DNA of 39,382 bases from an archaeon. Its GTDB lineage: Archaea; EX4484-52; B79-G9. The notes beneath the pieces are model-generated. The model was not told the DNA's origin. It did no database searches and saw only the letters and a program-made list of their open reading frames with translations. Within the stretch, counting starts at the first letter, position 1, and each line of letters begins with the position of its first letter. A program made the position numbers and the translations under genes. Shown piece after piece: positions 1-39,382 of the stretch. The stretch is taken from positions 1 to 39,382 of the forward strand of contig JBDRKP010000005.1 in assembly GCA_043813875.1 (NCBI GenBank). Reading direction: 5' to 3'.

Positions 1-629
1 TCTACCATCCTGTTTAGCTCAAAGCATTCTGCGTACTTCTTTCTTATCTGGTAGCCCCTGTATCGCGCGCGTGCGATGATGCCTTCCAGGAGATCCGTCC
101 TGTATTTTTCCATCTGCGACCTGTGCAGGGCAATAGCTTGCATCTTTTTGTCCTGCTGGCCTGTTATGTCGATGTATACCTGCGGATTGAAGCCGGATGT
201 GCAGGATGAATGCGGTATCCCTTCTTCCCACATGAGCACCCTGTCGACGCATCTTGCTGCCGCCAGGACGGACAGGCTGACGCGCCAGTGGTCCTGGTTG
301 GTGTGGCCGTGCCAGTGAGTGTATACAATGTCTGCTTTGTGCCTGTTTATGATCGATTCCAGCTCTGAGACAATCCGGTGGTTATGCGGTATGTCGAGTG
401 CTTTGTAGCCGAGGATGTATAGTTCTGCCCCGATGAGTTCTGCTGCGCTTTTCGCTTCGATCGTGGCGTTCTCTTTGCTCCTGATCGTCTCGTTTTCGTG
501 GTTGACTGTGGCGCCGTCTGATACTGAGATCATGACCACTTCATCGCCCCTTTCAATATGCTTTACCAGGGTACCTGCGCAGTTGAATTCGATATCGTCA
601 GGATGTGCCCCTATTGCAATTACATTCAT
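1..629 (-). CDS. PIG-L/LmbE-family N-acetyl sugar deacetylase (3' end runs off the window)
   Basis: Not in the ORF track. Manual translation from ATG at 629 gives MNVIAIGAHPDDIEFNCAGTL...YTHWHGHTNQDH...HRSQ...YAECFE, with the AHPDD and QDH (HxDH-like) metal motifs. The frame is open to the window edge. Confidence 0.9.
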   Translation of the reverse strand, partial: MNVIAIGAHPDDIEFNCAGTLVKHIERGDEVVMISVSDGATVNHENETIRSKENATIEAKSAAELIGAELYILGYKALDIPHNHRIVSELESIINRHKADIVYTHWHGHTNQDHWRVSLSVLAAARCVDRVLMWEEGIPHSSCTSGFNPQVYIDITGQQDKKMQAIALHRSQMEKYRTDLLEGIIARARYRGYQIRKKYAECFELNRMV

Positions 630-1575
630 TCAAACACCTCTTGTTGTAGTCTATGGTTTTCTTTAATCCCGACTGTATGTCATGTACCGGTTTCCAGCTG
701 AGGGCTTCCTTTATCTTTGCGCTATCGCTTAATTTGTTTTCGATGTCTGTCGGGCGCCTTATCGGAACATGAGCGATAACTGATCCTGAGCCTGTGAGAT
801 CTATTATCTTTTTTGCGATGTCTATAATCTTTATGTTTTCCCCGGAGCCGACATTGTACACGCCTTCGCATGCGCTTTCTGTGAGCCTTATCGTGGCGTC
901 GACGGCATCGTCTATGTACATGAAGTCGCGGGTCTGGTCGCCGTGGCCGTATATCCTTACAGGCTCGTTGCTCAATGCCTGCTCTATCATGTGGGGGATG
1001 ACGTAGCCGTTCAGGCTTTGCTGTCTGCCGTAGACATTGAAGTAACGCACTATCACACAGCTGATCCTGCCGCTTGAGATGTATTCGCTGCACATCTTCT
1101 CGCATTCCAGCTTTGCCCTGCCGTAGTCTGTGTTGGGTGTTATCTCGTGGCTCTCTTTCATGGGCAGTTGTGATGTATCGTATCTGCCATAGCATTCTGA
1201 GGATGATGCCAGGAAGAAGCGCTTTACGCCGAAAGATGCGCATCTTTCAAGGAGGATCCTTGTGCCGTTGACTTCGACGTCCCATGTATCTATGGGCATC
1301 GCAAGTACCCTGTCGACACCGACGACCGCTGCCATGTGGTATACTGTGCATGTGCCGGGAAGTATGCTGTCCAGTATCTTTTCGTCTCTTATGTCACCTG
1401 TCACTATATCCAGGATGTTGCCGTTTGTGTCCAGTGACAAGAGGTTCTCTTTTTTTCCTGTCGAGAAATCATCAAGCACTGTTATTTCGATGCCCTCGTT
1501 TGATGACAGGAGCTTTTCTACAAGGTGCCTGCCGATGAAGCCTGCGCCGCCGGTGATCAATATCTTTGTATTCAT
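598..1575 (-). CDS. NAD-dependent nucleotide-sugar epimerase/dehydratase (extended SDR)
   Basis: TGGAGFIG, SSSECYG, YGRAK (YxxxK), RYFNVYG, GDQTRDF. ATG at 1575 overlaps the upstream stop (ATGA). Confidence 0.93.
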   Translation of the reverse strand: MNTKILITGGAGFIGRHLVEKLLSSNEGIEITVLDDFSTGKKENLLSLDTNGNILDIVTGDIRDEKILDSILPGTCTVYHMAAVVGVDRVLAMPIDTWDVEVNGTRILLERCASFGVKRFFLASSSECYGRYDTSQLPMKESHEITPNTDYGRAKLECEKMCSEYISSGRISCVIVRYFNVYGRQQSLNGYVIPHMIEQALSNEPVRIYGHGDQTRDFMYIDDAVDATIRLTESACEGVYNVGSGENIKIIDIAKKIIDLTGSGSVIAHVPIRRPTDIENKLSDSAKIKEALSWKPVHDIQSGLKKTIDYNKRCLNECNCNRGTS

Positions 1576-2864
1576 TTCCTCCAATTCCTCCTTTTGAGCA
1601 CCAAGTCGATCATGAATTGAACTGTAACGTAAATATCAAGGAAGAGGTTCATTATGCGCAGCGGCAGTGTCACAAGGCATATCTTCAGGAAATGCATTTT
1701 CGGCATCTTCGGGGCTGACAGGCGCAGGATGACCATGTATGCAAAATATTCTATCATGAGAGTGAGGAGGGCGTACCAGTAGTCGAAGAATACCAGGTAT
1801 GCGAGTGCCAGCGGATATGTGATCTTTTCTATTATCGGCATAAGGATTATCCAGCCGATTGCCGGTTTTTCGTTCTTCTTTTTCAGCGAGAAAGTCATGT
1901 CTTTGAAATAATAGGCGCTCTGGAGAAATGATGATGTCCATAGGTAGAGCTGTCGCGGCAGCCTGTCCACGCGGGGTTCTGCGCTTATCATTTTCGCGTC
2001 AGCTACCTGGATGTTCGTGTAGCCCCTGTCCACTATGGAGAAGCCGATGAAGATGTCTTCCGAGTTTGTCAGGTTGTCGCCCAGGGTCGATTCGTAGCTG
2101 TCGAAGATGCTTTTCAGCAGTTTCCTGTCATACAGCACGCCGCAGCCGATGGGGAAAAGGGTTGTCCCGTAGATACGCAGAGCGCTGTCTTTTGAGAAGT
2201 ACTGGTCCGTAAGGTATAGTGCCTCCCTGTATCTTTCGACAGGCCAGCGAAGAAGATAGTATTGCGCTTTTTCAAGAGGGCGCATCCTTGCTTTCTCTTT
2301 CGCATATAATAGCAGATCCCTTGCATCGTAATAATGCTGGAGGAGGAGCATCTTGAAGAGTGTCTTTATCTGCTCTTTTTTTGAGAATGGACTTACTGTG
2401 CCATAAGAGCTTCCTGTCGTGTTGTCTGAGTGAGGCCTCACGATCTTTTCGATGTAGTGCGGGTCCGACAGGAGTGTGTCTGCATCGAGAACCAATATTT
2501 TGTCTGTTGTCGCTTTTCTTGTGATGAATTTTACTCCCGGGGTTTTTCCGATTGATTTTTTGTTCCGGTATAATTTTATGTTGATTTTTTTTGTCAGCAG
2601 GTGCATTTTCTCTACTATCTCTACTGTGTTGTCAGTTGAGCCGTCGTCGATGACGTAGACTTTTTCAACGGGATAGGTCTGCATCTCAAGTGACGCCAGT
2701 GCGTATTGTATGCGCCGGCCTTCATTTTTTGCAGGTATCACTACGCTGACGGTCGGCCTGTAGCCGACTCTCGTTGGGATCACAAATGGTTTTTTTTTAA
2801 GTTTGGCATATGCGCCTAAGACCACCTGCGAGCCTATGACAGGTACGATTATCGGCATACCCAT
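1572..2864 (-). CDS. Membrane-bound GT2 glycosyltransferase of processive synthase type
   Basis: IPAKNE, DDGS, DAD, SED and RQLYLW at the QxxRW position; hydrophobic C-terminal helices. Confidence 0.88.
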   Translation of the reverse strand: MGMPIIVPVIGSQVVLGAYAKLKKKPFVIPTRVGYRPTVSVVIPAKNEGRRIQYALASLEMQTYPVEKVYVIDDGSTDNTVEIVEKMHLLTKKINIKLYRNKKSIGKTPGVKFITRKATTDKILVLDADTLLSDPHYIEKIVRPHSDNTTGSSYGTVSPFSKKEQIKTLFKMLLLQHYYDARDLLLYAKEKARMRPLEKAQYYLLRWPVERYREALYLTDQYFSKDSALRIYGTTLFPIGCGVLYDRKLLKSIFDSYESTLGDNLTNSEDIFIGFSIVDRGYTNIQVADAKMISAEPRVDRLPRQLYLWTSSFLQSAYYFKDMTFSLKKKNEKPAIGWIILMPIIEKITYPLALAYLVFFDYWYALLTLMIEYFAYMVILRLSAPKMPKMHFLKICLVTLPLRIMNLFLDIYVTVQFMIDLVLKRRNWRK

Positions 2865-2865
2865 T

Positions 2866-4191
2866 TTACCGCCCTATTCCTGCATATTTTATGTCCTGTT
2901 CGAGAAACCGCAACTTGTCGAATACATTACGGCCATCGATAAGCGATGCATTAGGAGCCAGTCTTTTCATGTCGCTGGCAGACAGTTTCATGATATCTTT
3001 ATGCGGCGTTGCAACGATCACCAGTTCAGCGTCTTTTATCGTGTTTTCAAAGCTGTCTGTCTTTATCCAGCCGACGTTCTTCACATGCGGATCATAGCCG
3101 GTCATGTTTGTGTAGCCCATCTTTGCCATCTCTTCGACGAGCGCTTTCACTGGCGTGTTTCGCGTGTCGGAGGTGTCGCTCTTGTAGCTGAGGCCCAAAA
3201 TCGCGATTTTAGAGCCGTTCGGCTTTTTGTTCATGAGGAATCTTGCCTTTCTTGCGGTGTATAGCGGCATCTCGTCGTTGATCTTCCTTGCTGTCTTTAT
3301 CAGATCTGATGTGAGGCCTCTTTTTTCGATCTCGTGGATCAAAAACCATGGGTCGTCGGGCAGGCAGTGGCCTCCTACACCGCAACCGGGGGATATGTTA
3401 TAGAAATTCCATTTTGTCGCTGCGGCAGCGATGACATTTTTTATGTCTACGCCGAATATGTCGCATATTTTTGCGAATTCGTTCATCAGGGCGATGTTTA
3501 TGTCGCGCTGGGTGTTCTCCAGCAGTTTGGTCAGTTCCGCTTCTGTTATTGTCGGTGTCGTGTGTACGGATGGCACGATCCTGCTGTATATGAGTGCGCA
3601 TACGGCGGCGCTTGTGTCATCTATGCCGCTTACGACTTTCGGGACCAACTCGATCCTGTGCTCATCGTCGCCGGGGTTTACGCGTTCCGGTGAATACCCG
3701 AGGCCGAAGTCAACTTTCACTTCCAGGCCGGATGTCAATTCTATGGTCTTCCTGAACATGCCTTCGGTTATGCCGGGGCCAAGCGTTGATTCAAGTATGA
3801 CCAGGCTGCCTTTTTTCAGATTTCTGCCGACATTTTTTGCCGATGACTCGATGTAGTCGTAGATCGGTTTCCTGGTCACCGGGTCGGCCGGTGTCGGCAC
3901 TGCGACGATTATTATGTCGTGGAGCCCTGCATCATCGACTTGTGTTGATGCGTGGAATGCCTCTGTATTTTCAAGGATATCGTCTATCCATCCTTCGCCA
4001 TCGAGGTAGTTTTCTTTTTTTTCCAGGCTCTCTATTTTTCTTTTGTCTATGTCGTAGCCATATACTTTGAAGCCTTTTTTTGCGAATGTCATGGCAAGCG
4101 GGAGCCCTACGTAGCCCAGGCCTACGATTGCAATGCTGATGCTTTTATCTTCTATTTTTTTTTCAAATGAAGAAATATCATTCCAACTCAT
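2866..4191 (-). CDS. UDP-N-acetylhexosamine 6-dehydrogenase (WecC/WbpA-like nucleotide-sugar dehydrogenase)
   Basis: GLGYVG, VPTP, ESTLGPG, SPERVNPG, KLLENT, GVGGHC catalytic Cys, LGLSYK. Confidence 0.93.
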   Translation of the reverse strand: MSWNDISSFEKKIEDKSISIAIVGLGYVGLPLAMTFAKKGFKVYGYDIDKRKIESLEKKENYLDGEGWIDDILENTEAFHASTQVDDAGLHDIIIVAVPTPADPVTRKPIYDYIESSAKNVGRNLKKGSLVILESTLGPGITEGMFRKTIELTSGLEVKVDFGLGYSPERVNPGDDEHRIELVPKVVSGIDDTSAAVCALIYSRIVPSVHTTPTITEAELTKLLENTQRDINIALMNEFAKICDIFGVDIKNVIAAAATKWNFYNISPGCGVGGHCLPDDPWFLIHEIEKRGLTSDLIKTARKINDEMPLYTARKARFLMNKKPNGSKIAILGLSYKSDTSDTRNTPVKALVEEMAKMGYTNMTGYDPHVKNVGWIKTDSFENTIKDAELVIVATPHKDIMKLSASDMKRLAPNASLIDGRNVFDKLRFLEQDIKYAGIGR

Positions 4192-4493
4192 ATGGCCCCG
4201 TCCTCGTGTTCCTATTGTGTGTGTGTTTTTTGTTTTATTACTGCTGGGTTATTGCCTCGAAATACTTATAAAGTCCGGTTGTTCCAAGAAGAAAAATGAT
4301 AACGGATTTATAATGTGTGGAGGGATTTTGGGCATGCCAAGACCGTTCTCTAATTATTTTTTGCCTGGATAATATGAGATTGTTCCATATCATGGTTTAC
4401 AACTGAGACTGCAAGAGAAATATAGCCGTCATCTGTGAAAAAACAGGGCGTGAATTTAGGGCCGTGAGAATATCGATTGTCTTTAGGAAGATT

Positions 4494-4586
4494 TAAAAAA
4501 TCATGAAATTTAGATGCAATTGGAGAATTTCAAGCTTTTTTATTGTCAAGATGTGCTTTATACACAATAAAAAATCATGAAATTTA
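4494..4586 (+). repeat. Hairpin-chain element copy F (TCATG-hairpin-CAAGC-hairpin-TCATG)
   Basis: 19-bp direct repeat TAAAAAATCATGAAATTTA at 4494 and 4568; perfect 11-bp stem TTTTTTATTGT (4536-4546)/ACAATAAAAAA (4564-4574); 4496-4540 aligns without gaps to the reverse complement of 19216-19260. Confidence 0.8.
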
Positions 4587-4622
4587 ATCGGAGTATCGGT
4601 TAGATTACTTATTGGTGATGAT

Positions 4623-5783
4623 ATGATGCGGTCTGATATGACTGAATATGAATCGGCGTGCTCTAAAATTATCTCCTCAGAGCCATTCAACAGACTGGCT
4701 GGATACGCACAAACATCAATAACCCACTATCTGGTGCCTTTTGCTGCCAATGGAGCGCCACTCGGGGACAATATCCATCGCGTGAACAGGAAGGAACATT
4801 CAATATGCACATACCTATTAGTGAATAAGTTCTTTGAATATCATCCGGAATTGAAAGGAGAGGATTGTGAAGCGCCAGTAATATTTGCAGCATTGTGCCA
4901 TGATATTGGAGTGGTGGCTGCATCGCACTATAATGATCCTAACTTGCCGCTGCTGACCGGGATAGAAAATCACGAGCAACGTGCCAGAATAATTATGCAG
5001 GATACTAAAATCAAAGACATGATAGCTGATTTCTGCAGAGTAGATGACGTGGCGAGGATCATAGAAGGAAGAGATGCAGGCATTGGATGTATTGTCAATA
5101 ACGGCAATCATGCGGTTCCTGACGCTGACAGCATCCATAATCTGATGATGTACATTGCGGCGTATGTCAACATGGACGGTCAGAGGCTGCCTGATCCGAT
5201 AAAACTGGTTGAGCATGCCATGCCGGAGAATGGGGTGCTGTCGCTTGATGATTGCGCCAAGCCGGAGTATGATGCATATAATCAGTGCCGGAAGACAATG
5301 TATGGTGAAATACACGGCGAATGGCATACATCTGTAGCAAGCATACTGACTTACTCACTCGGCCACATGATTGCAGACAAAGGAAAAAGGACGCTCATTG
5401 ATGACGGATTCCTGGATTTCGTGGATAAAGAGCTGATAGATTATCTGAAGACGGATCCACTTCTTTGTGAATTGATCGGCAGGACACAAAAAGGCATCTT
5501 GCCGGTCTCTATCGCAGAAGCAGAAACATCCACGCCTTCAGGATACTTAATGACAATACACAGGAACTTACCTGAACGATATAAATATTCAAACAACATT
5601 GCGAAGGAACTGGGAGGTAATTTTAAACCAGGGGATATCACTGTGGAAGTATCTAAATTAAAATCCAGAAGAGGGATGGGTGACAGATACAGCATCCGTG
5701 TATTTGCCGATCCGCGTAGAATTTGGGATTTCAATGCATCGAAAAGGGATGTAATAGATTTTGAAGATATCAATAAAATATGA
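4623..5783 (+). CDS. HD-superfamily phosphohydrolase, divergent SAMHD1/YdhJ-like dNTPase type
   Basis: Motif order R-x-EHS...ALCHDIG...SH...HE...DAD; GGTGA 4 nt before the ATG. Confidence 0.7.
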   Translation: MMRSDMTEYESACSKIISSEPFNRLAGYAQTSITHYLVPFAANGAPLGDNIHRVNRKEHSICTYLLVNKFFEYHPELKGEDCEAPVIFAALCHDIGVVAASHYNDPNLPLLTGIENHEQRARIIMQDTKIKDMIADFCRVDDVARIIEGRDAGIGCIVNNGNHAVPDADSIHNLMMYIAAYVNMDGQRLPDPIKLVEHAMPENGVLSLDDCAKPEYDAYNQCRKTMYGEIHGEWHTSVASILTYSLGHMIADKGKRTLIDDGFLDFVDKELIDYLKTDPLLCELIGRTQKGILPVSIAEAETSTPSGYLMTIHRNLPERYKYSNNIAKELGGNFKPGDITVEVSKLKSRRGMGDRYSIRVFADPRRIWDFNASKRDVIDFEDINKI

Positions 5784-5792
5784 TTTTGTCGC

Positions 5793-5816
5793 CTGACTTG
5801 AACCGGTTCAAGACAG
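5793..5816. promoter_or_regulatory. Perfect 16-bp palindrome (operator or terminator candidate)
   Basis: CTTGAACCGGTTCAAG at 5797-5812, extended by CTG/CAG after one mismatch. Confidence 0.45.
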
Positions 5817-5906
5817 AAGAACCGATACTGTGCATCAGAGATGCTTCAATCCTTTTGGGGTGCACTCCAGTCCAGGTTTATAATATCTGTTTGCCATGAG
5901 ATAATC

Positions 5907-6524
5907 ATGGAGCCTGATCTAGTGGCCAAGTGCGACAGGTGCGGTGATTGCTGCCGGACGCAGAAGATACCATTCAATCTTGCCGACATATTTGGCATCA
6001 GTGCTCACTTAAAGATGGCCCCGGATGATTTTGTTGAGCGGTATCTTGAGCTCATCGCCGATAAGGAAGGAGAGCTGGCCTATGTCATAAAAGAGAAGCT
6101 GTGCCCTTTCCTTATCGATAATCTCTGCTCGGTTGAGGAAATAAAGCCCACTGTGTGCAGGACGACGCCATGCCCTAAAAATGAGGGCTACAGGGAATTT
6201 TCCAGGAAATATGGCGCCATGACTCTACAGTTCCTGCAGAACAGCGCTTCTGTGATGATAACACACGGACTTAATGTCGAGTATACGCAGGATTATCTTG
6301 AAAGACATAAAAAGTTTGATGAACATTCTGCTATGGAATACAGGCAGAAAATCGAGGCTGACCTGAAAAATAAACTGCTTTCGTGGATGCTGCTTAAAAA
6401 TATGGTCGCTGTCGGGGTGCATCCCAAATACCATGCAATCATTCTTGATAAATTAAAACGCAAGGGCATTATAGTAAACGCCATAACTTTTTCATGGAAA
6501 TTCTTCGAATTTCCAAGCTTTTGA
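5907..6524 (+). CDS. YkgJ/FliB-family cysteine-cluster (CxxCxxCC) protein
   Basis: CDRCGDCC...CPFL...C...KPTVCRTTP. Start placed at ATG 5907, downstream of a TTTATAA box. Confidence 0.82.
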   Translation: MEPDLVAKCDRCGDCCRTQKIPFNLADIFGISAHLKMAPDDFVERYLELIADKEGELAYVIKEKLCPFLIDNLCSVEEIKPTVCRTTPCPKNEGYREFSRKYGAMTLQFLQNSASVMITHGLNVEYTQDYLERHKKFDEHSAMEYRQKIEADLKNKLLSWMLLKNMVAVGVHPKYHAIILDKLKRKGIIVNAITFSWKFFEFPSF

Positions 6525-6776
6525 ACCGAACCATATTTTTAATGGTTCAAAATCGTGCCAAGCTTTTGAGACAAGCTCAAAATAGACAAATGGCGTTTCC
6601 ATATCCTTAAAAATCGATGATTTTTAGGATTTTGAAAATTTGTATCAAATTTCCAATTTTCGAAATTCGAAATGGGTGAACATTTCGAAAATCCTATGAA
6701 TCGAAGATTCATAAGGATAGTTGACACCTCTTGGTTTTTGGCATAGTTTGTCCATTTATTAACGATGTCAACTATA
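6470..6776 (+). repeat. Modular hairpin element copy A (307 bp, largest copy)
   Basis: TATAGT, stem AAACGCCAT/ATGGCGTTT enclosing TCRTG/CAAGC modules, CCAT, two ATCCT..AGGAT hairpins, then ATAGTTGACA/TGTCAACTAT, ending in ACTATA. Confidence 0.85.
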
Positions 6777-6837
6777 ATTATATATAGTCCAGTTTAACAT
6801 AAAGTATGTTAATGGGTTCTAAAAAAGTGGCGGTTGA

Positions 6838-8193
6838 ATGAGCAAAATTCCGGATAAATCCAAGGGTTCAGATGTCAAAGACAGCGTGAAGAAGATACCC
6901 AAGCCTACGAAAAAGGCGGACAAGAAAGAAGAGGCGAAGCCGGCCGATGCTTCATTGGACACCAAAGCCGAGGACAAAAGGCCAGAGATGTCTCCTGAGC
7001 AGAAGAAAGAGCAGGAAGAAAGGTTCAAAATCGCCCAGAAGTTCACGAAGTCTCTTATAGAGAAATTCAAGCGCAGCGTCAAAGCAGTCGTTGTCTATGG
7101 ATCGACTGCCACCGGGAAGCATAAGACGACATCTGATATCGATGTTTTTGTGATCATGGATGACACCAAAATCGAGCAGGAGATCCCGCAGGAAGTCAAA
7201 GACCGCATATGGAATGAGATGCTGAAGATCGCAAAAGATACTGATTCCAACATCACTTTGCAGGCGTTCATGTTCATCACTGAATTCTGGGAGAATCTTC
7301 GGACTGCCGAGCCGGTCCTTATCGCGATATTGCGTTCAGGTGTGCCTGTCTTTGATGTAGGCATATTCATGCCGGCAAAGAGGATGCTGCAGCGCGGCAA
7401 GATTCCGACCACGCAGGAGGCGGTGCAGAAAAAGATTTCTGCTGCTCCACAGTTTGTCGAATATGCGGAGTCAAGGGTCAAGTCTGCGGGGCATTATCTT
7501 GAGCAGGCGATGGCGACGGCAGGGAATGCCGTGCTGATGTATATCGGCCGGATGCCGCAGAATAAGGAGGATGTCCCGAGCGCATTAGAGGAATCTTTTG
7601 TGAGGGAGAAGCTTCTTGAGGAGCGCTATGTGCACGATGCTGAGAGCATCCGCAAATTCGCAAAGGAGGTCGAGCATAAGACCGGTGAGGATCTCGTCGG
7701 TGTGGGCGCTGAAGTCGATAAGTATCTCAAGCTCACTAATGAGTTTGTCAAGAGGATGGCTGACCTTATAAAAGAGCTTGAGCAGAGGCGAAAGTCGAGC
7801 GTGCTGATGAAGACTTATAAGACGTTCCTCAAGGCGAATGTGGGTGCGCTAAAATATATCGGCGTCAATCCGCCTGAATCGCTGAATGATCTGCCGCAGG
7901 TCATGAATAATAATTTCCCTGATCTCAAAGATAGTTATGCTGATCTTTTCAGCAATCTCACCCGGAATCTCACATTGATAAAAAAAGGCAAGGCTGAGGC
8001 GATACCTGAGCGTGATGTCTATCAGCTTAGAGAGCAGACAAAGTCGTTTGTGATCATGCTTGGCAAGAAGCTTAAAGACATGAAGGATAAAGGAGAGATC
8101 AGCCCATCTAAAGATTTTAATGTGGATAATGCGGATGACCATCCCACTCTTAACCCGCCTGATGACCAGAAAAAGAAACCCGATTCTGGCTGA
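6838..8193 (+). CDS. Nucleotidyltransferase (Pol beta/MNT fold) with helical HEPN-like C-terminal region
   Basis: YGSTATG...SDIDVFVI (GS...DxD); Lys-rich disordered N-terminus; helical C-terminal half. Confidence 0.8.
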   Translation: MSKIPDKSKGSDVKDSVKKIPKPTKKADKKEEAKPADASLDTKAEDKRPEMSPEQKKEQEERFKIAQKFTKSLIEKFKRSVKAVVVYGSTATGKHKTTSDIDVFVIMDDTKIEQEIPQEVKDRIWNEMLKIAKDTDSNITLQAFMFITEFWENLRTAEPVLIAILRSGVPVFDVGIFMPAKRMLQRGKIPTTQEAVQKKISAAPQFVEYAESRVKSAGHYLEQAMATAGNAVLMYIGRMPQNKEDVPSALEESFVREKLLEERYVHDAESIRKFAKEVEHKTGEDLVGVGAEVDKYLKLTNEFVKRMADLIKELEQRRKSSVLMKTYKTFLKANVGALKYIGVNPPESLNDLPQVMNNNFPDLKDSYADLFSNLTRNLTLIKKGKAEAIPERDVYQLREQTKSFVIMLGKKLKDMKDKGEISPSKDFNVDNADDHPTLNPPDDQKKKPDSG

Positions 8194-8365
8194 GTAGAGC
8201 AGCTAGAGTATGGACTGTGATGAAACGCCTGAAAATGCCTGAATCTTACTGGAATTTCAGCCAAAAACAAGCTCAGATTTATCGATTCTGTCCAGCCGTG
8301 ATTTAACTTTCTGATAGACCTCTAAATATAATTCATCTGCATCTTCTGCATTCATATCATCTGTT

Positions 8366-8800
8366 TCATAGTAAAAAAATCGGTGCAGGTTGTTGCTTAA
8401 AGGAGTCGAATTCGGCCCCTTTAAAATCAGGGTTGTTTAAATTCTCCCGCAATACCAGAAACTCAATTGTATTACGGCTTCCCATCCAGTTTTTTATTGC
8501 ATCTTTAGAAGGAATTGACTGGATTATTCTGAAAAGAGATTTAGTATTAGCGCAATCGGTCATATAATCTTTACTGTCAGAGGACCGTAGTTTCAGTTGT
8601 ATCCAAATTGGGGACAACTCAAGTTGCTTGAATTCCCTGTCTTTTATCTTGCCCCAATATTGGCGGGGTTTCGGACTCTCAGTCAAAACCTCAATAATAT
8701 CAATAACAGAAAAATACCATTCATCATTATGCCAAAGTCTCCTTATATTCTTGCCCTGGAATACAACCAATGCGCTATCTGAATCCATTTTTACACTCAT
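8366..8800 (-). pseudogene. Chimeric remnant: Bro-N domain joined to an internal KilA-N fragment
   Basis: IRRLWHNDEWYFSVIDII...RIIQSIPSK is Bro-N-like and stops abruptly; IKNWMGSRNTIEFL..ENLNNPDFKGAEFDSFK is mid-KilA-N-like. Confidence 0.7.
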
Positions 8801-8967
8801 CAGATAAAATATTGCATGTAATTATATATAGCTTATCAGTATAGCATGCCGATAGAATGCTTTTGCGCATCGGCCTTTATGTCTTTACCCTGCCTTCATA
8901 TTCAATCTGCACCATTGATATCCAAACATCAATAAACTATAAAAAGTCTCGAACATATAGTTGTCCT

Positions 8968-10272
8968 ATGTCTTCAGTCTGTTTCTATTTTCAAGTACAT
9001 CAGCCACGCCGCCTTAAGCCAGGCCATGTGATTGATACCCGCGGCTGCATGACGCCAGAGAAGCTTGAGCGTGAGATTTTTGATGACAAGAAGAATAAAG
9101 AGGTCTTAAAAAAGGTGGCTTCAAAGTGTTATTATCCTGCCAACAAGACGATGCTTGAGCAGATCGATCTTTATAAGAACCAGAAGAGGAAGTTCAAGAT
9201 ATCTTATTCTATGCCTGGCCTGTTTCTTGAGACAATGGAGAGGTTCGATAAGGATCTTCTTGAGACTTTTGTGCAGCTTGCAAAAACAGGCTGCGTGGAG
9301 TTTTTGAATGAGACCTATTATCATTCGCTGTCGAGTTTCTGGGGCAAGGATACCGAGAGGCCGGAGTTCGTTGAACAGGTGAGGCTGAATCACCAGAAAA
9401 TAAAGGATATCCTTGGTGTCGAGCCCAGGGTTTTTCGGAATACGGAGCTTCTTTATAATGACCTGATAGCAAAGACTGTGGAGAAGATGGGGTATATCGG
9501 TATTCTTGCAGAGGGGATTGAGAGGGTGCTTGAGGGCTGGAAGTCGCCGGAGCACATATACAGTCCGCCGGGTTCGAATATTGCTGTGCTTCTTCGGCAT
9601 TATTCGCTGAGTGACGATATGTCTTATCGGTTCTCTGCCAGGTGGTTCAAGCACTGGCCTGTGACCGCTGAGAAATACTCGACGTGGGTCGCTGCGTGCC
9701 AGGGGGAGACTATCAATCTTTTTATGGATTATGAGACGTTCGGCGAGCATCAATGGGACGATACAGGCATCTTCTGGTTTCTTAAGCATCTGCCGTATGA
9801 GATCATGAAGTGGGAGCATGTCGAATTTCTTACGCCGAGCGAGACGATTGAGAGGTATCCTGTCAGGGGAACGCTATCCGTGAATGAGTTTGATACGATA
9901 TCGTGGGCGGATATGGAGAGGGATTCTTCGGCATGGCTGGGCAATAGCATGCAGCAGCTTGTCTTCAGTGAGCTTGAAAGGGTAGGGAATGTCGTCAAGA
10001 TGACGCGGAACCCTCATCTTCTGAATATATGGAGGTCGCTGCAGACGTCTGATCATCTTTATTATTGCTGCACCAAGCACTGGTCGGATGGTGATGTGCA
10101 TAAGTATTTCAGCCCGTACGATACGCCGCACCAGTCGTTTGAGGGGCTGATAAAGGCGCTTGCGCAGCTTGAAATCGTTGCAGTGAGGACTCTGAATTCG
10201 GATGCTGAAAGGGAGAGGGCTATTGATCATGAGAAGCATACTGTGAGGTATCCCGGGTCTCAAGAAGTGTGA
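8968..10272 (+). CDS. Glycoside hydrolase family 57 (alpha-amylase-like)
   Basis: FQVHQP, ETYYHSL, FRNTEL (nucleophile Glu), MDYETFGEH (acid/base Asp), QTSDH. Start trimmed to ATG 8968. Confidence 0.93.
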   Translation: MSSVCFYFQVHQPRRLKPGHVIDTRGCMTPEKLEREIFDDKKNKEVLKKVASKCYYPANKTMLEQIDLYKNQKRKFKISYSMPGLFLETMERFDKDLLETFVQLAKTGCVEFLNETYYHSLSSFWGKDTERPEFVEQVRLNHQKIKDILGVEPRVFRNTELLYNDLIAKTVEKMGYIGILAEGIERVLEGWKSPEHIYSPPGSNIAVLLRHYSLSDDMSYRFSARWFKHWPVTAEKYSTWVAACQGETINLFMDYETFGEHQWDDTGIFWFLKHLPYEIMKWEHVEFLTPSETIERYPVRGTLSVNEFDTISWADMERDSSAWLGNSMQQLVFSELERVGNVVKMTRNPHLLNIWRSLQTSDHLYYCCTKHWSDGDVHKYFSPYDTPHQSFEGLIKALAQLEIVAVRTLNSDAERERAIDHEKHTVRYPGSQEV

Positions 10273-10327
10273 AGCTTTATCTGATGTGTAGAAACAAACT
10301 TGATTTTTTAGAAGTATTGCCCTGGGA

Positions 10328-10843
10328 TTACTCTACGATGACCCTGCTCTTTACGCCCAGCTTATCACCGGCACGTCTCATGGCTTCTTTTGCAATTGTT
10401 ATGTGTTCTGAATTGACGTTGATACTTATAATCGGCTGGTCTTTCTTTACACGAGCTGCTGTGCTTGTCGGTTTCCCGAACGGGTGTGACATGCCCTGAT
10501 AGAAACGGTCTGCCTGCGCGATGGCAGCCTGGGCGTGCTCTCTTAATACCTGGTGCGGGTAGACGCGCACTTTGAGGAAGTAGTTCTTTTCTTCTGTGTT
10601 CTTCCTGATGTAAGCATTAGCAGCGACACGGCATGCTTCAAGAGCATTGTGCCTGAGTTGTGAGTTTTTGTCAATGACAAGGTATAGTGTGTGGTCGAAG
10701 TCGCCTTTCGCGTTACCCATGTTGAAAGTGTTCAGTTTAGAGCCTGGAACTCCTTTGATGTATGATTTGCGGTGTACCTTGATGGCTCTTCTTGTGTACG
10801 GTCTTTTGAATTCCTTGTAAATCCTCGCTGGTCTTAATCCCAT
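10328..10843 (-). CDS. rpl10e: 50S ribosomal protein L10e (uL16)
   Basis: MGLRPAR...RPYTR, RHNALEACR, YPHQVLREH, ADR..GM..PFGKP, EAMRRA..KL. Confidence 0.96.
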   Translation of the reverse strand: MGLRPARIYKEFKRPYTRRAIKVHRKSYIKGVPGSKLNTFNMGNAKGDFDHTLYLVIDKNSQLRHNALEACRVAANAYIRKNTEEKNYFLKVRVYPHQVLREHAQAAIAQADRFYQGMSHPFGKPTSTAARVKKDQPIISINVNSEHITIAKEAMRRAGDKLGVKSRVIVE

Positions 10844-11030
10844 GTCGTATCACTTTTTTAGTAATTTTTATAATCAAAATATGTGTTTTGTTGTGCAGAA
10901 TATCATCATAATTCAACCTTAAGCTTTAAAAAGTTATTTGTCTGTCCGTTTCGGATTTGGGGTTTAATGAGATGTTTTATATATGACGTGCGTTCAAATA
11001 AAAATGTATAGAGATTTGTGTGTGAAATCT

Positions 11031-11756
11031 ATGAGAATGGTGCTGCTTGGGATTCTTCTGGTTTTAGCGCTTTTGCTTAATCCTATGGTGTTTTTGTTCC
11101 TGTCTCTCGCGTTTTTTGTCATCCTTTTCAGGCATGAGATAGCTCATGTGCTGACAGAGGTTGCTTTGTTTATCGGGCTTTTGGTGATCCTCATCTTCAT
11201 GTTCTCGAGCAAAGCCATTCTTGTGATATTGACGGCGCCTTTCAGGAATTTTGATATATTGTGGGCGATCCTGCCGCTGCTGCTTGCGTGGATTGTTCTT
11301 GAGGTCTATTTCAGCAAGCATGAGGATGAGAATATGGGGTGGAATACTGCTGTCTGCAATGGGCTGATGCTTTTCTGGGCAGGGCTGAATATATTGTTTT
11401 CATTGAGCAGGACAGGGTATGTCCTGATGAAGATCGCGGTCATGGTCATTCTTATGGGGTATGGCGTCTTTCTTGCGTATGCGGCGTTTACGCACCGGTA
11501 TTCTTCTGGCCTGACTTTCAGGCTCGCGTCGACGAATGTGGTCTATTATTCCGGGATCATGGGGGTCCTTTATGCCCATGATGTTGTCCTGCTTACTGTG
11601 CGGAGTGTCTCTTCGTCTTTTGTTCTGCTTGGATTGATACTTCTTTTGATCAGGATCGTGAAGAAGATCAGGAGGGTGCGCAGAAATGGAAGCAAGACTG
11701 ATGATGCCGGCCTGCCTGAGAAGGATGGGCGTGATGCGGCGCCTATAGTATCCTAA
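11031..11756 (+). CDS. Hypothetical multi-pass membrane protein
   Basis: Several hydrophobic segments, GWNTA loop motif, basic C-terminal tail. The start is uncertain (10983-11037). Confidence 0.75.
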   Translation: MRMVLLGILLVLALLLNPMVFLFLSLAFFVILFRHEIAHVLTEVALFIGLLVILIFMFSSKAILVILTAPFRNFDILWAILPLLLAWIVLEVYFSKHEDENMGWNTAVCNGLMLFWAGLNILFSLSRTGYVLMKIAVMVILMGYGVFLAYAAFTHRYSSGLTFRLASTNVVYYSGIMGVLYAHDVVLLTVRSVSSSFVLLGLILLLIRIVKKIRRVRRNGSKTDDAGLPEKDGRDAAPIVS

Positions 11757-12012
11757 AGCTGTCATGCATCTCTCTGGTTTTTGACTCTGCTGTTTCTACG
11801 CTGTCTACACGTGATGCTTCTGGGCCAATTTTCAGTTCGTCTATGAAATCGGCTATTTTGTCTTCTTCTCCTATGGCCAAGGCTTCCACTCTTCCGTCAT
11901 CGAGGTTTTTTACCCACCCGTTGATGCCGTGCCTTTCTGCCGCGTCTTTGGTGAATGCCCTGTACCAGACGCCCTGGACTCTTCCAGAGACTAAGATGTG
12001 AATGCATATCAT
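11743..12012 (-). CDS. acyP: Acylphosphatase
   Basis: SGRVQGVWYR, GWVKN..DGRVE; GGTGA 4 nt upstream. Confidence 0.95.
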   Translation of the reverse strand: MICIHILVSGRVQGVWYRAFTKDAAERHGINGWVKNLDDGRVEALAIGEEDKIADFIDELKIGPEASRVDSVETAESKTREMHDSFRIL

Positions 12013-12030
12013 GTCATCACCGAAATCTGT

Positions 12031-14340
12031 TCATCTGTATTCGCGCTCTATTATCTCTCGTATCTTTTTTGCTTTTTCCTCACCGATGCCGTCCACTTTC
12101 ATGAGGCGTTCGTCGCTTGCGGTTATCACTTTCTTTACTGACCTGAATTGCGTGAGGAGGCGCTTTGCAAGGACGGAGTTGATGTTTGGGAGCATGCCTA
12201 TGATCGATTCCTGTTGTTCTGCCAAAGTCTGCGGTTTTTTTGTGCCTTTTATCTGGATCGTGCGGCTCTTGTCGTCCTGCTCGCGCCTCGCGAGCGTGAT
12301 TATGAGTTCTGCTGTCTCTTTTGATGTATTTGTCCAGAGGATCGGTATGCGGAAGTCTACTGAGATGGAGTTTATTGCGCCTTTTATGGCGTTCGGGTGG
12401 ATGTTTCTTTGGCCGTAGAGATCCGTGCCTTCAAGGATCAGGATGGGGCGGTCGAAGCTGGATGCCATAGACTTCATCTGGCTGAAGAGCCTGCCGTCTA
12501 TTATGGACTGGAGGAAGTCTTCGTATGTCTTTCTTTCGATGCAGAGCCTGTCGCTCAATAGGAAGTCCCCTACTTCAAGCTGGGCTGCGCGCAGTTCGAA
12601 CCCGTCATTTTCAAGCTCTTTTAGCTCTTTTAAGAGCTTTCTTTCTCTGGTGTCTGTGTATACGATAACGGGTTCCCTGTTCGAGTATCTGTCTAGTGAT
12701 TCCTGTTTTTTTATTTTCAGGTCTGTGTCTTTCTTTTTGGAGATGGAGACTGCGCCGGAATTGAAGCTGTCTTTCAATGTCTTCAAGACTGATTTCATCT
12801 TGCTTTCCTTGTGTCTTGAGGACCAGTAATATGCGTCGTCGATTGTTCCTTTTGCGACCAGTATGTGGACTTCTCCCTCTTTCAGCCTGCCTGTCCTCCC
12901 GCGGCGCTGTATCGATCGGATCTCTGAGGGTATCGGCTCGTAGAATATGACTATGTCCACTTTCGGGATGTCGAGGCCTTCTTCTGCGACGGATGTAGCG
13001 ACGAGGCAGTTGTATTTGCCGTCCCTGAACTCGTCTAAGATCTCAATCTGCCTTTTTTGCGAGAGGCCTTTGCGCTGGCCTATGAATGCCAGGGGCTTTA
13101 TCTTTTCGTTTTCAATGTGGTTTTTTATCTCGTCAACGGTCTTTACGTATTGCGTGAAGATTATGACTTTCTTGTTTCCAGTCAGATTCTTTTCAAGAAT
13201 CTTTTTTATCTCGTCCATCTTTGGATGGATCATGTTTTCTTCGACTATGAAATTCACGATGTTTTCCGCCATCCTGAAATTCTCGTCGGCCAGTATGCTT
13301 CTTACTGCTTTTGTCTTCTGGTCGCCTTTCATCTTGATTATGTAATCCTGCAGCTGTCTTGGACCCTGGCTTTCCAGGAGCTCTATCGCATGGTTGAGCT
13401 TTATGCACTGGGCGATGAGGGACATCGCGTTGTACATGGAGGGGTCTTTTGTCTTTACTGCCTCTGATGATACCTGTTTTTGCATGTCAAGGAGTATCTT
13501 TTTTGATACTTTTTTTGTGGTTATCAGGTGCATCTTTTTCAGCTGGTCCAGGCGATCGTTGAGCGCGGCGTCGAAGTATTTCCTTGCCCTTATATAGTCT
13601 GTCGGCAGGTCTATCTGGACCCAGTTCATGTTGATGGGCTGGATATATTCTTTTACGTCCCAGTCTTTTTCGGTCCTTATCTCTACGTTCTCTATGAACA
13701 GGTTGCCGCAGATGATGCCTATTTTCTCTTTCGTGCCCCCGGGCGATGCTGTGAGGCCAAGGATGAGCGGGTTAGCTGATGTCTCCATGTATTTTCTTGC
13801 GATGTATGTGTATGCGTAGTCGCCTGATGTACGGTGGGCTTCGTCAAAGCATATCAATGAGAAGTCGTCGAGCTTTAGCTTGCCTGTGACAAGGTCGTTT
13901 TCTACGACCTGCGGTGTCGAGAAGAATACCTGGTGGGATTTCCATAGCTTTTCGCGCTCAACCGGTGAGTCTTTTCCTGTTATCGTGGCGAATCGATCCA
14001 TGTCTATGAGCATGGCTTTCCTGAATGATGTGTCGTGCTGGTTGACGAGGGGTTTGGTGGGGGCAAGAATGAGGATTTTTGAGTCCGGGTGTTTTGATAG
14101 CCTGATGGCAGTGAGGCCGATCGCTACCGGCGTCTTTCCTGTGCCTGTCGGGAGGACGACAAGTGTGTTCTTTTTTGAGGCTGACGCGATGATGGTCTCC
14201 TGGTAGAGCCTTTTTTCGATCGAGTTCTCTTTTATCAATGGGTGCGTGAAGTATGATGATTCTTGTGGTTGTTCTGATTTTCCGGGAGCGCTGGGAAGGT
14301 CAGTTGTCTTTTTATCTTCTGCGGCCGGAGTTTCTTCCAT
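12031..14340 (-). CDS. hef: Hef (FANCM-like SF2 helicase fused to ERCC4 nuclease and HhH)
   Basis: PTGTGKT, DEAH, TAS, EEGLD, QRRGRTGR; GDF...ERK nuclease motif; C-terminal GIG hairpin. Confidence 0.96.
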   Translation of the reverse strand: MEETPAAEDKKTTDLPSAPGKSEQPQESSYFTHPLIKENSIEKRLYQETIIASASKKNTLVVLPTGTGKTPVAIGLTAIRLSKHPDSKILILAPTKPLVNQHDTSFRKAMLIDMDRFATITGKDSPVEREKLWKSHQVFFSTPQVVENDLVTGKLKLDDFSLICFDEAHRTSGDYAYTYIARKYMETSANPLILGLTASPGGTKEKIGIICGNLFIENVEIRTEKDWDVKEYIQPINMNWVQIDLPTDYIRARKYFDAALNDRLDQLKKMHLITTKKVSKKILLDMQKQVSSEAVKTKDPSMYNAMSLIAQCIKLNHAIELLESQGPRQLQDYIIKMKGDQKTKAVRSILADENFRMAENIVNFIVEENMIHPKMDEIKKILEKNLTGNKKVIIFTQYVKTVDEIKNHIENEKIKPLAFIGQRKGLSQKRQIEILDEFRDGKYNCLVATSVAEEGLDIPKVDIVIFYEPIPSEIRSIQRRGRTGRLKEGEVHILVAKGTIDDAYYWSSRHKESKMKSVLKTLKDSFNSGAVSISKKKDTDLKIKKQESLDRYSNREPVIVYTDTRERKLLKELKELENDGFELRAAQLEVGDFLLSDRLCIERKTYEDFLQSIIDGRLFSQMKSMASSFDRPILILEGTDLYGQRNIHPNAIKGAINSISVDFRIPILWTNTSKETAELIITLARREQDDKSRTIQIKGTKKPQTLAEQQESIIGMLPNINSVLAKRLLTQFRSVKKVITASDERLMKVDGIGEEKAKKIREIIEREYR

Positions 14341-14486
14341 GAGTTATCTTGCGCTTGATGTTTTAAATATATTTTATGTGTGGCTTGCCGATAGAATTGG
14401 TGTTATGGTTTAATTATTACTATGGCTTGAAAGCATGCAAATAAATAAACATATAACTTTACTATCATAGAGTTATAAGTGATATT

Positions 14487-14870
14487 ATGGTATCTAAGTA
14501 TGTCATAGTTGCGGAAGACACTCCAAATGATTTAGAACTCAATCTGGCTTTTATTAAAAGATTCATTGAGGATAATAATTTGGATGTGGAAATCCATCAG
14601 GTGTATGATGGACGACCTCTTGTAGATAAAGTCAAGGCTGCTGAAGTGGCATATGATATTATCTTTACTGACAATCGGATGCTTGAGCTGTATGGTAGTG
14701 AGGCGATAAAACAAATAAGGGCTCTTGGGTTCAAAATGCCGATCTGCATGGTGAGCGGTGATGATTATTCTGTTGAGAGGGCTGTGTTAGATTCAGGGGC
14801 TAATGATTTCATCCACAAGCCTGTTTCTTATGGGGCTTTTGAGGCTGTTCTGAAGAAGTACTTGCTGTAG
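14487..14870 (+). CDS. Stand-alone response regulator receiver (CheY-like)
   Basis: AED acidic pocket, IFTD phosphoacceptor, SG, FIHKP. Confidence 0.88.
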   Translation: MVSKYVIVAEDTPNDLELNLAFIKRFIEDNNLDVEIHQVYDGRPLVDKVKAAEVAYDIIFTDNRMLELYGSEAIKQIRALGFKMPICMVSGDDYSVERAVLDSGANDFIHKPVSYGAFEAVLKKYLL

Positions 14871-14986
14871 GTGAGTGGTACTTGGTTTTTAGGGGCGAGA
14901 TAGAAACAAGTCTTACCTGAATTTTGCAGGGTATTTTTGGGTTATAAATGAGGGCTGAGGTTCTTGGTATGGCTAAAAGCCGGGTG

Positions 14987-16258
14987 CTAGTCTTTTATGG
15001 CGCCGGGGCTGCCGCCTGCGTGCCAGCTCATGCGCGGGCGCATCCTTAATTGGATTATCCTTTCCGAGTTGTCGTCGAGGACCAGTGCTGCGCCTTTTAC
15101 TCTCGGGAGGGCGTCGTAGTAGTCGGCGATCCCGTATTTCTGGTATGTCTGCATCGTGCTTGCAAGGGCATTGATGTCGTCGCTTGATGTCAGACGGTGG
15201 GATATCACGAGGTCGCACTGGGATATGGCTTCCTGGTGGAGCTTGTTTGGCATCTGGGTGGCAAGGACCAGTGATACTCCCGGCTCTCTTCCGATCTTTA
15301 CCCATTGGAGGAGCGGTCCTGATGAGGGGGTCATGCCTTCTCTTGGCAAAAACTGGTGGGCTTCGTCTATAAGCATCCATGTTATCGGCATATGCTGGCT
15401 TTTTTTTGTGCCGCCCATATCATCGAGCTCTTCCTGCCTGCGCGCTTTCATCCTCTCTTCAAGGATCTTTCTTGCGAGTAGCCCGACGACGAGCGAGTTC
15501 ACAGACCAGCCGCCGCTTGAGAGGCCGAACTGGCTTACGTCGATCACGCATATCTTGCCTGGCTTGATTATATCGAATATCGATGTCCCTTTCGGGTTGA
15601 AGATACCCCAGCTCTCTGCCACGATGAACCTGTTGATGAGGGCTTCTTTTGCGACATGGTCTACGTTCTGCTCTCCTATCTTTTCGATGATGTCCTCAAG
15701 AGAGAAGTCTTTTTTGTCCTCGTTCATCATCTTTATGACTTTCGATAGCAATAAACCCATCTCAGTGTCGAGGTCTATGTTGAATGTGAGCGCCCATGAG
15801 CCGATGTCAAGTTCGCTTGGCTTGAAGCTGTAGGTGCCGTCGTATGGTATCTTGTTCTCGTTGAAGAGACTGACAAGGCCCTCGGGGATGAGCACGTCTA
15901 TCGGGAATCCTTTCGGTTTTGAGTGCCATGACGCGAGGAGCTGGAAGTCGCGCTCGTTGGGCTCTTTCATCGACCAGTATATGCCCATGGTGTCTATTAT
16001 CAGGGCTGCCATGTTCATCCTGATATCATCCGGCTGGTTGGCTATCTCTTCTGCGATGGAGCCCATCGAATATGATTTACCCTGGCCACGCTTGCCGAAC
16101 AGGCCGATTATATGAGGGCGCGCGAGGTCGATGCGCACAAAAGTGGTCAGATGCTGATCCCCTTTCTTTCCGACAAAGTGCTTCCCGATGATTCCCGTGC
16201 CTTTGGTACCGAATTTTTCAAGGTCGTCCAGGCTTCTGCCTATTATGATTTCGTGCAT
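14987..16258 (-). CDS. HerA/FtsK-superfamily ATPase (DUF87-like)
   Basis: Walker A GKRGQGKS, Walker B LIDEAH, GRE.GVSLVLATQ. Start trimmed to MHEIIIGR because the ORF-track extension overlaps plus-strand genes. Confidence 0.9.
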   Translation of the reverse strand: MHEIIIGRSLDDLEKFGTKGTGIIGKHFVGKKGDQHLTTFVRIDLARPHIIGLFGKRGQGKSYSMGSIAEEIANQPDDIRMNMAALIIDTMGIYWSMKEPNERDFQLLASWHSKPKGFPIDVLIPEGLVSLFNENKIPYDGTYSFKPSELDIGSWALTFNIDLDTEMGLLLSKVIKMMNEDKKDFSLEDIIEKIGEQNVDHVAKEALINRFIVAESWGIFNPKGTSIFDIIKPGKICVIDVSQFGLSSGGWSVNSLVVGLLARKILEERMKARRQEELDDMGGTKKSQHMPITWMLIDEAHQFLPREGMTPSSGPLLQWVKIGREPGVSLVLATQMPNKLHQEAISQCDLVISHRLTSSDDINALASTMQTYQKYGIADYYDALPRVKGAALVLDDNSERIIQLRMRPRMSWHAGGSPGAIKD

Positions 16259-16315
16259 GTATATCTTATGGAATTCGCAAGATATATATCTTTGTCGAAC
16301 TAATAGTAGGTGTAT

Positions 16316-16489
16316 ATGAAGCTTGAGTCTATACTTAAGGATAAGGACGTGGTGAATAATCTGTCCTCTCTTCTTGAAAAGCATACTGTCGGCGGGGAGA
16401 TCGAGTTCGATGATACAGAGATACAGATTTCTGATTACAAGGCTGTGCTGAACGGCAGGCTGAATATTAAGGTTCTGAAGGTGGTCTAG
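16316..16489 (+). CDS. Small hypothetical protein (57 aa)
   Basis: Below the ORF-track cutoff: MKLESILKDKDVVNNLSSLLEKHTVGGEIEFDDTEIQISDYKAVLNGRLNIKVLKVV; AGGTG upstream; stop directly abuts the next ATG. Confidence 0.7.
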   Translation: MKLESILKDKDVVNNLSSLLEKHTVGGEIEFDDTEIQISDYKAVLNGRLNIKVLKVV

Positions 16490-16717
16490 ATGGTAATGGC
16501 GAAGATTACGCTGGATGATAAGCATGTGTGCAGTGCGCACATGAAGGGCGAGGCGCTGCATCTGTCGGTGAGCAATTATTCCAAACTGCTTGTTTCGCCG
16601 CGGTTCGTGAAGCTTGCGCTTTCGCTAAAAGCGGCAACGAGGGATGCAGAGGGTACGGAAAAAGGGCTTGATGTCAAGTTTGATGCGGGTTTCATCAAGG
16701 GTATTTTTTCAAGATGA
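16490..16717 (+). CDS. Small hypothetical protein (75 aa)
   Basis: Directly follows the 57-aa ORF, AGGTGG upstream, codon style matches neighbouring plus-strand genes. Confidence 0.65.
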   Translation: MVMAKITLDDKHVCSAHMKGEALHLSVSNYSKLLVSPRFVKLALSLKAATRDAEGTEKGLDVKFDAGFIKGIFSR

Positions 16718-16785
16718 GCTGCTCATACTGCTTAAGGAATTGCCGGAAGTTCTGATGCATCTTTTTTTTGGCTTTGGTGCTCTTG

Positions 16786-16886
16786 TATAGTCAAAGACAG
16801 AACTTTTTGCACTGTCTTTGCCATATAGATTAACGCCTTTTTGTCTATTGGATAAGCAGGTTATGGTGGTAAAGGCGTTAACTATA
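16786..16886 (+). repeat. Modular hairpin element copy C (101 bp, minimal two-hairpin form)
   Basis: TATAGT-CAAAGACAG/CTGTCTTTG-CCAT-ATAG..TAACGCCTTT/AAAGGCGTTA-ACTATA. Confidence 0.82.
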
Positions 16887-16897
16887 CAAAAAAATTA

Positions 16898-16905
16898 TTT
16901 ATATA
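16898..16905 (+). promoter_or_regulatory. Candidate TATA box for the coiled-coil gene
   Basis: TTTATATA preceded by an A-rich BRE-like tract, about 60 nt before ATG 16967. Confidence 0.45.
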
Positions 16906-16966
16906 TGGTCAGCTATTATTTTATGTGGGTAGCACTTAGTGCTCTTTATTGAAGTGAGGATATGCA

Positions 16967-19192
16967 ATGGTTGAAAAAAACGGTTCTTTGGCTGATACAT
17001 TGACAGTGACAGGCAAGCAGGAGCAACTGGATAGTCAGAAGAAGGTTCTTGAACTTGATATTGATAAAAGGATCTTTGTACTTGAGGAATCTGTGGAGAA
17101 GCTGAAGGATACTCTTTTGGAAGCGAATGAGATGAAGGACCTGAAGGATTCGCTTGCAAGGCTTAAGGAGATGAAGGGCAAATTGCGCGAGATGGAGGAT
17201 CTCGGTTTCATAACAAAGCTTGAGACAATCCAGACGCAGGATGAGGTGCTTGCTCTTACTGATGATCAGAGTATCCTGAAAGGGAAGCTGGATCTCCTTT
17301 CCAGCGCCATAAAGATCATCAGCACGAAGATGCCGGGAAATTCTAAAGATGCTGGTTTCGTGCTAAAGAGAGATACAGATAATATCGGTAATATCGAATT
17401 GTCTGTACATTCATTGAAATCGGATGTCGAATCACTTAAAAAAAGGCTTGGTGAATCTGATCCTGATGCGCCTGTAAAAAAATTGGCAGAACTTGAGGCG
17501 AAGTTCAATTATATAGAGTCTGAATTCAAAAAATTCATAACGGATGTCAGGGCGGATCTTGAAAGGAAGGATGAGGGATTGAAGTCTGTGTCTTTGGCAT
17601 TGAAGTCCGGTGCAGCTAATGGTGCTTCTCTGGAAAATAGCGGCGCTGCCAGGGAAGAGGTCAATTCTTTGAGGAGTGTCATCGATAAAGTGGAGTCTCT
17701 TGTCAAAGCGACTAATGATGGTGTCAGGGGTGTCGAGTGCCGGCTGGATGAAAGCAACAAGAAGGTCAATCTTCGGCTCAATGAGCAGGATAAGGTTATG
17801 GATGGCTTGAGATCAATCGATCAGAAAGTTGTCGGGCTTCTTAATTCCAAGGTCGAGCATATAAAAAAGGATGTTGCCTCTCACCTCCATGATATGGGCA
17901 GGGATGAGATGGATAAACTGAGGGCGGATATTTCCGGGTGCAGGGAAGAGACCCAGAGGTTAAGCAGGAATGCAGGGTTGCTTGATGAGATCAAAAGAAA
18001 GGTTGAAGGTGTTTGTGAGAAAGATGAGCTTACCTGTCAAAGAGTAGATTCTTTGGAGGCGCAAGCAGGGTCTTTGAAGGCATTGAAAGCCAGGGTTGAA
18101 GAGTTTGATGTGCAGATAACGGATCTTGCTAAAAAATGGGCTGCTTTCGAGTCGATAAAAGGGCAGTTGCAGAATCAGCCTCGCGGCGGGAGCAACCCGG
18201 ATTATATAAGGTATGTGCCTGTGCTGAAGGAGAATGTCTCCAAGCTGTATCGGGTGTATAACCGGGCTGAGAAAAGGATCTCTGAGATGGAGAGCGGTAT
18301 CAACGAGATCAGGGCCATGAAGGCGGGCAAGGATCATACTGGAGCGCCTATGCCTTCCGGGTGGGAGGAGATGATAAAGACGTCTGTCGATAGCGAACTA
18401 ACAGACGTGGTGGAGAATATCAATGCATTGAGCGCTGATATCAAGTCGCGGATAGAGACTGATGCCCGGATGCAAAGCGTTCAGATTGATAATGTGAAGG
18501 CGGATTTTGAGGCTAAGATATCTTCGCTGAAGATGGATATTGATGAAATTTCAAAGAGGAAGAGAGTTGAGAATGTAAAGTCCAATAATTATGAGGAATT
18601 TGCCGAGTTGAAGGCAAGGATGCTTGCTGAACTCGATGCTTTGAGAAGGGAGATGAAGGGTTTCGAGAAGAAGATATCGTCTGACCTGCTTGAGAATATT
18701 GTCGAAAATAAGCTTGTCCCTCATGTGTGTAACCAGGATAAGATTGCGAAGTCACTGACATTGCTGAACCGCAAAGTGGACCAGAGCCATATTGATGTGA
18801 GCAAGAATGCTCATGAGAAGATCAGCAGTTCAGTCAAGCCGATAATGGACAGGATTTCTGAGATTGAAAGTGATGTGAATCTGCTGAAGGATACGAGAGT
18901 CGATCTTGTCGATGATGTCACCCAGGTCATTGAGCGCCTTCGCGCCAGTGGCGAGGTTGCGGGAGCTCTGCCGCAAGATATCATGCGGAAGTATGATGAG
19001 AGGTTTCTTGAGCTTGCTGAGAAGATTGAATTGTTGCAGTCCAGGAGCGGGATGTCTGGTGCAGAGCTGGAACAAAAATTAAATGCCCTCCAATATGAGA
19101 GTGATGTCTTGAGACAGGAACTTGAGCGGGTCAAGGAATTGTATTTTGAGATGCTTGAGAAAGAGAAGAGCGCCCCAGTCATTATCGAGTGA
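16967..19192 (+). CDS. Long coiled-coil protein without ATPase motifs or TM segments
   Basis: 741 aa, heptad-like E/K/L-rich throughout; C-terminus APVIIE. Confidence 0.85.
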   Translation: MVEKNGSLADTLTVTGKQEQLDSQKKVLELDIDKRIFVLEESVEKLKDTLLEANEMKDLKDSLARLKEMKGKLREMEDLGFITKLETIQTQDEVLALTDDQSILKGKLDLLSSAIKIISTKMPGNSKDAGFVLKRDTDNIGNIELSVHSLKSDVESLKKRLGESDPDAPVKKLAELEAKFNYIESEFKKFITDVRADLERKDEGLKSVSLALKSGAANGASLENSGAAREEVNSLRSVIDKVESLVKATNDGVRGVECRLDESNKKVNLRLNEQDKVMDGLRSIDQKVVGLLNSKVEHIKKDVASHLHDMGRDEMDKLRADISGCREETQRLSRNAGLLDEIKRKVEGVCEKDELTCQRVDSLEAQAGSLKALKARVEEFDVQITDLAKKWAAFESIKGQLQNQPRGGSNPDYIRYVPVLKENVSKLYRVYNRAEKRISEMESGINEIRAMKAGKDHTGAPMPSGWEEMIKTSVDSELTDVVENINALSADIKSRIETDARMQSVQIDNVKADFEAKISSLKMDIDEISKRKRVENVKSNNYEEFAELKARMLAELDALRREMKGFEKKISSDLLENIVENKLVPHVCNQDKIAKSLTLLNRKVDQSHIDVSKNAHEKISSSVKPIMDRISEIESDVNLLKDTRVDLVDDVTQVIERLRASGEVAGALPQDIMRKYDERFLELAEKIELLQSRSGMSGAELEQKLNALQYESDVLRQELERVKELYFEMLEKEKSAPVIIE

Positions 19193-19274
19193 TTTTTCTA
19201 TGCTGCTGCAAATAGAAAAAGCTTGAAATCCGAATATTGCGCAGAAATTTCATGATTTTTCGGATTTTTACTAT
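19193..19274 (-). repeat. Hairpin-chain element copy E between convergent genes
   Basis: Minus strand reads ATAGT-AAAAATCCG-AAAAA-TCATG-AAATTT..ATTT-CAAGC-TTTTTCTAT/ATAGAAAAA-TCA. Confidence 0.78.
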
Positions 19275-19280
19275 CTATCT

Positions 19281-20387
19281 TTACTGGCTCCAGTATATGA
19301 AGTCCAGCTCTTTTTGTGGGTTTTTCGGCAGGATTGTCGGGTCTATGAATGTCGCCATGCCGGGGCCGGGGTATTTGCCGTTGGTGGTGTTTCCTTCAAG
19401 GCGGTCGAAGAATGTGGGGCCCAGGTCATGCTCTATGAAGCATGTGGTTCCCTGTTCTGTTATTATGCTGTTTATCCATCTGTCAGCCTCGTCACTCATC
19501 GCTGCAAGGTATGTGTTTTCGGTGTTGGAGTATGCGTCGCCTGTGTCGATGATTTTTGGGATGGTTGTGCCTGCGTCATCATCTGTTGTCTCTGCTATGA
19601 TTCCCTTGAACTCGTTTATGTCTGATGTGGTGAACTTTGAGATGTTTATTGTGACGAGTATCTTTTCGGCTCTCTGTGCGCCTGTGAGCGAACTGATCCC
19701 GGCTGTGTCGAGCGATCTGAATACTTTGCCCACGGTCCAGTTGGTTGCGGCTGTCTTTGATGTGAGCGCTTTGCCGTATGTTCCCGTGAGGTTGCATGGT
19801 ATCATTGCTGTCGAGAACAGGAGATTGCTTTTGACTGTGTTCAAGGGGTCTTCGAATGAGTTGTAGTCTATCGTTATGTTCTGTGTTATGTTTTTATTCA
19901 CACGTATCCCGGATACAGAATCGAATATGTCTAATTCGTAAGTTGTTACAAGTTCGATATCGTACAGATCTATCTGCCTGATAGTGTAATCTTTGAGGGC
20001 TATTGTGGTGCTTAGTCCTATCTTATTCATTATGTCCTGTATTGAGATGGTCCAGTCGTTTATTGTGCTGTTTTCCATTATCTGTTGAGGCGTCCCGTTG
20101 TATATTCCTGTGATGCTGGTTTCAGTTATGGCGTTTTCTGTGTCGTTGAGGAATGTCCCGTTGGTCACAGCGTAGTCTACAAGGCTTAGGATTGCTCTTT
20201 TGGTTGCGATGTATGAGCTTCTTTCAAGGTCTTTATCTACATTGTTCAAAGTGCTCAGAATCACGTCGCTCCGGATTTTCGAGGGTTTTTCAAGGGTGTA
20301 TTGTGATGACGACTGGAGAGTTATCATGGTGATGAGTGATCCTACTATCAGAAGTGTGAACAGCGTATAAGTGTATCCTTTTTTCAT
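19281..20387 (-). CDS. Class III signal peptide (pilin-like) surface protein
   Basis: MKKG followed by hydrophobic YTYTLFTLLIV; Thr/Ser/Asn-rich with NxS/T sequons; PTFFDRLEG near the C-terminus. Confidence 0.8.
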   Translation of the reverse strand: MKKGYTYTLFTLLIVGSLITMITLQSSSQYTLEKPSKIRSDVILSTLNNVDKDLERSSYIATKRAILSLVDYAVTNGTFLNDTENAITETSITGIYNGTPQQIMENSTINDWTISIQDIMNKIGLSTTIALKDYTIRQIDLYDIELVTTYELDIFDSVSGIRVNKNITQNITIDYNSFEDPLNTVKSNLLFSTAMIPCNLTGTYGKALTSKTAATNWTVGKVFRSLDTAGISSLTGAQRAEKILVTINISKFTTSDINEFKGIIAETTDDDAGTTIPKIIDTGDAYSNTENTYLAAMSDEADRWINSIITEQGTTCFIEHDLGPTFFDRLEGNTTNGKYPGPGMATFIDPTILPKNPQKELDFIYWSQ

Positions 20388-20391
20388 CTCG

Positions 20392-23300
20392 TCACTTCCA
20401 TATCTCTAGTCTTAATATAGCGGGTCCCCACATCCAGGGGATGTCTGTCACTTTTATTATGCGGATGTCTATGTTTGTCTGGTCGATCGCTATGTCTATC
20501 CTGTTGTCGCCTGTCACGTCAAGCTGCTGTAAAAGCCGTAATGCTGCGTTGTCTATCGAGTCTTCGTTGTCGTATGAAATCTCTGCGCTTGAGAATTCGC
20601 AGGTCTTTGTGCCGTTGTAGTTTGTGGGGATTTTTATGGTTGCGTTGTTTAGGTTGTATTGCTCTACAGTCCACTCGCAGCCGTCTGCTTTCGGCGAGAT
20701 CTCGCTGTAGCTTGCGGTCCCTTTGATCTTTATGGTGTAGATCACCCTGCTGTCCGGTGAGCCGCCGGTGAAAGCGGTTAGGTTTGAAGATGTGTCGATA
20801 TTCACGTAGTTTGTCTGATTTTTCCCGATAATATCCGTGGGCATATATATTATGAATGGATCGCCCAGTTTTCTTAATTCTGTATTATAGGTGCTTATGT
20901 TGTATGCATTGACCCAACCTGAAGTCTCGTTTTTCATGTTGAGTATGCTTGTCCAGAATTCTGATGAATAGGATGTGGCTTTTGCGTCGACCACTTCTAC
21001 TGTCGGGGGTATCCAGTACGATCCGTTTTTCGGGCTTTCTACAGAGGGGTTTCCTGATGTATCGGCGAATGTGGCGCTATCGAATGTGAGCGAAATTTCG
21101 CCGTAGTCCAAGTCAGCTGACGGGGTGTAGTTGTATTCTATGTAGGAGTCAGGGTAGAGTGTACTATCAGGTTTACCGATTATTACGATTTTCTGGGTCG
21201 TGTATGAAAGATCGATCATGCTTTCAGCGATTTCTAAGTATATCTCTCTTAATTCATCTGCATCGCTGCTTTGATAGTATGTCGGGCAGTATGTCGAATT
21301 GGTGCCGGCCATCCAGTCGTTTGTATTGCAGTCCCAGCAGGCGATTCTTCTCAAGGTGCCCTGGCCGCTGACGCTTGGCCCGAACGATACTGCGTATACG
21401 GTTATGTCGTAGATGTCTCTTGCGTCGCAGGCTGCCTGAATCGCGTGGTCATGGTAGTCATTTGTTATATCGAAATCACCGTCATAGTCAGGAACCGGAT
21501 CCATACCACAGGCTATGTTAGCATCTCCATCGCTCATGACAAGCATAGCTTTCTTTCTTACCTCTGGTGTTGTCAGTTTCAGGTCAAATTTCGCACTGAT
21601 ATTATCGTTGTTCCTCAACTTCACTGCTATGACATTGTCACCTGCAACCAGATAGGATTTATCTACAAATATGTCTTCTTTGATGTTTACATTGTCTATT
21701 GCCCACATGTCATTTGAAATTCCGTTGCCGCCGGTGAAACGGAATCTTATCCTGAACTGGGAATGAAGCCCGTCTGATGGTATTGTGTACTTGTATTCTT
21801 TTCCTTCACCTGTATTCGGATCATTCCCGTCTCCAGGGTGAGTTTTTAGTGCAGACCATGTGGCAGAAGATGTGTAATATTCTGCGATGGTATTTTCGCC
21901 AGCATCCGGGTCTTCACAGCCGCCCCCGTCGATTCCCTGTCGTATCCAGTATGTCAGGGTGGCATTTTGCGCTGATGATAAATCCATTTCACCTGATTCT
22001 ATTGTAGCCGCGTTTCCGCCCAATATTACGGAGTTGGAAGATGAGCTGTAGCCGCACATATTTGAAATGACGATTTCGGAGCCGAATGTGCCTTGCGTGA
22101 TTGTCCATTTGCCGATGCCTGACTCAAAATCATCATCAAATACCGTTCCTGGCCTGTTCCAGTATTCTGCATTGTGTTCAATGGTATCGTTATCGACCAG
22201 GTAGCCGTTCAGGTAAACTTCTGCATTGTCGTCTGAGAGGACGTATAAATTGATTTCAGTCAGATTAGCGGGGTCAGCGACAGTGAAGTGTTTCCTGAAG
22301 TAATAGTCTCCACCATTATTGGTTATGTTTGTGTCTATCCTAGTCTCAGGATCTATGGTGTATGTAAATATTTTTGTTATTTCTTCTTCGTTTCCGATGT
22401 TTGAGATTACCGGTTCAAGGGACGCGTATTTTCTGGAATAAATCCAGTCGTAGCTTGTGTCCCTTAAAGTGCTGTCGCTGTCGGTTATCAGCCAGACGTA
22501 GCCTGACCTGGTGCCTGCCCTGCTGTGGCTTCGCCCGTCAGTCAGGTCATACATGTATTTGGTGTTTGCAGCGCTGTTCATGACTGCCCTGTATGTGTGG
22601 TATGTAGTAAAATCGCTCCTTGCTGTGTTGCTGTCCGAATATCCCGTCCACCATATTGTGTCTACTAAAGCTATTGCTTCGCCTGTGCCTGAATCATCTA
22701 CAAATCCTGCTGTTGTGCCGGCAGCGCCGATACCTATACCTGAATCCCAGTCGCCGGGAGCGAAGTCAGGTTTCATCCTGAATTCCACGATGCTGCTCGC
22801 CGGGGTTTGGTATGTGGTTGTCCTTACCCATTCGATGCTGTTTCCGCCATTGCCATGGAATGCGGATCCGCTGACAGTATAGGCGCCCTCGACATATGTC
22901 CATCTGGATGAGTCCAGACTTGTTCCATCGAAGTCATCAAAGAACTCGAAAGTCGCGGTGCCGTTGCTTGAAGGATATATGCCTGAAGTTCCGTAATACA
23001 TGTAAAACGTCGTGTCTGTGCCGCTTTCTAAGAACGGGGCTTTTATCCAGAATGTCGCATTGCCTGAATTCGAAAGGTCGCAGGTTTCGATCCAGAATGG
23101 TATTTCTGTTTCTGAGCTGTCTGTCGAATTGTAATATGTGAACCTGATGTCTTCGCAATATCTTTGGATTTTGTTGTTATCATATTCTTCTGACAGGTTC
23201 CGGACTATTTTTACCTGGTAATCTATTAAATCTGCTCCTGTGTTTGAGATATTTACCGGTATCCTATATCTCCATGATATATTTTCAAATCCTAATATGG

Positions 23301-25005
23301 CATTGCCTGTACTCCATGCTGTGTCATCGTAGCTGATTTCGGTCCAGTTGTTTGCGCCAATGTCATCAGGAGGTTCAGATGTCGGATAATCTATTGTATA
23401 TTTCCACTCTGACTTTATGTCAACAAGTGTATTCGTCACTGAAGAGAAAAGTGTCATTGCGCTGTTTATGCCGCAGCACATGCATGTACTTGACTGAGGG
23501 ACATATCCGTTGATCTGGCTTTCCAGACTTGTCTGGTCGTCTGATAATTGATGCGTCTGATCCGTGCCTGTCTCAAAAGAAACCAGTCCTATCCTGTTGC
23601 CGGAAGCGTTCAGCATGGCGCCGACAAAATCCTTGTCCACGCATTTTGCCACGCTGAGCCGTTGGGTGTCGGTTTGGTTGAGAGCAGGGTTGGTGCATGC
23701 TCTTACTTGACCAGCCGTAGTGTCATCAAAACCCATTCTCCAGTCCATGCTCCCGCTGACATCTGTTATCAGAACGGCGTCCCCGTAGCCGTAGCCGCTC
23801 TCGGACTCGAAGCTGCCTTCGTAGTAGCCGAATCTTAATGGAATTGTTTTTTTGCTGAGTGTGTTGTAATTCAAGCCGCTTGCCGTGAGGTTGGATAGTA
23901 TGCCTGTGGATGTGAATGCCAAGTTCTGTTCGCCTGTCCCGTTTGTGAAAAATATTGTTGAATTTGCGATCTCAAGGAAGACTGTGGTGTTTGACATATT
24001 GTTCCTGAAGTGTACCCATATGCTCATGTTGTTCAATTGCCCCGGGACATAGAATGATGAATATATGTTGAACAAGCCGTCTACCCCCGGGAATATGTAT
24101 CTTTCGGATACTTCATCGTTGTTGAGGTTTATCTGGGTCGTATCCATCTGGGATGTGTTGTATTTTATTTTTATGAATCCGCCTCCGATGTATTTGTTCC
24201 AGATGTCTTTGTCTGTGAAGTTGATCCGGATCGTGTTTTCGCCGTTATTGAATAGCGAGTGATATGCAGGGTCCATTGTCCAGTTGTGTGAGTACATCGG
24301 TATTATGGATGTCATGTTGTAATAGCCGGCGTAATTGCCGTTTACGTTCATCGTGAAGTTGCTTCCGGCGTCCATCTCGATGTAGACACCGGTCACGCTG
24401 TCGATTACGCTGGGAAGAGCGAATGCTGCTGTTATGTTCCCCTGGCCTACGAAGCCGCCGAAGTATATGTATTTTGCTGTGTCTTTTGAGAGGATATTGC
24501 TTATCGATATCCTCGTCGATGTCCCTTTTGTGGGCATGCCTTCGTGGATGCCTGATATCAGGCGCCTTGATGACGTGAGAAGCGAGTATTCTGTCTTCGG
24601 GTCAGAGTATATTTCCTGGCCGTCTATGAAAAGGCCGTAGCTGTAGCTGCCCGGGATCATGGCGCCGATGTATGTCTCTGTGAGGTTTCTTGCGTAGTCG
24701 AGGGATGCGACTGAGTTTTCTGCCCATAGAGCGCCGATGATGTATGCGATATCCTCGTCAACATCGGCTGCGGTCACGTTTGTGTCGGATATTATGCTGT
24801 TTCTTAATGCCTCATCCACCTGGCTGAATTTTGTGTATGATAATATCTTCAGGGAATCTTCAGCCATGACGTTTGCCTGATCGAACATATAATTTTGAGG
24901 GATGCTGGTTTTTTCCTGTGAAAACAGGATCCCTATGGTTATTATTATCAATGTCATCGCGAATAGCGCGTCTGTCGTGAACATGACTCCTTTCTTTTTC
25001 ATCAT
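20392..25005 (-). CDS. Large pilin-anchored adhesin with split vWA domain, DUF2341 and beta-sandwich inserts
   Basis: KKKG-VMFTTDALFA class III signal; MIDAS DVSGS...T...SDG; WRYRIPVNI...DIRF...EIPFWIE...WIK...YMYYG (DUF2341). Confidence 0.87.
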   Translation of the reverse strand: MMKKKGVMFTTDALFAMTLIIITIGILFSQEKTSIPQNYMFDQANVMAEDSLKILSYTKFSQVDEALRNSIISDTNVTAADVDEDIAYIIGALWAENSVASLDYARNLTETYIGAMIPGSYSYGLFIDGQEIYSDPKTEYSLLTSSRRLISGIHEGMPTKGTSTRISISNILSKDTAKYIYFGGFVGQGNITAAFALPSVIDSVTGVYIEMDAGSNFTMNVNGNYAGYYNMTSIIPMYSHNWTMDPAYHSLFNNGENTIRINFTDKDIWNKYIGGGFIKIKYNTSQMDTTQINLNNDEVSERYIFPGVDGLFNIYSSFYVPGQLNNMSIWVHFRNNMSNTTVFLEIANSTIFFTNGTGEQNLAFTSTGILSNLTASGLNYNTLSKKTIPLRFGYYEGSFESESGYGYGDAVLITDVSGSMDWRMGFDDTTAGQVRACTNPALNQTDTQRLSVAKCVDKDFVGAMLNASGNRIGLVSFETGTDQTHQLSDDQTSLESQINGYVPQSSTCMCCGINSAMTLFSSVTNTLVDIKSEWKYTIDYPTSEPPDDIGANNWTEISYDDTAWSTGNAILGFENISWRYRIPVNISNTGADLIDYQVKIVRNLSEEYDNNKIQRYCEDIRFTYYNSTDSSETEIPFWIETCDLSNSGNATFWIKAPFLESGTDTTFYMYYGTSGIYPSSNGTATFEFFDDFDGTSLDSSRWTYVEGAYTVSGSAFHGNGGNSIEWVRTTTYQTPASSIVEFRMKPDFAPGDWDSGIGIGAAGTTAGFVDDSGTGEAIALVDTIWWTGYSDSNTARSDFTTYHTYRAVMNSAANTKYMYDLTDGRSHSRAGTRSGYVWLITDSDSTLRDTSYDWIYSRKYASLEPVISNIGNEEEITKIFTYTIDPETRIDTNITNNGGDYYFRKHFTVADPANLTEINLYVLSDDNAEVYLNGYLVDNDTIEHNAEYWNRPGTVFDDDFESGIGKWTITQGTFGSEIVISNMCGYSSSSNSVILGGNAATIESGEMDLSSAQNATLTYWIRQGIDGGGCEDPDAGENTIAEYYTSSATWSALKTHPGDGNDPNTGEGKEYKYTIPSDGLHSQFRIRFRFTGGNGISNDMWAIDNVNIKEDIFVDKSYLVAGDNVIAVKLRNNDNISAKFDLKLTTPEVRKKAMLVMSDGDANIACGMDPVPDYDGDFDITNDYHDHAIQAACDARDIYDITVYAVSFGPSVSGQGTLRRIACWDCNTNDWMAGTNSTYCPTYYQSSDADELREIYLEIAESMIDLSYTTQKIVIIGKPDSTLYPDSYIEYNYTPSADLDYGEISLTFDSATFADTSGNPSVESPKNGSYWIPPTVEVVDAKATSYSSEFWTSILNMKNETSGWVNAYNISTYNTELRKLGDPFIIYMPTDIIGKNQTNYVNIDTSSNLTAFTGGSPDSRVIYTIKIKGTASYSEISPKADGCEWTVEQYNLNNATIKIPTNYNGTKTCEFSSAEISYDNEDSIDNAALRLLQQLDVTGDNRIDIAIDQTNIDIRIIKVTDIPWMWGPAILRLEIWK

Positions 25006-26174
25006 ATCGTCCTGTTTGTGTATATGTACAGGTGCATTATGCCTGGCCTTATCTCATTGCTGTCGCCAATCATTATGAAGCGTGTTATCGGTACCAGGTT
25101 TTCTGAGTTGATTACCGCGTCGTCGCCAAAGGATATTTCTATGCCGTCCATGTCAAGGCCTGCGATGGGGTTATTGTTATCAATTCCCGCATCCGGCAGA
25201 TAGTATATTTTCCCACTGCCGTAATACCATAGGCATACTATACAATAGTTGTTATCTGTGTTATCTTCTACGATTGCTTTATCAACTTCTGTCTTTTTGA
25301 ATTTCTTGCCCTGGCTTTGGAATTGTATGAATTCTCCTACGTTGCTGTCCGGGAGAAGAATGTCTTTGTTGATGTATGTGCCTTGGTTGTCGCCATTATT
25401 ATATGGTGTTATGATGTCGTCAAATACGTATTCCAATACATCGTAATCGCCTGTATTGATGGTTGTTATGTATGTCCCGCCTTCGTATACAAATTCCCGG
25501 ATAGCGTTTTTGTCGGCAGGAGATATTGCCGTCACTTGCGGATTTTCGAGCATGATTGTCTGGTAGGCAGAGATGTTTGATACTAATACGGAGAAGAGTT
25601 TGTCTTGGGTGGACGGGGTGTAATCCCCTTTCTTGTACACGTATCTTGCATTGTTTGCAGGGACCGCTATTGCCGATCCCCAGTAGTAATCCCATATGTC
25701 ATAATATGTCGCCAGAAGGCTTCTTGCGATGTCATCACCAGCATCTCTTGCGAAGACTGCTGCTGTGCCTTTTATTGCGCCACCGACTTTCAGCGGTTTG
25801 CTGTGGGGGTCAGTCACGTTTATGTAGTATTCGTATGAGCCGACGCCAAGCAATGCTTTTGAATCGCTGTAACTTAGCAGTTTGAAGTTTAATATCTTCT
25901 CTGTGTCCAGGATGTCGTCGTCTGCGTTTTTCAATCCTATCATCATGACGTCTGATGTGTTCCAGTCCGCAGGTACTCCAGGGGTGTTGATGAGTGCGTT
26001 TGATATGTAGAATGCTTTCCTTTGCATCTCTTCGGTTTTGTAGAAGCGCGTTGATTTCTCGTATGAGATATTCCATATAGTATAGCTCAGGAATAATATC
26101 GCTGTGAATATGACTATGCTGAGTATGAAGTCGGGGCTCAGTACCTGGCCCTTTTTTTTCTTAATGGCTGACAT
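25002..26174 (-). CDS. Class III signal peptide (minor pilin-like) protein
   Basis: KKKKGQ-VLSPDFILSIVIF; TPGVPADW..IGL motif; stop overlaps the next start. Confidence 0.82.
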   Translation of the reverse strand: MSAIKKKKGQVLSPDFILSIVIFTAILFLSYTIWNISYEKSTRFYKTEEMQRKAFYISNALINTPGVPADWNTSDVMMIGLKNADDDILDTEKILNFKLLSYSDSKALLGVGSYEYYINVTDPHSKPLKVGGAIKGTAAVFARDAGDDIARSLLATYYDIWDYYWGSAIAVPANNARYVYKKGDYTPSTQDKLFSVLVSNISAYQTIMLENPQVTAISPADKNAIREFVYEGGTYITTINTGDYDVLEYVFDDIITPYNNGDNQGTYINKDILLPDSNVGEFIQFQSQGKKFKKTEVDKAIVEDNTDNNYCIVCLWYYGSGKIYYLPDAGIDNNNPIAGLDMDGIEISFGDDAVINSENLVPITRFIMIGDSNEIRPGIMHLYIYTNRTI

Positions 26175-26559
26175 ATATCAAACCGTCCCTGTTTTCTATG
26201 CTGTTGAAGCCTGGATCGATTGTTCCTGTTATGTTCGGCGTGACTGATTTTGTTATGTATGAACTTGATGAATTTATTATCACGAGGTTGTCGCTTATTA
26301 TAATGTTGTATGATTCTCCCACAACTGTGGCTGGCAGTGTTATGTTTTTTGAGTATCCGTGACCGATGCCGGTTGCGATGTCGAGCTCGTATGTTACCCA
26401 TTCTGACATTTTCTGGAATTCCATGTTTCTTTTTTCTTTTATCAGGGTGAAATTGTTTTGGAGGATCGAGAGATATACTACTGTGAATACGAGAAGCGAA
26501 TATGATACCAATGTGATCAATTCCAGGCCCGATTGAGCCTTATGGCTTCTATTTTTCAT
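26161..26559 (-). CDS. Small class III signal peptide pilin-like protein
   Basis: KAQSGLE followed by a hydrophobic helix; GYSKNITLP motif. Confidence 0.82.
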   Translation of the reverse strand: MKNRSHKAQSGLELITLVSYSLLVFTVVYLSILQNNFTLIKEKRNMEFQKMSEWVTYELDIATGIGHGYSKNITLPATVVGESYNIIISDNLVIINSSSSYITKSVTPNITGTIDPGFNSIENRDGLIYVSH

Positions 26560-26612
26560 GAAGTATTGTTTGGATTGTCTAGTATAAATAGATTGGGTGA
26601 GTGATGGTGTGT

Positions 26613-26778
26613 TATACTCAAGGCATGAAATAAATGAGCAAAATTCAACAAAATACCAAATTGCTTTGAGTATCCTAACGAATCTCCGATTCGCTGGATC
26701 CTAAAATTGCCTTGCAATTTTAAGGATATGGAAAGGCACGCTACTCAAAATATTCGTAATATTCGTGCCTTTACTATA
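26613..26778 (-). repeat. Modular hairpin element copy B (166 bp)
   Basis: Minus strand reads TATAGT-AAAGGCACG/CGTGCCTTT-CCAT-ATCCTTAAAATTGC..GCAATTTTAGG-ATCC..GAATC/GATTC..AGG-ATACTCAA..TTGAGTATA. Shares TTTCCATATCCTTAAAA and the TTGGT..TTTTG..CATTTATT loop with copy A. Confidence 0.85.
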
Positions 26779-26783
26779 TCTTG

Positions 26784-27644
26784 TCATTGCCTGAGAAACA
26801 GGATCGCTATGACTGATAATATCAGGGCGAGGAGTCTTAGGGGTGTTATTTTTTCGCGGTATACTATGACTGCAAGGAAGACCGTGACCAGCATGTTCAG
26901 CCCGATTATGGGAAATATCACTGATGCCGGGCCAACTTTCAAGGCGCTCATAACTGTGTAAAATGAGGCGTAGTTGAAGATGCCGATGGCAAATCCGGAT
27001 ATTATCGCTGATCTTTTGTTGTCTTTTTTGTCGCTGAGCCTGATGTTGAGCAGTTGGGATGGTATTATCAGCCAGATGTAGCTTAAGAACATGAAGAGGG
27101 TCACGTCGTAGCTGATCGCTGCGATTTTCACCATGAATTCTGAGATCGTGGTGAAGATGGCTGTTGCTATCGCAAGGATGATGCCTGCCCTGAAGTTGGC
27201 TTGTTTGATATCTTTTTTTGAGTTGCCGCTTGACAGGAGGAGGATGACGGCTAAAAATAATAGCATCCCGATGATTGTATTCTGTGTGTATGGCTCTTTG
27301 AGTATGATTATGCCGAGGAGTCCTGTGAGCGCAAAATGTACTCTTGATACCGGCAGTGCGACGACCGCAGGTATGTGCTTGAATGATTCGATCTTGACGT
27401 GGCGGGATACGAGGTAGAATGAGGCCTGTATCGCAGCGAATATGAATATCGGGATGTAGCTGTCTGGTGCCGTGAAGCTGAAGCAGAGGGCGATGCCTGA
27501 AAATATTGCGCCTGTGATGAAGCTTGCCATGAGTACGAGGCCTGTGTTGTATCTTTTTTCTGCCACGACTTTGTATATGAAGTTCTGGATGCCGTAAAGC
27601 ATCATGCCTATTATCGAGAGTGTGAACCAGTCCATTTGTGTCAC
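26784..27644 (-). CDS. EamA/DMT-family transporter
   Basis: About 10 TM segments in two repeats; ALKVGPASVIFPI, ILKE and YREKI motifs. Confidence 0.88.
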   Translation of the reverse strand: MTQMDWFTLSIIGMMLYGIQNFIYKVVAEKRYNTGLVLMASFITGAIFSGIALCFSFTAPDSYIPIFIFAAIQASFYLVSRHVKIESFKHIPAVVALPVSRVHFALTGLLGIIILKEPYTQNTIIGMLLFLAVILLLSSGNSKKDIKQANFRAGIILAIATAIFTTISEFMVKIAAISYDVTLFMFLSYIWLIIPSQLLNIRLSDKKDNKRSAIISGFAIGIFNYASFYTVMSALKVGPASVIFPIIGLNMLVTVFLAVIVYREKITPLRLLALILSVIAILFLRQ

Positions 27645-28159
27645 TTTGCATATTTTTTGGAGTATGTTACGAGGATTATTGTCATGAGGAAGCTTTCAAT
27701 TGCGAGGAAACTGAAGAAGGAATTGTCCGGGAGTATGGGTATTGTGCCGAAAAAATAGTCCATGATGTCGTTTGCGATGAACCATATGAGGGCGATAACC
27801 AGTGATTTTTTTGTGAATCTGTAGAGCCCTGGTATTATGTATGCTTCAAGAACCATTCCTGTGTGGAGTATGAATATCGCTGTGTATAGCATGGGTGCGT
27901 ATGTGAAGTAGTAATCCCTGTGCAACATCACTACAAGCAGTGTCCAGAAACCGTATTTTATGAGACCTATGAATGTTATGGTTGAGAGTAGATTGTTGTT
28001 CTTTCTGAATATATGTAATATCAGTACAATGGCGAACAGGAGCGTGTATAGCGGGCAGTCGGGTACGAATATCATCTTGTGCAGCGGTGTGGACGGCAGC
28101 TGGAGCCGGTAGTACCAGAAGCCGAATAGTGTGCCGGCTATGTTTAGGATGATGAGCAT
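27641..28159 (-). CDS. DUF1405-like membrane protein
   Basis: GTLFGFWYY, VPDCP, KYGFWT, H..M, NDIMDY. Confidence 0.8.
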   Translation of the reverse strand: MLIILNIAGTLFGFWYYRLQLPSTPLHKMIFVPDCPLYTLLFAIVLILHIFRKNNNLLSTITFIGLIKYGFWTLLVVMLHRDYYFTYAPMLYTAIFILHTGMVLEAYIIPGLYRFTKKSLVIALIWFIANDIMDYFFGTIPILPDNSFFSFLAIESFLMTIILVTYSKKYAK

Positions 28160-28185
28160 TTTCAGGCATAGTCTGTTTTTTGCGA

Positions 28186-28671
28186 TCAGATTGTAGTATC
28201 TCTTAATGTTTTTGATGGTATTCCGCCTGCATGTGTGTTTTTTTCTATGTCTTTGTTTACGAGCGTCATCGCTGATATCTCTGCGTTGTCGCCGATTGTC
28301 GTCCCGGCAAGGATTGTCGAGTTTGCGCCTATCATAACGTTGTTTCCGATCTTCACAATTCCCGTGCGGTATTCCCTGATGAGGAATTCGTGGGCCAGTA
28401 TTGTCGTGTTGTAGCCGATTATGCAGTTATTTCCTATCTCTATGAGTTCGGGAAAGAAGATGTCGAAGGTTGCTGCGAGCCCTATCATTGTGTTTTTGCC
28501 GATCTTCATGCCGGTTGTCCTCAGAAGTGTTCTTTTTAGGGCAAGTGAGGGGCAGTATCTGCATGCGTAGATTATGATGAAGTTGAAGATGACTCTTTGT
28601 GGGCTTTTTATCCTGTACCACTTGGTGAGGGAGTTGGGGGTGTGGGTCTTGTGGATATCCAGGTTGCGCAT
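28186..28671 (-). CDS. Hexapeptide-repeat acyltransferase (YvoF/DapH-like)
   Basis: IGKNTMIG, IGNNCIIG, ILAHE, IGNNVMIGANSTIL, AGGIP. Confidence 0.9.
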   Translation of the reverse strand: MRNLDIHKTHTPNSLTKWYRIKSPQRVIFNFIIIYACRYCPSLALKRTLLRTTGMKIGKNTMIGLAATFDIFFPELIEIGNNCIIGYNTTILAHEFLIREYRTGIVKIGNNVMIGANSTILAGTTIGDNAEISAMTLVNKDIEKNTHAGGIPSKTLRDTTI

Positions 28672-28738
28672 TAGATGTCTTTGGGTGTGGGAGGTTAAAA
28701 AGGTTGAGTTTATGGTCTGCTTTTTGATAATGTCTTGT

Positions 28739-29104
28739 CTATAAACCTTCTTCGTCTGTCACGGGTTCGAATAATCCTAATTTCTCTAGAATTTCTTGCG
28801 TTTGTTCATATAACTTTTTGTCTGTCTTTTCTATGGATACAATTGGTATGCAGCGCCCTTCGAGTGCGTTTTTTTGGGCATAATATATGCTGATTTTCTT
28901 GTCTGACAGGAATCCGGTTTCTATCTCTATATTTCCATAGAAATCTTTGGCTAAGCTGGGCTTTATCTGCATATAATGTATTTCGTTGCCGTATTTTGTG
29001 AGTAATTGGTTAAGGATTTGACCTATGGTGCCTTTATCTTCTTTGCAGCATTCTGTTAAGATGTCGTCGTATGTCTGAAGTATGTTTTTCGAAGTTAGTT
29101 CCAT
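28739..29104 (-). CDS. Hypothetical protein
   Basis: About 120-aa ORF; GGTGA lies just upstream of ATG 29104 (alternative start GTG 29113). Confidence 0.6.
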   Translation of the reverse strand: MELTSKNILQTYDDILTECCKEDKGTIGQILNQLLTKYGNEIHYMQIKPSLAKDFYGNIEIETGFLSDKKISIYYAQKNALEGRCIPIVSIEKTDKKLYEQTQEILEKLGLFEPVTDEEGL

Positions 29105-29254
29105 TATTTTCACCTATATCTCGTAATATCTTTTTTATTCTATGGGAATCTTTATATTTATTTGGATTTTCGCATCTTGTTGGTGATTACAGATAAGTGA
29201 TTTTGCTTTGAGCTATCTATCATAAATAAATATTTCTATGTATAGTGATACTTT

Positions 29255-29716
29255 ATGGCGAATAGGAAGGCTATCATCAAGAGAACTGTCATCCTGCTTG
29301 TAATTGCCGGTTTTGTCTTTGTTTTTGTAGCGATTGGACAGAAGCAGGGGCAGGATCACAACACTGTCTGTTTTGATGATTCGTGCGTCGATGTGGAGCT
29401 TGCTGTGACGCCTGATGAGATCATGACAGGCCTGATGAACCGGGAGCATCTTCCTCAATCCCGCGGGATGCTTTTTATTTTCGAGGATGAGGGAGTGCAT
29501 ATGTTCTGGATGAAAAATACGCTTATACCTCTTGATATCATCTGGATGGATCCTTTTGGGAAGATCATCTATGTTGAGCGGGATGCGCCTCCCTGTACTA
29601 CGCCGGTATGTCCTACATATGGGCCGGCTGCCGGTTCTAAGTATGTGCTTGAGGCCAATGCAGGATATGCTGAGAAATACGGTGTCAATGCCGGTGATGT
29701 GGCAAGGATCAGATGA
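29255..29716 (+). CDS. DUF192 family protein with N-terminal membrane anchor
   Basis: GLMNRE, GMLFIF, FWMKNTLIPLDII, YVLEANAG. Confidence 0.92.
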   Translation: MANRKAIIKRTVILLVIAGFVFVFVAIGQKQGQDHNTVCFDDSCVDVELAVTPDEIMTGLMNREHLPQSRGMLFIFEDEGVHMFWMKNTLIPLDIIWMDPFGKIIYVERDAPPCTTPVCPTYGPAAGSKYVLEANAGYAEKYGVNAGDVARIR

Positions 29717-29782
29717 TTTATTCTTATCGGAATAATAGTGTCAGTAGAGTATTTAAGTGTTCCATATTAATACTATTTCCGT

Positions 29783-29883
29783 TATAGTCAATCGACTAAC
29801 TTTTCGTGGTCATAATCTGACCATCATACATGATTGACTATATGGGGATCCACAATCATTAAAATGCTGGTGGATTCACTATA
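29783..29883 (-). repeat. Modular hairpin element copy D (101 bp) upstream of metK
   Basis: Minus strand reads TATAGT-GAATCCAC/GTGGATCC-CCAT-ATAGTCAATC/GATTGACTATA with an inner TGGTCA/TGACCA hairpin. Confidence 0.82.
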
Positions 29884-29906
29884 AAACAATTTTGAGGTGT
29901 AATTTT

Positions 29907-31076
29907 ATGTCTAACAAAAGAACGGTCCATCTGTTCACATCGGAATCGGTTACAGAAGGTCATCCTGATAAGATGGCTGATATTATATCTGACTCGATTC
30001 TTGATGCGATACTGGCGCAAGACCCTGCAGGGAGAGTGGCGTGCGAGACGCTTGTGGCTACCGGCATGGTGCTGGTCGCAGGGCAGATAACGACGAAATG
30101 TTATGTTGAGATCCCGAAGATCGTGAGGCAGACTATCAAGGGAATCGGTTATGAGGACGGCAAGTCCGGTTTTGACTGGGAGACGTGTGCTGTCATCACA
30201 TCTATTGATGAGCAGTCGCCAGATATTTCTGTCGGCGTGACGGAGGTCGGTTCTCACGAACAGGGTGCAGGGGACCAGGGACTGATGTTCGGGTATGCGT
30301 CGAATGAGACTCCTGAGCTTATGCCGATGCCGATCATACTTGCGCACAAGCTGTGCTACAGGCTTTCGGAGGCAAGAAGGACAGGGGAACTTCCATATCT
30401 TCGACCTGACGGCAAATCGCAGGTCACTATCGAGTATGTTGATAATGTTCCGACGAGAGTCGAAGCTGTTGTGATAGCTGCCCAGCATACTGAAGATGTG
30501 ACTCATGACAGGATAAAAAAGGATATCATAGAGCATGTCATCAGGAAGGTCATACCTGCTAAGTTCCTTGATGCGAATACAAAATATCATGTGAATGAGA
30601 CCGGAAGGTTCGTAATCGGCGGACCACAGGCAGATACGGGCCTTACCGGCAGGAAGATTATCGTCGATACGTACGGCGGGCGTGGAAGCCACGGAGGCGG
30701 TTGCTTTTCAGGGAAGGATCCGTCAAAGGTCGACAGGTCGAGTTCCTATGCAGGAAGATGGGTCGCAAAGAACATTGTGGCGGCAGGCCTTGCAGACAAG
30801 TGCGAGGTCCAGGTGGCTTATGCCATAGGCGTCGCAAGACCGGTTTCGATAAATGTTGACACTGAAGGCACTGCGAAAATACCAGAGGATCAGATTGTTG
30901 AGCTGATCAGGAAGCATTTTGATCTGAGGCCGAGAGCGATAATAGATAATCTGAAGCTGTTGCGCCCGATATATAAGAAGACGGCAGCTTATGGGCATTT
31001 CGGAAGGAGTGATCCTGATTTTACGTGGGAAAAGACAGATAAGGCCGCTGCGTTACGGAAAGATGCCGGCCTTTGA
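29907..31076 (+). CDS. metK: S-adenosylmethionine synthetase, bacterial/eukaryotic type
   Basis: [53 protein letters not shown] before ATG 29907. Confidence 0.97.
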
Positions 31077-31408
31077 GTGATTTGTATGAGCACTGTGTGC
31101 TCTTTTCTTATTTTTCTTATTTTCAGGTGATTTTTTTGTTGGTGGCAATGCTACTGATTTCTTGCAGGAATATTTGCGTATTAGTGCAGTCTTTCAAGCC
31201 TGCATGCAGAGCCTGCAAAGCATTATATACTTGTTCTACCTATTCATGTTTATCTCTTGCTATGGTTTTTCCTAACAATAGTTTAGGGAGATACTCATGG
31301 AAATATCTTCTTTAGCCATACAAAAGAAATATTAATATACTCAGACAACGTTATCATAGAACATAAACTTATAGAACATAATCAAAGAGTAACCAAAGAG
31401 GTGTCAAA

Positions 31409-31690
31409 ATGGCAGAATATACAATAAATATCAAACCCCCCGAAAAGATGGATCTCACGATAACAGGGACGGACTCGCAGCAACTTGCGCTCATCCCGAA
31501 CGATTTTCAGCAGATAACAGTAGACTACGAGGGCGATACGTTGATATTCCAGGGAAAGAAAATCAACGCAGTAGCATCACTCAAATGCATATCAGATGTA
31601 TTCTGGATGATACTCTCCCTGACATCAAAAGGCTTCACAATCGAACCGAACGAACCCATCGACATCCTGAAAAAAGTAAACCTGAAATGA
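31409..31690 (+). CDS. Hypothetical protein (93 aa)
   Basis: GAGGTG 5 nt before the ATG; consistent codon usage; 7 nt from the next gene. Confidence 0.75.
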   Translation: MAEYTINIKPPEKMDLTITGTDSQQLALIPNDFQQITVDYEGDTLIFQGKKINAVASLKCISDVFWMILSLTSKGFTIEPNEPIDILKKVNLK

Positions 31691-31697
31691 GATTGTA

Positions 31698-32288
31698 ATG
31701 AAAGAAAAAAATATCAAATGCGCTTCCTGCAAAAAAGATGCCATCAACGACGGATGGACATACTGCCCGTACTGCGGCGAAGCGCTCAAAAAAGGGCCTC
31801 TATATGCAATCGGGATGCAGGACGTGGCTGAGAGGATGCTCTACGGGCTGCAGAAGAGCCTGATGAAAAAACTCTTCATCACCTTGAAAGACACCCTCAG
31901 GCAGGAAGAAGAATCACATGCACGCGGATTCACAGTAAAGATAACCTCAGACCACGCTCAATCCCATGCAAAAATGGAACGTTCAACAAAAACGACCTGG
32001 AAAGAAACAGACATGACCATATCAAAAAACAGGCCTGTCCCAAAAGAGACAATTGAGCCCGAAACAAACATCGTGAAGCTTCCCGACAGGCTGAAAATCG
32101 ACGTATCCCTTCCAGGCATAGGATGCATTGATGATATCGATGTCCTCGAATTCAAAAATTCCAGTGAGATCCGCGCTTATATCGGTGATACGCTCTACTT
32201 CAAAATAATAGAAAAACCACAGGATCTGAATCTCTCTGAAAAAAAGCTGTGCAACGACACATTCAGTCTTGAATTCACGCGCGAGTAA
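31698..32288 (+). CDS. Zinc-ribbon protein with HSP20-like C-terminal domain
   Basis: CASC...YCPYCG; C-terminal EPET...IDVSLPGI...DIDV...SEIRAY..LYFKII. Confidence 0.75.
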   Translation: MKEKNIKCASCKKDAINDGWTYCPYCGEALKKGPLYAIGMQDVAERMLYGLQKSLMKKLFITLKDTLRQEEESHARGFTVKITSDHAQSHAKMERSTKTTWKETDMTISKNRPVPKETIEPETNIVKLPDRLKIDVSLPGIGCIDDIDVLEFKNSSEIRAYIGDTLYFKIIEKPQDLNLSEKKLCNDTFSLEFTRE

Positions 32289-32290
32289 TC

Positions 32291-32298
32291 TTTATATA
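32291..32298 (+). promoter_or_regulatory. Candidate TATA box, probably leaderless transcript
   Basis: TTTATATA ending about 25 nt before ATG 32323, with no SD motif. Confidence 0.5.
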
Positions 32299-32322
32299 TA
32301 AGGTAAAACATATACATCTAAT

Positions 32323-33159
32323 ATGAAGAAAATAAAAATGCTGCTCGTATTTCTCATCATAGCATCATACATATCATTCTCAATAAGCACTTCCTTTGCA
32401 GAAGAAGATTATCATCATGATAATGACAATCCGTATCAAGAAGAGTTCGAACAAAATTTAGTAAAGGAAGGAAAATTCTTAAGACACAAAGATACCGGCA
32501 TACTCGCACATAATCCGGACGAATTAGATGGCACCGTAACATCGCCAACAGAACTAACAATAGATAAAATTGCATTCAAATACAAAAATTACAACAACTT
32601 TATAATGATACCCGATGACAACGAACCGTCCATAATACTCATCTTCAACAAAGGAAGCGTAAAATCGACATTATACATCGATAAGAAAGCAAAGGAAATA
32701 CTCGATGAAAGCGGGAGCAGCATAGAAATAATAACAGAAGGCTCAACTTCAAGCTCCTTAATAGTAGACAAATCTGACATCCAGCCGACTGATACATCAG
32801 GAATATTCGCTATTGAAATCAAAGACAAAGACAGCAAAAAAGACCTGACAGGCGCAATCAAGAATGAACTCAAAACCGGCAGCAAAACAATATATCCCAA
32901 GATAACAAGCCCTGATTCAACGATAACAGGATCCAAAGTGACAATCAAAGACCCTACCCTGACGAGCATAAAAAATTTCAAGGACCTGATTTTATGGATT
33001 AACCTTCAGTTCAACACTAATTTAGATAATGATGAGAAAAAGATATTAAAAGACGGCATTCTTCTGACTCTGGAAAAGACAGTCGAAGATGCCACATCGC
33101 CCCCGCTCGACGAAACTCTGCCAGAAGAACCTATTGTATACTCATGCCCGATTGAATGA
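32323..33159 (+). CDS. Exported hypothetical protein, paralog 1
   Basis: Signal peptide MKKIKMLLVFLII; shares GTVTSP, KGS.KSTLY, SKTIYPKIT, DNDEKKILK.GILLTLEKTVED with the next ORF. Confidence 0.85.
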   Translation: MKKIKMLLVFLIIASYISFSISTSFAEEDYHHDNDNPYQEEFEQNLVKEGKFLRHKDTGILAHNPDELDGTVTSPTELTIDKIAFKYKNYNNFIMIPDDNEPSIILIFNKGSVKSTLYIDKKAKEILDESGSSIEIITEGSTSSSLIVDKSDIQPTDTSGIFAIEIKDKDSKKDLTGAIKNELKTGSKTIYPKITSPDSTITGSKVTIKDPTLTSIKNFKDLILWINLQFNTNLDNDEKKILKDGILLTLEKTVEDATSPPLDETLPEEPIVYSCPIE

Positions 33160-33167
33160 ATACAGAA

Positions 33168-33193
33168 ATTTAATTTAATGCCGTAAATTAAAT
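33168..33193. terminator. AT-rich 10-bp inverted repeat with 6-nt spacer after the paralog 1 stop
   Basis: ATTTAATTTA-ATGCCG-TAAATTAAAT. Confidence 0.35.
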
Positions 33194-33237
33194 GACAACT
33201 ATACTCCGATTATCAAAAAACAGACAGAGGACTTCTA

Positions 33238-34104
33238 ATGAGAAAAAATACAAAAATCCTGATTCTAATATCACTCATTCCTATAATCATACTATCAATC
33301 ATAATCAATACCCAGCTATCAACTCGTAATGACAGCAATGAAGACAAAGAATATCTGGCATTTAAAAATAGCCTGATTCGAGATGGAATATACATAAGGC
33401 ACAATGAAACAGGCATAATCGCAATCGACCCATCAGAATTGGGCGGCACAGTAACATCACCATCAAAACCGAATGAACCGACAGAAATATCGATAGACGG
33501 AATCGCATTCAGATACAACGATGAGAACCCGTTTGAACCATTTGTTTTTGATCCAGAAGACGGGGAACCCTCGATGGTCATCATATTCAAAAAAGGAAGC
33601 ATAAAGTCAACACTCTACCTGGACGAAGATGCAAAAAAAGCGCTCGACGAAGGAGGTACTATTGAAATCATTGTAGAAGGATCACAGACAAGCCCATTAA
33701 TAGTTAATAAGTCAGATATCCAAAAAAGCAAAGAACCAGGCTTATATCTGATTGAACTCAAAGACAGCGACCACAAAAATGACCTGAAAGAAACTTTTGA
33801 AGAACTCAAACCCAAAAGCAAGACAATATACCCCAAAATAACAACATCGAAATCAAGTGCGAAAGGAACCACAATCACAGTCAAAGAATCGGAAGAAGTA
33901 AACCCCCTAAACAGCTTTAATGAATTTATCTTATGGACCAATATGAAAATGAATGTGGATTTCGATAATGACGAGAAAAAAATATTAAAAGAAGGCATCC
34001 TTTTGACACTAGAAAAAACAGTTGAAGACAGGACAGCATCACCAGAAGACAAAAGCACAGAACCAGAAGATACATATCCTGACGATGTGTGCGTGATACG
34101 CTGA
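33238..34104 (+). CDS. Exported/membrane-anchored hypothetical protein, paralog 2
   Basis: N-terminal hydrophobic anchor; colinear similarity to 32323-33159. Confidence 0.85.
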   Translation: MRKNTKILILISLIPIIILSIIINTQLSTRNDSNEDKEYLAFKNSLIRDGIYIRHNETGIIAIDPSELGGTVTSPSKPNEPTEISIDGIAFRYNDENPFEPFVFDPEDGEPSMVIIFKKGSIKSTLYLDEDAKKALDEGGTIEIIVEGSQTSPLIVNKSDIQKSKEPGLYLIELKDSDHKNDLKETFEELKPKSKTIYPKITTSKSSAKGTTITVKESEEVNPLNSFNEFILWTNMKMNVDFDNDEKKILKEGILLTLEKTVEDRTASPEDKSTEPEDTYPDDVCVIR

Positions 34105-34175
34105 TTTAGTGTATTCGCTAAATAAAATTTGTGCGGATTGCCATTAATGATATAAAAATACACGAAAGAAGATTT

Positions 34176-34583
34176 TTACTCTGACTTCACTTCTTTTGCC
34201 TTCCCAGCTATGCCAAAAATAGAGTCAAGCGACTGCTTACCATACTTCACTACTTTCACATTCACCTGTGAGACATCACGGGAAACCGCAGCCCCGCAAA
34301 CCGTTTTTCGCCTTCTTAAGCCATCCATCTTCGATCTCATTCCCGGACCAAAAGACAAAAGAACAGGCTGCACAGCAGAACCAATAATACCCTTTTTCAT
34401 AGGAAATCCGCCTTTTCCGGAACCCCCGGTAATCTTTAGTTTATACCCCGGGATGTCAATAATACCTCCATCAAACTCATCAGCAACCTTAGAACCGATA
34501 AGCGAGGAAATCTTTGAAACATCTACCTCTTTCTGATAACACTTCGCTGTTTTAGCATCCGCAATCACAAATTTTATACCCAT
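34176..34583 (-). CDS. rps6e: 30S ribosomal protein S6e (eS6)
   Basis: YKLKITGGS..GFPM, GLRRRKTVCG, QVNVKVV; GGTGA upstream. Confidence 0.95.
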   Translation of the reverse strand: MGIKFVIADAKTAKCYQKEVDVSKISSLIGSKVADEFDGGIIDIPGYKLKITGGSGKGGFPMKKGIIGSAVQPVLLSFGPGMRSKMDGLRRRKTVCGAAVSRDVSQVNVKVVKYGKQSLDSIFGIAGKAKEVKSE

Positions 34584-34756
34584 TATAATTCACCTATTGT
34601 TATAATATATATCACGATTCAGAATAATATTGAATAATATTCTTAAACATCAAATATTGACATATAAGTTTTATAAATGTTATTGGAACAACAACAACAA
34701 AACTCACTTTTCCACTGAAAGCAAACATTTCGCACCGCCAAATAGAATACGAAAGC

Positions 34757-34858
34757 CCCGGACTCGTCCCAAACATAGAACTCATCTACTCCACAATAAT
34801 CGCAACAGTCTTTTTTGTGAACCTGATAAGCATCCCCCTGCTAAGATATACCCTCAAA
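34757..34858 (+). pseudogene. Possible remnant of the last TM helix of a cation:proton antiporter
   Basis: Startless frame PGLVPNIELIYSTIIATVFFVNLISIPLLRYTLK resembles a CPA C-terminal helix. Confidence 0.35.
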
Positions 34859-35017
34859 AACAGCACAGGACCATCAAAAGACCATATAGGCACAGACATG
34901 AAAACAGATATAAATAATCTAAAAACACATATAATGCATATAAAATAATCTGCAGGAATATATAAAAGATAGAAATCATATATTTAAACAAGCAAATACA
35001 AGTTTTGTAGTGTACAT

Positions 35018-36262
35018 ATGTATATCGAAATAATCATTCTGACTATACTGATTATACTGTCAGGAATCTTCTCCGGCATGGAAACCGCAATATTCTCACT
35101 CAGCAACATCAAAGTAAGAAACATGGTAAAACAAGGCAAAAAGGGCGCAAAAACGCTCATGAAACTTAAAGAGAATCCACATAAGCTTCTTGTCACGATA
35201 CTTGTCGGCAACAATGCAGTAAATGTAGCCGCATCAGCACTTGCTACATTCGTAGTCACTAAAGCACTCGGACCTACATCGGTTGGTCTTGGCCTTGGGA
35301 TAGCGACCGGACTGATGACATTTCTCCTGCTTGTTTTCGGGGAGATAACCCCTAAAGCCATCGCGCACCAGAATGCCGAAAAAATATCCCTCCTCGCCGC
35401 AAAACCCCTCGCTTTCATGACCCGCATGGTATCACCAGCAGTATGGATTCTTGAAAAGATAACCGGATTCCTGATCAAAATGATAGGCGGCAAACCAGAG
35501 AACCACCATATAACCTATGACGAACTCAGGACAACAATATCTGTCGGCGCAGAAGAAGGCATCATCAGGAAAGACGAAGAAGAGATAATACACAACATAT
35601 TTGACTTCAGCGCTACATCGGTAGAAGAAATAATGATACCACGGACAGATATGTTCTGCCTTGAAGCCAACACAAGAATAAAGAGTGCGCTGAAAATGAT
35701 CCCAGAAAACAGATACACAAGGATACCGGTATACAAAGAAAGCCTTGACAACATTGTCGGCATACTCTATGTAAAAGACCTCATAAAGTACAATGGCGGA
35801 AAAAAAGACGACCTGACAATTGAAAAAATAGCCCGCCCTCCATATTTCATCCCCGAAACAAAAAGCCTGCCGCTGCTACTCAAAGAATTCAGGAAAAAAA
35901 GAATACATATGGCGATAGTCGTAGATGAATCAGGCGGGATTGAAGGGCTCGTAACCCTCGAAGACATACTTGAAGAGATCGTCGGTGAGATTTACGATGA
36001 AACCGATGCAAAAGAAACACTTATAAGACCGATAGATGAGAAGAATTTCGAAGTCGAAGGAAAAGCGGAAGTCGATGACATAAACAAGATCCTGAAACTG
36101 GACATCCATGAAGAATACTTCAATACAATTGCAGGCTACATCATCCATAAACTAGGAAGGATCCCAAAAAAGTCTGAAAAGGTCGTATTGGACAAGATGG
36201 ACATCACGATTCTTGACGCTGACGACCAGAAAATAAACAAACTGAAAATAAAACTGCTATAG
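35018..36262 (+). CDS. CNNM (DUF21)-CBS-CorC membrane protein (hemolysin/TlyC-like)
   Basis: FSGMETAIFS, TILVGNN, FGEITPK, IMIPR, YTRIPVY, VVDE.GG..GLVTLEDILEEIVGEI.DE. Confidence 0.95.
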   Translation: MYIEIIILTILIILSGIFSGMETAIFSLSNIKVRNMVKQGKKGAKTLMKLKENPHKLLVTILVGNNAVNVAASALATFVVTKALGPTSVGLGLGIATGLMTFLLLVFGEITPKAIAHQNAEKISLLAAKPLAFMTRMVSPAVWILEKITGFLIKMIGGKPENHHITYDELRTTISVGAEEGIIRKDEEEIIHNIFDFSATSVEEIMIPRTDMFCLEANTRIKSALKMIPENRYTRIPVYKESLDNIVGILYVKDLIKYNGGKKDDLTIEKIARPPYFIPETKSLPLLLKEFRKKRIHMAIVVDESGGIEGLVTLEDILEEIVGEIYDETDAKETLIRPIDEKNFEVEGKAEVDDINKILKLDIHEEYFNTIAGYIIHKLGRIPKKSEKVVLDKMDITILDADDQKINKLKIKLL

Positions 36263-36295
36263 CGCAAGTCCGCTTCTACAAGGCCTGGTGAGAGC

Positions 36296-37837
36296 ATCAG
36301 AAGAAAAAAACCCGCGCACGAATATAAAAATAAGATATCAGCATTCTTCCTTTTCACAATACTGATAATCCTTATATATGCCTCATTTGAGAGGACATCC
36401 GAAAAAGACCTACAGGGCACAGGAGACACCATCCGCAACCCGGCAGTTGCAGGCGCATTCTACCCGTCATCAAAAAGTACCCTGCAAAACGCGGTTCAGA
36501 CATACTACCAAAAAACTCTGGTCACAGGCAGCGAAGAAGACATCCGGGCAATCATAGCCCCTCACGCAGGATACATATACTCCGGTCAGACCGCCGCCTA
36601 CGCATACAGAAACATAAGAGACAAAAAGACTGTACTCATCCTCGCCCCAAGCCACTATTTTTACTTCAGAGGCGCATCAATCGCAAATGTCACCCACTAC
36701 AAGACTCCGCTGGGCACAATACGGCTGTCATCTTTGACAGACAGCATAAGAAAAGATATGGACAAGGCAGGGCTGTTATATACAGGAGAAAACACGCATG
36801 ATAAAGAGCATTCCATAGAAGTACAACTGCCATACCTACAGGAATCCCTGAAAGACTTCGAACTGATACCGATACTCATCGGCGGCGCCACAGGCAAGGA
36901 CGACATAAAAAAAATCGCAGAAATATTAACAGCATACACAGACGATGACACATTGATAATCGCAAGTTCTGACTTCACGCACTACGGCCCGCGATACGGT
37001 TATGTCCCATTCAGCGAAACAATAGAAGACAACATAAGAAAACTGGACTACGAAGCGTTCGGATACATAGAAAAGATAGACACTGAAGGTTTCCTGAAAT
37101 ACATAGAGGAAACCGGCTCAACAATCTGCGGCAACAGGCCGATAGCCATCCTCCTTGAAATGATAAAAGGCACCGGACTGAAAGGAAGGCTATTAAATTA
37201 CGACACATCAGGACACATCAGTGGCGACTACGAAAATTCAGTAAGCTACGCCTCTTACGTTTTCTATAAGGACGAAAGCCTGGATCCAGAAGAACAAAAA
37301 TACCTGACAGCACTTGCAAGGGCCACTATAGACTCATACCTGAAAGACAAAAAGATTCTGAAAATAGACGCCGATACATTACCCAAAAAACTCACTGAAA
37401 AGAAAGGCTGCTTTGTGACCCTGACGAAAGCAGGAGAGCTAAGAGGCTGCATAGGCCACATATTCCCGCAAAAACCACTATATGAATGCGTGATTGAAAA
37501 CGCAGTCAGCGCAGCCACAAGCGATCCACGGTTCAGTCCCGTGACATATGACGAACTCGATGACATCCACATAGAAGTATCAGTGTTGTCAGTCCCGAAA
37601 CTCCTTGAGTTCTCATCGCCCGATGACCTTTTGAGCAGGCTCACACCACTAAGAGACGGCGTCGTTATCACATACGGCTTTAACAAAGCCACATATCTCC
37701 CACAGGTGTGGGAACAACTGCAGGACAAAGAGCAATTCATGGAGAGCCTCTGCCAGAAAGGCGGATCCTCCTCTGACTGCTGGAAAAAATCATCAGTAAA
37801 AATAGAGACCTACCAGGCGCAGGTATTCGGTGAATAA
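36296..37837 (+). CDS. AmmeMemoRadiSam protein B (MEMO1) - protein A (AMMECR1) fusion with N-terminal membrane anchor; proposed ATC start
   Basis: The frame extends upstream of the track start (36734) through IRNPAVAGAFYP, APHAGYIYSG and APSH; then EHSIEVQLP, SSDFTH, TICG; C-terminal FVTL...LRGCIG, DPRF, ATYLPQV. Confidence 0.9.
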   Translation: MRRKKPAHEYKNKISAFFLFTILIILIYASFERTSEKDLQGTGDTIRNPAVAGAFYPSSKSTLQNAVQTYYQKTLVTGSEEDIRAIIAPHAGYIYSGQTAAYAYRNIRDKKTVLILAPSHYFYFRGASIANVTHYKTPLGTIRLSSLTDSIRKDMDKAGLLYTGENTHDKEHSIEVQLPYLQESLKDFELIPILIGGATGKDDIKKIAEILTAYTDDDTLIIASSDFTHYGPRYGYVPFSETIEDNIRKLDYEAFGYIEKIDTEGFLKYIEETGSTICGNRPIAILLEMIKGTGLKGRLLNYDTSGHISGDYENSVSYASYVFYKDESLDPEEQKYLTALARATIDSYLKDKKILKIDADTLPKKLTEKKGCFVTLTKAGELRGCIGHIFPQKPLYECVIENAVSAATSDPRFSPVTYDELDDIHIEVSVLSVPKLLEFSSPDDLLSRLTPLRDGVVITYGFNKATYLPQVWEQLQDKEQFMESLCQKGGSSSDCWKKSSVKIETYQAQVFGE

Positions 37838-37879
37838 AAGGAGCCCTAATATCCCAAAGCACAGGACATATCCGGTTAA

Positions 37880-38040
37880 TCAATTATCAACGGCAAGGAT
37901 ATCCACAAGGAAAAGAACACATTCCGCTCAGGCATCGGTTATGTCCCCAAAGACATCTGCTTCTATCAGGATCTGACAGTATACGAGAACATGAGATACT
38001 TCGCCAAGATTTACGACTACCCTGAAGACAAGAATTCTAT
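37880..38040 (+). pseudogene. Internal fragment of an ABC transporter ATP-binding gene
   Basis: Startless frame IINGKDI...IGYVPKDICFYQDLTVYENMRYFAKIY (Q-loop region); no Walker A, signature or Walker B motif. Confidence 0.72.
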
Positions 38041-38125
38041 TCAGTATCTCGGGCACAAACCAAAAGAACCAATCATTTTATAAATAAACACAGCTCAAAT
38101 AACATCTTCAAAAAAAGGTGAACAA

Positions 38126-38659
38126 ATGGTAACAGTAAAAGGACACGAAATAAAAGCAGCACCCATTAGATCTGCATTTAATCGAAAAGCACTCCAATTC
38201 AACAACAATATCATCACACTCCTGAAAAGCATTGGCGTTGACGATCGCGATATAGATATCCCTTTCGAAAAGATGGCAATAAAAAAAGCCAAAGCATCCG
38301 TAACATGGTACTTATCAGGTCACCGGATGTACTTCAGCCATAACCTGCAAAACAGATTCGTAGATAACCTCTACATCCTATTCAAAGTGATTGAGATTGA
38401 GACAAACCAGATCCTCTCCAAAAAAAAGACACTCGATGAATTTATCGAAACATTCAAAGAAGATTCAGACATCGAAGACAAACGCAAAAATGCGCGGGAA
38501 TATTTAGGCCTTGACAGCAAAGAAAATGAGTTAGACATCATCAACAAAAAATACAAGACCATGGCAAGAGAATTGCACCCGGACATGTCCACAGGAGACA
38601 CCGAAAAATTCAAACAGCTGAATAATGCGCATAAGACCCTGAAAAGAGAATTAAGCTGA
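38126..38659 (+). CDS. Protein with C-terminal DnaJ (J) domain
   Basis: AREYLGL...[15 protein letters not shown]...[13 protein letters not shown] 4 nt upstream. Confidence 0.9.
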
Positions 38660-38701
38660 TTCTACCAGAAATAATTCATCACTTGTCGCGGTTTCCATCT
38701 C

Positions 38702-38818
38702 CATCAGCAGAGAATTCGACACGACAGAGATCGACGAAAAACTCATCGCGGCAGCAGCGATCATAGGATTCAAAAGCACACCGTACGCCCCATAAAGAAT
38801 CCCTAAAGCGACAGGGAA
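38702..38818 (-). pseudogene. C-terminal fragment of a Cu(I) P1B-type ATPase (CopA-like)
   Basis: [32 protein letters not shown] contains the MxxSS motif of the last helix; the rest of the gene is absent. Confidence 0.8.
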
Positions 38819-39083
38819 ACAATCAGCAAAAAACAATACACATTCTGCTGCCCTCATTGCGCAAAAGTCTTCATGTCAGGCGACCACAGGCATTGATAAC
38901 ATTGTGCTGTAAAGAAGAAAAACGCCTGCGTACACAGAACAGGCATATTCCAGAATTCTGTAAACTACGCCAGAAAGACAAAAGCCTGAAACACGAAAGG
39001 CAGGAATACCGCACAGCACTCAGAGAAACGATCGTACCTTTCAAATGGAAAAAGATAGTGTCTGCCTCGACACATATCACAGA

Positions 39084-39161
39084 TCAGATTATCCTCACAT
39101 AATAATATTCGAAGTCATATTCCTCTGTACTGTCGTTTAAAAAATTCCTCTCTTTATCCAT
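39084..39161 (-). CDS. Putative 25-aa peptide
   Basis: GGAGGTGG 5 nt before the ATG; MDKERNFLNDSTEEYDFEYYYVRII. Confidence 0.35.
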   Translation of the reverse strand: MDKERNFLNDSTEEYDFEYYYVRII

Positions 39162-39382
39162 ATTTTCCACCTCCTGCAATATCCAACATCGATAGACACT
39201 GTATGGAACGTGGCAGGCCTGGGCGTTCATCTGGATAACGCCACTAGCCTGCCGGAATCTTAGGGCTCGGATATAATGACTATTACCTCCTTTATTTTTT
39301 TACCTGCTCATTCCAAACCGGCATCCTTCATTTCACCTCCTGTGCATATCAAGTCCATAATAAGATTCAGTTTTTCGCATGG

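Follow-up and report, generated by a model that had tools for sequence, protein, structure and literature searches.

Four loci in a 39,382-nt stretch of archaeal DNA (the window, meaning the whole stretch that was analysed) have the same order of short motifs and stems, and the stems differ in sequence from one locus to the next. What kind of element are they, and is their structure kept for the host or for the element itself? A first-pass annotation had described a dispersed, non-autonomous mobile or structured family. The coordinates and strands given there are verified and the sequence reads as described. Each locus starts with TATAGT, followed by a stem of 8–9 bp, the linker CCAT and a terminal hairpin whose last bases are ACTATA (AGTATA in copy B). 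There is one stem mismatch in copy D, and copies C and D are of equal length, both as first reported. The features are:

6470..6776, + strand: copy A, long form, 307 nt
6470–6475, + strand: 5' end of copy A, TATAGT, from the sequence
6476–6484 and 6590–6598, + strand: arms of hairpin 1 of copy A; the loop encloses three small hairpin modules
6599–6602, + strand: CCAT linker of copy A, followed by three more internal hairpin modules
6717–6726 and 6766–6775, + strand: arms of hairpin 2 of copy A
6771–6776, + strand: 3' end of copy A, ACTATA
6469..6524, + strand: altered 3' end of a CxxCxxCC-domain gene, from the ORF list, Pfam, orthologues and alignments
6775..6791, + strand: right-hand TA of the duplication and conserved block ATTATATATAGTC, from alignment and raw sequences
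16786..16886, + strand: copy C, compact form, 101 nt
16792–16800 and 16812–16820, + strand: arms of hairpin 1 of copy C
16821–16824, + strand: CCAT linker of copy C, followed by hairpin 2 up to the element end
16881–16886, + strand: 3' end of copy C, ACTATA
26613..26778, − strand: copy B, 166 nt long, carrying two internal hairpin modules
29783..29883, − strand: copy D, compact form (GAATCCA-type subfamily), 101 nt

The loci had been called mostly intergenic. This holds only in part for copy A, which replaces the last codons of the upstream gene, as seen in orthologue alignments. The CxxCxxCC-domain gene (ORF 5841–6524) has its final 18 codons and its stop codon within the element; in relatives the stop is a TAG within the TATA-box block of the next gene. 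The block ATTATATATAGTC is the probable TATA box of the nucleotidyltransferase gene at positions 6838–8193. Copy C is located between a divergent HerA-like gene (14987–16561, − strand) and ORF 16967–19192 (+ strand), with a TTTATATA box 14 nt downstream of the element. Copy B starts 5 nt past the stop codon of an EamA-family gene (26784–27644, − strand) and ends 53 nt before the ATG of ORF 26161–26559. Its 3' end is AGTATA, and the observation that this terminal hexamer changed together with its local partner is correct (ATACT with AGTAT). The metK start codon is ~23 nt away from the 5' end of copy D (29883). Where the element end meets its flank, a TATA-like box is formed ~23–33 nt before that codon; an alignment with G004 and G007 shows an AT-rich box at the same place in these relatives.

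A covariance model was built from 20 compact copies and scanned over the window, the genome and relatives, and it finds further copies; the resemblance is not a matter of chance. In the window it matches copy C at 90.2 bits (E 6.5e-14) and copy D at 64.5 bits (E 3.1e-9), and it picks up the 3' hairpins of B (E 4.5e-5) and A (E 1.6e-4). At E <= 1 the window yields just one more match, a weak one to C on its reverse strand; no copy other than these four loci is present in the window. In the 1.64-Mb assembly there are at least 62 matches (up to 64 candidates were scored); 66 3' modules are recovered by nhmmer, and a plain regular expression finds 58 places, about 56 of them convincing. The family is present in all 8 genomes of the genus, with 15–62+ matches in each of the other seven. 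Genomes with matches in the families of the order are 13/15 (f1), 4/10 (f4), 1/1 (f5) and 1/2 (f8); no match is present in f2 (0/5), f3 (0/3), f6 (0/4) or f7 (0/1), or in 19 genomes elsewhere in the domain. The 57 copies that could be delimited are 94–474 nt in length (29 copies at 94–107, 12 at 145–166 and 16 at 184–474). The growth from about 103 to 474 nt is due to extra small hairpin modules of at least six or seven kinds, which are found between or inside two constant end hairpins. The copies are thus short, non-coding, numerous and dispersed, as MITEs are, and a dispersed, non-autonomous family is supported.

The ends are sharp. TATAGT starts 47 and ACTATA ends 48 of the 57 delimited copies, and the flanks are unrelated among copies. 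Beyond TATAG, a score of 6.2 is obtained when the 5' end is compared with the reverse-complemented 3' end; shuffles score 3.18 +/- 0.33. The similarity past the hexamer has z values of 4–5.7 in three subfamilies and is weak in others. The element therefore has the terminal inverted repeats of a MITE. The earlier proposal had placed the constraint on local pairing and not on identity of the terminal inverted repeats; the pairing is upheld, but the exclusion of inverted repeats is not, since the two ends do repeat each other in inverted form. At one position of B-type copies, local pairing takes precedence over inverted-repeat identity. The target, compiled from 54 copies, has A at −3 (35/54), W at −2 (47/54), T at +2 (33/54, without any G) and T at +3 (29/54); pooled over both sides, A at −3 is found in 64/108 (p 4e-7). 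It is A/T-rich and roughly palindromic, and TA is the only conserved flank. The IS630/Tc1-mariner type of TA-bounded end that had been suspected is borne out by these properties, with a reservation at positions −1/+1. The target is asymmetric there: the left side has A, the right side a purine (chi-square 19.9, p 2e-4). This asymmetry is not predicted by symmetric double-strand integration and counts against an IS630/Tc1 assignment. It may come from coding-strand purine skew together with the orientation of copies toward the downstream gene (42:22).

Orthologous sites were compared. In two sister species, G007 and G003, the site of copy A is precisely empty and reads AAT-TA-ATTATATATAGTC; the present genome has CAT-TA-(element A)-TA-ATTATATATAGTCC. 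The empty site has a single TA with 13 identical bases adjoining. The two-base duplication is formally indistinguishable from an element that carries one of the two TAs. Copy B is missing at the syntenic site in G003, where the spacer is 74 nt as against 251 nt, and copy D is missing in G004 and G007 (58 nt as against 136 nt between anchors); the borders of these two absences are imprecise. The covariance model has no match at the orthologous loci of A and D (0/8), including all 4 orthologous metK loci. Around the HerA gene, relatives have copies at other positions and in another orientation. One subfamily has three uninterrupted copies with the loop CTAAATA. Two further copies of it hold another element at the same TA, and the net gain is the element plus TA. 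A third has the same right-hand junction with an inserted element, probably a third nested insertion in this TA. Target-site duplication together with empty sites is a further MITE property, and the family is probably a non-autonomous MITE of the IS630/Tc1 type.

The location of the copies raises the alternative that the host has co-opted them as portable promoters or terminators, with TATA-like termini in place of TATA boxes and with loop T-runs that would stop archaeal transcription in one orientation. The box formed by copy D before metK, TATA boxes 0–28 nt downstream of the ends of A, B and C, the T5 runs conserved in both loops on one strand only, and the orientation bias to the downstream gene are consistent with this. 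However, an A/T-rich TA target alone accounts for the proximity to promoters. A terminator role predicts a downstream, co-oriented position, and with respect to the upstream gene the orientations are 30 vs 34. The conserved loop blocks of the two ends also mirror each other, as transposase sites would. Host adoption is therefore unlikely as an explanation of the family.

Structural modeling shows that all four copies fold far better than dinucleotide shuffles: z is -7.5 for A, -6.0 for B, -5.9 for C and -4.4 for D. In C and D, the two cases tested, the opposite strand also folds (z -6.7 and -3.7). The claim that stems differ from copy to copy and remain complementary is confirmed by pairing counts and double changes. 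Stem positions are paired in 96.5% of 456 cells, as against 73.6% in shuffles (0/500) and 31–42% in slid controls, and 15/23 stem pairs have a double change. In 53 distinct copies from other genomes, 94.9% of cells are paired and 18/23 pairs have a double change. This covariation shows that pairing is maintained; the proposal of recognition by fold plus linkers goes further than this result. G-T is present in only 7/456 and 11/1167 cells, i.e., the stems are strictly Watson-Crick. The arms remain paired with 57–330 nt of extra hairpins in the loop, and hairpins 1 and 2 are unlike each other in most subfamilies. The kind of element is ordinary; what is out of the ordinary is that each MITE end folds on itself and that these hairpins are unusually well kept.

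Such hairpins are also what an HUH-type element would display (IS200/IS605-like, PATE or REP/RAYT-like), which moves as single-stranded DNA and whose Y1 transposase recognises subterminal hairpins. A covarying stem at each end, strict Watson-Crick pairing as expected for DNA, arms held together across long loop insertions, which is sensible only for a folded strand or a cruciform, and the −1/+1 target asymmetry fit this alternative, and a Y1_Tnp fragment is present at the end of contig C84. IS200/IS605 elements, however, are without inverted-repeat ends and without target duplication, and their insertion adjoins a fixed 4–5-nt target. Here there are inverted-repeat ends, a TA gained per insertion and a palindromic A/T-rich target, which count against the HUH (IS200/605, RAYT-REP) or attC-like substrates that the first-pass annotation had considered, and TA rather than a one-sided 4–5-nt target is the sole fixed flank. 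Membership in the IS200/IS605-derived (PATE) or REP/RAYT groups was rejected on these grounds. The two hairpins of one element also differ from each other in most subfamilies. Y1 genes occur in 4/21 genomes, as against the MITE in every genome of the genus. No Y1 gene flanked by the element's hairpins was found; the hairpin downstream of the C84 fragment, the one Y1 fragment of the genome, is GC-rich and unrelated to the MITE. The TnpB zinc-ribbon has no match in the genome. An HUH-type origin is very unlikely.

It is extremely unlikely that the copies are RNA elements, whether small structured RNA genes or cis-regulatory ones, that the host retains because each serves a function at its own locus: the strong fold with covariation, the mild bias toward the strand of the downstream gene (42 vs 22, p 0.017) and a 207-nt metatranscriptome contig that spans the complete copy of contig C1 and its flanks would agree with this, but the copies are at non-orthologous places in sister species, insert into one another and into the end of a gene (A), fold alike on both strands, almost lack G-U pairs and show no bias relative to the upstream gene, and the 207-nt contig may be DNA carry-over or read-through. 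The Rfam search that had been proposed finds nothing in the window that reaches the gathering threshold, and identity with a known RNA family was rejected on this basis. At E <= 5 over positions 6000–30200 there are three chance-level matches; only one touches a copy, a miRNA model at 21.8 bits as compared with a gathering score of 109.

For a MITE of the IS630/Tc1 type, the following model is proposed. A DDE transposase of the IS630/Tc1-mariner superfamily, encoded elsewhere, would bind both ends. Each end is made up of TATAG(T) at the terminus, then a variable stretch of 9 nt, and a conserved inner block (AAC..T-run..GGAC) that is mirrored at the opposite end. The transposase would excise the element and paste it into the TA of an A/T-rich site, roughly A-W-N-TA-N-W-T, with duplication of the TA. 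TATA boxes and gene ends are such sites, and therefore copies accumulate just upstream of promoters; some insertions remove the final codons of a gene (A) or swap a TATA box for the element's own TATA-like end (D). In a second layer, the variable stretch of each end has a complementary arm inside the element with which it pairs, and thus one end forms hairpin 1 and the other hairpin 2. Between these hairpins, or in the loop of hairpin 1, small modules that are themselves hairpins are gained and lost. Only copies with foldable ends would continue to multiply, and selection would be on the element's own spread and not on individual host loci. We infer the identity of the transposase, the cut-and-paste chemistry and the idea that foldable copies alone multiply; family membership, sharp ends, the gain of a TA, the target preference, presence and absence at orthologous sites, nesting, similarity of the two ends and compensatory stem changes are shown by the sequences themselves.

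A DDE_3 transposase is present in the lineage. PF13358 (DDE_3) is over the curated cut-off in three genomes of the genus (the present one, G005 and G006), and at E <= 0.001 it is found in 8/41 genomes, 7 of these over the cut-off. Missing DDE_3 genes are uninformative because MAGs lose repeats. Complete insertion sequences from G005, G018 and a metagenome contig have TA flanks and start with TATAGC or TATAGT. The left end of the G005 insertion sequence is similar to the 3' end of the GAATCCAA subfamily (best of 46 ends, p about 0.007), and one end of a G018 insertion sequence is similar to the 5' end of the CAAGGCAC subfamily (p about 0.01). These are 2 of 7 ends tested; the other 5 resemble no subfamily better than shuffles do. 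No autonomous element was found with ends like those of the commonest subfamilies (AAAAGTCAT, AAACGCCAT and CAAAGACAT stems). The sole DDE_3 gene of the present genome (C62) is without TATAG ends and without clear inverted repeats, and no insertion sequence in that genome matches the MITE ends. G018 has several IS630-type genes yet no covariance-model match. Hairpins are not formed by the insertion-sequence ends, 5/6 of which have fold z values from +0.49 to -0.81. The hairpins have no obvious reason for a transposase that acts on double-strand DNA, which counts against an IS630 assignment.

Similar elements are known in bacteria. Correia or NEMIS elements of Neisseria are TA-flanked MITEs of about 100–155 bp in two length classes; they are found near promoters, can supply promoter elements and have transcripts that fold. 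The present family is similar in its TA flanks, size and promoter proximity. In these bacterial elements the inverted repeats are long, about 26 bp, and pair end to end. They have no known partner transposase, and stem covariation between subfamilies is not known to have been described for them. The RUP element of Streptococcus pneumoniae duplicates TA. The compact form here resembles RUP in its 101–107 bp and IS630-like ends. RUP is described in the account of PMC3049150 as a simple element of about 107 bp with about 110 copies, whose terminal inverted repeats resemble those of IS630-Spn1 (IS630-family) and which is thought to be moved in trans. It is bacterial, whereas the present family is archaeal, has subfamilies with different, compensated stems and grows by hairpin modules. 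The terminal inverted repeats of RUP and BOX are predicted in that account to pair mutually (PMC3049150), whereas here each end pairs with its own internal arm. BOX of S. pneumoniae is modular (boxA, B and C) with a wide range of 67–637 bp as given there (PMC3049150), and both BOX and the present family are highly folded and scattered between genes. BOX modules form a fixed A-Bn-C series, with ISSpn2 as the suggested partner; in the present family varied modules are located between or inside two constant end hairpins.

The closest comparison within the same archaeal order is with IS630-family sequences (G005:C139, G018:C32, G018:C31 and metagenome contig L124). They have TA flanks, TATAG termini and an inner block of the RAAGTWWT type that is similar to the MITE inner block. 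Unlike the MITE they are about 1.1 kb, encode DDE_3 and have ends without hairpins, and none matches the commonest MITE subfamilies. In a prokaryote MITE census, DPANN have the top archaeal MITE densities, 146 and 105 per Mb (PMC11602168); this is a MITE-Tracker census and not a family-by-family description. The single family described here has about 40 copies per Mb in a DPANN genome.

Four copies of one MITE family are present in the window:

6470–6776, forward strand: copy A, 307 nt
16786–16886, forward strand: copy C, 101 nt
26613–26778, reverse strand: copy B, 166 nt
29783–29883, reverse strand: copy D, 101 nt

The arrangement proposed in the first-pass annotation is found at all four loci. 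Each copy has TATAGT and a complementary stem of 8–9 bp (hairpin 1, the 5' module), followed by CCAT and by a terminal hairpin of some 60 nt (hairpin 2, the 3' module), the last six bases of which are ACTATA. The stem of copy D contains one mismatch, and copy B terminates in AGTATA, not ACTATA. Single-strand folds compared with dinucleotide shuffles give z values of -7.5 (A), -6.0 (B), -5.9 (C) and -4.4 (D). The opposite strands of copies C and D, the only two tested, also fold, so the fold does not name a strand. A scan of the window shows no tRNA and no Rfam family at gathering score, and a permissive Rfam scan of positions 6000–30200 gives only chance-level matches. A covariance model built from 20 compact copies (model R1) detects in the window, at E ≤ 1, these four loci only, plus a weak reverse-strand match of copy C itself.

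We read the family as a genuine MITE of high copy number that runs through the lineage and is of the TA-duplicating IS630/Tc1 type. The genome assembly that contains the window (G000; the window is its contig C5) is 1.64 Mb in 90 contigs and is 91.5% complete. A regular expression for TATAGT, an 8-nt arm, a loop, the reverse-complement arm (at most one mismatch) and CCAT finds 58 places in it, about 56 of which have the full grammar. Profile searches with nhmmer yield 39 5' modules and 66 3' modules, the latter a lower bound from which copy D is missing. An upstream 5' module is present for nearly every 3' module, at times with a worn terminus such as TAAAGT. Fifty-seven of the 66 copies can be delimited: 29 are 94–107 nt, 12 are 145–166 nt and 16 are 184–474 nt, together 9.5 kb or 0.58% of the assembly. 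TATAGT starts 47 of the 57 and ACTATA ends 48; the flanks outside the terminal hexamers are unrelated among copies.

Model R1 has at least 62 matches in this genome, among at most 64 candidates scored per genome, and 15 to at least 62 in each of seven other genomes of the genus. The match length is mostly 103 nt. Other genera of the same family also have matches (4/4 genomes in g2, 2/4 in g3), as do three other families of the order (f4, 4/10 genomes; f5, 1/1; f8, 1/2). There is no match in families f2 (0/5), f3 (0/3), f6 (0/4) and f7 (0/1), nor in 19 genomes from elsewhere in the domain. A scan of named records with a degenerate 5'-module pattern gives 45 stretches. Thirty come from seven MAGs that bear the title Candidatus Nanohalarchaeota or Nanohaloarchaea and eight from one "uncultured archaeon" MAG; of the other seven, MAGs titled Thermoplasmatota hold three, Methanosarcinales two, and Bacteroidota and Pseudomonadota one each. 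The MAG records with off-lineage titles that carry copies or 5' modules are L065, L084, L059, L066, L073, L074 and L079, and those titled Bacteroidota and Pseudomonadota hold full-scoring copies. Possible causes are mis-binned contigs, which we suspect, or symbiont-host transfer. The covariance model can serve as a lineage marker and flags contigs possibly mis-binned.

Comparison with relatives gives evidence that the family is mobile. The CxxCxxCC-domain gene (window 5841–6524) and the nucleotidyltransferase gene that flank copy A are also adjacent in G007 and G003, two sister species. There the empty site is precise and reads ...AAT-TA-ATTATATATAGTC..., and the filled site in G000 is ...CAT-TA-[element]-TA-ATTATATATAGTCC, i.e., the single TA of the relatives is now two. 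The stop codon of the CxxCxxCC-domain gene in G007 and G003 is a TAG within the next gene's TATA-rich block; in G000 the native last few codons are replaced by 18 codons from copy A, and the ORF ends at position 6524. Copy B is absent at the syntenic site in G003, where the spacer is 74 nt vs 251 nt, and G004 and G007 lack copy D in front of metK, the distance between conserved anchors being 58 vs 136 nt; both borders are blurred by divergence. Model R1 matches none of eight orthologous loci of copies A and D. The genes flanking copy C are not neighbors in relatives. Neighborhoods of HerA orthologues in relatives have copies at other positions and in the opposite orientation. For public reads with window DNA, the material consists of Logan contigs of low depth, assembled from metagenomes of groundwater and sediment; they bridge no element and contain no joint at an element border, and therefore say nothing on empty sites.

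Some family members have inserted into others. The hairpin 2 loop of one subfamily is CTAAATA in three uninterrupted copies, and two copies of this type have another family member at that TA. The gains of 101 and 157 nt are each equal to an element plus TA, and a third copy has an identical right-hand junction. The flanks of 54 insertions are 71% A+T. Before the TA, 35 have A at -3 and 47 have A/T at -2; after it, 42 have a purine at +1, 33 have T at +2, where G never occurs, and 29 have T at +3. The pooled count of A at -3 is 64/108 (p 4e-7). The target is asymmetric beside the duplicated TA, with A favored at -1 and a purine at +1 on the element strand (chi-square 19.9, p 2e-4). Symmetric integration does not predict this asymmetry, which may be due to coding-strand purine skew together with orientation bias.

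The ends of the element are related to each other. Beyond TATAG, the 5' end compared with the reverse complement of the 3' end scores 6.2 vs 3.18 ± 0.33 in shuffles, and an inner block of AAC, a T-run and GGAC is, by eye, mirrored at the opposite end. By subfamily, the end-to-end similarity has z values of 4–5.7 in three and 0–3 in the commonest ones. Of 41 genomes of the order, eight carry DDE_3 (IS630-family) genes, among them G000, G005 and G006. Complete insertion sequences of about 1.1 kb, found in G005, in G018 (another genome of the order) and on one metagenome contig, are TA-flanked and start with TATAGC or TATAGT. Seven insertion-sequence ends were compared with 46 MITE ends, and a match was accepted when it scored above the best-of-46 score of the shuffles. 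For the G005 insertion sequence, the left end resembles the GAATCCAA-subfamily 3' end (p about 0.007), this being the subfamily to which copy D is nearest; for G018, one insertion-sequence end resembles the CAAGGCAC-subfamily 5' end (p about 0.01). The remaining five ends have no match among the 46 above shuffles. Counting against the IS630 link, model R1 has no match in G018, where the insertion sequences are present. A transposase search of metagenome contigs gives one locus only (L124), which is of the same insertion-sequence group as that of G005; that search thus yields no partner for the main subfamilies (those with AAAAGTCAT, AAACGCCAT and CAAAGACAT 5' modules). Also against the link, the DDE_3 locus of G000 itself, on contig C62, has neither TATAG ends nor convincing inverted repeats and was dropped as a partner. 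A search for PF01359 (mariner Transposase_1) has no matches in 41 genomes, and none in the controls, and is hence uninformative.

An HUH-type element, raised by the first-pass annotation with the remark that hairpin substrates are typical of such systems, fares worse than an IS630-type element. A Y1 (IS200-type) transposase fragment is present in G000 (C84:3171–3335; L125), but it is cut by the contig end, and the GC-rich hairpin that follows it (GCCCGCCCA / TGGGCGGG) is unrelated to the MITE. Y1 genes are found in 4 of 21 genomes, and G000 has no matches to the TnpB zinc-ribbon. The MITE has inverted-repeat ends and gains a TA per insertion, neither of which is expected of IS200/IS605 elements.

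Secondary structure is conserved within the family although the stem sequences differ. RNAalifold predicts 23 pairs in two helices, with compensatory double changes in 15 of the 23. In the 20 compact copies, 96.5% of 456 cells are paired, a value reached by 0/500 shuffles, vs 73.6% in shuffled alignments and 31–42% when partners are slid; changes on both sides number 99 cells vs 28 in the shuffles. For 53 distinct copies taken from other genomes, the paired share is 94.9% of 1167 cells and double changes are seen in 18 of the 23 pairs, in an alignment that is fitted to the model and hence leans towards its pairing. At two stem positions of one subfamily all four combinations are seen, the partner having changed each time. 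In B-type copies the 3' hexamer and its local partner have changed jointly while the 5' hexamer is unchanged, as had been noticed in copy B; at this position local pairing is retained and end-to-end identity is lost. Since copies are at non-orthologous places, the stem compensation must date from the time when element lineages multiplied. G-T pairs are scarce (7/456 and 11/1167 cells), which fits symmetry at the DNA level better than selection on an RNA, though many of the changes are transversions. The hairpins belong to the MITE, as IS630-type ends do not fold: five of six insertion-sequence ends are unfolded (z +0.49 to -0.81), and in the sixth (z -2.58) the hairpin lies outside the terminal repeat.

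The loop of hairpin 1 is 11–17 nt in compact copies and 57–61, 99–107, 153 or 330 nt in others, and the arms stay paired; like loop inserts accompany different stems at different loci. Half-sites for a dimer on straight duplex DNA are an unlikely cause of the covariation, since in copies that have spread the arms are separated by as little as 11 and as much as 330 nt. Paired arms across such variable loops speak for a folded strand or a cruciform, and foldable ends may favor spread. It is conceivable, though improbable in our estimate, that an element spreads only if each end folds on itself as a cruciform or single strand, and that the enzyme reads the shape and the constant linkers, not the 9-nt stem. 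The reader would be an IS630-type transposase or an unknown partner, and the linkers read would be TATAGT, CCAT and the inner blocks. If true, this would represent a structure-dependent DDE-type MITE, and would account for one scaffold refitted with many stems and for arms that remain paired across 57–330 nt of inserted modules. On this view the small modules, too, may be mobile units in their own right, gained and lost separately.

Long copies consist of short hairpins in series. The modules between hairpins 1 and 2 are an A-run/T-run hairpin, a GCGAATC-type hairpin, which has compensated variants of its own, and a longer TTTCGAAA-rich unit; further modules are located within the hairpin 1 loop. 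In copy A, that loop and the stretch between the end hairpins hold three modules each.

All four copies in the window are just upstream of a gene start. Genome-wide position counts, which rest on crude ORF calls, give an overlap of over 20 nt with a called ORF for 12 of 66 3' modules, and gene contexts that are divergent in 20, convergent in 9 and tandem in 33. The element is on the same strand as the downstream gene in 42 cases and opposite in 22 (p 0.017); relative to the upstream gene the numbers are 30 and 34, a lack of bias by which a main role as terminator is rejected. One copy (C54:62741–62885) adjoins an ATP-synt_F match at C54:62396–62638. Copies are near promoters because the target resembles a TATA box. 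Copy A abuts a TATA-rich block, and a TATA box is 14 nt past the end of copy C and 28 nt past that of copy B. Copy D ends about 23 nt before the start of metK, and its end plus the flank form a TATA-like box vs an AT-rich box in relatives. Copy D may thus have donated a promoter to metK and replaced its TATA box. The S-adenosylmethionine synthetase gene (window 29892–31076), whose promoter region holds the end of copy D, has Pfam domains S-AdoMet_synt_N, M and C, a set typical of bacterial/eukaryotic MetK as opposed to the archaeal enzyme. A 207-nt metatranscriptome contig (depth 8.65) spans a whole copy (G000:C1:~19259–19413) plus 15–24 nt of each flank. The contig hints weakly at transcription of copies, or else reflects DNA carry-over; the ends of transcripts are not visible in contigs, and the RNA library may contain DNA.

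The closest described elements are bacterial, and Correia elements are a further bacterial comparator. RUP of pneumococcus is described as 107 bp in about 110 copies, with terminal repeats like those of IS630-Spn1, and the terminal repeats of RUP and BOX are predicted to pair with each other (PMC3049150). BOX elements are modular, like the archaeal MITE family with its hairpin modules. The notable traits of the archaeal family are self-folded ends with many compensated variants and the hairpin-module build. DPANN archaea have very small genomes, and the family also bears on how small archaeal genomes tolerate promoter insertions. In a census, MITE densities among archaea are reported to be highest in DPANN genomes (PMC11602168). 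The family is undescribed in the literature searched on archaeal, DPANN and Nanohaloarchaeota MITEs and IS630. A single window presents a MITE at promoters, one gene tail rewritten and a metK TATA box perhaps replaced. The natural series of compensated stems, with a well-delimited model of 101–107 nt, makes it possible to examine if folded ends can be a requirement of a Tc1/IS630-type system.

Other repeats are found in the same DNA. A second, unrelated and small palindromic repeat (A-run, ATCATGAAATT..., T-run) has at least three copies in the window, including 4496–4596 and 19216–19260; on contigs C34, C36 and C53 it also adjoins MITE copies. A direct repeat of 70 nt (86% identity, 939 nt apart; 33020–33089 and 33959–34028) is within the adjacent ORFs 32323–33159 and 33238–34104, which are probably tandem paralogues. 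The nucleotidyltransferase and HerA-like genes are about 1.1–2 kb apart on one short contig in relatives (G004:C88, G007:C145); in G000 they are separated by about 6.8 kb with several genes (window 8193–14987).

Follow-up and report, generated by a model that had tools for sequence, protein, structure and literature searches.

Four short repeats in a contig of a DPANN archaeon belong to a single family of gene-less, TA-bounded elements of ~103 bp, each made of two hairpins, and further two-hairpin modules are nested inside some of them. These gene-less modules are gained or lost as exact units, and we lean towards the view that they move as folded single-stranded circles, which an enzyme would cut and rejoin. 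The family is real, is reproducible across the genus and is stranger than an ordinary MITE, and there is a fair chance that it reflects a new recombination chemistry. What is new here is the nesting of the modules, together with the lack of target duplication at those insertion sites where it can be judged.

A family of two-hairpin elements

The window is a stretch of 39,382 nt, contig C5 of the host genome assembly (G000; 1.64 Mb in 90 contigs, 91.5% complete). It holds four elements: A (6470..6776, plus strand, 307 bp), B (26613..26778, minus strand), C (29783..29883, minus strand) and D (16786..16886, plus strand), with B and C belonging to a divergent subfamily. An earlier sequence-only reading of the window had taken A and B as filled and C and D as empty states of one element, and we agree that they are filled and empty states of one family. 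In the empty form (101-107 bp), hairpin L is followed flush by hairpin R, with TA at each end. The ends of the outer element are imperfect inverted repeats of ~30 bp that co-vary by subfamily, and in B-type copies position 5 from the right end tracks the foot of hairpin R and not the left end. Profile searches of the host genome recovered at least 74 outer-element loci, with more divergent copies beyond these, and their position is mostly intergenic. With D as the query, matches were found in all seven other genomes of the genus, in two of eight others in the family and in two of 25 in other families. Viral contigs scanned with three patterns gave no matches.

To describe the family we parsed copies from the whole host genome and from stretches of 11 relatives, which gave 156 rows, 139 of them with TA at both ends. 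Whole outer elements also nest in one another at TA. Five rows were removed as false pairings or duplicates, leaving 151 copies; L141 and L147 of G001 are a single locus seen twice and were counted once. We had considered 27 metagenome stretches as independent support and rejected them, as 26 came from one assembly whose contigs are identical to stretches of G003.

Element A illustrates how far an element can be filled, with inserts in its loop as well as at its centre. It occupies the final codons of a CxxCxxCC gene (5841-6524) and so supplies this gene with a new C-terminal tail and stop, and the orthologous site is empty, with one TA, in three of the five same-genus loci that align across it. 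In relatives, the CxxCxxCC gene stops at or beside the insertion site of A. Read along the plus strand, A begins with the left end and the 5' arm of hairpin L (6470..6491, 22 nt), which runs to loop insertion site 1. An X-type hairpin pair follows (6492..6552, with hairpins at 6492-6518 and 6519-6552), itself inside the loop of another X pair, the remainder of which lies at 6553..6582 (3' arm of the first hairpin at 6553-6563, second hairpin at 6564-6582). The 3' arm and foot of L (6583..6603) lead up to the central insertion bond after position 6603. Beyond this bond come hairpin a, the first half of the central pair, with an extra base on its 5' arm (6604..6629); module Z, 62 nt long (6630..6691, with hairpins at 6630-6665 and 6666-6691), at the a/b boundary; and hairpin b, of the c class, the second half of the central pair, with an extra base on its 3' arm (6692..6717). 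Hairpin R and the terminal TA complete the element (6718..6776), and we read the TA at 6775-6776 as target-derived. Hairpin b is an inverted relative of hairpin a. Compared with a copy on contig C13, the 5' arm of the host X pair in A is short by 10 nt, between two short direct repeats.

Some outer elements hold other sequence. A 745-bp copy (L322, C70:6918-7662 of the host genome) carries a 123-codon ORF without a Pfam match in its L loop, and in G004 the site of the entire unit is cleanly empty, with 2 nt left. This ORF is bounded by sequence that we take to resemble attC halves. Hairpins inside elements at C13:19794-19321 (L323) and C12:159 of the host genome are presumably like the end hairpins of IS200/IS605. 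The same hairpin sequence also ends several contigs.

Hairpin pairs at the central junction

The hairpins that the sequence-only reading had quoted from A all occur where we have placed a, Z and b, and the two it had quoted from B lie back to back in a single central pair (a, 26726-26699; c, 26698-26673, within 26778-26613 on the minus strand). In C and D, as it had also noted, CCAT is followed directly by ATAG. The further hairpins that it saw between the cassettes of A are present, but together they make up one separate module, Z. Machine parsing classed the 151 copies as 85 empty, 58 filled and 8 unparsed, numbers in which the filled/empty ratios of the relatives are biased because these stretches were picked through matches to empty elements or to end patterns. 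By eye, the eight unparsed copies comprise two empty ones, four regular ones and two with imprecise slippage deletions. When the junction is tabulated over the copies, inserts always begin at one fixed bond of CCATAT and not at random positions; they start right after the foot of L and stop right before the foot of R.

A fixed site for the cassettes, as first proposed, is upheld, but the unit is a flush pair of hairpins and not a single ATCC..GGAT hairpin. All 58 machine-parsed filled copies fit the grammar "first hairpin, zero or more pairs, second hairpin", and no lone a or c hairpin occurs among them. The commonest filled form is a-c (31 copies), and the form of A, a-Z1-Z2-c, was found in six; the longest parsed form, a-c-a-P1-V1-V2-P2-Z1-W1-W2-Z2-c, was found in one. 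The a/c boundary is the site of Z and P, whose own inner boundaries hold W and V, and the order of tandem pairs is fixed. The unrelated pair X occupies the same central bond in five copies, and a-type pairs also occupy the centre of a nested mini-element. The same insertion rule holds again where the two hairpins of each pair meet and at set positions in the loops, and one copy in G004 reaches ~520 bp with four levels of nesting.

The letters at these boundaries are less constant than the arrangement. In G019, which belongs to another family, new pairs with other boundary letters are arranged in the same way, and the AT that consecutive cassettes were thought to share is not a general feature. 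Because the boundaries of G019 differ, it is the flush geometry that stays constant, and not AT or ATCC..GGAT as such. The ATCC..GGAT foot likewise turned out to vary among 63 a hairpins (TCC/GGA in 36, TCA/TGA in 13, TGC/GCA in seven, TGA/TCA in two, mixed in five), and in 58 of the 63 the feet vary in matched pairs. Loops of 3 nt, described at first as universal, are common but account for 149 of the 210 loops of 3-6 nt that were predicted within central inserts. We also considered C-GNA-G loops as a sign of DNA folding and discarded them, since they make up just 35 of the 149 triloops, on either strand. A search for free-standing hairpins, as the sequence-only reading had suggested, recovered the a-type hairpin in 117 distinct contexts across 3.2 Mb of DNA, none of them free-standing. 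With DNA parameters, the folding energy of A is -54.9 kcal/mol, or z = -7.4 relative to 60 dinucleotide shuffles, and given this value and the 117 contexts of the a-type hairpin, its fold is not a product of chance.

Insertion into the chromosome

Outer elements insert before TA and sometimes before CA, and the 5' flank of the insertions has no fixed motif. In the IS630/Tc1 family, a staggered-cut DDE reaction places the target dinucleotide at both ends of the element. Alignable empty sites were available for 17 filled copies, A among them; two bases are left in all 17, and these equal the right-end dinucleotide in 15. The other two (TG and TC) agree with neither end; later mutation is the best reading of them, or else hairpin-templated repair that rewrites the bases. 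Most of the 17 empty sites are TA and say little, because duplication and an element-borne TA look alike there, and it is the non-TA targets that separate the two. The two ends differ in four copies, TA..CA in three and TG..TA in one, and each time it is the right end alone that the empty site matches. The target duplication of IS630-type elements is thus absent from every informative copy. From the sequences of these sites, the TA looks element-borne and not duplicated as in IS630 MITEs, with the caveat that later hairpin repair could mask a duplication. Changes in the left dinucleotide also tend to go along with changes in the central one (of four TG rows, three pair TG with CA), as expected if both are borne by the element. 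In this register, with an element-borne TA, the outer element shares its plan with the cassettes, two flush hairpins inserted with no duplication. Mismatches between the first and central dinucleotides are rare, which works against our preferred reading in that hairpin-templated correction could erase a true duplication.

The main alternative, which we regard as rather unlikely, is that the outer element is an IS630-type MITE with TA duplication. Its inner pairs would have arisen through rare fold-back or template switching at the feet and spread by gene conversion and transposition, and hairpin repair would keep the stems paired and turn a left CA into TA. Much of the anatomy described above is consistent with this, including the prevalence of TA at both ends, the long terminal inverted repeats that co-vary by subfamily and the nesting of whole elements at TA. 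The mixed feet of five a hairpins show recombination between copies, the position of Z, always between a and c, offers possible homology arms, and a fixed order of tandem pairs is what inherited blocks would show. IS630 elements with TATAG ends also occur in G005, G006 and G018. Nevertheless, the empty sites of the four unlike-end copies argue against a duplicated TA, and the ends of the IS630 elements found within the genus (three of eight genomes) do not match the inner positions of the element ends. Were this explanation true, the family would still show with unusual clarity how a MITE can serve as a landing pad, and would be a cause of contig breaks in DPANN assemblies.

Gain or loss of modules

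Five same-host orthologous copies in sister species, with flanks 91-98% identical, differ by nine module-sized indels at canonical sites, each of them precise or at most one base off. Filled and empty states occur at one and the same locus in sister species, and no same-host orthologous pair with identical module content was found. One pair is reciprocal, with a-Z-c in G006 and X plus a mini-element in G004. At a sixth orthologous site, the two species carry different elements. That all five pairs differ in their modules would be fast for the rare accidents supposed by the IS630 explanation. The a/c pairs, moreover, cross between hosts that share only ~5-10 nt at the junction, which that explanation does not readily accommodate. 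Z is nearly as similar between divergent subfamilies (identity 0.90) as within them (0.905; 13 carriers), and its hosts are 0.66 alike between subfamilies and 0.79 within.

X occupies at least six non-homologous classes of site and also occurs free, a distribution that again speaks against the IS630 explanation. Its distance to the left end is 22 nt in 20 of 28 L-loop inserts; among the 12 R-loop inserts, five have it inverted at 22 nt from the right end. Free or tandem X gave 51 structural matches in the host genome and none in a shuffled genome, and 43 profile matches. Two such sites are in the window, one at 4501..4574 (plus strand), where a second copy begins at 4575, and one at 19193..19255 (minus strand). 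Pairs of the a/c, Z, P and W types were never found free-standing. The free X pairs constitute a second repeat family, the tandem copy number of which differs between species (L312 in G007, L313 in G006), and 24 of 29 lie on the G-rich strand. A BHB (tRNA-intron) geometry for X was rejected, as its 3-nt unpaired stretches face each other.

These differences could also be losses, if the long forms are ancestral and shorter or empty forms arose when replication slipped across hairpins, from one 2-nt foot repeat to the other. Hairpins do favour slippage, the fixed tandem order is consistent with subsets of one array, and no outgroup that carries elements was found to set the direction of change at the five loci. 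Slippage is visible in the family, but it leaves imprecise products (a 9-nt footprint as the remnant of Z on C70, a 7-nt loss at L045 in G003, the 10-nt loss in A), whereas the empty states are exact. Single hairpins flanked by the same 2-nt repeats are never lost alone. The reciprocal pair would demand that the ancestor held every module and that losses in each of the two lineages were exact, and a single master could not place X at many different sites. We therefore consider slippage as the source of the empty forms improbable, and prefer exact gain or loss of the two-hairpin modules.

Read mapping had been suggested as a way to detect length polymorphism at a single locus. It was carried out with low-depth contigs and gave no usable polymorphism, and no read-based polymorphism was seen at B or C. 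A joint from 6628 to 6691 that skips Z, seen in two runs (X2 and X4), was rejected as proof of polymorphism, as the letters of its right half are those of a copy on C76, which points to another copy or to an assembly chimera.

Search for an enzyme

No cognate enzyme was found in the host genome or across 42 genomes of the order, from incomplete assemblies; this absence is weak evidence, because multi-copy elements are often missing from assemblies of this kind. The host genome holds a single fragment of Y1 TnpA, at the end of a contig, three tyrosine recombinase matches and one IS630, with CTAG-type ends unlike those of the element. IS110, serine resolvase, reverse transcriptase and DUF559 had no match in it. 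The one GIY-YIG match, in a 536-codon frame, has no link to the element. Y1 and IS630 each match eight of the 42 genomes of the order and three of eight in the genus. At the ten loci with Y1 HUH genes scanned in these incomplete genomes, no element ends lay within ~1.5 kb, and one weak X match was obtained (E 0.22). No RAYT flanked by repeats was found in the genus.

None of the 42 genomes has an integron integrase above the TIGR02249 cut-off. IntI-like matches skip most of profile positions ~190-232 of TIGR02249 and are spread through the order regardless of the presence of the element; an element lies ~150 bp upstream of one IntI-like gene in G005, at one of 12 loci scanned. Of the 42 genomes, 30 have such IntI-like tyrosine recombinases that lack the integron-specific region, often several in each (L186, L178-L189, L003). 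The extra bases in the stems had been likened to the strand marks of HUH and attC substrates, and because neither an HUH nor an integron enzyme could be linked with the family, this likeness stays an analogy.

The ends of the IS630 in G018 fall in the top ~2% of a TATAG-starting background when compared with the element end profile, a weak likeness in a genome without an element match, and those in G005 start with TATAG but mismatch further in. The likeness in G018, together with the inverted repeats of ~30 bp, points to a DDE transposase and counts against the movement of folded circles that we prefer.

Folding and strand bias

Closed-circle folds with stacked junction pairs were predicted for 31 of 32 simple pairs and for 69 of 73 empty outer elements. 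For Z, only three of 13 predicted circles were stacked, which goes against our preferred reading. The circle fold is a modelled structure and largely restates the flush-hairpin geometry. The top and bottom strands are predicted to fold about equally well (-14.6 vs -15.2 kcal/mol over 73 empty copies).

In the host genome, L-to-R lies on the G-rich strand in 52 of 66 copies (p 3e-6), and orientation is unrelated to the direction of genes (33/74). The same bias is present in G002 (6/7) and G004 (11/13) and absent from G001 (6/12), G003 (8/15) and G005 (13/27). The skew is of the replication type: in 40 of 41 contigs, its sign at fourfold sites does not depend on gene direction. We rejected the idea that filled copies are more strand-biased than empty ones, as the difference is not significant (58/20 vs 44/29, p 0.08). 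By the usual reading, as given in the available text of PMC3971601, the G-rich strand is the lagging-strand template. The same text lists IS630 among the families with a bias in few chromosomes and in mixed direction, so that strand bias alone is not decisive. A structured non-coding RNA or RNA-level regulator under selection, with variable helices at a multibranch junction, would fit the paired changes in the stems and the mostly intergenic position, but it is highly improbable given that orientation ignores the neighbouring genes and tracks strand skew in three genomes, that close species differ in presence and absence with clean empty sites, and that no Rfam family matches within the window.

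A possible mechanism

If the modules do move as folded single-stranded circles, an excised unit would close into a circle that folds as a dumbbell, with its junction exactly opposite the inner boundary. One strand would then be exchanged with the target, with no target duplication. The outer unit would integrate at TA/CA, and inner units at the inner boundary of a resident. This boundary would resemble the circle junction and so offer a preferred target, which would lead to nesting. The extra bases of a and b/c would flank the cut on the junction strand, and may mark that strand for cutting. Filled forms would spread further by movement of whole elements and be shuffled by recombination between copies. 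No circle junctions were found among the assembled low-depth contigs, which counts against this scheme.

A bolder version, which we put forward tentatively and hold to be possible but short of probable, is structure-guided recombination, in which one enzyme of the host or the element would read flush hairpin junctions in single-stranded DNA largely regardless of sequence, cut hairpin pairs out as dumbbell circles and place them in further junctions of this type. If such a system exists, parasites of parasites would build bracketed arrays of up to 520 bp and could carry cargo such as the 123-codon ORF, and bacterial TA-bounded "MITEs" might move likewise. A recombinase that reads DNA shape over sequence would, if real, be new biochemistry and a possible tool. 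The natural exact empty and filled states of modules of 40-120 nt at defined bonds also define oligonucleotide substrates with which an enzyme could be hunted.

Comparison with known repeats

The outer element resembles RUP (IS630-Spn1), Correia/NEMIS and ERIC (MITEEc1, IS630) in being ~100-130 bp long, AT-rich, intergenic and of high copy, with TA ends and terminal inverted repeats. ERIC elements have insertions inside them, which may be the nearest precedent for nesting. The archaeal element is unlike these three in that each of its halves folds by itself, its left TA is element-like at all four informative sites, and it harbours a recursive nesting of many different two-hairpin modules at exact bonds. 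For Correia, the accessible parts of PMC2229807 and PMC11602168 describe forms of 107 bp and 155 bp, which differ by a 50-bp internal piece. Mobilisation of TA-bounded miniature elements by a transposase is presented in the available text of a 2008 review as a hypothesis without experimental support (PMC2229807). The non-TA targets of the archaeal family bear on this point, and favour an element-borne TA.

The middle of the element recalls BOX of Streptococcus (boxA-boxBn-boxC), which in the excerpted text of PMC3049150 has fixed ends and a variable number of self-folding inner modules. According to the same excerpts, the length of BOX differs between orthologous loci, and BOX, RUP and SPRITE insert into each other (PMC3049150). 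However, boxB is a tandem array of one module, whereas the archaeal modules are unlike pairs in a bracketed hierarchy that use several sites, with X also free. The strand preference of BOX (61%), as far as it is described there, mirrors coding bias, and that of the archaeal element does not follow genes. The arms are reminiscent of the CIR repeats of Caulobacter and Brucella, which the available text of PMC2229807 gives as ~110 bp long, with TA termini, halves that fold independently and a mobility that is unexplained. CIRs carry GANTC sites and a linker, unlike the archaeal element, and that text mentions no nested cassettes for them.

In REPINs/BIMEs, the hairpin doublet is mobile, and doublets rather than singlets are excised exactly, as stated in the accessible part of PMC3116915. 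For RAYT/TnpA-REP, the part of PMC3333891 available to us reports that a stem mismatch is required, proposes a single-stranded circle and notes that copy number varies at a locus. The doublet is also the unit in the archaeal element, as it is in 58 of 58 parsed filled copies. Unlike REPINs, the archaeal element has no unpaired GTAG-type guide at the foot, its feet being paired and varying in matched pairs; there is no spacer between its hairpins, its stems are AT-rich, no RAYT flanked by repeats accompanies it in the genus, and the target of the doublet is the doublet's own inner boundary.

Integron attC cassettes are recombined as folded single-stranded substrates with extra stem bases and carry the core pair RYYYAAC ... 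GTTRRRY. On inspection, the archaeal copies lack this core pair, and no IntI accompanies them. The ends of IS200/IS605 elements are, in the available text of PMC6006769 and PMC3971601, folded single-stranded substrates with extra stem bases, no target duplication and a link to the lagging-strand template. The apparent lack of duplication in the archaeal element would agree with IS200/IS605. Unlike IS200/IS605, the archaeal element has no fixed target or guide of 4-5 nt, and no cognate TnpA was found. Likenesses thus exist in the ends (RUP/Correia/ERIC), the middle (BOX), the arms (CIR) and the doublets (REPIN), going by the accessible portions of the literature (PMC2229807, PMC3049150, PMC3184786, PMC3116915, PMC3333891, PMC3733652, PMC6006769, PMC11602168). 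In each case the archaeal element fails on a defining feature: duplication for an IS630 MITE, guide and RAYT for a REPIN, core sites and IntI for an integron. A literature search on archaeal and DPANN repeats, with most subscription papers outside its coverage, returned no description of nested hairpin pairs.

Other features of the window and host genome

The last bases of the window (39240-39382) are a terminal repeat that is also present at the end of C62 and the start of C26 of the host genome; on C62, it directly follows an IS630 with a split, probably frameshifted, transposase. At 8272-8805 of the window, four runs show a high-depth stack of contigs from other organisms, over an ORF on the opposite strand (8366-8800), and this pile-up is probably due to a conserved gene or a repeat. 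Two tandem paralogous ORFs of 278 and 288 aa, without a Pfam match, lie at 32323-34104. Elsewhere in the host genome, at C44:6163-10129, two elements and three X pairs are found among small genes, an arrangement like a cassette region, and by eye these genes resemble toxin-antitoxin or nucleotidyltransferase types.
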